Below are positions 1 through 64,000 of a stretch of 64,000 nt of DNA, piece after piece. The translations under genes were made by a program, and so were the position numbers. Source of the DNA: Eledone cirrhosa (lineage: Eukaryota); the NCBI GenBank assembly GCA_964016885.1, contig CAXHJY010000818.1:62001-126000 (forward strand), written 5' to 3'. How positions within the stretch are numbered: position 1 is the stretch's first letter; the number at the start of each line of letters is the position of its first letter. Below the pieces are notes generated by a model, which made no database searches, was not told the DNA's origin, and saw nothing but the letters and a program-made list of their open reading frames with translations.

Positions 1-156
1 GAAGCAATGTGAAATAAAGTGTCTTGCTCAAGGAAACAACACATCACCCGGTCTGAGAATTGAACTCACAACCTTTCAATTGCAAGGCTAATGCTCTAAC
101 CACTAAGCCATGTGCCTCCACATTATATAATATAATTTCCTTGTTATTGTTTGCAG

Positions 157-263
157 GTCTTCTTGTAGCTGAATGTAACAAGCCAGAAAACACTCTCAAT
201 AATTGTGTAGTTGCTGTCAACTTTGTTTTATCTAGTCTCAACCAAACAATGATAAACCAATAA
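157..263 (+). CDS. Probable last coding exon of an unidentified upstream gene (..GLLVAECNKPENTLNNCVVAVNFVLSSLNQTMINQ*)
   Basis: Acceptor ttgtttgcag|157; only one frame stays open, TAA at 261-263; donor CA|GTGAGT at 271; candidate 3'UTR exon acceptor ttttctctctttccag|5237 with AATAAA at 5553. No protein family recognised. Confidence 0.45.
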
Positions 264-514
264 ACAGGCAGTGAGTATTTCAGTAGTTTTCTCATTAAAA
301 GTCCTTATTAACAGTTAATTAGTATTTCTCTAGTCTGTCAACATATCCCATTGTTAATGTCACATATATAGTTATGTTATATATTCTCTGTCAACATAAG
401 TATCTGATTGTTAATGACATATATATATATATAGTTATGTCATATATTGTCTGTCAACATAAGTATCTAATTGTTTGTGGGTATTGATGGCTGTTCCCTG
501 TGGCATAACTGACA

Positions 515-3500
515 CATACCACATAGACTGGGGGTGTAGTCTGTCTCTCTCTCCCACACCACCTAGACTGGGGGTGTAGTCTGTCTCTCTCTCTTTCCCA
601 CACACCACATAGACTGGGGGTGTAGTCTGTCTCTCTCTCTCTCTCCCACACCACCTAGACTGGGGGTGTAGTCTGTCTCTCTCTCTTTCCCACACACCAC
701 ATAGACTGGGGGTGTAGTCTGTCTCTCTCTCTTTCCCACACACCACATAGACTGGGGGTGTAGTCTGTCTCTCTCTCTTTCCCACACACCACATAGACTG
801 GGGGTGTAGTCTGTCTCTCTCTCTTTCCCACACACCACATAGACTGGGGGTGTAGTCTGTCTCTCTCTCTTTCCCACACACCACATAGACTGGGGGTGTA
901 GTCTGTCTCTCTCTCTTTCCCACACACCACATAGACTGGGGGTGTAGTCTGTCTCTCTCTCTCTTTCCCACACACCACATAGACTGGGGGTGTAGTCTGT
1001 CTCTCTCTCTTTCCCACACACCACATAGACTGGGGGTCTAGTCTGTCTCTCTCTCTCCCACACCACCTAGACTGGGGGTGTAGTCTGTCTCTCTCTCTCT
1101 CCCACACCACCTAGACTGGGGGTGTAGTCTGTCTCTCTCTCTCTCCCACACACCACATAGACTGGGGGTGTAGTCTGTCTCTCTCTCTCTCCCACACACC
1201 ACATAGACTGGGGGTGTAGTCTCTCTCTCTCTCTCTCTCTCCCACACACCACATAGACTGGGGGTGTAGTCTGTCTCTCTCTCTCTCCCACACACCACAT
1301 AGACTGGGGGTGTAGTCTGTCTCTCTCTCTCTCCCACACACCACATAGACTGGGGGTGTAGTCTGTCTCTCTCTCTCTCCCACACACCACATAGACTGGG
1401 GGTGTAGTCTGTCTCTCTCTCTCTCCCACACACCACATAGACTGGGGGTGTAGTCTGTCTCTCTCTCTCTCCCACACACCACATAGACTGGGGGTGTAGT
1501 CTGTCTCTCTCTCTCCCACACCACCTAGACTGGGGGTGTAGTCTCTCTCTCTCTCTCTCTCCCACACCACCTAGACTGGGGGTGTAGTCTCTCTCTCTCT
1601 CCCACACCACCTAGACTGGGGGTGTAGTCTGTCTCTCTCTCTCTCTCCCACACACCACATAGACTGGGGGTCTAGTCTGTCTCTCTCTCTCCCACACCAC
1701 CTAGACTGGGGGTGTAGTCTGTCTCTCTCTCTCTCCCACACCACCTAGACTGGGGGTGTAGTCTCTCTCTCTCTCTCTCCCACACCACCTAGACTGGGGG
1801 TGTAGTCTGTCTCTCTCTCTCTCCCACACACCACATAGACTGGGGGTGTAGTCTGTCTCTCTCTCTCCCACACCACCTAGACTGGGGGGTGTAGTCTGTC
1901 TCTCTCTCTCTCCCACACCACCTAGACTGGGGGTGTAGTCTGTCTCTCTCTCCCACACCACCTAGACTGGGGGTGTAGTCTGTCTCTCTCTCCAACACCA
2001 CCTAGACTGGGGGTGTAGTCTCTCTCTCTCCCACACCACCTAGACTGGGGGTGTAGTCTCTCTCTCTCTCTCCCACACCACCTAGACTGGGGGTGTAGTC
2101 TGTCTCTCTCTCTCTCCCACACACCACATAGACTGGGGGTGTAGTCTGTCTCTCTCTCTCTCCCACACACCACATAGACTGGGGGTGTAGTCTGTCTCTC
2201 TCTCTCTCCCACACACCACATAGACTGGGGGTGTAGTCTGTCTCTCTCTCTCTCCCACACACCACATAGACTGGGGGTGTAGTCTGTCTCTCTCTCTCCC
2301 ACACCACCTAGACTGGGGGTGTAGTCTGTCTCTCTCTCTCTCCCACACCACCTAGACTGGGGGTGTAGTCTGTCTCTCTCTCCTGCACCACCTAGACTGG
2401 GGGTGTAGTCTGTCTCTCTCTCTCTCCCACACACCACATAGACTGGGGGTGTAGTCTGTCTCTCTCTCTCTCCCACACACCACATAGACTGGGGGTGTAG
2501 TCTGTCTCTCTTTCCCGCACCACCTAGACTGGGGGTGTAGTCTGTCTCTCTCTCTCTCCCACACACCACATAGACTGGGGGTGTAGTCTGTCTCTCTCTC
2601 TCTCCCACACACCACATAGACTGGGGGTGTAGTCTGTCTCTCTCTCTCCCACACCACCTAGACTGGGGGTGTAGTCTGTCTCTCTCTCTCTCCCACACAC
2701 CACATAGACTGGGGGTGTAGTCTGTCTCTCTCTCTCTCCCACACACCACATAGACTGGGGGTGTAGTCTGTCTCTCTCTCTCCCACACCACCTAGACTGG
2801 GGGTGTAGTCTGTCTCTCTCTCTCTCCCACACACCACATAGACTGGGGGTGTAGTCTGTCTCTCTCTCTCTCCCACACACCACATAGACTGGGGGTGTAG
2901 TCTGTCTCTCTCTCTCCCACACCACCTAGACTGGGGGTGTAGTCTGTCTCTCTCTCTCCCACACCACCTAGACTGGGGGTGTAGTCTGTCTCTCTCTCTC
3001 TCCCACACCACCTAGACTGGGGGTGTAGTCTGTCTCTCTCTCCCGCACCACCTAGACTGGGGGTGTAGTCTGTCTCTCTCTCCCACACCACCTAGACTGG
3101 GGGTGTAGTCTCTCTCTCTCCCACACCACCTAGACTGGGGGTGTAGTCTCTCTCTCTCTCTCTCTCCCACACACCACATAGACTGGGGGTGTAGTCTGTC
3201 TCTCTCTCTCTCCCACACCATCTAGACTGGGGGTGTAGTCTCTCTCTCTCTCCCACACACCACATAGACTGGGGGTGTAGTCTGTCTCTCTCTCTCTCCC
3301 ACACCACCTAGACTGGGGGTGTAGTCTCTCTCTCTCTCCCACACACCACATAGACTGGGGGTGTAGTCTGTCTCTCTCTCTCTCCCACACCACCTAGACT
3401 GGGGGTGTAGTCTCTATCTCTCTCTCTCTCTCTCTCCCACACACCACATAGACTGGGGGTGTAGTCTGTCTCTCTCTCTCTCTCTCCCACACCACCTAGA

Positions 3501-4382
3501 CTGGGGGTGTAGTCTGTCTCTCTCTCTCTCCCACACACCACATAGACTGGGGGTGTAGTCTGTCTCTCTCTCTCTCTGCCACACCACCTAGACTGGGGGT
3601 GTAGTCTGTCTCTCTCTCTCTCCCACACACCACCTAGACTGGGGGTGTAGTCTGTCTCTCTCTCTCTCTCCCACACACCACATAGACTGGGGGTGTAGTC
3701 TGTCTCTCTCTCTCTCCCACACACCACATAGACTAGGGGTGTAGTCTGTATCTCTCTCTCTCCCACACCACCTAGACTGGGGGTGTAGTCTGTCTCTCTC
3801 CCACACCACCTAGACTGGGGGTGTAGTCTGTCTCTCTCTCCCACACACCACCTAGACTGGGGGTGTAGTCTGTCTCTCTCTCTCTCCCACACACCACCTA
3901 GACTGGGGGTGTAGTCTGTCTCTCTCTCTCTCCCACACCACCTAGACTGGGGGTGTAGTCTGTCTCTCTCTCCCACACCACCTAGACTGGGGGTGTAGTC
4001 TGTCTCTCTCTCCCACACCACATAGACTGGGGGTGTAGTCTGTCTCTCTCTCTCTCCCACACACCACATAGACTGGGGGTGTAGTCTGTCTCTCTCTCTC
4101 CCACACCACCTAGACAGGGGGTGTAGTCTGTCTCTCTCTCTCTCCCACACCACCTAGACTGGGGGTGTAGTCTGTCTCTCTCTCTCTCCCACACACCACC
4201 TAGACTGGGGGTGTAGTCTCTCTCTCTCTCCCACACCACCTAGACTGGGGGTGTAGTCTGTCTCTCTCTCCCACACCACCTAGACTGGGGGTGTAGTCTG
4301 TCTCTCTCTCCCACACCACCTAGACTGGGGGTGTAGTCTCTCTCTCTCTCCCACACACCACCTAGACGGGGGGTGTAGTCTC
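515..4382. repeat. Compound minisatellite, ~40-48 bp unit with variable (TC)n
   Basis: CACCAC(A/C)TAGACTGGGGGTGTAGTCTG(TC)nCCACA repeated about 90 times; source of the 'MVWERER' ORFs. Confidence 0.97.
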
Positions 4383-4614
4383 AATTTTCTTTACTTTTAC
4401 TATTAAAAATCTTTTTTCTCCTTTTTTTTTTGTTTTTTCATTCTTTTGTTTTCTTTTTTTTTATTTATTAACGTAGATCGATTTTATTTTTATTTTTTTT
4501 TTTTTTAGTAATCAAGAATTTAGAAATATTTAGTAATATAACTAACTTTCTCGTTAATAATCTTGTGTCTGGAACATAACTTAACAAAAGTTCTTGCTTA
4601 AAATTATGGAAATT

Positions 4615-5095
4615 TCAGAAGGGAGGTAGGTGTAAAAGCCAAACTCACTATCTTCAGTTCGGTATTTGTGTCAACCCTTACAGTCATGAATCTTGGGTAA
4701 TGACCGAAATAATACAATTGCGAATACATGCAGCTGAAATGGTGTTCCTCTGATGGTTCTTTAGAGCTCAGAGATCAGAGAGTCACTCCAGGTGGAGTCA
4801 CTACTTCTCCGAATTGAGAGATCACAGCTCCGATACTATGGACATGTGGTTAGAATGTCTCACAAAATAACAGTTGGACAGATTTTACAGAGAAAAACCA
4901 AGTGGCAGGAGACCCAGGGGTAGACCTCGAACAAGATAATTGGATAACATCCATGAGCTTGGCTGATCTCGCTTGGGGATCCAACCAGGTCAGTTGGAGA
5001 CAGTTGCTTATGACAGGACCCACTGGAAAGAGTGTTTGAGGACTCCTTCCAGTGGGTCCCAACAAGCCTCCCAGAAATAAGTGAGCAAAGAAGAA
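4615..5095 (+). mobile_element. Degenerate LINE (RTE-like) 3' coding remnant; related copy 24200-24730 (-)
   Basis: RIHAAEM.FL, SSEIRESLQVESLLLRIERSQLRYYGHVVRM with stops/frameshifts. Confidence 0.7.
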
Positions 5096-5984
5096 GAAAT
5101 ATAAAACATTTGAAAATAAAGAGTTTTGTATCGTAGAATCAGGGGTCATTTCATGAGGGTCTGTAAGATTAACTCTAAATTAAATGCTCTTATTTATTAT
5201 CTTTATTCTGACAGTTTTCTTTTTCTCTCTTTCCAGAATTCCATTCAAATGTTTGGCTTTTCTTCACATTTTACATTTCTTCATGACGCCATCAAATTAT
5301 AAATATTCAATTTTTAAATTTTTTTTTTTTTTTTTTTCAAATGGAAAAACATAATTTAAATGAGATAACCTAGCCAACCTTACACAATTCAATTGTTTGT
5401 AACAATGTATGTAATCATTCAACTAAAACACTCTTGTGTTGTTGAAAAACTCTCAAGAGTTACGTCTTTGTCTTTTAAGTTAGCTATAAATGTCAAATGG
5501 TTTTATTAGCCTAACGCTAATTATGGTTAGCACAATGTATTACATTTCTGGCAATAAAACATTAATATTTAAAAATCAATTCAATTGATTGATCTTTTAT
5601 TGTATTTGTATTTTATTTTTATTTATTGATTTTGTATTTATTTGTGACCTTAGCTCAAGAGTCTTTTTGTAAGATATAAGAGTGGTTAGCTGAGAACATA
5701 GCCAGTCCTCATTTAGTGACCACATGACCATAGCTAGTCCTCATTTAGTGAAGAACTTATCAAACTGGACCAAAGAAACAATGTTCCCATTGCTGACACT
5801 ATCTACCAGTTGCAAGAGAATGTTTGATTGTATTATTGATATCTATAAAAAGCCATTGTACTTTAGAATCGGCCTTTGCTACTTTTTAATCTTTTGTGAG
5901 AGTTATCTAACTCTCAATCGACATACTTAGCTATCTTTGTATGTATACATACACACACATACAAATATATATATATATGCATAT

Positions 5985-6492
5985 GATGGATGACAGCTAT
6001 ATAAAAAAGTGCAGAGCACTCAGTCGATGGAAGCCTTGGACTGGGAAGACATGGGACGAGGTGATAAAAGCTGACCTCACCAAATTGCTCCTCTCAAAGA
6101 TGATGACATAGGACCAAAATCTCTGGCGTTACGCAGTAATACAGAAGACCCAAATTCCCGCAGGTACAGGCCGTAGCTGAAGCATATATATATAGCATGC
6201 ACCAAACAGCCCCACCTCACCCACTCCCATACAGCTCCCATGAGGACAAGCCAAAGTATACATCTAGCAAAGCCTTCAGTCCATACACTGTAAAGTGGTC
6301 ATGTAGGTGTGTGTCACAACAAAAAGCACCCAGTCCACACTGTAAATGTGGTTGGCATTAGAAAAGGAATCCAGCTGCCAAAATCAGCCCTGCGTGAAAG
6401 ACGGTCTGCCGACCAGATTTCTCACAAAGGGACAGCCGGTCCTACCCATGCTAGCATGGAAGGTGGGGACATTAAACAATGATGATAGTGAT
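5985..6492 (+). mobile_element. Degenerate RTE 3' fragment
   Basis: KTWDEVIKADL-like coding remnant, shared 3'UTR, gatgat tail. Confidence 0.8.
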
Positions 6493-6874
6493 GCTCGCTC
6501 TCTCTCTCCCTCTCTCTCTCTAATGAAATAGATATCGTTTTTTACAAAAACAAGATAAAAAAATTAGAAACATAAGTGGAGAAGTTAAAAACAGCTCAAA
6601 ATACAGTAATTTATTATAATAAGCAATACAAAAGGCTGTTTCATATTTCTTTGAAATAATTTTCCCAAAAAGCATGTATACAAAATCCTATTGTGCTAAA
6701 GATAATAATTACACATGAAGCAAATTATTTATTAAAATAGACACCAAATACATTAATACATTAAATGATGATTTACGAACATTTCATCCCCTTCTTAATC
6801 TTAAAGTCCCAGGAATGTTCATAAATCAGCATTTAATGTAAAAACGTGTTTGGTGTCTATTTTAATATATATAT

Positions 6875-7090
6875 ATATCATCATCATCATCATCAGGTTT
6901 AGCGTCCGTGTTCCACGCTTGCATGGGTTTGGACGGGGGTTTTCCCACTTGAGGCAAGAGTGGTTGTCTTGCTCGCATAGGACTGTCTGGCGGGTTTTCT
7001 ACAGTTGGATGCCCTTCCTAACACCAACCACATTTACAGTGTGGGGCTGGGAGGTTTTTACCGTGTTGCCTACACGGCCACATTACAGCG
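6875..7090 (-). mobile_element. RTE 3'UTR fragment
   Basis: Reverse complement of 55700-55915, flanked by (TA)n. Confidence 0.85.
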
Positions 7091-7599
7091 TATATATATA
7101 TTCATTTAGGTTTGTTGGTTTACCACTGGATAGAACTGGTCATTCCGTATAGTCAACCTTGATGTAATATTAGGGAGACCACTCGACGTAATGCAACTCA
7201 CTGGTCTTCGTTTGTGTTGGTGGTGGTGCAAGTACGGAGTTAATTATTATAAAATAACGGGAGGCTGGACTGGTGTAATTCCTTAAACTATGAACATTTC
7301 AATGACCGGGTTCAGTATGAATCTGGTGACATCATCAGGTATTCCGAAATTTATCCAACAAAGGAATATAATAATAGACACAATCCAAAGGGCTGAAAAG
7401 CAGAGAGAAATGCCCAAGACGAGAAGGCGGCCAAAAATTTGCAGTTGCTAATACCCAATGTTCCTTAATAAATGTTCTAAGGATTAGGAATTTATTTATT
7501 TGTGTTAACATTGTATATGCTCCGATGATTCCAGACTGGAAGAAACGATCATTATCAATTAAATGCATTAAACAAAAATATGATTGTTTTCTATGTTGT

Positions 7600-9195
7600 A
7601 TCATCATCATCATCATCATCACCGTTTTACGTCCGTTCTTCCACGCTAGCATGGGTTAGACGGGTTGTCCTGTTGTGGGCAGTGTCTGGTCGGCTGACCA
7701 TGCCTTGCTCATACAGGAACTGATCTGGCTTGATTTCTACAGCTGGATGCCCTTCCTAACACCAACCTCATTTACAGTGAGTGCTGGGTGCTTTTTCCAT
7801 GGCACCTACACGTCCACTTTACAGTGTGGGCTGGGTGCTTTTTTGCCGTGGCACCTCCACGACCACCTTGGAGTGGGGGCATATTGTTTATATGCTTCAG
7901 CATGTACCCATGGGGGGTCGGGTACCCTGTATTACTGCGTGACGCCAGAAGTCACGGTCGTGTGTCATTGTCTTTGAGAGGTGTAGTTGGGTAAGGTCGG
8001 CTTTTATCACCTCATCCCAAGTCATCTTGGGTGTCCCCACTCCGCGGTTTCCATCAATTTCTAGTGCTCTGCACCTTTTTATGCAGCTGTCATCCTTCAT
8101 ACGCATCACATGTCCATACCAGCGTAACCGCCTCTCCTGCACGCAGCATTTGATTCCTCTTATGCTCAGTCTCTCTCTCAATTTCTTTATGCTTTGTCGT
8201 TCACGTATATTACTGTTACACATCCATCGGAGCATGCAGGCTTCGTTTCTCTCTAATCTACGTAAGTCTTCCACCTTCAGCGCCCAGGTCTCACTACCAT
8301 GCAACATCGCTGTTCGGATACACGCATCATACAGTCTGCCTTTCATTCTGAGGGAGAAGCCTTTTGCAGCTAGCAGTGGTAGTAGTTCCCTAAACTTCTT
8401 CCATCCCGTTCTTACCCTAGTTATTGTACTTTCTGAGCACCCACCTCCGTTGCTAATTCGGTCACCTAGGTAGCAGAAGCTGTTTACTGTTTCTACAGGG
8501 CCCTCCCAGAGATTGGTGGTACTTGTTTCCTGTGGCTGTTTGCTTTCTGTTTCAGCACAGCTGCTGCATGTGAATCCTACATTCTTAATTAAGCTTCCTG
8601 AGATCCCGCTACATCTCTTATGTACCCATTGTTTGCATTTGGGGCAGAGAATGGAGTTCCTACCTACACCTTTCCTACATACTGAGCAAGGCCATTTCCC
8701 TGAGGGGATCTGGGTTCTGTTTTCTCGTCTACTTACAAGGACCTTAGTCTTTGTCATGTTGACTTTGAGGCCCTTTCTCTCTAGTCCCTGCTTCCAGGTT
8801 TGGAATTTATTCTCTAGTTCTACCATAGATTCAGCTATGAGTGCGAGGTCATCAGCATACAGGAGTTCCCATGGGCATCCGGTCTTAAACTCCTCCGTTA
8901 TTGCCTGCAGGACTATGATGAACAGGAGAGGGCTAAGAACATAGCCCTGGTGGACCCCAACCTGTACGCTAAATTCCTCGCTATACTCATTGCTAATCCT
9001 AACTTTGCTGACTGCTCCCCTATACATGGCTTGTACCGCTTTCACAAGCCATTCATCTACTCCTAGTTTTCTAAGAGCCCACCAGATTACTGCACGTGGA
9101 ACTCTGTCAAAGGCTTTCTCAAGGTCGACAAATGCCAAGTAGAGTGGCTTACTTTTAGCTAGGTACTTTTCCTGTAATTGCCTCACAAGGAATGT
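7600..9195 (-). mobile_element. 5'-truncated RTE LINE (related subfamily), RT C-half ORF 7897..9186 intact
   Basis: 429-aa ORF collinear with the 52553 ORF (DLEKAFDRV, YADD, zinc finger); tail as (CAT)n at 7600-7621; 5' end abuts (TA)n. Confidence 0.92.
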
Positions 9196-9829
9196 ATATA
9201 TATATATATGACACTAATTTCCGACTCCAGAAGTAAAATGTTAAACTATATTGCTGTTGATGACATGTAACCACTGGTCTTAAAAAGAAAATGAAACAAG
9301 GAAAAATTCAAAATAGAAAAGCCAATTAAATAAGTCAATGGTGTGAAAAATCTTTCCTAGATTCATTGTTTTACAATGTACCTGATCTAGAAAACTTGAG
9401 TGTTTATCAACTGCATCTCAACTGATATGGAAGGCAGTCCTCCACCTACGCTTTGTAAATAGAGGAAGTACTCTCGGGTCCCAAATAATAGAGGGGGGGA
9501 GGGAGAATAAGCGGGGGAGTTGGATTAAATGTGGGTGGGGGAATACGTGGGAGAGTTGGAAAATCAATAATTTTTCAAGACCTGACAGTAAGTGATCAGG
9601 CCCAAAATGTTTTCTATGATGGTCTGGTTTGAAGGTTTGGGGTGTCGGTCAAGCCATTGGGTCAAGTTTGAATGTATATATAATATATTATCAAAGATGG
9701 ATGAGTTGTGAAACGTTGAGTGCTTTACCTACTATTACATCCTCATTAACTATGTGGAATGACCAGTTCTATCCAGTGGTGAACCACCAAACTCAAATAT
9801 ATATATATATATATATATATAAATATATA

Positions 9830-10135
9830 TATAGGAACGAGTAGGACCCCGACGGCAGAGCTCAAGCCGTTTCGAAACGGCTTGAGCTCAGCCGTCGGGG
9901 TCCTACTCGTTCCTATTACCCACTCTACTACCCTAAGTATTGAGTACTTTGGTGCGTTATGGTCCATCTGGTTCCTTACCACATTTCCTTCATTATATAT
10001 ATATATATTCGGAACAGCTAGAGCTCAACCGTCGGAGTCCTGACTCTTTTCATATTACCCACTCTACTACCCTAAGTATTGAGTACTCTGGTGCGCTATG
10101 ATCCACCTGGTATCTTACCACAGCCTCTTTGTTGT
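9830..10135. mobile_element. Palindrome-containing element family (copies at 17228-17370, 17435-17550, 33390-33530)
   Basis: 9830-9915 near-perfect palindrome centred on tttcgaaa; shared tail attgagtactctggtgcgttatggtccatctggttccttaccac. Confidence 0.7.
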
Positions 10136-10334
10136 GTGTTGGCAGTATCGGTAGAGGGTCGAACGTCATGCTTTGACGCATAGAGTTACGGCCCTTGCCA
10201 TTCTGAGTTCAAATCCCGCCGAGGTTAACTTTGCCTTTCATCCTTACGGGGTCGATAAAATAAAGTACCAGTAAAATAAAGTACTGGGTAATTGCTGGCC
10301 TTGTGCCAATAGTAGAAACAATTAATCAGTATAC

Positions 10335-10625
10335 GCTGAGGATGAAGAACTCAGAGCTGTACGGGAGCCTCCCAAAAGTCAGTTCGAAGGTAACAGAGAG
10401 GAGACTGAGGTTAGTTGGACATGCTCACCGATATTCAGAGTTGACACTGCACTCAGTGCTCCTGTGGGAACCCCTACACGGACACACTAGAAGAGGGAGA
10501 CCGATGTTGGCGCCCTAAGGATAGACACTGGTCTCTGGGAGACGCAGGACATTGCAGCGATGATGAAAGACAGAGACCACTGGAGAGAACTCGTCATTGG
10601 ATCTCGGGAATTTTACCCGCCCTAG
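10335..10625 (+). mobile_element. RTE/RTEX-like LINE 3' fragment; related remnant at 48270-48470
   Basis: ELYGSLPKVS..RRLRLVGH..VLLWEP.HG..RGRP. Confidence 0.7.
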
Positions 10626-10651
10626 ATATATATATAATAACTAGAAATTGA

Positions 10652-10905
10652 TTAACATATATATAAACATGAATAATCACAGGAGAGAATTTTTACAAGT
10701 GTGTAACCACACATAGCTATGTGTGGTTACACACTTGTAAAAATTATCTCCTGTGATTATTCATGTTTATATATATGTTAAATGCTCGGACCTACTCGTT
10801 AGAATCTTAGAGCTTATTTTCCGGGTGATATGGCGCATGTCTTTCTGGCATGACACCCATAATTTTGATTTAGATTAAATTCATTTAATTTATCTTAATT
10901 TTGGA
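10652..10905. mobile_element. Fold-back element (loopless palindrome 10652-10780 plus tail)
   Basis: Centre catag|ctatg at about 10717. Confidence 0.7.
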
Positions 10906-11804
10906 TATATATATATACCATTCATAATAGAAAGACTATGAAACATTCGATAAAATTAATAAATAATATATATGTAAAAATATTCAATCAATTGTATACG
11001 TTTATATCCATTTCGATTCCAAACCACATGAAATCAGCCCCTCTTTCTAGTTTATTAAACTGTTTGTTTTAAAGTGTTTATATTTATCTTTAAAAATAAA
11101 CCCTTCTACCATGATTTTATGTAAGAACATTTAAGTCATGTTTCAAGCACCGAATAAATAATGAAAAAGGTCTTCGTCCACTTATTTCTGAGAGAGTTGT
11201 GAATAAGTGGATGACAACAATAAAGAAGAAGAGAGATAGGAGAAGAGAAAGGAAGAAGAAGAGAGAGGAAGAAAAAAAGGGCAGAAAAGGAAGAAGTGAC
11301 TTATCCATTATTTATCTGGTCTGTGGAACATAACTTAATGAAGGTCCTTACATAAATTTATAATGGAAAGATTTTAAATAAACACTTTAAAATAAAATCA
11401 CATGGGTATTTATTTTTTACGATTACTTTTAATCGTAGAATAAAGGTGAAAAGAAAATACTGGTATTTGTGACTAAAGAAATTGTAGCCTGATAGTGGGG
11501 TTTAGAACCCTCTAAAGAAATGGAAAAAGATGAGTATTTCTATTTTCAAACTCGCTCGCTGTTTCAAAAACACACTTGACAAAATACTGGTATATTACTA
11601 ATTATTATCGGTGGCTCGAAACATTATTATCTTTCGAAATTATTTAGAATTCACAATTAGTATCTTTCATTAGAAATAGGGTGTTAATTAAACAGCAAAA
11701 TATAAAACCCTTCCGTCAAAGAATTCAAACAAAAAAGCAATTGTTATCATAATCAAGCCGGAACTATTTGCTCCAGTTAGATATTTGAGAGATGTATGGT
11801 TCTA

Positions 11805-11950
11805 TAATAAAGTGAAATTGTAGATTTCCAAGAAAAAAACTGTAACTTCTTTATTCCTTTGGGTGACGTAGCCTATGTACGTGACTACCGTTTGATTTAT
11901 TCATACTGTATGATAGAAGTGAAACAAGGATCCTAACGATGGTTTCACTG
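11805..11950 (+). promoter_or_regulatory. Candidate immune-response motif cluster upstream of the cytokine receptor
   Basis: AAAGTGAAA 11809, TTCCAAGAA 11826 (GAS consensus), TGACGT 11864, GAAGTGAAAC 11916, GTTTCACT 11942. Confidence 0.3.
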
Positions 11951-12545
11951 CTATCATCATTGTTATTATAGAAATAGCTTCTACATTACAACTGTTTCGT
12001 TCAGAAGACATGTCCGATTGAACACTGCACTCACACATACACACACACAATATATATATATATACTTCGGTATTGAGTACTCTTTTCTCTCTACCATTAA
12101 CTACATACGAATATTCTAAATATACATATATACATCTTAGTTATTTAATTATGTTCAAACATGCACGGAACGACAAGCTCTTCCTAATGTTTCAAAGCCC
12201 AATTATGACCATCCCCCCCAGATTGTGTTGCAGAGTGGAAGAGGTGATCAGAGATGTGACTTAATCACCACTCGCTTTTACTTCCACAGAACCGGAACCG
12301 TTTCATTCATAAGAAATCATCAGGAAAGTCCTGTACTTTTCCAACGTATTGAGTACGTTTTTTTAACTGTGGTGACCTCCCGAGATATACACCGGGAACA
12401 TCTTACACACACACATATATATATATATATACATACATGCATTTATACACACACACGTATATGCAAAAAGTAAACAAAGACAAAACAAGCAGCGCAATAC
12501 GATGAAGAAATATATTAGTTTTACACTTGATACAGTAGGGAAAAA

Positions 12546-12549
12546 ATGA
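12546..12549 (+). CDS. Cytokine receptor exon 1 (ATG A|gtgagt)
   Basis: aaaaaATGA|GTGAGT; phase 1 joins exon 2 to give MRVLKIFYIL... Confidence 0.6.
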
Positions 12550-13593
12550 GTGAGTATATTCATATTTAATCATTAAAAAAAACAACAACTTTTCTATTAA
12601 TTGTATTTATTAATTGTGTTAATATTTTCATTCTGAAAGAATTGTGAACAATTTCTGTTATTTATACAACTGTGAATAAAATGAATTATCTATCGTAATG
12701 AAATAAATAGACTACTCGTTATATTAACTTCTGTTTACACTGATAAGAGTAGCTGTGATAAACTTAGTTTTTTTTCTACATATATCAACTGTTTAAAGTT
12801 CATAATTGTCTTTGGACTGGTGGTCGGTGGTTGTGATCGACATAATTAATTCTTGTAGAAATGACTCATAATGTGTTTATTTAATTAAGGAATTCAGCGA
12901 TGCTGTCTGTGAACGGTTCGTATATATATATATATAGTTGGAATTCCTTTTATTAATATAATCTTCTATACACACTCATACACACCCGTGTATATTTATC
13001 TATCTATCTATCTATTATATTGTATTGTAATTAGTCTTAGGTGATTTTACCTAAGACTAATTACAATATAATATATATATATATATATTGCTTTATTACT
13101 TTACTACTATATATACGTATATGTAAGGTTCTTATGAATTATCTAAGACTGAGTTTTACACATACACACATGTATGTGTGTGTGTATGTGTATGCATGTG
13201 TATATGTATGTATATGTTTATATATGTATGTATATATATATGTATATATATGTATGTGTGTATATGTATGCGTGTGTGTGTTTGTATTTGGTTGTGCGTG
13301 TTTATGATATATACGTATTTGTATGTGTATAATTGTTTAGCTATGTATATGTGTGTGTATGTGTACGTATATGTGTGTGTGTGTGTGTGCGTTTATATTT
13401 ATGTATATATATATATATATAGTTTTGCGAGGTTTTTTATATGAAATCGTGTGTCGAAACAGATATTGTTATATTTGGGGAGGGTCATATTTGCGTAATA
13501 TTGCCAGAATTAATAACAGAACACACTCAAACAGTGAGTGTGTTCTGTTATTAATTCTGGCAATATTACGCAAATATGACCCTCCCCAAATAT

Positions 13594-13641
<48 letters not shown>

Positions 13642-14144
13642 ATATAACTACATATACATATGTGTGTGTATATATTGTATACGTGTGCGTGTTTGTGCAT
13701 GTATGTGTATGTATGTGTTTATGTATTTGTATATGTATATTTATGTGTGAGAGTGTGTGTATGTGTTTACGATTTCGTACGTATGTATACGTGCATTTGT
13801 GTGTATTACTTGCCATGCGTGTCTGTCCAGTTAGCTGCCTAATGTAACGGTGTCAAAAACTTTTTAATATTTATATAATTTTTTTTTCTTTTTTTTCTTT
13901 TCTTATATTTATTTGCGTGTATGAATATGTAGAGGAGTGCATTTATGTATGTGTATGTATGTACGTATGTATATATGTATGATTGTGTGAATGTATGTAT
14001 GTATATATGTGTGTGTATGGCTATGTTTGTATATGTGTGTGTGTGTATGTGTGTGTATGTATGAATGTATGTATGTGTATATGTGTATGTATGTGTATGT
14101 GTATATAAGTGTATGTTTTATATATATGTGTATGTGTATATATG

Positions 14145-14175
<31 letters not shown>

Positions 14176-14835
14176 TAAATTGTAGAGTGCTTCTTATCCG
14201 ATATCTGCATTGCTTTATTGTACTACAATAAAACTCACCTCCTACATTATATATATATATATATATATATTTCGTTTCTGAATTTGTTTAGCAAGATTCT
14301 TTATCTGAAATCGTGTGTTGAAACCGATATTGTTACACTTTGGGAGGGTCATGCTGCCAATAAGAAACACACGCACCAGTTGCTTTCACTTCAATTTAAT
14401 TTATTAAATATTTATAAATTTACAAATTTATAAATTTCTGGTTGGTTGGTTGGTTCCACAACCAGATAGTTGTTTATATATATATAGTCATAGTTCTTTC
14501 GTCACACACTCTGTGACCTCTTCAGTGACTGGGGATTTCTTTCTTCGTTTCTGTGCCTTTCCTTTCTTCTATCCTACGCCAAACAAAATGGCGTAGGATA
14601 GAAGAAAGGAAAGGCACAGAAACGAAGAAAGAAATCCCCAGTCACTGAAGAGGTCACAGAGTGTGTGACGAAAGAACTATGACTATATATATATAAACAA
14701 CTATCTGGTTGTGGAACCAACCAACCAACCAGAAATTTATAAATTTGTAAATTTATAAATATTTAATAAATTAAATTGAAGTGAAAGCAACTGGTGCGTG
14801 TGTTTCTTATTGGCAGCATGACCCTCCCAAAGTGT

Positions 14836-14883
<48 letters not shown>

Positions 14884-15304
14884 GTTTGAATATGTGTAAT
14901 AAGGCCAAAACAATGCAGGTATGGACATAGAAAAAAGAATGCAATAGTGAAAGATATTGATGAGAATTCGTCTTTCACCTTGAATTTATTTAAATGTCCT
15001 TAATTTTCGAGATAATATCTCTTCTTCGGAGGGAAGTAAAGGTCTCAAACCAGCGTCTTTAAATCTCTAGCCAAGCCTTAAAGACGCTGGTTTGAGACCT
15101 TTACTTCCCTCCGAAGAAGAGATATTATCTCGAAAATTAAGGACATTTAAATAAATTCAAGGTGAAAGACGAATTCTCATCAATATCTTTCACTATTGCA
15201 TTCTTTTTTCTATGTCCATACCTGCATTGTTTTGGCCTTATTACACATATTCAAACGTTTATACCTCATTACACAATGCTTCAAGTGAACTATAACCTTC
15301 TCCC

Positions 15305-15338
<34 letters not shown>

Positions 15339-17363
15339 ATGTATGCTTTTGTGTTTTTTTGTGTGTGTGTTTGCATGTGTAGTTTTATTTTATTTTTCCT
15401 TTCCTTCTTCCTTCTCCAGCCTCACTTTCATATAGATTGTATTTTTGTTTTTTAAAATCCAAATTCAATAAACAAACCAGGATTTTTTCATTCTGAGGAT
15501 TGAAAGCAAAACCTTTTGCTTTTAAGAAACCACTGGTAAATGGAATAATTGCCTTATGTTGTTTATTACATAATAATAATAATTAAGCTCTGTTGCCTAC
15601 ATAGAGCACTCTTTTTTCCTGGACTTTTCCGACGGAATTACTTCATTCACACATATATATATATATAGATAGATAAATAAATATACACCGGTGTATATTT
15701 ACACTACTTGTTTGTATGGTTAAGGCCACATGGTATTGCAATCTTGTCGCAATGTGGTTAACACTACATGTTTGTAGGGTTAAGGCCACATGGTATGGCG
15801 ATCATGTGGTTAACACTATATATATAGTGTATATATTGTTACTCTGGTTGTTTATATATATAGTGTATATATTGTTACTCTGGTTGTTTATATATATAGT
15901 GTATATATTGTTACTCTGGTTGTTTATATATATAGTGTATATATTGTTACTCTGGTTGTTTATATATATAGTGTATATATTGTTACTCTGGTTGTTTATA
16001 TATATAGTGTATATATTGTTACTCTGGTTGTTTATATATATAGTGTATATATTGTCGTTACTCTATTTGTTCATGAATGTATATTTTTGTTTGCAGTATA
16101 TACATATTCCTCACTCTACAATCCCAAGTATCTAGTACTCTTGTGAGTAATGGTTTAACTGGTTTTTACTGCATCAATTTCGGATACATATGTAACACTG
16201 ATTCTTTGTTCCCTTATATATTAATACTATAATATATATATAAATCGAAAGTCTGTCTTTAGCCAAAAGGCTCATTTGGTCGGTGCTTATCCCGGTTTCA
16301 TGGCGTAAAGCGACCGAGAGTATAAGACCCCCCCCCCCCGGGACAGGACGCCAGTCCATCGCAGAGTTAACCTCCAGCTATTGCTGGTACACATTTTCAG
16401 CTGCATATACTGGAAATGAAGTGTTTAAACTCTACTTTGTACGGAGTATTGAGTACTCTTTTCTCTCAGACGCCAATGTCATACGGATCTATATCTCTCT
16501 CTCTATATATATATATAAACAGGGAAGACGGCAACACCTACAAAACGTGTTCCTGGTGTTGAGGGTTGTTCTATCCACGGGGTGTAAAACAACCCCGCAG
16601 TAGCGCCCCTCCCCCCTAATGGGGATTTCAATTGTTTTATTTTTATATAGTTTATTGTTATCTATCATTGTTAAAAATTTTATGTAAAACCACGGCCGTC
16701 AAGTCTTATAATTGTTTCTACTTTTGGCACAAGGCCAGCAATTACCCAGTGCATTACTGGTACTTTATTTTATCGACCCCGTAAGGATGAAAGGCAAAGT
16801 TAACCTCGGCGGGATTTGAACTCAGAATAGCAAGGGCCGTAACTCTATGCGTCAAAGCATGGCGTCCGACTCTCTACCGATACTGCCAATCCACCGTCAA
16901 GTCTTATAATGTCCCATTTTTGTACGCCGCTGTGGCAAATAAAGAAAGATATCTATCTCTCTCTATATATATATAATTACAACAGTGACATAAACAGGTA
17001 CTCAAGTTTCGTTGGGTTCTGGGCCCCAACTCATTCAGCCTGTTATGAGAAAAATAAAAAAACTTGACAGGCTGAACGAGTTGGGGCCCAGAACCCAACG
17101 AAACTTGAGTACCTGTTTATGTCACTGTTGTAATTATTTATACTAAACTCGTTCTATGGACTGAGTGCTCTTACTCTTGGATATTTCCACTTAACTTTTA
17201 CTTCAGTATATATATATATATATATATAACAAAGGAAATGTGGTAAGGAACCAGATGGACCATAACACACCAGAGTACACAATACTTAGGGTAGTAGAGT
17301 GGGAAATAGGAAAAATGATGACCCCGTCGAAACGGCTTGAGCTCTGCCGTCGGGGTCATACTT

Positions 17364-17431
<68 letters not shown>

Positions 17432-20400
17432 ATTTAGGACCCCAACGGCTGAGCTCCGGCCGTTTCGTAAGCTAGATCCGAATCAGCCCACTCGAGTACT
17501 CTGGTGAGTTATGGTCCACCTAGTATCTTACCACACCCTCTTTGTTATATGTAACACACACACACATTATGATTTTTCTAATGTTTTATTTATTTATTTA
17601 TTTTTGTTTTTCTCTCTTCAGGGGTTTTAAAAATATTTTACATCTTAATTCTTGGGTACTTGGTACTACTACAGCAGACTGATGCTACTGGTATGTGTGT
17701 TATTATTATTATTTATCAACTGTGTTATTATTATTTAGGGGCGGTGAATTGGCAGTATCGGTAGAGGGTCGGACGCCATGCTTTGACGCATAGAGTTACG
17801 GCCCTTGCCATTCTGAGTTCAAATCCCGCCGAGGTTAACTTTGCCTTTCATCCTTACGGGGTCGATAAAATAAAGTACCAGTAATGTACTGGATTATTTG
17901 CTGGCCTTGTGCCAATAGTAGAAACAATTATTATTATTTATCAACTCTTGTGGTTAATAAAGAAAGCATTATTTTGTGCCTAAAGTAGAAACAATTATTA
18001 TTATATTGGCAGTATAACTTGGCAGGTTAACTTTGCTTTTCATCCTTACGGGGTCGATAAAATAAAGTACCAGTAATGCAATGGGGTCGATTTAATCGAC
18101 TTTCCCCTCCCCCAAATTACTGGCCTTGTGCCAGTAATCATTATTTCTCCAGCGGTGGATTGGCAGTATCGGTAGAGTCGGACGCCATGCTTTCTAGCAT
18201 AGTTACGTCCCTTTACGATCTGAGTTCAAATCCCGCCGAGGTTGACTTTGCCTTTCATCCTTACGGGGGTCGATAAAATAAAGTACCAGTAATACACTGG
18301 AATAATTGCTGGCCTTGTGCCAAAAGTAGAAACAATTATTTCTGCAGCTGTTTTTTTGCCTCCTTACTAAACCAAGTTGACGTCATAACTGATGACCTAG
18401 CAATTTTTGGTTACTTTCTTCGGTGGTTTATCTTCTCATCCAACCTTCTCAAAATTCTAGCTGCTCCTACCACCACAACTACTACTACTACCACCACAAC
18501 TACTACTACTACGACCACAACTACTACTACTACCACCACAACTACTACTACTACCACCACAACTACTACTACTACCACCACAACTACTACTACTACTACC
18601 ACCACAACTACTACTACCACCACAACTACTACTACCACCACAACTACTACTACCACCACCACAACTACTACCACCACCACCACAACTACTACTACCACCA
18701 CAACTACTACTACCACCACAACTACTACTACCACCACCACAACTACTACTACCACCACAACTACTACTACCACCACAACTACTACTACTACCACAACTAC
18801 TACTACCACCACCACCACAACTACTACTACCACCACCACAACTACTACTACCACCACCACAACTACTACTACCACCACAACTACTACTACCACCACAACT
18901 ACTAACACCACCACAACTACTACTACCACCACAACTACTACTACCACCACCACAACTACTACTACCACCACAACTACTACTACCACCACCACAACTACTA
19001 CTACCACCTCAACTACTACTACCACCACAACTACTACTACCACCACCACCACAACTACTATTACCACCACCACAACTACTTCTACCACCACCACAACTAC
19101 TACTACCACCACAACTACTACTACAACCAACACCACCACCACTACTACCACCACCACCACTACTACTACTAACACCACCACCACTACTACTACTACTAAC
19201 ACCACCACCACTACTACTACTAACACCACCGCTACTACTAACACCACCACCTCTACTACTAACACCACCACCACCACTACTACCACCACCACCACTACTA
19301 CTAACACCACCACTACTACTAACACCACCACCACTACTACTACCACCACCACCACCACTACTACCACCACTACTACTACTACTACTACCACCACCACCAC
19401 TACTACTAACACCACCACCATAAACAGTACAGTTTCTCTTTCATTGCAGAATCTTCCCGCTATACAATATACCGGAATGTTTTGGAATATATTGTGGTTA
19501 GTTTCAACTCTTCATTTCAGCCCAACAATTATTGGAAAGTCGAATGGTAACTACAGAATTAAATTACTACAATTTGTACTATTGCGATCATGTGACCATG
19601 TGGTTAACACTACATGGTTGTGTGGGTAAGGCCACATGGTGTTGCAATCATGTGGTTAACACTACATGGTTGTGTGGGTAAGGCCACATGGTGTTGCATC
19701 ATGTGGTTAATGCTACATGTTTGTAGGGTTAAGGCCACATGGTATTGCGATCATGTGGTTAACACTACATGGTTGTGTGGTTAAGGCCACATGGTATTGC
19801 GATCATGTGGCCATGTGGTTAACACTACATGGCTGTGTGTTAAGGCCACATAGTATTGTGATCATGTGGTTAACACGTGTATAGGGTTAAGGCCACATGG
19901 TATTGTGATCATGTGGTTAACACTACTTGTTTGTATGGTTAAGGCCACATGGTATTGCAATCTTGACGCCATGTGGTTAACACTACATGTTTGTAGGGTT
20001 AAGGCCACATGGTATGGCGATCATGTGGTTAACACTACATGGTTGTGTGGTTAAGGCCACATGGTATTGCGATCATGTGGCCATGTGGTTAACACTACAT
20101 GGTTGTGTGGTTATGGCCACACAGTATTGTTATCATGTGGTTAACACTACATGGTTGTGTGGCTAAAGCCCATGGTTATGTGGTTAACGCTACATGTTTG
20201 TGTGGTTAAGGCCACATGGTATTCTAATCATGTGGTTAATACTACATGGTTGTCGTTATGGCCACATGGTGTTGTAATCATGTGGCTATATGGTTAAAAC
20301 CACATGATGTTGTAACCATGGTTATGTGGTTAAGCCCACATGGTGTTGCAAACATGTAGTATTTGGTTCTGTCCCACCTAATGGCACACTGGACAATTGT

Positions 20401-23400
20401 ATTCTAATGTAATGTCACACCGATCTATGGCTTGTAGACTGAATTAGCGTGGAAGTCCGTCTTACACACATGCATACATGCACACAGACACACTCACACA
20501 CACAGATATATATAGTATTAAATAGATCAAAGGCCATATGCAGTTGTATTTAGGTTTATTTTTATCTCCATGACACATTTTGCCGAGGTCTACAGCTAGA
20601 TAGTTTTCTTCCTACCTATTCCAATACTCGACAGGCGGTAGAAAAACCCTTTAACATTTAAATATCCGGCCAGAATTCTCTCACCTCTTTCTCTTCAAAC
20701 TGGCTGTAACTGGCCACTCATACTGATGTTAAGGTATGGTTCTCAAAATAAATAATATCAAAATCTCATAGATTTGATATTATGTGAGGTAAAGCCTTTA
20801 TCACGAAAATACAATAGTAAATATAGAGTAATGTACATGTTACGTGAGGTAAAGCCTTTATTGTGGAAATACAATAGTAAATATAGAGTAATGTACATGT
20901 TACGTGAGGTAAAGCCTTTATTGTGGAAATACAATAGTAAATATAGAGTAATGTAAATACTAAAGGGTTAAAACAATTTTGCACAACTTGAAAACCTTAA
21001 AAATATTAAAAATCTTCCTGAAAAAATTTCTAAATCTTCCTCAAAAAATTTGTTTCATTTTGTGATACAGGGCTCAGAAGAATGTGTTGTTGTTTCTATG
21101 CCACCTGACCCTTGATGATTTCTTTTGAATGAAACAGTTCTAGTCCTGTAGAAGCCATTTCTATCTTAAACTTGATGTTTACACTACTAATGTATTGAGT
21201 ACTTTACTAACTGTGGTTACCCCTGATTGAACCCAGGACTCATATTTATATATATGCCAATCACATATATGTATTACTGCGTGACCTCTGGCATCACGCA
21301 CATGGCTACAAGCCGAAGCTGGAGCCTAGAGACAATATGCCCCCACCCCCTCCCACTGTAAAGTGGTCGTGGAGGGGCCACGGCAAAAAAGCACCCAGCA
21401 CTCACTGTAAATGAGGTTGGTGTTAGGAAGGGCATCCAGCTGTAGAAATCAAACCAGAATCAGTTCCCGTATGAGCAAGACATGGTCAGCCGACCAGACA
21501 CTGCCCACAACAGGACAACCCGTCTAACCCATGCTAGCGTGGAAGAATGGACTAAAAACTGTGATGATGATGATATACCAATCTCATATATGTGATTGGC
21601 ATCTTCCAGCCTGATAAGTTGAACACTCTACATTTACATCTCATAAATATATATATATATACAATATTAATATATAAGGGAACAAAGAATCAGTGTTGCA
21701 TCGTATACATATTTAATTACATATTACATATGTTTCACTGTCGATCAGCTCGAGGAACGATCTATTAATGATTGAACCTGACTCTGGAATCGGAAGCTCC
21801 TCAGATATGTTTTTAACATGTAGACTCAAGTCTACATGTTAAAAACATACCTGAGGAGCTTCCGATTAAAAAACATTAATAGATCGTTCCTCGAGCTGAT
21901 CGACAATGAAACATATGTAATATGTAATTAAATATGTATATGATGTAACACTGATTCTTTGTTCCCTTATTAATATTATTGATACTTTGCTCCCCAAGAG
22001 CATCGAGTGCTCATTCGGCATACCACCTATGGATGCAATTAATTTACACCTTAATACCTATGTATATGATATGTGTATATATATATATAAATATGATTTA
22101 TGATTGACACATACATATATACATTTTCATCTCTCCAGTATTTCCTTTAAGCAGCTGTTAGATGTATTTCTAGTGACTAATTCTAATGTCTGTTGTTTTC
22201 AGTTATTGTTCATTATATAACAAAACATGGTCACCTTGTAAAAACATATCTTCCAATAAATTCGATTCTTTTGAGAAACTGTATTTTTGTTTCAATATAA
22301 CTATCAATGAACAACAACAAGTTTGGAGTGAAACCAAATGTTTCAAGAAATTAGATATTCCAAGTAAGTATATTGAATATATTAACCCTTTTTCTACCAA
22401 ACCACCTGAAACCTCCTTGGTTTTATCATATACATCTCCCCATATTGAAAAATATCTATATTCAAAACTTCCATGAAATTGTTTGTTTGTTTTTAAAAGA
22501 AATTTTTGTTAAGTAATGTTCTCAACATCAGTTTAGTAATAAAAAGGGGAATTATTTCAATAAATTTAATAATGAAAAGGTGAATTATCTTAATAATTTG
22601 CTCCAAATTTTTGACGATTTGAAAAAAAAATGAATTGAAACATATATTTCATTAGAAATATGCAAACTTTGACAACAAAAAGTTTCTCCCTATGTACAAA
22701 GGACGACTGCATGTGCCTGCTTCCAAAATGCCTAGTTAGCATGATGTCTGTCATTTATCTGAAAAGAAATAATAATTAGAACAGGAGACTGCGATGGTAT
22801 GGACAGATGATGCGCATGGAGGATGACTGATGGATGAAGAAGTGCCAAGAAATGCCAGTTGAAGGAAGACGCAGTAGAGGAAGACCACGAAAAACATGGG
22901 CAGTGGTGGTGAGAGCAGACCTCAGATTGCTGAAGCTCACGGTGGAGATGACAAAGGACTGTGACAAGTGGAGAGATGCTGTGCTGAATAGGACCCATCC
23001 CAACCTTGCAAGCAGGGAAAAGCGGACGTTAAATGATGATGATGATGTATAACATATGTATATGTACAATATATGTATGTATAATATATATATGTATAAT
23101 ATATGTATGTATAATATATGTATATGTATAATATATATAAATACTTGTGTTTTTCAGTTTCTTTGCCACCTTTGGAGAACATTAAGTTTTCATCTTTACA
23201 GACTTCTGATCCTTATAAAAAGTCATTAAATCTGGAATTGGTGAAAAGCTATTCTCCGGCATTATTTATATATCGTATAAGGTACAGAATTCGGTATTGG
23301 CCAGAATGGAAACCCACAGAAGTTACAAATGTAAGTCAATTTTTAAGAGCTGACATTTAAGAATTTGGAGAGATTTAGTAATATAACTAACTTTTACGTT

Positions 23401-25681
23401 AGCCCCCCCCCCCCCCCCCACACACACACTCTCTAATACAAAACTGTTCATAAATGTTTGTATTTATCTAAAAACTTTCCCTCATAATTTTATGTAGGAA
23501 GCTTTGTTATGTTATGTTCCAAACATGAGCTTAATAATGAGAAAGTTATATTACTTGATATCCCCCCTCCATACACACGCACACATGCATATCATGACTC
23601 ATACACTGTTCACTTTCCTGACATTTGTATATTATTCTATGTACTATACTTGCACCTTTGATGAGTGTAGTGCAGCTGAGCACTGTAAACAATAATTCCA
23701 TTATTATTATTATTATTTAAATCACTCCATGTTCTTGATTATTTGTAAAATTAATTGAAAATTCTGGGCAGTGTCTTTCATGAGAAATATGATAATGAAT
23801 GGGTTAAAAGTGAACTAGAAGCTTGTTTATAGGGAGGAAAAATAAAGGAAAGAAGCTGATCATAAGATCAGAACAAAGAAACAATGTTTCTATTGTTCCT
23901 TCCATTGCTAATACTATCTGTCAGTCACAACTTCTGGCAAAAGAGGCAGGATACAAACTCAGAATGCACAGAACTGGACCAGATACCAAAAAACATTCTG
24001 TGAGACTCTTTAACTATGCCATCAATTTACCACCCATGGACTGGTACTTTATTTATCAGTCCTGAAAGGATGGAAATTATAGGATCTGAATTCAGGACAC
24101 TGAAACCCGGAATACATATCTGAGTCATTTAATCCACCTCACAAATGACTCTAACTTACTGCACTTGTTTTATAATTTACTTCTTCTTGAACCACTTATT
24201 CCTAGAAGGGTCTTGGATGTAGAGTTCTCAGGTACATTTTCCAGCAAGTCCTATCAAAAGCAGTCGTCTCCAACTGATCCCCAAGCGATCTCATGGATAT
24301 TATCCAACTATCTTACTTGAGGGTTTACCCCTAGGTTTCCTGTTGGCTGGTTTTGCCCATAAAATCTGACCAGCAATTCTTTCATGAGACATTTTAACCA
24401 AATGTCGATAATATAGGAGCTGTGATGTCTCAATTCGGAGAAGTATCGACTCTACCTGGAGCGTCTCTGATCTCCGAGCTACACCCCGTCGAGTAATGTT
24501 ACTCTAAAGACCCTTTGGAGGAACCTCTTTCTAACCACATGCCCATAATATTAGAGCTGTGATCTCTCAATTCAGAGAAGTAGCGGCTCTACCTGGATTG
24601 ACTCCCTGAACTCCGAGCTACGCATCCTATCAAGTAATGTTACATCAAAGACCCTTCAAAAGGAACCCTATTTCAGCTGCTTGTATTTCTTATCATATAC
24701 TTCCAGCCTTTACCCAAGATTCATGACTTTCTTTAATTCTATTCAATCCATGTCATTTGAGTGTAATTTATTCACATGTATGAATATAACTGAAGAAAGT
24801 TATCAAGTAGTAATGAACAGACGATCGTAACTTGTGGTAGTCATCCTTTTGTCCTTTTATACTCTTTTCAACTGGAGAGCAACTATCTAAAATTACCTTT
24901 TGGAGTTACTTCCCTTACATTAAGTTACTTGTGATAAGAGTTGTTTGTGCATGTTTGTAATCTTTTTATATATTTTATACAAAAAATTGTTTTTTTGGGG
25001 AGATGTTATTTTTTTTTATTTTTTAATCCAGATGATGTCACATCCTTCCCAAACGTTTATTTTGAAAGACCTAATGCCCTTTACCAACTACACATTCATC
25101 GCAGATTTCAAAAGTATCGGGAAGCAGCAATTTATACCGGAATGGTCTCCATCATTTAAAAAATATTTTATAACAGAAACTGGTTTGTTTCAATTTTGTT
25201 TTTAATATTTTATGATGGGTTGGTAGAGGTGGTTGATAGAACATGGGATAAAATGCCATCGTGGTATTTGTCTGGCTTTTTACATTCTGAGTTCAAATCC
25301 TGCCAAAGTCAACTTTGTCTTTCATCTACTCTCCCTCTTTCTGAAGTTGATAAAAGAAACTACCAGTAAAATACTGGGGTTGATTTAATCAACTCTGCTC
25401 TTCCCCCAAATTTACTGGTTTTGTGACTAAATTTGCAGCCGATATTCCATGGTGGATTTGCAGCATAGGTAGAACAACAAATAAAATGTCTTTTGCCATT
25501 TTGATATATCTATTTATATTCTGAGTTCAAAATCTCATTGGAGTGGACTTGGTTTTTTCTTCTTTTATCGTCAATGAAATGAAGTTCCTGTCAAGTTTTC
25601 AGAATAATTGATAATTTGAGTATGGCCTTAACATATGTGGTCTTGTATCAATAGTAGAAATCAAGAGTTCACATTTCACAA

Positions 25682-25715
<34 letters not shown>

Positions 25716-26323
25716 CATATATAAATAAAGGGAACAAAGAATCAGTGTTGCATCATATACATATTTAATTACATATGTTTCACTGTCAATCAGCTCGAGG
25801 AACGATCTATTAATGATCAGACCTGACTCTGGAATTGGAAGTTCCTCAGATATGTTTTAACGGACGCAATTAACTTGCACCTTGACACTTATATATATAT
25901 ATATATATATATAGTGTAAACAAAGTTTCATACACTTAACATGTATGTGTTACCAATAGTTTCAGGGTCCAGTCATGGCCACCACCGTATATTGGAAGAG
26001 GCACTTCTAAGCTGGCCCTTCATTCAGGCACGTGAAAAAAAAAACGATAAGACACGTGATGGTTTTGTATTGTTTTATTTTTTAGTATGTGTTAATATAT
26101 TTGTTTCTACTTTTGGCACAAGGCCAGCAATTACCCAGTACATTACTGGTACTTTATTTAATCGACCCTGTAAGGATGAAATGCTAATTTAACCTCGGTG
26201 GGATTTGAACTCAGACCGTAAAGGGACGTAACTGTGCTGGAAATATATATATATATATTTATTTTAAGACTATATATATATATATAGTCTTAAAATATAT
26301 ATATATATATAGTCTTAAAATAA

Positions 26324-26360
<37 letters not shown>

Positions 26361-26368
26361 TAAAATAA

Positions 26369-26399
<31 letters not shown>

Positions 26400-27445
26400 G
26401 TCTTAAAATAAATATAAATATATATATATATATTAAGACTATATATATATATATAAAGACTATATATATATATATAAAGACTATATATATATATATAAAG
26501 ACTATATATATATATATAAAGACTATATATATATATATAAAGACTATATATATATATATATAAAGACTATATATATATAAAGACTATATATATATAAAGA
26601 CTATATATATATATATATATAAAGACTATATATATATATATATAAAGACTATATATATATATATATTAAGACTATATATATATATATATATATGGAGGCA
26701 CATGGCTTAGTGGTTAGAGCATTGGCCTTGCAATCGAAAGGTTGTGAGTTCAATTCTCAGACCGGGTGATGTGTTGTTTCCTTGAGCAAGACACTTTATT
26801 TCACATTGCTCCAGTTTACTCAGCTGTAGAAATGAGATGATAGGGGCTGGGGTCCCTATCATTCCACTGCAAAGTGGTCGTGGAGGTGCCACGGCAAAAA
26901 AGCACCCAGCACTCACTGTAAATGAGGTTGGTGTTAGGAAGGGCATCCAGCTGTAGAAATCAAGCCAGAATCAGTTCCCGTCCCACCCTTGCAAGCAGGG
27001 AAAAAACGGACGTAAAATGAAATGATGATGATGATATATTAAGACTATATATATATTAAGACTATATATATATATATTAAGACTATATATATATATATAT
27101 ATTAAGAATATATATATATATTAAGAATATATATATATTAAGAATATATATATATATTAAGAATATATATATATATATATGTGTGTGAGTGTGTTAATAT
27201 AATATTCTCTCTTTCGTCACAAACAATGGTCATTGTTTTATTTCTTGCCAGCTGCTCCTTACCCAGTCCAAACCACAAATAGCAGTTACTATGAATGGAA
27301 TTGTTCCAACACAACCCAGGAAAGGTGTATTACAGTATTTTGGCAGGTATGAAGAAATGTTTCTATTTGTATATCTAACAAGTAAAGTAATATCATCATT
27401 TTACGTCCACTTTTCCCTGCTTGCAAGGGTGGGACTTTTATATAT

Positions 27446-27478
<33 letters not shown>

Positions 27479-30400
27479 TGGCAGGTATATAGAAATATAT
27501 CTATTTGTATATCTAATGGTTAAGATAATAAATATATATCTATTTGTATATTTAACGAGTAAGGTGGTATATTGGCGGGTACATAGAAATATTTTACCAT
27601 ATATATTTTATATTTTAACAATATTTTACCAAATATATTTTATATTATAACAATATTGTAACATTATTATTGTTTATCGTCTTTACAGAGTTTACCATTG
27701 AAATTCCGGAATGATATTATAACTGGATATTGTGTTCAATATATTGGTGAAAGTTTATCATCCAATGAAACTGATCAATGCCTGGATTCACACAATCTTA
27801 CCGTTAATTCTTTATATAAACATTTTCGATATCTTCCAAAGAACCAAACACTCACATTTTCCATCGTGGCAGTATCAAAAAGTAAGAGAATATCTCAACC
27901 CACATTTATACAGGTGAAAAACACAGGTAATTACACCTTTTAGTTTGTTTAACCCACTCATTACTATACTTGTATTTCTAATGAAAGACACTGTCCACTA
28001 TGTCATTAACCCTTTCATTGCCATATTTCTAATGAAAGACAGTCTATGTCATTAACCCTTTCATTACCCTATTTCTAATGAAACACACTGTCTATGTCAT
28101 TAACCCTTTCATTGCCCTATTTCTAATGAAAGACACTGTTCCCTATGTCATTAACCCTTTCATTACCATATTTCTAATGAAAGACACTGTCCCCTATGTC
28201 ATTAACCCTTTCATTACCATATTTCTAATGAAAGACACTGTCCCCTATGTCATTAACCCTTTCATTACCCTATTTCTAATGAAAGACACCGTCTATGTCA
28301 TTACCCTGTCATTACCCTATTTCTAATGAAAGACACTGTCTATGTCATTACCCTATTTCTAATCAAAGACACTGTCTATGTCATTAACCCTGTCATTACC
28401 TTGATGTAAGAAATATGAAATAAATATGAAACATTGATTTGTTGACTTTTTCAGCTCCAGTGAAACCCAAAGCAGTTTATGTAATGAAAATAGGTGAGAA
28501 AATGTACAATGTGTCGTGGTTAGTTGAACAACCAGAGGAGGTTGTTAGTATAACAGTGCTCTGGTGTCAGGAGGAGATCTTGTCTTCTAAAATGCAATGC
28601 AAAGTAAGTACACTATGTCCACTACCACCTCTATCACAACCACCACCACCACCACCACCATGACCACTACTAACCACCACCACCAAATGGTAATAATGGT
28701 AGAAGCAGTGGAAAAAACACAAGACAGACAGACAACAACAACAACAGTAAATTATATGAAATTCTTCTATTTTTAGGATCATGTCAAATGGGAAACAATT
28801 TCAAATGAAAGTTATGTCTTGGTAAATTCCAGTTTAGAAGAACTGCCAATATTTTCTGCTTCTGTCAACACAAAAGATGGTGAAAGTCCCTTAACACGAG
28901 CTGAATGTATATTCACTCCTGGAAAACGTAATTATTACAATTTCATACAACAACAACAACACACACAACGAAGGCTTCAACCCTTTAGTATTTGCATTAA
29001 TCAGTATCGGTAGAGGATCAGATGCCATGCTTTGCAGCATAGAGTTACGGCTCTTTGCAGTCTGAGTTCAAATCCCGCTGAGGTTAACTTTGTCTTTCAT
29101 CCTTATGGAGTCGATAAGATAAGGCACCAGTAATTCACTGGAATAATTGCTGGTTTTGTGCCAAAAGTAGAAACAATTATTCTCAATATACTATTGTGTT
29201 TTCATGGTTAAGACTTTATCTTACATAATTACCTCACATAATATCAAATTTATGAGATTTTGATATTATTTATTTTGAGAACAATACTTTAACATTGGTA
29301 TGAGTGGCCAGTTATGGCCGATTTGAACAGAAGAGGTGAGAGAATTCTGGCCGGATACAGCCGGTTTGAATGCTAAAGGGTTAAGGTTATTTTTACCCTG
29401 TTAACACTATAATAATTATATTACTCTATATTTACTATTATATTTTCACAGTAAAGGCTTTACCTCACATAACATTTCCATTACTCTATATTTACTATTA
29501 TATTTTCACAGTAATGTCTTTACCTCACATAATATCTCACATAACATTTCCATTACTCTATATTTACTATTATATTTTCACAGTAATGTCTTTACCTCAC
29601 ATAATATCGAATCTATGAGATTTTGATAATATTTATTTTGAGAACAATACCTTAACATCATTAAGAGTGACCAGTTACAGCCAGTTTGAAGAGAAGAGGT
29701 GAGAGAATTCTGACTGGATATGGCTGGTTTAAATGCTAAAGGATTAGTCTTTCCAGTTCCCGTGGCAAGCTTATCCATTGGGCCTTTACCAACCTCTAGC
29801 TTTTGTCTTTCCTATCACGATCCACATTCATTTTTATCACTTCTCTCACTCAGTCACTTTCATCCTTGCTCAACACATGACCCAACCATCTCACTCCATT
29901 TTTCTTCACAATATTCATCACATCACTGGCTTTATTTCTGTCACCAAAGTTAGCTTTGCCATTCATCCTTACGGTGTCGATAAAATAAAGTATCAGTAAT
30001 GCACTGGGATCGATTTAATTGCCCCCCCCCCCCCCCATTGCTGGCCTTGTGCCTAAAGTAGAAACAATTATTATTATTATGAAAAATATATTATTTTAGC
30101 CACAAAACCTCATAAACCTCAGATTATTTGGGCAGAAACAAAGTTTATTTTGAGATGGCCAACCCTGCAATGTTCTGACTGGAATGGTATACCGGTTGCT
30201 TATGTTCTCATGTATGCAAAGGGGAAAACCTGCAAAAATGGTAAGTCTAATTATTTCCTGTCCTCTTTCTATTATTTGTTGGTGGTACTGTTGGTGTTAA
30301 TATTGTTGTTGTTGCTGCTACTGTTGGTGTTGTTTAGACATCTTTCTTTGAACCTACATCTGGAATGGAAAAAAGAAACAAAATAAAAGATATGTTATTC

Positions 30401-33400
30401 CCATCTTTTCCAAAGATTAATGTGTCTAGTGAAATAGTAGATGTCTTATTCTGATATTCCCATCTTCCCCAAAGATATCGGTGTGATGTGAAATAAATAG
30501 AAATGATATAAAGTTGGTTTTTTTTTTCTGTTCTGTTTTAAAATCCTTTTCAGGTATGAAGAAAGAATATCCGGTGACAGGAATCAAGGCTGTTGAAAGC
30601 AACGTTGTCATCAATGGTTTAGTGGCTGACACAGAATATTCTGTGTGTCTACAACTGAAGACAATGGAAGATATTAGCTTAATGAGTGAAACAGTGACAG
30701 AAACAACTAAAGACACTGGTAAATGGAATTATCTAGAATCTCATGAGGTCTTGGGGTTATTGATGGCTAATATATTGGAATGGTGGGGGGGAGGGGAGTC
30801 TTGGGGTATCTGATGGCTGATATATTGGAATGGTGGGGGGGGTCTTGGGGGTATCTGATGGCTGATATATTGGAATGGTGGGGGGGGGGGGAGGAGGTCT
30901 TGGGGTATCTGATGGCTGTAATAGATTTTTAGGAGACACAGAAATGAGTTATGACTTTCAGTTCTTTCACAAGAAATACTAAAAATGTTACATGGAAGGA
31001 CATTTTTACCATTAAAAAATGAAAAATCTATCATAGTCTTCATGAAATCTCATCTCTACTCTACAGTATTTGCCTTACTTGTACGACCCTCTTTAGTTGC
31101 TAATGACCCTGGGTTTGTTCCTCCAATGTTCCCCTCTCAGGCACCAATTTAATGCTATAATAAATATTCTCACTTTTACAGAAAATTCAAGCCTGATGTA
31201 CCTGGGTGTTTTCATTGGTATTTTTCTCTTTCTTTTGCTCATAACTTTCATATTGAATCATGTGAAAAGGTGAGTCTAGCATTTTTATAACACTTTGTTT
31301 TCACACACATATTATCATGATTATATATATAGAGAGTTATATTGTAATTATGCCTTAGATGAAACACTGTGTAAGGAGTAAATTTTGTTTCTAAATGTAT
31401 TGCCTTCTCCTCCATTTATTTTTGCTTAATATATATATATATATATATATATTTAAAAGTTAAACAAGGTTCAAAGAATGAGTTTTACAATAGATTGGAA
31501 GCACTCAACAGTAATGGTTTTCCAGAGTTATTAATATTAATTCAAAATATTAACAAAATAGATATTCGTGTGATCAAGTATATTTTATTATACATATTTC
31601 AGAGGTACTGAGTTAACTTCAACAGTACGTCCTCATCAGATAAAATAAGATGATGCATGACATACCCTGACTTAGTAGATGGTTAAGATTCACTACCATG
31701 ACTGAATCTTAACCATCTACTATGTCAGGGTATGTCATGCATCATCCTATTTTATCTGATGAGGATGTACTGTTAAACTTAACTCAGTACCTCTGAAATG
31801 TGTATAATAAAATATACTTGTTCACACAAATATCTATTTTATTAATATTTTGAATTAATATATATATATATTATGTTTGTACCACAAAACACCCAGTCCA
31901 CACTGTAAATGTGGTTTGTCATTAGGAAAGGCTTCCAGCTGTAGAAACAGTCCTATATGAGCGAGAGACGGTCACTCGACCCAACTTGCCTTTAAATGGG
32001 ACAAACCCGTCTAACCCATGCTAGCGTAGAAGGTAGACATTAAACGATGATGATGTTACACACATATACACACACAGGTATACACATACATATATGCACA
32101 CACAAACACAATTGATTAATGTGAGGTACAAAATAACTGATTAGAGACTGTTTACCTGTCGCCAACACAACCACATTACAGGGTGGACTGGGTGCTATTA
32201 ACTAATTAGAAACTGTTTACCTGTCACCAATACAACCACATTACAGGGTGGACTGGGTGCTATTAACTAATTAGAGACTGTTTACCTGTCGCCAACACAA
32301 CCACATTACAGGGTGGACTGGGTGCTATTAACTAATTAGAGACTGTTTACCTGTCGCCAACACAACCACATTACAGGGTGGACTGGGTGCTATTAACTAA
32401 TTAGAGACTGTTTACCTGTCGCCAACACAACCACATTACAGGGTGGACTGGGTGCTATTAACTAATTAGAGACTGTTTACCTGTCGCCAACACAACCACA
32501 TTACAGGGTGGACTGGGTGCTATTAACTAATTAGAGACTGTTTACCTGTCGCCAACACAACCACATTACAGGGTGGACTGGGTGCTATTAACTAATTAGA
32601 AACTGTTTACCTGTCACCAATACAACCACATTACAGGGTGGACTGGGTGCTATTAACTAATTAGAGACTGTTTACCTGTCGCCAACACAACCACATTACA
32701 GGGTGGACTGGGTGCTATTAACTAATTAGAGACTGTTTACCTGTCGCCAACACAACCACATTACAGGGTGGACTGGGTGCTATTAACTAATTAGAGACTG
32801 TTTACCTGTCGCCAACACAACCACATTACAGGGTGGACTGGGTGCTATTAACTAATTAGAGACTGTTTACCTGTCGCCAACACAACCACATTACAGGGTG
32901 GACTGGGTGCTATTAACTAATTAGAGACTGTTTACCTGTCGCCAACACAACCACATTACAGGGTGGACTGGGTGCTATTAACTAATTAGAAACTGTTTAC
33001 CTGTCACCAATACAACCACATTACAGGGTGGACTGGGTGCTATTAACTAATTAGAGACTGTTTACCTGTCACCAGCACAACCACATTACAGAGTGGACTG
33101 GGTGCTATTAACTAATTAGAGACTGTTTACCTGTCGCCAACACAACCACATTACAGGGTGGACTGGGTGCTATTAACTAATTAGAGACTGTTTACCTGTC
33201 GCCAACACATCTCTTTTAATGTATTTCAGTTGCCACAAGTATTCTAAATCAATTGATATCAAGACTTTGAACACGGTAAGTTATTCTCTTCTCTGCTAGG
33301 ATGGATTAAATCACTTCCAACTAACAATTCTCTTTCTCATATATATATATATACACGTGTATATAAATACAAACATGTATATATATTTATATAACAAAGG

Positions 33401-33698
33401 AATCGTGGTAAGGAACCAGATGGACCATAACGCACCAGAGTACTCAATACTTAGGGTAGTAGAGTGGGAAATAGGAACAAGTATGACCCCGACGGCAGAG
33501 CTCCAGCCGCTTCGACGGCTTGAGCTGGACTCATATTTATATACACATATATACACACACACACATATATATATATACACACACACATATATATAATATA
33601 TGAAATAAAAATATAAATAAAATATATATAATAAAAATAATACACACACACACACATATATATACACACACACAACATATATACACACACATATATAT

Positions 33699-33769
<71 letters not shown>

Positions 33770-35604
33770 TATATATATATATATACACACATGTGTGTAT
33801 ACTAAATCGCACATATACAGACTCACTAGGAGAATGTTTCCTACTCTTTACATGTTCCAAGCCGACTGGTTGAGGCCATACTGGGGCACAGCCATTCCTA
33901 ATTGAAGTTTTATTTTCTCTTTAAGCTAAATCTCTCTATATATCTATCTATCAACAGATATATGAGAAAATTGTCAGTTGGAAGTGTGTAGAGTGTATAT
34001 GTGCGTGTATATATATACACAAAAAAAAAAATACAGTCCAAGCTGTAATGTGGTCATGTAGGTAACACGGTAAAAAGCTCCCAGTCCACACTGTAAATGT
34101 GGTTGGTGTTAGGAAGGGCATCTAACTGTAGAAAACCTGCCAGATAGTCCTATACGAGCGAGTCAGTCACCCGACCAATCTTGCCTCAAATGGGACAACT
34201 CCCGTCTAACCCATGCTAGCGTGGAAGATAGACGTGAAACGATGATGATGAAACAATCTACACACTTCCAACAACAATTCTCTCATATATATGTTGATAG
34301 ATAGATATATAGAGAGATTTAGCTTAAAGAGGAAATAAAACTTCAATTAGGAATGGCTGTGTCCCAGTAACGCCTCAGCCAGTCGGCTTGGAACATGTAG
34401 GAAAATTAAAACGATTGCATGAGATAAATATTAAGTGTTGTTTTCTGATGTCTGTATCATATATTTAATATATTATTTTCTTGTTTATCCCTAACAGGGT
34501 TCCTCTAGTGATGACACAGAATGCAATTATGAAAAAATTAAAAATTATGAAAATCAAAATGTGGATGGTAGTAAAAAATTGCAGTTTTCGTTATCTGAAG
34601 AATCTGGTTATTTTAGTTACAATTCATCTATGACAGAAAAGCTACGTTTTAATGAGTCGAATGGAAGTCACAAAAGCAGACTATCAGGCGAAATTCATTC
34701 AGGGTATATACAAATTGACAACTCGAAGGAAGAATTTCAAAACACTTTGAAAAATACTGTGATTATTAATAATAACAAGCTTCTCCCTTATAAAATAGAG
34801 AAAACTGGATATGTTTCTAATGAACCTGGTTATGTTGACATACCAGGAGAATGTTTCAGAGAAGGTCAAGAGTCAACTACCACATCTGTAGATGACAATT
34901 ATGTTTCTAACGAATCTGGTTATGTTGACAGACGAGGAGAATGTTTCAGAGGTCAAGAGTCAACTACCACATCTGTAGATGACAATTATGTTTCTAACGA
35001 ACCTGGTTATGTTGACAGACGAGGAGAATGTTTCAGAGGTCAAGAGTCAACTACCACATCTGTAGATGACAATTATGTTTCTAACGAACCTGGTTATGTT
35101 GATGGACAAGGAGAATATTTCAGAGAAGCTCCAGAGTCAACTACCACATCTGTAGATGACAATTATGTTTCTAACGAACCTGGTTATGTTGACAGACCAG
35201 GAGAATGTTTCAGAGAAGCTCCAGAGTCAACTACCACATCTGTAGATGACAATTATGTTTCTAACGAACCTGGTTATGTTGACAGACCAGGAGAATGTTT
35301 CAGAGAAGCTCCAGAGTCAACTACCACATCTGTAGATGACAATTATGTTTCTAACGAACCTGGTTATGTTGATGGACAAGGAGAATATTTTACTAAATCT
35401 AATTCATTTCCTACACATAAAAATACAAACAATAAGGAAAGTATTTCAGATTATATAACGTCTGAACCTGTTATGAAAGATAATGTTCTAGAAAAACTTG
35501 ATGAAATTAATAACAAAAACATTAACTCTGATGAAAATAAACTGAAATTAAAGACTATCGGAAAGAAACTAGAAAGTTTAAAGCTGAAACAGATGAAAAT
35601 ATAA
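12546..35604 (+). CDS. Domeless/gp130-like type I cytokine receptor, full gene span (15 coding exons, 944 aa)
   Basis: Exons 12546-12549, 17622-17690, 19450-19546, 22203-22363, 23158-23330, 25032-25182, 27252-27346, 27689-27926, 28455-28603, 28777-28927, 30100-30240, 30554-30718, 31182-31269, 33230-33275, 34498-35604 all have AG/GT boundaries and matching phases and sum to 2835 nt. The product has a signal peptide, FN3 motifs (L.P.T.Y, EWS, N.II.GY, NG....Y), a TM helix and a Tyr-rich tail. Confidence 0.8.
14270..14843. mobile_element. Fold-back element (probable Penelope-like element terminus), ~255-bp arms
   Basis: 14327-14581 is the inverted complement of 14589-14843; unpaired tail 14270-14326; (TA)n flanks; same family at 13425-13600 and 56611-56935. 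Confidence 0.75.
14640..14684 (+). ncRNA. Type I minimal hammerhead ribozyme motif (mirror copy 14486-14530 on -)
   Basis: Stem I agtca/tgact, CUGAAGA, stem II gtcac/gtgac, GAAA, minimal stem III, CUA triplet. Confidence 0.7.
14879..15305. mobile_element. Fold-back element, ~185-bp arms plus 3' tail
   Basis: 14879-15062 inverted with 15078-15262; related single-arm copy at about 51940-52120. Confidence 0.75.
15815..16060. repeat. 36-bp tandem repeat (about 6 copies)
   Basis: tatatatagtgtatatattgttactctggttgttta. Confidence 0.9.
16250..16375 (-). mobile_element. Third SINE-like family fragment; related copy at about 46790-46900 (+)
   Basis: gatggactggcgtcctgt...gaaaccggg shared between the two copies. 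Confidence 0.6.
16975..17205. mobile_element. Fold-back element with a hammerhead in each arm plus 3' tail
   Basis: 16975-17043 inverted with 17067-17135. Confidence 0.75.
17067..17116 (+). ncRNA. Type I minimal hammerhead ribozyme motif (mirror copy 16994-17043 on -)
   Basis: Stem I acagg/cctgt, core CUGAACGA (one extra nt; CUGAAUGA in the mirror), stem II gttggg/cccaac, GAAA, short stem III c(ttga)g, GUA cleavage triplet. Confidence 0.7.
17622..17690 (+). CDS. Cytokine receptor exon 2: signal peptide (RVLKIFYILILGYLVLLQQTDAT)
   Basis: Strong pyrimidine tract and cag acceptor, gtatgt donor, hydrophobic core with small residues at the cleavage region; phase 1-1. Confidence 0.75.
17737..17930 (+). 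mobile_element. tRNA-derived SINE family A (representative). Other copies: 10139-10325+, 16712-16900-, 18025-18135+, 18151-18340+, 25217-25435+, 26100-26243-, 29004-29180+, 29950-30070+, 37972-38075+, 38400-38500-, 39420-39510-, 39517-39705-, 45330-45510+, 45937-46125+, 46387-46575+
   Basis: A-box-like tggcagtatcgg, B-box gagttcaaatcc, core gcctttcatccttacggggtcgataaaataaagtaccag, (ATT)n tail. Confidence 0.9.
18469..19420. repeat. (ACT/ACC/ACA)n trinucleotide repeat in receptor intron 2
   Basis: Direct inspection. Confidence 0.95.
19450..19546 (+). CDS. Cytokine receptor exon 3 (ESSRYTIYRNVLEYIVVSFNSSFQPNNYWKVEC)
   Basis: ttcattgcag acceptor, gtaact donor, phase 1-2 bridges exons 2 and 4 exactly. 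Confidence 0.65.
19580..20350. repeat. ~49-bp minisatellite; detached copy at 15700-15820
   Basis: ggttaacactacatggttgtgtggttaaggccacatggtattgcgatcatgt. Confidence 0.9.
20647..20967. mobile_element. piggyBac-like MITE with internal 60-bp tandem repeats
   Basis: Ends CCCTTTA...TAAAGGG followed by TTAA; same internal sequence at 29220-29380 and 29420-29745. Confidence 0.65.
21275..21575 (+). mobile_element. RTE 3' fragment
   Basis: Reverse complement of the 7600-7950 region; gatgat tail. Confidence 0.8.
21660..22060. mobile_element. Fold-back element plus tail (fragments also at 16185-16230, 25725-25890)
   Basis: Arms centred on tagactcaagtcta at about 21828; right arm has an internal deletion. 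Confidence 0.7.
22203..22363 (+). CDS. Cytokine receptor exon 4 (YCSLYNKTWSPCKN...CFKKLDIP), Cys-containing first module
   Basis: ttttcag/gtaagt boundaries, phase 2-1. Confidence 0.75.
22778..23048 (+). mobile_element. RTE 3' fragment (another subfamily)
   Basis: RLRWYG.MMR..GRPRKTW remnant, (GAT)n tail. Confidence 0.8.
23158..23330 (+). CDS. Cytokine receptor exon 5 (ISLPPLENIKF...YRIRYWPEW), FN3 N-half
   Basis: ttttcag/gtaagt, FN3 PP.N and Y.IRY motifs, phase 1-0. Confidence 0.8.
25032..25182 (+). CDS. Cytokine receptor exon 6 (LKDLMPFTNYTF...IPEWSPS), FN3 C-half with degenerate WSxWS
   Basis: L.P.T.Y tyrosine-corner motif then EWS; phase 0-1. Confidence 0.85.
26260..26690. repeat. (TA)n-AAGAC compound repeat (continues at 27035-27180)
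   Basis: Direct inspection. Confidence 0.9.
26694..27033 (+). mobile_element. tRNA-derived SINE family B head fused to an RTE 3' tail; head also at 1-120 (-) and about 51200-51325 (-); 3' part at 56980-57250 (-)
   Basis: tggcttagtggttagagc A-box, gagttcaattc B-box, ccttgagcaagacacttta core, then RTE 3'UTR and (GAT)n. Confidence 0.85.
27252..27346 (+). CDS. Cytokine receptor exon 7 (AAPYPVQ...RCITVFWQ)
   Basis: ttgccag/gtatga, phase 1-0, FN3 start with R..TV.W. Confidence 0.8.
27689..27926 (+). CDS. Cytokine receptor exon 8 (SLPLKFRNDIITGYCVQY...)
   Basis: ctttacag/gtaatt, N.II.GY motif typical of gp130/Dome membrane-proximal FN3; phase 0-1. Confidence 0.8.
27960..28400. repeat. ~51-bp tandem repeat containing a piggyBac-like end (ttaaccctttcattacc)
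   Basis: attaaccctttcattaccatatttctaatgaaagacactgtcccctatgtc units. Confidence 0.85.
28455..28603 (+). CDS. Cytokine receptor exon 9 (APVKPK...YNVSW...TVLWC...QCK)
   Basis: tttcag/gtaagt, VSW and T..WC motifs; phase 1-0. Confidence 0.85.
28777..28927 (+). CDS. Cytokine receptor exon 10 (DHVKWETIS...AECIFTPGK)
   Basis: ttttag/gtaatt; phase 0-1. Confidence 0.8.
28981..29380. mobile_element. piggyBac-like MITE interrupted by a SINE A copy
   Basis: CCCTTTAGTATT...AATGCTAAAGGG TTAA terminal inverted repeats; SINE at 29004-29180 inside. Confidence 0.65.
30100..30240 (+). CDS. Cytokine receptor exon 11 (..LRWPTLQCSDWNGIPVAYVLMY..)
   Basis: ttttag/gtaagt; W....C...NG....Y motif; phase 1-1. Confidence 0.85.
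30554..30718 (+). CDS. Cytokine receptor exon 12 (..INGLVADTEYSVCL..)
   Basis: tttcag/gtaaat; GL...T.Y FN3 motif; phase 1-1. Confidence 0.85.
30735..30920. repeat. ~50-bp G-rich tandem repeat
   Basis: gtcttgggg(g)tatctgatggctgatatattggaatggtggggg x3-4. Confidence 0.85.
31182..31269 (+). CDS. Cytokine receptor exon 13: transmembrane helix (LMYLGVFIGIFLFLLLITFIL)
   Basis: tttacag/gtgagt; 21-residue hydrophobic stretch followed by NHVK; phase 1-2. Confidence 0.85.
31460..31862. mobile_element. Fold-back element, ~160-bp arms
   Basis: 31533-31692 inverted with 31703-31862; (TA)n flanks. Confidence 0.7.
31880..32055 (+). mobile_element. RTE 3'UTR fragment (others at 34030-34250 and 38770-38957)
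   Basis: cccagtccacactgtaaatgtggttg...catgctagc...gatgat. Confidence 0.75.
32136..33209. repeat. 65-bp minisatellite, ~16.5 copies
   Basis: actaattaga recurs at 32201, 32266, 32331, 32396... Confidence 0.95.
33230..33275 (+). CDS. Cytokine receptor exon 14: juxtamembrane (SCHKYSKSIDIKTLNT)
   Basis: atttcag/gtaagt; phase 2-0 links the TM exon to the final exon. Confidence 0.75.
33848..34400. mobile_element. Fold-back element with an RTE 3' fragment between its arms
   Basis: 33848-33992 inverted with 34257-34399; RTE piece at 34030-34250. Confidence 0.7.
34498..35604 (+). CDS. Cytokine receptor exon 15: cytoplasmic tail with tandem Tyr repeats
   Basis: ctaacag acceptor in frame with ORF 34561..35604; 87/90-bp in-frame repeats. 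Confidence 0.8.
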   Translation, partial: GSSSDDTECNYEKIKNYENQNVDGSKKLQFSLSEESGYFSYNSSMTEKLRFNESNGSHKSRLSGEIHSGYIQIDNSKEEFQNTLKNTVIINNNKLLPYKIEKTGYVSNEPGYVDIPGECFREGQESTTTSVDDNYVSNESGYVDRRGECFRGQESTTTSVDDNYVSNEPGYVDRRGECFRGQESTTTSVDDNYVSNEPGYVDGQGEYFREAPESTTTSVDDNYVSNEPGYVDRPGECFREAPESTTTSVDDNYVSNEPGYVDRPGECFREAPESTTTSVDDNYVSNEPGYVDGQGEYFTKSNSFPTHKNTNNKESISDYITSEPVMKDNVLEKLDEINNKNINSDENKLKLKTIGKKLESLKLKQMKI

Positions 35605-35850
35605 AACAAAATGATTTCTGTGTTAGTTATATTTGATATGGAATCTTCAGCAGATGAGATTAATGAAAAAAATATTGAAGAAAACAGACAAGAAATAACT
35701 CCAATTCACTTTGGTTTTTGAGATCTCATAAACAATAATTTCTATAAAATATTCAATTATTTTCTGTTTGCAAAGAATCCAAGATAATTTGAAAAATCAA
35801 AACAAAACAAAGTTTCCAAACTGGAAATGGATATATTACAAATATCAAAA

Positions 35851-35881
<31 letters not shown>

Positions 35882-35964
35882 CGTTATTCCGGGTTGAATC
35901 GGAGGTAACCACAGTAAGTAAGGTACTCAATACATTGCAGAGTATAAAAGTTTTAATATAGATG

Positions 35965-36015
35965 AGATTCTACAGGACTAGAACTGTTTCATTCTTTAGA
36001 AATCATCAGGAATCT
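35965..36015 (-). ncRNA. Hammerhead-like core in a repeat family also at 21105-21150 (+) and 12290-12330 (-)
   Basis: CTGATGA tttc-taaa-gaat GAAA cagttc; stem I is weak. Confidence 0.45.
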
Positions 36016-38547
36016 GGGTATATATATATATCAGGTTATGTTAAAATAAAGTTTCCTCAGATGTGTTTTGAATAACAATAATAATGATGGTACCAGTGAT
36101 GTCATCTCACAGTTGAATATGTGAGATATTCTTTGTTAACCACTTCCAATTCTAAACACAACACTGGCTATGCTAAACAGCTTTCAATATTGGTTCCTAC
36201 CTGTTGCAGGGTCAAAGCTTCATGAAATCTAATATTACATCTAGTCAGATCATTTTAAGTAATAAGGTTATGCAACACTGACACAACTTCATCAGACACC
36301 ATCTTAATAAGGTTATATAAACAATTGAGAAACCTTAGTTTATTTTATATTCTTTTAGAATATAAAAATGCCTTAAACAGCTTTTTGGAACAATGCTAAA
36401 ATGTTGCACAATTTCTGCTTTTATCTGGGTCCCAGAACCACCTCTGTATTCACCTGGGTCCCAGAACCACCTCTGTATTCACTGCTACCAAGATGGAGTA
36501 TGCTACCAAGATGGAGTATGACAACCTGCAGGGGCTTAACACTTTCTCTATTTTGTCTGCTGGTGGCATGTGACATATACCTGGGGTTCTGCACTTCAGA
36601 GAGGTAAAGTGGATAAAAAGGTTACGGTTGGGAGGGTATACGTCAATCTGGTTTATACTGTTAGAATTCGGCAACTACATACACACACGATATGCGCATA
36701 TATACCACACTGCTAATCTCTCTCTATATATACACACACAACATACTGCTAAACTATATATACATATATATATAACACTGCTAAGCTATATACATACATA
36801 TAACTCACTGTTAACCTATACACATACATAATACACTACTAAGCTATATATATACATATAACTCATTGTTAACCTATACACATACATAATACACCACTAA
36901 GCTATATATATATATATATATATAAATAAAATCCTGCTCAATGTCTTCTTTTGAAATATTTTATCACTGTAAAAATCAAAAAAATATTTTTTAAATTTGC
37001 TTTTACCAGCAATGTTTTATATATTTTTATGATCTTATTGCATAGAATTGTTGATCTGACAGTTCTGATTCCTGGTTGAAATCAAGTCACTTTTATATGT
37101 TTGAGAAAAGCAATAATAATCTTGAAGTAACATTCCCTGTCTTTATGGAGTTGTGGTCTTTTACTTCTGTAAGAAATACTTATTAGGACTTATTTGAGTC
37201 ACAGTAATGTTATTGTGACTGAAGTAAGTGTTAAGACACCACACTGTGACCAATACTGTGACTGAAGTAAGTGTTAAGACACCACACTGTGACCAATACT
37301 GTGACTGAAGTAAGTGTTATGACAAAAGATGGTAACAATATAAATTTGGCACATCTAGCTTTGATATCGTACACCCCTCTCTCTGTTTCAAATCTCATTC
37401 CTCTACACTTCACTTCTACATTCCTCTTGAGAGAGAAGCAATAAAATACATGGAGAAAGCTGGTTATTTGTCTATGCAAATCCTTATTGAGCCTTAGTAA
37501 ACTATACATGCTTTGCAGGCTGAAATTCTATCTATGCATTTGTTGAGTATATTTTGGGGAATTGGTATGTAAATAAAATTTTTATTATATTAAAAAGATA
37601 AAACCAGTGAAGGTATTTTGTTTTTGAAATTTTTCAGGGAAAGCAGTCACTAAAACGACTATGATGTTGATTACATAATATATACTGTATACAATGTATA
37701 TATATATATAAAATATGACGGTTGGGTAAAAAGTTCATAGGCTGACCAAAATCAGATATAGTCCCTGGAAAGAAAAAAAATCATGATTTTTTCCCCACCA
37801 TCTGTCCAAGGTATCCAAATGATAATGCTAGTTGATCTTTTAATGTAAAAGAAAGACTGGTAGTATTACAATCCTCTAAAGACTTACGATTTAGTTAGAG
37901 TTCCATTCCAGCAATGTATTTCTGGTTATAACAAAAACAAGCTCTTCCACAAAATACAAGTTATGTCAACTTGAGGTTAACTTTGCCTTCATCCTTACGG
38001 GATCGATAAAATAAAGTACCAGTAATGTACTGGGATAATGGCTGGCCTTGTGCCAAAAGTAGAAACAATTATTATTCTCAACATTCTTCAAAAACCTTTT
38101 ATTTTTTGTCTTCACTCATTTTATACATATTATATACATATTCCCTTCATTATATATATATATATACACACACACACATATGTGCATATATTTACATACA
38201 TATGTATGTTTGTGTGTATATATATACACACACGTGTATGTGAGATACTACATATAATGATAGAATCATCTGTTGGTGACCCAGAAGAAATTAAACAAAA
38301 CAAAAACAATAACAACAAAACAAAACAACTACAAAAAAAATTAAAGAATAAGAAACAGTCAAGCAAGAAAAAACATTTGATGAGTATAATAATAATAATG
38401 ATTTCTTATATAGGCACAAGGCCAGCAATTTTGGGGGAGGGGAAAGTCGATTAAATCGACCCCAGTGTATTACTGGTACTTTATTTTATCGACCCCGTAA
38501 CTCTATACTAACCTCTAAGCCAAGCTGTTATTGTCCAGAACATCGGT

Positions 38548-38760
38548 TGACACTGGTAACACCAATGGTATTAGTCCTTCATTGACACTGGTAACACCAA
38601 TGGTATTAGTCCTTCATTGACACTAGTAACACCAATGGTATTAGTCCTTCATTGACACTAGTAACACCAATGGTATTAGTCCTTCATTGACACTGGTAAC
38701 ACCAATGGTATTAGTCCTTCATTGACACTAGTAACACCAATGGTATTAGTCCTTCATTGG
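38548..38760. repeat. 35-bp tandem repeat x6
   Basis: tgacact(g/a)gtaacaccaatggtattagtccttcat. Confidence 0.92.
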
Positions 38761-38951
38761 TTCACTTTTGGTGTCATGACAAAAAGCACCCAGTACACAC
38801 TGTAAATATGGTTGATGTTAGGAAGCCTATCCAACTGTAGAAACAGAGCCAAAATCAGTTCTGTGTCAGCAAAACTCGGTCCTTCAACCTGATCTCTCAC
38901 AAAGGGACAGCCCACCCCACCGATGCTAGTATGGAAAATGGACATTAAACG

Positions 38952-38989
<38 letters not shown>

Positions 38990-40095
38990 CATACAGAGAG
39001 AGAGAATGGTGGAGAGGAAAGAGAACAAAAGTGATAAAAGTGGTTTTGTTGGAATTCTAGATTAAACTACGAAGATTGCTCACCATTGGAAAAAAACAAC
39101 ACAAACAAAAAATATAAATAAATAAATGACAGTAATGGTTGAAAGTTGCAAAGATCTTGTTTGGAAATATATTTTCTCTAAAGACTTCAGTCATGAAGAT
39201 TTAAAGCCTTTTTTGGTAGGAAACTGCCTGAAACTATCTGAAACCACCCAGAACCAATCCTGGTTCTATGATACAATCTGTTTATTTCAAAGTGTTTATA
39301 TTTATCTGAAAACACTTCATCATAATTTGGACTGAGTTGCTGCCAGAAATTTCAGAAGGGGTGGACTGCCAGAATTTTGAGCGGTGAGGGTGGACTGCCA
39401 GAATTTTGAGAAGAGGGGGCGATTTTAAACTCAGAATGGCAAGGGCTGTAACTCTATGCGTCAAAGCATGGTGTCCGACCCTCTACTGATACTGCCAATC
39501 CACCACCCCTAAGAACAATTGTTTCTACTTTAGGCACAAGGCCAGCAATTACCCAGTGCATTACTGGTACTTTATTTTATCGACCCCGTAAGGATGAAAG
39601 GCAAAGTCAACCTCGGCGGGATTTGAACTCAGATCGTAAAGGGACTTAACTATGCTGGAAAGCATGGCGTCCGACCCTCTACTGATACTGCCAATCCACC
39701 GCTCCTAATAATAATAATAATAATAATGAAAGTAATAATAATAATAAACTCCTGGATAAGACCTTGACTTTATCTCATTCACGTTATTTTAAAGGAGAAA
39801 TTGAAAAAAAAGGTAAGAAAGGTCCTTGCAAGTCTTTCATATTTTCTTCATTTTTTTTTCTTTCTTTCCAATTCTCCAGACATCTTTCCAATCCACTGAC
39901 CGATTCTTCAGACGACTTTCCAATTCTCCAGACGACTGACCAATTCTCCAGACATCTTTCTAATCCACCAGACATCTTTCTAATCCACCAGACCTCTTTC
40001 CAATTCTCCAGATGACTTTCCAATCCACCAGATGACTTTCCAATCCATCAGATGTCTAACCAATTCTCCAGATGTTTTTCCTGATTTTTGTTTGT

Positions 40096-40126
<31 letters not shown>

Positions 40127-40276
40127 GTGTTTAATTGTTTTAAAATTTGTTGTTTTTGTTATATAAATTTTTTTAATTTCCCTTTTTTTTGCTGAAAATG
40201 TTTTTATTTTTGTTTTTTTGGCAAGTTTGAGGACAGTGCCATGGCATAAGAACTGATATGAATGGCAAACGTGAGT

Positions 40277-44760
<4,484 letters not shown>

Positions 44761-45145
44761 CACACACTTATATGGAGGCTGTAGTTACACACACACACTA
44801 ATAAACAAACAAACAGAAAAATAATATTATTCCGTATGTATATAACACGTATGATATACAATGTTTGTGCATGTGTGTGTGTGTGCGTGTGTAAATGCAG
44901 ATACATACACAGGTATTAACATTCTGACACATACACACACACACACATACATGCATATATACACACATGGACATACAACTATCCCATGCACAAACACACA
45001 CAGATCAGTAAAAAACCCCAATATGTATGTGTATGTGTGTGTGTGTGTATATATAATATATATATGAGTATATATATATATATATGCACATATCTATTTT
45101 TTTTTCATTGTTTTTTTTTTTGTTATTCCCCTAAATTTTTGCACA

Positions 45146-45257
45146 TCAGATATATCGACCAAGTGCTGTATAAAAGTCCTGAAGACAAACAAGGAGTTGT
45201 GAGAATTTTGGACGTTCTTCAAAAGATATTGCCCAGCAGCAAGCCATTACGGAGAAT
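45146..45257 (-). CDS. RYK: RYK last coding exon (LFSVMACCWA...ALGRYI*)
   Basis: Subdomain XI, TGA at 45148-45146. Confidence 0.93.
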
Positions 45258-48200
45258 CTGGAAAAAAAAAGAAAGAAAAAAAAAAAAGATTAAAGTTTCA
45301 AAACAGCAATCATAATTAAAAGTCATTATTGGCTGTATCGCTAGAGGGTCGGACGCCATGCTTTGCAGCATAGAGTTATGACCCTTTATGGTCTGAGTTC
45401 AAATTCCGCCAAGTTAATTTTGTTTTCATCCTTACTGGGTCAATAAAATAAAGTACCAGTAATGCACTGGGGTAATTGCTGGCCTTGTGCCAAAAGTAGA
45501 AACAATTATTATCTTCTTTCTTCTTCCACTTATTTCTGGAATGGTCAGGAGAGCAGCCCTCAAACCCTCCCCCTAGCAGGTCCTGTCAGAAACAACTGTC
45601 TCCAAATGATTTGACTGAATTCCACGTTGGGAGACAAATCTGACCATAGGTTGCTACACTGCACCTTGCTCTGACGAGGACTGTAAATTGGGCCGAGAAT
45701 TTTACAGCTGGATGTCCTTCCTAACACCAACCACATCTACAGTGTGGGACTTAATATGTATTAAAATACAAAATAAAAAATATAAAACAATCAAATTTTT
45801 GCTTAATACATTTAATTCCTGACGATCGTTTCTTCCAGACAACAGGTAATTGGGTAGTGCTCAATACTACCCTTTCATATGTATAATTATATATAACCCA
45901 TATATAAGTATAAATAATATTACTAGTATGTAAAAGGGCGGTGAATTGGCAGTATCGGTGGAGCGTCAGACATGCTTTCCAGCATAGTTACGTCCCTTTA
46001 CGATCTGAGTTCAAATCCCGCCGAGGTTAACTTTGCCTTTATTCCTTACGAGGTCGATAAAATAAAGTACCAGTAATACACTGGGTAATTGCTGGCCTTG
46101 TGCCAAAAGTAGAAACAATTATTAGTATGTATTAAAATATAAACTGTATGAGAATACTTACAATTCATCAGGGCAGTTTATAGGTTGAGCTATTCGATAA
46201 CCTTCTTGTAGATATGCTGCCATTTCGAAAGGATCAATATCAGCGTATGGTTGTTGACCCAGGGTCATCAACTCCCAAAGGGTGACACCAAATGCCCACT
46301 GTAAACAGGTAGAGAGAGAAGGAGAGGAAGGGGTTAGTTATAAATGATTTTCTAGACCGTTTTATTACTACAAAAGTCACACTAGTCGGTGGATTGGCAG
46401 TATCAGTAGAAGGTCGGACGCCATGCTTTCCAGCATAGTTACGTCCCTTTACCATCTGAGTTCAAATCCCGCCGAGGTTGACTTTGCTTTTCATCCTTAT
46501 GGGGTCGATAAAATAAAGTACCAGTAATGCACTGGGTAATTGCTGGCCTTGTGCCTAAAGTAGAGATAATTATTATTTCATTCTCATCCAAACAATCAAG
46601 TCTGGTACTATTTGATCATAGGCCTGCCTAACCAGGAACAGGCCTGGGGCTAAACAACAACAAAAACAAATCCGATGTTGGTGATCCTCCTTACCACCAT
46701 AGAATTTTGAGAAAAATCATAAATGGCAATCAAGTTAATTTGTAAGAAAATCGTAGCTCCAGAGTACTAGTAATAATTGGAGAGTTTAATCCTGTGATGG
46801 ACTGGCGTCCTGTTTACGGGGAAGTCTTGTACTCTGTCGCTTTATACCATGGAAACCGGGAGAAACACATGCCTGATGAACCTCCAGGCTCGAAACAAAC
46901 TTTTTTAGACGTATCCAAGGGAGACAACTGCACTGTGTTGGTCGTATTTGAGAGAAAATGATGTTATATTACTTGATATAATTCATGGGAGATAATTTAA
47001 CTATTTGTTTAAATTATTTATAACTAGGTGAAGATAACCAGATTCCCCGAAGAAGAAAAAAACAAGAGATTAAATGAGACTACTTACCACGTCACTGGCA
47101 GGTGAAAATCTGTGAGTAAGAAGAGCTTCAATAGATAACCATTTTACAGGTCGGTTTTCATTATCACCTAAGCAGTTGTAATCATTAGGAAATAAATCTC
47201 GTGATAACGAGTTATCTGTAATTTTCAAACCCAAATCACTGTCAACTCTGTGCAAGAAAAGAGAAAATAAGTAACGAAATTATCCTTGGGTAAAATTAAC
47301 TGTGGTACAAAAATGTGACGTGTTGGTGTATTTTCGTACCATATGCCAGATAAAAATAACTTTGATGATACGCAGGGGTATATAATAGAAGATGAGGACA
47401 TCTATAGTGCTGGTACTTTGTTGGTCTTTGAGACATCTGACATTTAATGTTTTGTTGCATCAGTGCTGGTTATTGTAGCAAGACCATTGTCTCGCCATAT
47501 TCACACATTCACTCTTTCTTTTCGTAATAAATCTTTCTGATCAATCTTACTATATCTAAATACATGTACACACATATATATATACTCTACATTTTATCAA
47601 TGTACCAACAAAACCACACAGACTGTTATTTCAAACTTTTGAATGTTGTTTTTTTTTTTTTTTTTTGTTTTCGTTTGTCATATGGTTTTGTTGAATTCCA
47701 TGGCAAAAAATAAATACAATTTAGTTGTTTTGTTTGTTCGTAGGTCTGTATCAATGCTTTTTTTCGGAGAGAGCGGGGGTGGTAATTGCTTTACACACAT
47801 ACACGCACACACTACACTGCACACACATGTAATACCCCGACATTGTCATAAGATACACCAATTATATACTTACAAACAATTTCTTGTAGCCAAATCTTTG
47901 TGTACAATTTTTTTCCGATGTAAAAACTGGATTCCTCGGATTATTTGTATTGCCATATAGACTAACTGTTGTGTGTTGAGGGCCTGAAATTAGAAATGTA
48001 ACTCTGGTTATTTTATGCAGGTAATTTTGTAATATAGCAGTTGAAAGAATGGACATTTCTTTACCATCTAAACTGACCATTAAGTAAACCACCTAATACT
48101 TCATTCCTTTGATGTTTTGGGATAACCTTATGGTAAAGTGGTCATGTAGATATCATGACAAAATGCACCCAGTCCAATCTGTAAAGTGGCCATGTAGGTA

Positions 48201-51200
48201 TCACGTCAAAATGCACCCAGTTCACTCTGTAAAGTGGTCATGCAAGTCTCATGACAAAAAAGTTGAGATCATCAACAACATTCTTCTTTGGGAAGCAAAG
48301 TATGGGCACACAGATGTTGGTAGACCTCATAAAACTTACATAAAGCAACTATGTGAGGATTGTGAGGATTCTGAGTACCCCAGAAGATCTACCATGGGCA
48401 ATGGCAGAGGCTGAACCAAACTGGAGAGAATGAGTCATGGCGATACGTAGAATAAGTATGCCTGAGATGATATATATATATAGGTGATAGTTGCCGGTGT
48501 TTTTGCATAGTTACGGCTTTCTAAATGTTTATTTATAAACATACCGTAATTCTTTAGAAATACGAAATTCCAATACATATCTGTATACAGCTATAGTTGA
48601 AGCTAAATTCTAATTCTATAATATATATATATATATATATATAATCATATCATCACCGTTTTACGTCCGTTCTTCCACGCTAGCATGGGTTAGACGAGTT
48701 GTCCTGTTGTGAGCAGTGTCCGGTTGGCTGACCTTGTCTTGCTCATACAGGAACTGATTCTGGCTTGATTTCTACAGCTGGATGCTCTTCCTAACACCAA
48801 CCTCACATACAGTGAGTGCTGGGTGCTTTTTTTCCGTGACACCCCACGTCCACTTTACAGTGTGGGCTGGGTGCTTTTTTTCCATGACACCTCCACGACC
48901 ACTTTGCAGTGGGAGATATTGTCTATATGCTTCAGCTTTGGCTTGTACCCGTGGGAAGTCGGGTCTTCTGTGACGCCAGAAGTCACGGTCGTTTGCATAT
49001 ATATATATATATATATATGCAAAAAATATATATATATATATATACATGAAAGACGACAGCTGTATAACAAAGTGCAGGGCAATAAAGATAGACGGTAGCT
49101 ACGGTGTAGGCAGACCCAGAAAAACCTGGGACGAGCTGATAAATTCCGACCTCACACACTTACACCTCTCCAAGACAATGTCACTGGACCGAGACCTTTG
49201 GCGGTACTCAGTAATAGAGAAGACCCGCCTTACCTAAATACAAAGTAAAACCTACTACAGTCAGTAGGCATCTCTAATAAAATACACCCCCGTCCCACCA
49301 CCCCGACCCCATCCACACCGCCCCTTTCAATGTAAAGTTATGTTGGTGCCACAACATCCAGGCCGAAACAAATGAGATCGTGTAGGGGTCACGACAAAAA
49401 AAAAAAACACAGTCCACGCTGTAATGTGGCCGTTTAGGCAACACGGTAAAAACCTCCCAGCCCCACACTGTAAATGTGGTTGGTGTTAGGAAGGGCATCC
49501 AGCTGTAGAAAACCCGCCAGACAGTCCTATGCGAGCAAGACAATCACTCTTGCCCCAAGTGGGAAAACCCCCGTCCAAACCCATGCAAGCGTGGAACACG
49601 GACGTTAAACGATGATGATGATGATATATATATATATATATTTATATATACACACACACACACACACACACAAACAGCAAAGAGGTGTAAAACAACATAC
49701 ATAATGTGAACCACATTCTGACATGCGGCATTTCTGTAAAAACTTTTTTAGATTTCCTTCACTGGTGGCTTGAAACACTATAAGTGGTTGTTGGTCAGCT
49801 GGTGTGAGACAAGCTGCTAGTACTGGGTTGATATTTTCATGTATAAGTCCTTTTAACATACAACTTTCTTGTAGGAACACCTGGGTTTGGTCTGAACGTG
49901 CTTGGTCTGCAATCAACAACAATATATATTAAAACAAAAACTAATCCACATATGGCGGTGTTTCAGCCGGATGGCCGGAACAGGTAAAAGAGTAAAAGAG
50001 TATATGTATGTGTTTGTGTGTGAATGTGTGTCAGGATTTGATGTGAGGATATGATGGTAATGAAGGGGTTACAGGTATTGATGTTGGCAGTTAAACTTAC
50101 CTGTAATAGTTTTGATAAATACTTCTTGCTCAAATTCCCCTTCTTTTTCATCTTCTGTGACAATTGTTCCGCAGTAAATTTGACCAAATGTTCCTTGAAA
50201 GAAGTTGAATATATGATATATATATATATATATAAGTGAACAAGTATGATGATAGTGATGATGATGTTGGTGGTAGTGGTGTTGATGTTGGTGGTAGTGG
50301 TGCTGATGTTGGTGGTAGTGGTGTTGGTGATGATGTTGGTAGTGGTGTTGGTGTTGTTGGTGTTGATGTTGGTGGTGGTGATGTTGATGATGGTGGTGGT
50401 TGTGGTGGTGGTGATGTTGATGATGGTGGTGGTTGTGGTGATGTTGATGATGGTGGTGGTGGTGTTGATGGTGGTGGAGTTGGTGGTGGTGTTGGTGATG
50501 ATGGTAGTGGTGGTGATGTTAGTGGTAGTGTTGGTGGTGTTGATGTTGGTAGTGGTGCTGATGGTGTTGGTGGTGGTGTTGATATTGGTGTTGGTGGTAG
50601 TGATGTTGATGTTGGTGGTGGTGTTGGTAGTGGTGTTGTTGATGTTGGTGGTGGTGGTGGTGTTGGTAGTGGTGGTGATGGTGTTGGTAGAGGTGTTGAT
50701 GATGTTGGTAGTGGTGGTGATGGTGATGTTGGTGGTGATGTTGGTGGTGTTGATGTTGGTGGTGGTGTTGGTGTTGGTGTTGATGATGATGGTAGTGGTG
50801 GTGATGTTGGTGGTGTTGATGTTGGTGAATTTGCCAGAAACAGGTAAGAAAATATATGATAGTCACTGAATAACATTTAAACATTTTTTATTTTCCTTCA
50901 GAACATATTTTATAAAGTGTGTAGTGATCTACTGAGTTACTAAGTGTGTAGACACTGAGTTACTAAGTATGTAGTCAACTAAGAAAGGGGTAATGACCGC
51001 CCCTTCGGTCACAAATGACCATGGGATTTGCATCTAGAAAACACTCCTCCAAGGCACAAGTCTGAACAAGGTTTGTTTATGGAAGACCAGCAGTCACCCA
51101 TGTATACCAGTCTCCCCTCTCCATGCCACTGATGTTGTCCAAGGTAAAGGAAATGGCCGATACAGTTTGGCGCCAGTGAATTCACAACTTGTTTCGACAG

Positions 51201-51354
51201 CTGACTGAACTGGAGCAATGTGAAATAAAGTGTCTTGTTCAAGGACACAACGCATCACCCAGTCCGAGAATCAAACTCACAACCTCAAGATTGCAAGCCA
51301 AACTCTCCAACCACTAAGCCATACGTGAAGGCGTATGGATCAAAGAATTCTAGC

Positions 51355-51398
<44 letters not shown>

Positions 51399-52224
51399 GA
51401 ATCAACCCCAGCACATGACTGGTACTTTAGATAAAAAATTACCTTCTAACAAAATTTCCCCTAATGTGATTCGGTTCCGTTCTATAGAAATTTCTTCTAA
51501 TAAATGTTGGGCATTGGTTCCTTTTGTGTCCATAGGTATACAGATTCCATGACGGAAATTTGGAAGACCTGAAAATATAAAAATAAATAGATTTACACAT
51601 CAATAGACTAAGACCTCTCATTAATAACACCATTGTCATCATCATCATCATGAGAGAGAGAGAGAAAGAAAGAGAGACAGAGGGGAAGAAAATATGAGGC
51701 AAAAGTAGCAACAATAAGAAAAAAACATAAAAAACCGAAAGAGTTATAAAACAGTTAAATATTTCTGTTACTGTTTTAGGGGTTAGACAAAATAACGAGA
51801 TTGACACAATAGGTACTGGGGTTTAGAGAAATATGTACTGGGGTTGAAATGATAGTCTAAATCCCTTTAGTCAAATGACTGAAATCAGAAGAAGAATAAA
51901 ATAATAAATATAGCGTGCTTCATCACCCACTGGATTAATCCCTTTTATTTTCCTTGGAAGAAGAGATCTTAATCTCGAAATATCAGGACATAAATAAATT
52001 AAGGTAAAAAAAAACACCTACAATCTTGTTTATTCATCCATTTCACATTGTTGTGGCTTTCAAACTTTGAACCCTTTATACCATATACAATGCTTCAAGT
52101 AAACTACAAATTCCTCCTAAATAATAACTAGATAGACTTACCAGAACCTGTGGTATTGTTCGGAGTATCAGCTCGCAAGAATGTCTGGCTTTGTTGAGTC
52201 AAGGCTTGTGAGCTGCTTGTGTCA
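45146..52224 (-). CDS. RYK: RYK (derailed-family) receptor tyrosine pseudokinase, last 8 coding exons; extracellular and TM exons not found in window
   Basis: Spliced product includes FLRADTPNN, ISIERNRITLGEILLEGTFG, VFIKT, EGNLKKFL, HKDLATRNC, KITDNSLSRDLFPNDYNCLGDNENRPVKW, DVWAFGVTLWELMTLGQQPY..IDPFEMAAYL..GYRIAQPINCPDELF, all diagnostic of RYK; phases consistent. Confidence 0.95.
46162..46298 (-). CDS. RYK: RYK exon (WAFGVTLWELMTLG...CPDE)
   Basis: Subdomains IX-X; ttacag/gtaagt. Confidence 0.95.
47088..47247 (-). CDS. RYK: RYK exon (VDSDLGLKITDNSLSRDLFP...SDV)
   Basis: DNS replaces DFG; RYK activation segment. Confidence 0.95.
47874..47983 (-). CDS. RYK: RYK exon (ALNTQQLVYMAIQI...HKDLATRNC)
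   Basis: Catalytic loop, tttcag/gtaagt. Confidence 0.92.
48648..48995 (-). mobile_element. RTE 3'UTR fragment (7600-type)
   Basis: Matches 7610-7960; lies back-to-back with the 49045 copy across a (TA)n tract. Confidence 0.85.
49045..49625 (+). mobile_element. RTE 3' fragment nearly identical to the 3' end of the 52553 element
   Basis: MKDDSCITKCRAIKIDG...KTRLT* plus the same 3'UTR and (GAT)n tail. Confidence 0.9.
49701..49906 (-). CDS. RYK: RYK exon (DQARSDQTQVFLQES...ECGSHY)
   Basis: Within ORF 49605..49922; ttgcag/gtatgt. Confidence 0.92.
50101..50193 (-). CDS. RYK: RYK exon (GTFGQIYCG...EVFIKTIT)
   Basis: Kinase subdomains I-II, gtaagt donor. Confidence 0.9.
50245..50825. repeat. (GGT/GAT/GTT)n trinucleotide repeat in a RYK intron
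   Basis: Direct inspection. Confidence 0.92.
51443..51568 (-). CDS. RYK: RYK exon (GLPNFRHG...ISIERNRITLGEILLE)
   Basis: AG/GT boundaries, phase 1-1. Confidence 0.9.
52142..52224 (-). CDS. RYK: RYK juxtamembrane exon (DTSSSQALTQQSQTFLRADTPNNTTGS)
   Basis: tttcag/gtaagt on - strand; LRADTPNN is conserved in RYK. Confidence 0.9.
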
Positions 52225-52521
52225 CTGAAATAATATCAAAAAGTGAGAAATAAGATAAACATAAAACTATTTCTATGTAATTACAATATATCATGTGTGA
52301 TGTGTAGCAGAGTGGTGTTTAATATGATATTGGCTATATATATATACTATACTATACACACAGCTCAATATCTATATCTATCTATATATACTATACACAC
52401 AGCTCAATATCTCTATATATATATATCTATATCTATATATATATATTCAATATATAGATATAGATTTAAATACATATATATATATATACTATACACACAG
52501 CTCAATATCTATATATACACA

Positions 52522-52552
<31 letters not shown>

Positions 52553-52554
<2 letters not shown>

Positions 52555-64000: not shown

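Follow-up and report, generated by a model that had tools for sequence, protein, structure and literature searches.

A gene on the + strand at positions 12546-35604 of the 64,000-nucleotide stretch of Eledone cirrhosa DNA that we analysed (the window) reads as a Domeless/gp130-like class I cytokine receptor, and this reading is supported by the fold predicted for its orthologue. As to its function, we propose, with a probability of about 0.45, that the encoded chain is a STAT-docking co-receptor, which a helical cytokine would bring to a neighbouring paralogue carrying a JAK motif.

By computed splicing of 15 exons, we obtained an open frame of 944 amino acids plus a stop codon, and all 14 introns in the window sequence were GT..AG, as the earlier note had described. 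The same note had called the gene hidden, which was overstated given that NCBI already predicts its orthologues as uncharacterized proteins. The pyrimidine fraction of the acceptors was 0.65-0.94 in 13 of the 14 introns and 0.47 in the remaining one, against a baseline of 944 AG dinucleotides across the gene span with a mean of 0.49 and a 95th percentile of 0.71. The predicted product is a single-pass receptor with a signal peptide, a two-domain head, three FN3 stalk domains, one helix and a 388-residue tail.

The four coding bases of exon 1 (12546-12549; the start codon and one base) are predicted from sequence as the sole ATG..GTRAGT phase-1 candidate within 11000-17600. Exon 2 (17622-17690) encodes the hydrophobic signal peptide (aa 2-24), with 61% identity to the O. 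vulgaris orthologue over 18 aa. We also weighed a poly-Thr frame within intron 2 (18467-19418) as a possible mucin-like exon, but it does not read in frame with exon 3 and offers no usable donor, and we rejected it. The cytokine-binding-like region comprises D1, split between exon 3 (19450-19546; first half, without the Cys pair) and exon 4 (22203-22363; second half, with C57 across the junction, C59, C69, C86 and C103), and D2, split between exon 5 (23158-23330) and exon 6 (25032-25182; second half, with IPEWS where WSxWS would stand). These four exons were the top matches of paralogue profiles, built from Ig-bearing paralogues only and searched against 2575 six-frame segments, at E-values of 0.02, 7.5e-4, 4e-12 and 4e-5, respectively. 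Exons 7 to 12 were matched in the right order by database proteins (E 2e-4 to 2e-30) and encode, in halves, the first (27252-27346 and 27689-27926), second (28455-28603 and 28777-28927) and third (30100-30240 and 30554-30718) stalk FN3 domains. Exon 13 (31182-31269) encodes the transmembrane helix (aa 536-556), while exon 14 (33230-33275), predicted from sequence, is the sole plausible phase 2-to-0 exon before exon 15 (34498-35604), which encodes 368 aa of cytoplasmic tail through the stop codon. A contig of run X1 (623 letters, depth 18) joins 30625-30717 gaplessly to 31181-31269, that is exon 12 spliced to exon 13; the proposed junctions thereby gained spliced support at one of 14, or one of the six inside the stretch compared, in a run of unrecorded kind. 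Depth in run X1 was zero over the bins with exons 7-10, and such holes prove nothing.

Every fold was predicted on orthologues, which are 42% identical to the E. cirrhosa protein in the head and 56% in the ectodomain. On these models, the closest relative of the gene has a predicted fold resembling that of interleukin-6-class cytokine receptors. First, in a Foldseek search with the 702-aa orthologue model (pTM 0.34, with TM-scores of merely 0.22-0.26), ranks 1-11 went to gp130 and to long chains from the complexes of IL-6, IL-11, IL-12 and OSM (E 1e-19 to 6e-16), with LAR following at rank 12 (E 2e-15). The model thus matches gp130/IL-12Rb2/OSMR-type chains ahead of LAR, and the structural check that was to set receptor phosphatases and adhesion molecules against class I cytokine receptors came out with tall class I receptors ranking best. 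Second, with the orthologue head alone (195 aa, pLDDT 87.5), class I receptors made up 38 of the 40 Foldseek matches listed. Rows 1-18 of the VIA comparison were class I receptor-type chains, the best being GHR (Z 14.2, rmsd 2.9, 180 residues aligned), while the first fibronectin had Z 11.8 and rmsd 6.2 and LAR had Z 11.1 and rmsd 11.6; the Z margin of the best class I match over fibronectin is 2.4. Two tandem FN3 folds are therefore predicted to form a cytokine-binding-type region in D1-D2. Third, named class I receptors accounted for 8 of the 10 language-model neighbours among the matches listed, and no Domeless cluster was present among the 10 protein-atlas matches listed. Pfam searches of 13 single exons returned only a weak fn3 match on exon 12 (E 0.04, under the cut-off) and chance matches. 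The three FN3 stalk domains, the single helix and the long tyrosine-bearing tail are gp130/Domeless-type features, shared with gp130, IL-12Rb2, OSMR, LIFR, G-CSFR and the Ig-less IL-12Rb1/IL-27Ra/IL-31Ra type. Compared with these tall vertebrate receptors, the E. cirrhosa protein is 13-15% identical, lacks the CX9-10CXW pair, WSXWS and a PxP Box 1, and has a tail with one YxxQ and a tandem tyrosine array; unlike gp130, it has no Ig domain.

The earlier note had described a mature protein starting directly in the first cytokine-binding-like module, without the first Cys pair of that module and with WSxWS reduced to IPEWS. The last two features are directly visible in the translation, and the first was borne out in two ways: an Ig profile of five paralogues found no Ig exon in the window (best E 4.2), and three orthologues likewise pass from the signal peptide directly into D1. 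The Ig loss is thus real and common to the orthologues, while both other paralogue types, IgA and IgBC, retain an N-terminal Ig domain. The D1 motif of class I receptors is CX9-10CXWX26-32CX10-15C (PMC1963337); none of the 10 family rows has the C-x9/10-C-x-W pattern, and the C57-x11-C69 spacing agrees with the second Cys pair of the motif only. WSxWS is absent throughout the family rows (one of the 10 lacks that exon), its position holding one Trp in seven relatives and none in the Argonauta orthologue. WSXWS in D2 of class I receptors has been described as slightly variable. Judging from these rows, the lost Cys pair and eroded WSxWS are family-wide in octopods and not special to this gene. 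The introns around the head have phases 1-2-1-0-1, an order that also holds for class I receptors. The same order is printed for class II receptor genes (PMC8863823), and the pattern cannot tell the two classes apart. The Domeless head is encoded in one exon (PMC1963337), whereas the E. cirrhosa head is spread over four with vertebrate-like phases.

The orthologues are unnamed Octopus and Argonauta proteins of the LOC115222071 type (56% ectodomain identity), including the Ig-less O. sinensis XP_029648031.1, O. vulgaris CAI9736974/5 and Argonauta GAB1603598.1. They share with the E. cirrhosa protein the missing Ig domain, an F/G-strand cysteine pair in D1, the S-A/S-D-P-Y loop in D2 and a similar post-membrane segment and, in the Octopus ones, the tyrosine array. 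A LOC115222071-type orthologue was the best BLAST match of the head (42%, E 1e-43), and the head tree grouped the E. cirrhosa protein with the Ig-less orthologues with a support of 90/91, not starred, on a long terminal branch and with long branches flagged. Trees of exons 9-10, exons 11-12 and the membrane region neither showed nor rejected an Ig-less clade. Matches P0005, P0006 and P0030 were set aside because they were driven by repeats or reflected generic FN3 similarity, with four of six and two of three matches kept. The family consists of three clustered paralogues, the Ig-less, IgA and IgBC types, whose accessions run consecutively (CAI9736974-78) along a single 71.8-Mb contig; we found no literature on five family locus ids. 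In searches that did not extend to other molluscs, all the relatives that came up belonged to Octopus or Argonauta, which fits the suggestion of a lineage-specific paralogue. The heads of the paralogues are 18-31% identical, compared with 95% for a stalk exon, and exon 8 is homogenised between the Octopus paralogues; we conclude from the sequences that stalk exons undergo gene conversion between paralogues.

The cytoplasmic tail is the most distinctive part of the protein and went undescribed in the earlier note. It contains 24 tyrosines, 16 of which are followed by V or I. A 90-bp coding tandem repeat (34810-35390, + strand; 6.5 copies, 95% match) encodes seven 30-residue units that, counting a degenerate first one, hold 14 tyrosines (7 YVSN and 7 YVD). 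In four array-free family tails, which are related and not independent, 19 of 52 tyrosines are followed by V or I where about 6 are expected. The tail has seven YxxN sites, one YxxQ and no YxxL, as well as, where exon 15 begins, a conserved Y-E-K-I site that resembles the SHP2/SOCS3 site of gp130 (PMC1963337) as a YxxI near the membrane; the repeats do not correspond to any textbook STAT site in the literature compared. Among STATs, the invertebrate ones fall with STAT5/6. In O. vulgaris, the orthologue repeats a 34-aa unit of its own with one tyrosine, compared with 30 aa and two tyrosines here, and the two units are homologous (the profile beats 2000/2000 shuffles). As the arrays are uniform within each species, a homologous tyrosine array seems to have expanded separately in the E. 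cirrhosa and O. vulgaris lineages. With the tail as query, 0 of 7989 candidates were found among longer proteins. Compared with the Octopus and Argonauta orthologues, the distal tail is lost: beyond a frame change and stops, some 100 C-terminal residues persist only in decayed form, and the family-conserved D-Y-V-K-T-E region has gone with them. A remnant spans the frame change and extends past the stop (35574-35721, + strand); the score of its post-stop part was reached by 0/1000 shuffles and that of its frame-3 segment by 18/1000. A third candidate remnant (35788-35850) was not significant (906/1000).

Also differing from the orthologues, and absent from the first description, is the lack of a post-helix proline. 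The 40 residues that follow the helix contain none, and a search between exons 13 and 15 found no alternative exon 14 with one. The motif [ILV]x[ILV]x[IL]P is present in three of four IgBC sequences (in the fourth, the gene model omits that exon) and in none of the seven Ig-less or IgA sequences; the Domeless-type JAK motif survives in one paralogue only, IgBC. Among these seven, four have a proline 19-25 residues past the helix, which could mark a displaced Box 1, and three, the E. cirrhosa protein included, have none within 40 residues. It is nonetheless conceivable, if unlikely, that the chain is self-sufficient, binding JAK via a non-canonical, proline-free Box 1 and needing no particular partner: at the Box 1 position exon 14 retains K-Y, alternating hydrophobic residues and the exon phases of the motif, the proline of the Octopus orthologues lies just one position beyond its place in the motif, and two of the three paralogues lack the canonical motif but still have long tyrosine-rich tails. 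Against this, JAK binding by Domeless requires the proline of its LP motif (PMC4751595), Box 1 is described as proline-rich (PMC10952290), and three of the seven sequences, this one included, lack such a residue within 40 positions.

Since the chain combines the absence of an Ig domain and of the kinase-docking proline with a seven-fold tyrosine repeat, it is a likely partner of the neighbouring kinase-binding receptor. In the proposed co-receptor, the L-shaped head of cytokine-binding type, predicted on the orthologue, would contact the ligand at its elbow, by analogy with known receptors. Because the Ig domain is absent, the chain would lack the gp130-type site III contact and a partner would be required for the full complex. 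JAK would arrive on the paralogue that carries I-x-I-x-[LI]-P and would phosphorylate the Y-V repeats of this chain, which would dock STAT, their number setting the signal gain, while the Y-E-K-I site would recruit SHP2/SOCS-type dampers. However, a Drosophila Domeless chain without the proline is dominant-negative, and the study concerned concludes that each complex requires a pair of JAKs (PMC4751595); a heterodimer with a single JAK may therefore fail to signal. The single YxxQ, the lack of YxxL, the possible shifted Box 1, the lost D-Y-V-K-T-E, the reliance on orthologue models with modest scores, the Z margin over fibronectin and the near tie of LIFR and PTPRF in a PDB sequence search also speak against the co-receptor.

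Slightly less probable again than self-sufficiency is that the chain acts as a decoy or brake, pairing with the signalling paralogue or soaking up ligand and STAT while itself producing no signal, as Drosophila Eye transformer/Latran (Et/Lat) or Domeless P925I does. Its Box 1 proline, Ig domain and conserved C-terminal tyrosine motif are all missing; Domeless and Et/Lat are likewise clustered duplicates, an LP-type JAK motif is kept in the IgBC paralogue and absent here, and Et/Lat, which binds STAT, carries YxxN sites that have been put forward for docking (PMC4751595). Yet Et/Lat is short and keeps its JAK site, whereas the E. cirrhosa tail is long, and amplification of the tyrosine unit in two lineages suggests selection for phosphorylation-dependent docking. 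We consider it very improbable that the gene is degenerating into a pseudogene: despite the decayed C-terminus and the long terminal branch in the head tree, all 14 splice junctions are intact, 944 codons are open, the ectodomain is 56% identical to that of the orthologue and a spliced contig has a depth of 18. Least credible of all is an FN3 adhesion or guidance-type receptor with a phosphatase-, neogenin- or Tie-like ectodomain merely resembling cytokine receptors, since the missing cysteines, CxW and WSxWS, one paralogue's NCBI name of 'PTPRF-like' and a PDB sequence search with LIFR (6e-7) barely ahead of PTPRF (1.6e-6) and neogenin close behind are opposed by the structural ranks, the LAR rmsd on the head, the intron phases, the LP motif of IgBC and the lack of any catalytic Pfam domain in this tail or those of its relatives; the fold searches weakened this explanation.

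Molluscan 'IL6R' homologues, of the same broad class and phylum, normally have Ig and IL6R domains (Yu et al. 2026, PMC13203501). That survey, which includes Octopus species in its list, reports receptor, JAK and STAT and no IL-6-type ligand, and in the passages compared it mentions neither Ig-less chains nor a loss of Box 1, nor arrays or conversion. With their hallmarks eroded, receptors such as those described here would be missed by motif-based surveys. Three clustered octopod genes, until now unnamed or misnamed, are hereby identified as cytokine-type receptors and offer receptor candidates for the poorly known JAK-STAT signal of molluscs. A broader proposal, which we regard as doubtful, is that octopods evolved, independently of vertebrates, a shared-chain system in which one JAK-binding chain would serve two partners, with fast-diverging heads, stalk and tail parts kept alike by conversion and the variable-number repeat as a gain dial. 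Naming the predicted JAK holder among the three paralogues makes ligand-receptor pairing, and blood-cell and immune signalling in cephalopods, testable. Together, divergent heads, a near-identical stalk exon and a twice-expanded tyrosine array would point to an unusual evolution of receptor specificity and signal strength.

Rebuilding the receptor gene from the raw sequence (12546-35604, + strand), we recovered the 15 exons with canonical boundaries described in the earlier note, with GT..AG at 14/14 introns, intron phases of 1,1,2,1,0,1,0,1,0,1,1,1,2,0 and a 944-aa product with zero internal stops. This product comprises a signal peptide (aa 1-24), an ectodomain of 510 aa carrying 15 N-glycosylation sequons, a single membrane helix (aa 536-556) and a 388-aa cytoplasmic tail. 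Exons 7-12, encoding the three FN3 domains of the stalk, were matched in order by database proteins, which is independent support, and exons 3-6, encoding the two-domain head, ranked first for paralogue-derived profiles among 2575 six-frame segments. One of the 14 junctions, exon 12-13, has read evidence, being spliced in a contig of public run X1; contigs of runs X2-X4 extend through introns and behave like DNA. The N-terminal Ig domain is indeed absent, since an Ig profile found no Ig exon in the window (best E 4.2).

Intron 2 holds a 950-bp ACC/ACT/ACA array (18467-19418), open as poly-threonine with an AG just before it, which we rejected as a coding exon because it is out of frame with exon 3. 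Many long perfect inverted duplications, read by eye, lie in introns (14300-14880, 15000-15280, 16990-17130, 21700-21970 and 31560-31840) and are either fold-back elements or assembly artefacts. A 65-bp minisatellite (32134-33209; 16.6 copies, 97%) ends 20 bases 5' of the exon 14 acceptor. Convergent with the receptor gene are exons of an RYK-like receptor kinase (46140-50200, -), of which 49608-49928 (-) matches human RYK (6tua, E 2.4e-10) and others, close to 46140-46310 and 50100-50200 (-), were picked out by visual inspection. Also by eye, a 1066-codon open frame (52328-55528, +) reads like a LINE endonuclease plus reverse transcriptase, with a partial copy at 7897-9213 (-).

A search of 1.84 billion proteins with exon 8 gave 6 matches, 4 of them judged real and all octopod, and two profile searches added four further relatives. 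These searches reached no homologue outside octopods, for which the word-based search method may be the cause. We sorted the relatives into three types with labels of our own: Ig-less (LOC115222071 type; O. vulgaris, O. sinensis, Argonauta), IgA (LOC115222231 type) and IgBC (LOC115232134/LOC106877106 type), the latter two bearing Ig. They are consecutive accessions on a single contig in O. vulgaris (CAI9736974-78), and two of the types are adjacent accessions in Argonauta. The window's protein is nearest to the Ig-less type (head 42% identity, E 1e-43; ectodomain 56%), with which it groups in the head tree (support 90/91, not starred). Every relative carries the name "uncharacterized" apart from IgBC of O. 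vulgaris, which is called "PTPRF-like" and whose model apparently lacks the Box 1 exon; the O. vulgaris models P0029/P0031 (CAI9736976/7) and P0017 (CAI9736978) apparently skip exons, and the IgA model there is without equivalents of exons 6-7. Among papers open without subscription, our literature search found no description of these genes; one of them may figure under "IL6R" in PMC13203501, which lists two Octopus species.

Identity between O. sinensis Ig-less and IgA is 18-31% in the four head exons, but exon 8 reaches 95% (96% for the O. vulgaris pair), as high as when IgA orthologues from different species are compared (94%). Against both types the exon 8 of the window shows 71-76% identity, and the exon 8 tree rejected a clade of the window with Octopus Ig-less (p-AU 0.039; 0.051 with Argonauta added). 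The O. vulgaris Ig-less and IgA distal tails are 84% identical over 191 residues. From these sequence comparisons, we take the exon 8 likeness as probable gene conversion between the two paralogues. A second X1 contig (record 7; 912 letters), at depth 39 the more abundant of the two, carries 4 differences over 91 bases of exon 12 (30625-30715) and departs from the gene after it, with no continuation into exon 13. Through one of these, residue 511 becomes valine; this position is V in 6/6 Ig-bearing rows and L in 4/4 Ig-less rows. This suggests that E. cirrhosa has a paralogue whose exon 12 is nearly identical, though the contig may instead come from a divergent allele that is spliced differently.

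Domeless requires the proline of its LP motif for JAK binding, in the primer-derived context D-I-G-L-V-L-P (PMC4751595). IgBC retains Box 1-type motifs in three species (IEIEIP, INIDLP and IDIELP), and Ig-less and IgA sequences have the JAK-motif pattern in 0/7 and a proline 19-25 residues out in 4/7. The window's protein has zero prolines within 40 residues after the helix, and we found no alternative Box 1 exon bearing one in its gene. We favour a co-receptor chain, at a probability of roughly 0.45. Against this reading, Domeless without the proline is dominant-negative (PMC4751595). A self-sufficient chain with an odd Box 1 and a decoy are both unlikely alternatives. Exon 15 starts with a Y-E-K-I site, and YxxI is similarly placed in Ig-less and IgBC relatives; it resembles the YXXV site of gp130 for SHP2/SOCS3 (PMC1963337).

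A 90-bp repeat in the tail encodes 7 YVSN and 7 YVD motifs. Its unit outscored 2000/2000 shuffles against a profile of the related O. vulgaris units, of which there are eight of 34 aa, six nearly identical; IgA has two. Thus the unit is ancestral, with amplification or homogenisation separate in each lineage. Similarity to the relatives' distal tail extends past the stop (0/1000 shuffles as high), and therefore some 100 C-terminal residues appear to have decayed, including D-Y-V-K-T-E, a feature of Ig-less and IgA relatives. Assembly error is a less likely cause of this apparent loss, as the remnant carries several lesions. That the whole gene is a decaying copy is very improbable.

Compared with the class I definition in PMC1963337, the protein has neither the cysteine motif nor WSXWS nor Box 1, and we do not count it as a canonical class I member. 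The first two losses, which the earlier note had correctly seen, are common to the whole octopod family and so not particular to this gene. For structure, we used predictions on orthologues in place of the spliced protein. The O. sinensis model (P0024; mean pLDDT 59.7, pTM 0.34) has five beta-sandwich domains and a helix; in Foldseek, gp130 and the long chains of IL-6, IL-11, IL-12 and OSM complexes took ranks 1-11 and LAR was 12th, TM-scores being low since the model does not capture the angles between domains. The predicted head of orthologue P0019 is well folded (pLDDT 87.5), and among the matches listed by Foldseek 38/40 were class I receptors and 2/40 class II-type. Against 48,161 chains, its first 18 rows were class I receptor-type chains (GHR top, Z 14.2, rmsd 2.9), with the first fibronectin at Z 11.8 (rmsd 6.2). 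A further structure search gave class I chains in 50/50 matches listed, and protein atlas neighbours were concordant. On sequence alone, LIFR was ahead of PTPRF by just a narrow margin. Orthologue models thus place cytokine receptors above phosphatases and adhesion molecules, and class I-type ancestry is very probable; a non-cytokine FN3 receptor is very improbable. So, judging from these models, the protein would work like a tall class I receptor.

As a co-receptor chain, it would bind ligand at the elbow of the head, and the Ig-less chain would do so without the site III contact, in which D1 of gp130 has a role (PMC7378365). The IgBC chain would bring in JAK. The STATs of invertebrates group with STAT5/6, and STAT5 prefers a hydrophobic residue after the tyrosine; the tyrosine array would dock STAT.

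What the first reader, a model, noticed from the sequence alone, without database searches (positions are those of the whole stretch)
34810..35391. Cytokine receptor tail built from a tandem array of dual-tyrosine repeats
Seen: the last exon has 6 full and 1 partial in-frame 29-30 aa units (DDNYVSNEPGYVDxxGECFR(E)xxESTTTSV), each with two tyrosines 7 residues apart in an acidic context. That gives 14 Tyr plus 2 GEYF. Units are near-identical, and the length variants (87 vs 90 bp) keep the frame. Established: gp130/Domeless tails carry a few single pTyr docking sites, not homogeneous arrays. Inference: a recently amplified, possibly copy-number-variable multivalent SH2 docking platform, reminiscent in logic of ITAM or CagA EPIYA arrays, that may tune signal strength.
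Basis: partly seen in the sequence, partly recalled or inferred. Interest (0 to 1): 0.8.

Follow-up and report, generated by a model that had tools for sequence, protein, structure and literature searches.

The report
Expandable tyrosine array in octopus receptor
An unnamed octopus cell-surface receptor, predicted to be built like the interleukin-6 receptor family, carries a tandem repeat in its predicted inner tail whose copy number differs between octopus species and gene copies (two to eight) while one tyrosine per copy is kept, which likely multiplies docking sites for signalling proteins.

Summary
The array is real: seven in-frame units of 29-30 aa (34810-35390) in the last exon of a 14-exon gene. 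A spliced contig joins FN3, transmembrane and juxtamembrane exons to the tail and runs into unit 1. The gene is the probable orthologue of uncharacterised Octopus LOC106877108/LOC115222071, whose N-terminal pair of domains folds like a class I cytokine-binding module.

Orthologues carry an array at the same place: 8 units in O. vulgaris, 5 in O. bimaculoides, at least 5 in O. sinensis, and 2 in a paralogue. Only one tyrosine per unit, [G/D]Y[V/I]D, is shared; the second is specific to this lineage. The arrays form separate clades, so they expanded or were homogenised separately. 'Dual-tyrosine', ITAM-like and 'recent one-off' are therefore not supported. This receptor also lacks a Box1 proline, and its ancestral distal tail lies decayed behind the stop codon.

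Best reading: a coding minisatellite that multiplies a single-SH2 phosphotyrosine docking motif, like the three evenly spaced STAT6 sites of IL-4Ralpha, likely phosphorylated by a kinase on a partner chain. A tolerated neutral repeat remains a serious rival. Phosphorylation, binding and within-species copy number are untested.

The parts
17622..17690 (+). Signal-peptide exon (hydrophobic stretch ending TDAT); the ATG exon upstream is not established
   Evidence: AG/GT, phase 1-1, hydropathy peak; aligns to the N-terminus of O. vulgaris P0027
19450..22363 (+). Exons 19450-19546 and 22203-22363: first domain of the cytokine-binding-type module (D1)
   Evidence: Phases 1-2-1; orthologue D1-D2 model pLDDT 79, best matches class I receptor modules
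23158..25182 (+). Exons 23158-23330 and 25032-25182: second domain (D2), ending in degenerate IPEWS where WSXWS is expected
   Evidence: Phases 1-0-1; no WSXWS match
27252..30718 (+). Six exons (27252-27346, 27689-27926, 28455-28603, 28777-28927, 30100-30240, 30554-30718): three membrane-proximal FN3 domains
   Evidence: 63-65% identity to Octopus homologues, which score Pfam fn3 above cut-off; junctions 30240|30554 and 30718|31182 seen in X1
31182..31269 (+). Transmembrane exon
   Evidence: 19-residue hydropathy 2.8; on the spliced 623-base contig
33230..33275 (+). 46-base juxtamembrane exon at the Box1 position, without proline
   Evidence: Phases 2-0; spliced to 34498; first tail proline at residue 117
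34498..34809 (+). Unique proximal tail with motifs shared with orthologues: YEKI, ESGY[F/Y]S, Y[I/L]Q[I/V]; YENQ (YxxQ) is window-only
34810..35390 (+). The array: 7 units (90, 87, 87, 90, 90, 90, 47 bases), each YVSNE[P/S]GYVD; second Tyr conserved across species, first Tyr lineage-specific
   Evidence: unit variants in runs X1 and X2
35391..35604 (+). Short distal tail with conserved KNTN...DYITSEP; from about 35540 the open frame leaves the ancestral frame; stop at 35602-35604
35541..35748 (+). Decayed remnant of the ancestral distal tail, overlapping the end of the ORF and the 3' UTR (two frames, further stop near 35720)
   Evidence: Local scores 36 and 66 against the O. vulgaris distal tail, each reached by 0 of 1000 shuffles; not checked against reads

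Best explanation
The array is a coding minisatellite in the predicted cytoplasmic tail of a spliced, gp130/Domeless-like octopod receptor, and it likely works by multiplying a [G/D]-Y-[V/I] phosphotyrosine docking motif, one per 29-34-residue unit, for single-SH2 proteins such as a STAT. Shown: the gene, its splicing into the array, arrays of 2-8 units at the same position in seven homologous proteins, and one retained tyrosine per unit. Inferred: ligand binding pairs this chain with another receptor chain; because this chain has no proline in its first 116 tail residues, the kinase is likely a JAK held by the partner; the phosphorylated units then recruit several SH2 proteins at once, so unit number would set signal strength or duration. 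In this lineage a second Tyr (YVSN) was added to the unit while the distal tail, which bears four more such motifs in Octopus, was lost.
For: One spliced contig links FN3, TM, juxtamembrane exon, tail and unit 1. The orthologue's D1-D2 model matches class I receptor modules: ranks 1-15 of 48,161 chains are all cytokine receptor or receptor-like chains, best CNTFRalpha Z 13.8, rmsd 3.0, 181 aligned. Feature neighbours of the ectodomain are OSMR, IL12RB1, LIFR, gp130 and G-CSFR clusters at 0.94-0.96. Units: window 7, O. vulgaris A 8, O. bimaculoides A 5, O. sinensis A at least 5, gene B 2 in each of three species. The motif Tyr is in 31 of 31 units; units were called on that motif, but spacings of 24-35 residues show no skipped unit. 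Unselected columns V(-6) 31 of 31 and S(-5) 30 of 31 are also kept, while window and Octopus units are only 31-42% identical on average. Window units form their own clade (99/97), apart from Octopus internal units (96/96). The same [GD]Y[VIL] class is enriched outside the arrays: 6 sites among 15 and 14 Tyr in the two complete Octopus A tails and 4 among 17 in each B tail (0-1 of 5000 shuffles), 2 among 9 in the window (37 of 5000); the pattern was chosen after seeing the data. The array is acidic and below the charge-hydropathy boundary for folded proteins (0.375 against 0.471). Precedent: IL-4Ralpha Y575/Y603/Y631 dock STAT6 (PMC8442009), and invertebrate STATs group with STAT5/6 (PMC13203501).
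Against: Within the window's array 8 of 10 derived alleles are non-synonymous against 69.3 of 90 non-synonymous sites, a ratio near 1.2, so there is no sign of purifying selection overall (ratio by hand). The conserved motif has R, G, I, E or A at +3, matching neither YXXQ (STAT3) nor YXXL (STAT5) nor YXXV (SHP2/SOCS3) as given in PMC4751595 and PMC1963337. Outside the array, 4 of 7 aligned Tyr are kept in three species against 32 of 107 other residues, only a weak excess. No Box1 proline, no WSXWS and no CX9-10CXW, so JAK coupling is unshown; loss of the equivalent proline makes Domeless dominant-negative (PMC4751595). The window is full of minisatellites (135 rows), two of them in introns of this gene. 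Octopus unit counts come from single reference annotations.
Confidence: 0.5

Rival explanations
1. Tolerated minisatellite. An ancestral 2-3-unit duplication seeds unequal crossing-over in a disordered tail; copy number drifts, one or two tyrosines are enough, and the extra copies do nothing.
For: Ratio of non-synonymous to synonymous change near 1.2 among units; high background of tandem repeats; the same tail has lost its distal part without obvious cost; a motif kept across arrays can follow from selection on one ancestral copy plus homogenisation.
Against: Every period in every homologue keeps the motif, including O. bimaculoides internal units that are only 70-80% identical to each other. 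In the window the first 10 codons show 2 synonymous and 1 non-synonymous change, the rest 0 and 7 (one-sided p about 0.07 by hand, weak).
Confidence: 0.3
2. Decoy or brake. A chain that cannot hold JAK pairs with the signalling receptor and uses its many tyrosine motifs to sequester STAT or to recruit SOCS/SHP2, in the manner of Drosophila Eye transformer/Latran.
For: No proline in tail residues 1-116; Dome P925I loses Hop binding and is dominant-negative, and the authors suggest YXXN motifs as STAT92E sites on Et/Lat (PMC4751595, passages); all 7 lineage-specific tyrosines are YVSN; a second X1 contig shares about 110 bases of the last FN3 exon at about 96% and then diverges, a probable paralogue.
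Against: Et/Lat keeps the JAK-binding site and has a short tail (PMC4751595); here the tail is 388 aa. Octopus orthologues have a proline at tail residue 19 and only one YxxN. The YXXN role is a suggestion in that paper, not a result.
Confidence: 0.12
3. ITAM-like dual-tyrosine platform for tandem-SH2 proteins (Syk/Shark, SHP2).
For: Two tyrosines per unit in 7 of 7 window units in an acidic context; 2 window units and 5 Octopus units carry a further nearby Tyr.
Against: First Tyr absent from 24 of 24 Octopus units; spacing 7 and no hydrophobic residue at +3 in 13 of 14 sites, unlike the ITAM pattern (recalled).
Confidence: 0.05
4. Assembly artefact or untranslated repeat.
For: No contig spans the array; the four holders are one study and may be the source individual.
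Against: Spliced contigs enter and leave the array; four unit types occur in two runs; independent Octopus assemblies have an array at the same place.
Confidence: 0.03

Closest known systems
Octopus 'uncharacterized' LOC106877108 (XP_014781388.1), LOC115222071, CAI9736975.1 (gene A) and LOC106877032, LOC115222231, CAI9736978.1 (gene B)
   Same: Same domain order; 46% identity over 953 columns to O. vulgaris A; array at the same tail position with [GDA]Y[VIA]D in every unit. The window is closer to A (D1-D2 44% against 28-30%; proximal tail 35% against 17-19%).
   Different: Octopus units are 34 aa with one Tyr, window units 29-30 aa with two; the Octopus distal tail is about 85 aa longer; gene B has an extra N-terminal region and 2 units. 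None is described in the papers searched.
gp130 (IL6ST) and the tall class I receptors; Drosophila Domeless
   Same: Cytokine-binding-type module plus three FN3 domains, one TM helix and a long tail.
   Different: No CX9-10CXW, WSXWS or Box1 proline; no N-terminal Ig domain in the model; gp130 uses five non-repeated tyrosines (Y759, Y767, Y814, Y905, Y915; PMC7378365, passage).
IL-4 receptor alpha STAT6 docking region (Y575, Y603, Y631)
   Same: A class I receptor tail with docking tyrosines at even spacing of 28 residues (positions from PMC8442009 and PMC3876430; spacing by subtraction), close to the 29-34 here.
   Different: Three sites, not 5-8; that they sit in diverged rather than near-identical sequence is recalled; binding is proven there and untested here.
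Drosophila Eye transformer/Latran
   Same: Paralogue pairing with a related receptor; YXXN motifs (PMC4751595).
   Different: Et/Lat is short-tailed and keeps the Hop site; this chain is long-tailed and lacks the proline.
Helicobacter CagA EPIYA array and ITAMs (both recalled, not fetched)
   Same: CagA: tandem tyrosine units whose number varies.
   Different: Host receptor rather than an injected effector; no sequence likeness; ITAM spacing and +3 residues not met.

Membership tests
Class I cytokine receptor, gp130/Domeless type | Two tandem FN3 folds forming a cytokine-binding module | tested here: met
   Tested on the O. vulgaris orthologue (44% identical in this part): pLDDT 79, pTM 0.70; CNTFRalpha Z 13.8, rmsd 3.0, 181 aligned; Foldseek top rows gamma-c, IL-2Rbeta, EPOR. 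Plain FN3 tandems follow at Z 11.4-11.6.
Class I cytokine receptor, gp130/Domeless type | CX(9-10)CXW...C...C motif in D1 (PMC1963337) | tested here: not met
   No match in 4 of 4 ectodomains tested
Class I cytokine receptor, gp130/Domeless type | WSXWS at the end of D2 (PMC1963337) | tested here: not met
   IPEWS in the window, NAFWT in O. vulgaris A, STIWN in gene B
Class I cytokine receptor, gp130/Domeless type | Signal peptide, three further FN3 domains, single TM helix | tested here: met
   Foldseek of the full model ranks gp130 chains first, but the model is poor (pLDDT 35, TM-scores 0.1-0.2)
Class I cytokine receptor, gp130/Domeless type | Box1 / LP proline for JAK binding (PMC1963337, PMC4751595) | tested here: not met
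   First tail proline at 117 in the window; at 19 in Octopus A, 23 or 56 in B
Class I cytokine receptor, gp130/Domeless type | Conserved YXXQ STAT site | tested here: inconclusive
   YENQ in the window, absent from both complete gene A tails
Class I cytokine receptor, gp130/Domeless type | Intron phases 1-2-1-0-1 over the module and 2-0 around the Box1 exon (rule recalled) | tested here: met
Class I cytokine receptor, gp130/Domeless type | Binds a helical cytokine and signals through JAK/STAT | not testable with these tools
   No ligand, JAK or STAT of this organism was in hand
ITAM | YxxL/I-x(6-8)-YxxL/I (recalled) | tested here: not met
   Tyrosines 7 apart; +3 is N, R, G or (once) I
Copy-number-variable tyrosine array (CagA EPIYA logic, recalled) | Tandem homologous Tyr units differing in number between lineages | tested here: met
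   7, 8, 5, at least 5, 2, 2, 2
Copy-number-variable tyrosine array (CagA EPIYA logic, recalled) | Unit number polymorphic within a species | tested here: inconclusive
   The 2 RAD-seq runs laid do not cover the array
Copy-number-variable tyrosine array (CagA EPIYA logic, recalled) | Units phosphorylated and bound by SH2 proteins, output scaling with number | not testable with these tools
   Needs experiments

The most novel reading that the evidence does not exclude
Octopods tune cytokine signalling with a coding VNTR: a JAK-less gp130-like chain serves as a multivalent STAT/SH2 scaffold whose valency is reset by repeat expansion, separately in different lineages, and in this lineage the array took over from the lost distal tail, whose terminal GYVSNE motif reappears as YVSNE in all seven units (16 [GDN]Y[VIL] motifs in this tail against 14 and 11 in Octopus gene A and 5 in gene B).
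Probability: 0.2. Interest if true: 0.78.

Novelty: new variant of a known kind. Interest (0 to 1): 0.52.

Why it matters
My searches found no paper on cephalopod cytokine receptors, and a recent survey of the IL6R-JAK-STAT pathway across animals does not mention octopus (PMC13203501, term search). This gives a defined octopod receptor pair and a natural series of 2, 5, 7 and 8 docking units with one versus two tyrosines per unit. That series would let one test directly how the number and spacing of phosphotyrosine sites set cytokine signal output. If copy number varies between individuals, it would be a heritable dial on immune or growth signalling in octopuses. Unchecked scan notes report an amplified IL-6-like cytokine family in the same genome, which would supply candidate ligands.

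Tried and rejected
No whole genome was held, so paralogues, JAK and STAT of this organism could not be sought.

Homologue searches: two word-index searches were blank (tail against longer proteins; one FN3 exon). The HMMER search gave 25 hits; I read 8 and scanned all 25 with Pfam. Only P0013 is a homologue; the other 24 were dropped as matches to unrelated repeats. Pfam on 11 single-exon translations gave nothing above cut-off. The profile of alignment A3 found nothing in the PDB; the single orthologue gave only weak gp130 and PTPRF hits, E 1e-5 to 8e-3. The full-length model was poor, so its low tail confidence is not used as evidence of disorder. The Atlas had no usable hit for the tail. 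Alignment A2 misplaced the tail and TM rows and was not used.

Reads: no RNA holder was listed by record. Summed contig depths in unit 1 (X2 31.9 against 4.9 in the flank; X1 84.2 against 18 and 12.3) look compatible with 5-7 copies, but the tool states that such depth is no copy number, so this is not counted as evidence.

Other readings: the Thr-rich open frame 18467-19418 was rejected as an exon, since the 1552-base contig has 1331 bases upstream of 30100 and my nine exons take 1284. No paralogue lies in the window.

Literature: four searches for this family or arrangement returned nothing relevant (0 papers; 61: 0; 85: 0; two listed 3 and 5 unrelated papers, seen as listings only). Two papers opened for the STAT5 SH2 consensus did not state it. 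No supplements were read, and subscription journals are not searched. Scan look-ups by sequence, words and nearby place were empty.


Full report
Observation. Aligned in codons, the units are 90, 87, 87, 90, 90, 90 and 47 bases, the two short ones lacking three bases, and only the coding frame is free of stops. Every unit begins YVSNE[P/S]GYVD, with tyrosines 7 apart; two units add GEYF through a single G/A change from GECF. The tail has 388 residues and 24 tyrosines, 16 of them in the array.

The gene. Fourteen exons from 17622 to 35604, all bounded by AG and GT with matching phases, read 943 residues without a stop: signal peptide, two domains, three FN3 domains, one hydrophobic helix, a 46-base juxtamembrane exon and the tail exon. 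The ATG exon is not established. Run X1 has no kind on record; I read it as RNA because its contigs skip introns at GT..AG. A record of 623 bases and depth 18 covers 30625-30717 and 31181-31269 with its letters 1-182. A record of the same length and depth covers 34497-34892 with letters 228-623 and has the end of the juxtamembrane exon as its loose end. The coordinates are complementary, so I take them as one contig that joins ectodomain, membrane helix, tail and unit 1. Another contig leads from a unit-7-type copy into the unique 3' sequence. Transcripts therefore do not end or splice before the array. No contig crosses the whole array, and the four holders are one study, possibly the source animal, so the count of seven rests on the assembly plus four distinct unit types seen in X1 and X2.

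Relatives. Of 25 HMMER hits to the tail, one is a true homologue, O. bimaculoides XP_014781388.1. It led to four more proteins among 136 candidates: gene A (O. vulgaris CAI9736975.1, O. sinensis LOC115222071) and gene B (LOC106877032, LOC115222231, CAI9736978.1), all named 'uncharacterized'. The window's gene is closer to A in D1-D2 (44% against 28-30%) and in the proximal tail (35% against 17-19%); O. vulgaris and O. bimaculoides A are 82-84% alike in the tail and FN3 parts, so this is a distant octopod orthologue or, less likely, a third paralogue. A second X1 contig shares about 110 bases of the last FN3 exon at about 96% and then diverges, probably gene B of this organism (not followed up).

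What kind of receptor. The orthologue's first two domains give a good model (pLDDT 79) whose 15 best matches among 48,161 chains are cytokine-binding modules, led by CNTFRalpha (Z 13.8, rmsd 3.0, 181 aligned); plain FN3 tandems follow about two Z units lower. Language-model neighbours of the ectodomain are OSMR, IL12RB1, LIFR, gp130 and G-CSFR clusters. The intron phases are those I recall for class I receptors. Three defining motifs named in PMC1963337 (passages read) fail, however: no CX9-10CXW, no WSXWS and no Box1 proline. I call it gp130/Domeless-like in fold and layout and do not file it as a canonical member.

The array across species. Between the conserved Y[IL]Q[IV] and KNTN..DYI[TF]SEP anchors every homologue has repeats: 8 units in O. 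vulgaris A, 5 in O. bimaculoides A, at least 5 in O. sinensis A (its models end inside the array; isoform models show 4, 5, 5 and 1) and 2 in each gene B. Of 31 units, all have the second tyrosine in [GDA]Y[VIA]D. Units were called on this motif, but the spacings of 24-35 residues leave no room for a unit without it, and V(-6) and S(-5) are kept in 31 and 30 of 31 without being selected. The first tyrosine is in 7 of 7 window units and 0 of 24 Octopus units. In a tree of the 24 full units (7 terminal or cut units left out) the window's six form a clade (99/97) nearest Octopus unit 1, and Octopus internal units form another with gene B unit 1 (96/96). Mean identity is 88% within the window, 86% among Octopus internal units and 35-42% between the window and Octopus A. 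The arrays thus grew from different ancestral units or were homogenised apart. The arrangement is old; the present copies are young.

Other changes in this lineage. The tail has no proline before residue 117, whereas Octopus A has one at 19. From about 35540 the open frame leaves the ancestral one: another frame at 35541-35631 and the same frame behind the stop (35606-35748) still match the Octopus distal tail (scores 36 and 66, each 0 of 1000 shuffles). The lost part holds four [GD]Y[VI] motifs in Octopus A, the last being GYVSNE, the hexapeptide that opens window unit 1. These lesions are read from the assembly only; several lesions in 200 bases suggest old decay rather than one sequencing error.

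Mechanism. The tails use one tyrosine context repeatedly: outside the arrays [GD]Y[VIL] is reached by 0-1 of 5000 shuffles in five Octopus tails and 37 of 5000 in the window (pattern chosen after inspection, orthologues not independent). The array multiplies this context in an acidic, probably disordered stretch. I infer phosphorylation by a JAK on a partner chain and docking of single-SH2 proteins, with valency set by unit number (0.5). IL-4Ralpha is the closest precedent: Y575, Y603 and Y631 dock STAT6 (PMC8442009, PMC3876430, passages), 28 residues apart, and invertebrate STATs group with STAT5/6 (PMC13203501, passages). Against this, the motif fits none of YXXQ, YXXL or YXXV, and change among the window's units looks neutral (8 non-synonymous and 2 synonymous alleles), so a tolerated minisatellite in a repeat-rich genome keeps 0.3. 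A decoy role gets 0.12: Dome lacking its proline is dominant-negative, and YXXN was suggested as a STAT92E site on Et/Lat (PMC4751595, passages), which is the context of all seven added tyrosines. The ITAM-like reading gets 0.05 and artefact 0.03.

Novelty and verdict. No paper in the library names these genes, joins octopus, cytokine receptor and domeless, or joins cytokine receptor, tandem repeat, tyrosine motif and copy number; subscription papers and supplements were not seen. Repeated docking tyrosines are a known device, but a homogenised array of variable length, kept in several lineages of one cytokine-receptor-like family, is a new variant. Earlier scan notes on an amplified IL-6-like cytokine family in this genome suggest ligands but were not checked here. 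Interest 0.52.

Noticed in passing
window 35541-35748 (+): Decayed remnant of the ancestral distal tail behind a frame change near 35540 and the stop at 35604; not checked against reads.
   Followed up: partly
window 30604-30715, run X1 records of 51 and 912 bases: A second, deeper contig shares the last FN3 exon at about 96% and then diverges: probable paralogue, perhaps kept alike by gene conversion. Octopus genes A and B are also much more alike in FN3 (75%) and distal tail (84-91%) than in D1-D2 (25%).
   Followed up: partly
window 34600-34617 (+): ESGYFS, kept as ESGYYS in both Octopus A tails and absent from gene B; resembles the DSGxxS beta-TrCP degron of vertebrate cytokine receptors (recalled).
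   Followed up: no
window 12540-12555 (+): ATG followed by one base and a GTGAGT donor at 12549; would supply the start of the signal peptide in the right phase. Candidate first exon only.
   Followed up: no
window 18467-19418: Trinucleotide-based repeat in the intron after the signal-peptide exon, open as a poly-Thr frame of about 320 codons; no room for it in the spliced contig.
   Followed up: partly
window 49600-50200 (-): Exons of a tyrosine-kinase-like domain that look like RYK/Derailed by recall; neighbouring gene, tail to tail.
   Followed up: no
window 7897-9213 (-) and 52328-55528 (+): Reverse-transcriptase open frames of non-LTR retroelements, the second 1066 aa with an endonuclease-like start (identity recalled).
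   Followed up: no
window 33841-33940 and 34310-34400: Inverted pair of about 90-100 bases in the last intron, seen by eye; similar inverted pairs occur in other introns.
   Followed up: no
window 32134-33209 and 27973-28400: Intronic minisatellites (65 bases x 16.6; 51 bases x 9) in the same gene, ending close to splice acceptors.
   Followed up: no
P0031-P0033, P0035 (O. sinensis LOC115222071): The annotated isoforms end inside the array or after unit 1 and differ in unit count (4, 5, 5, 1), probably an assembly gap or alignment artefact.
   Followed up: no
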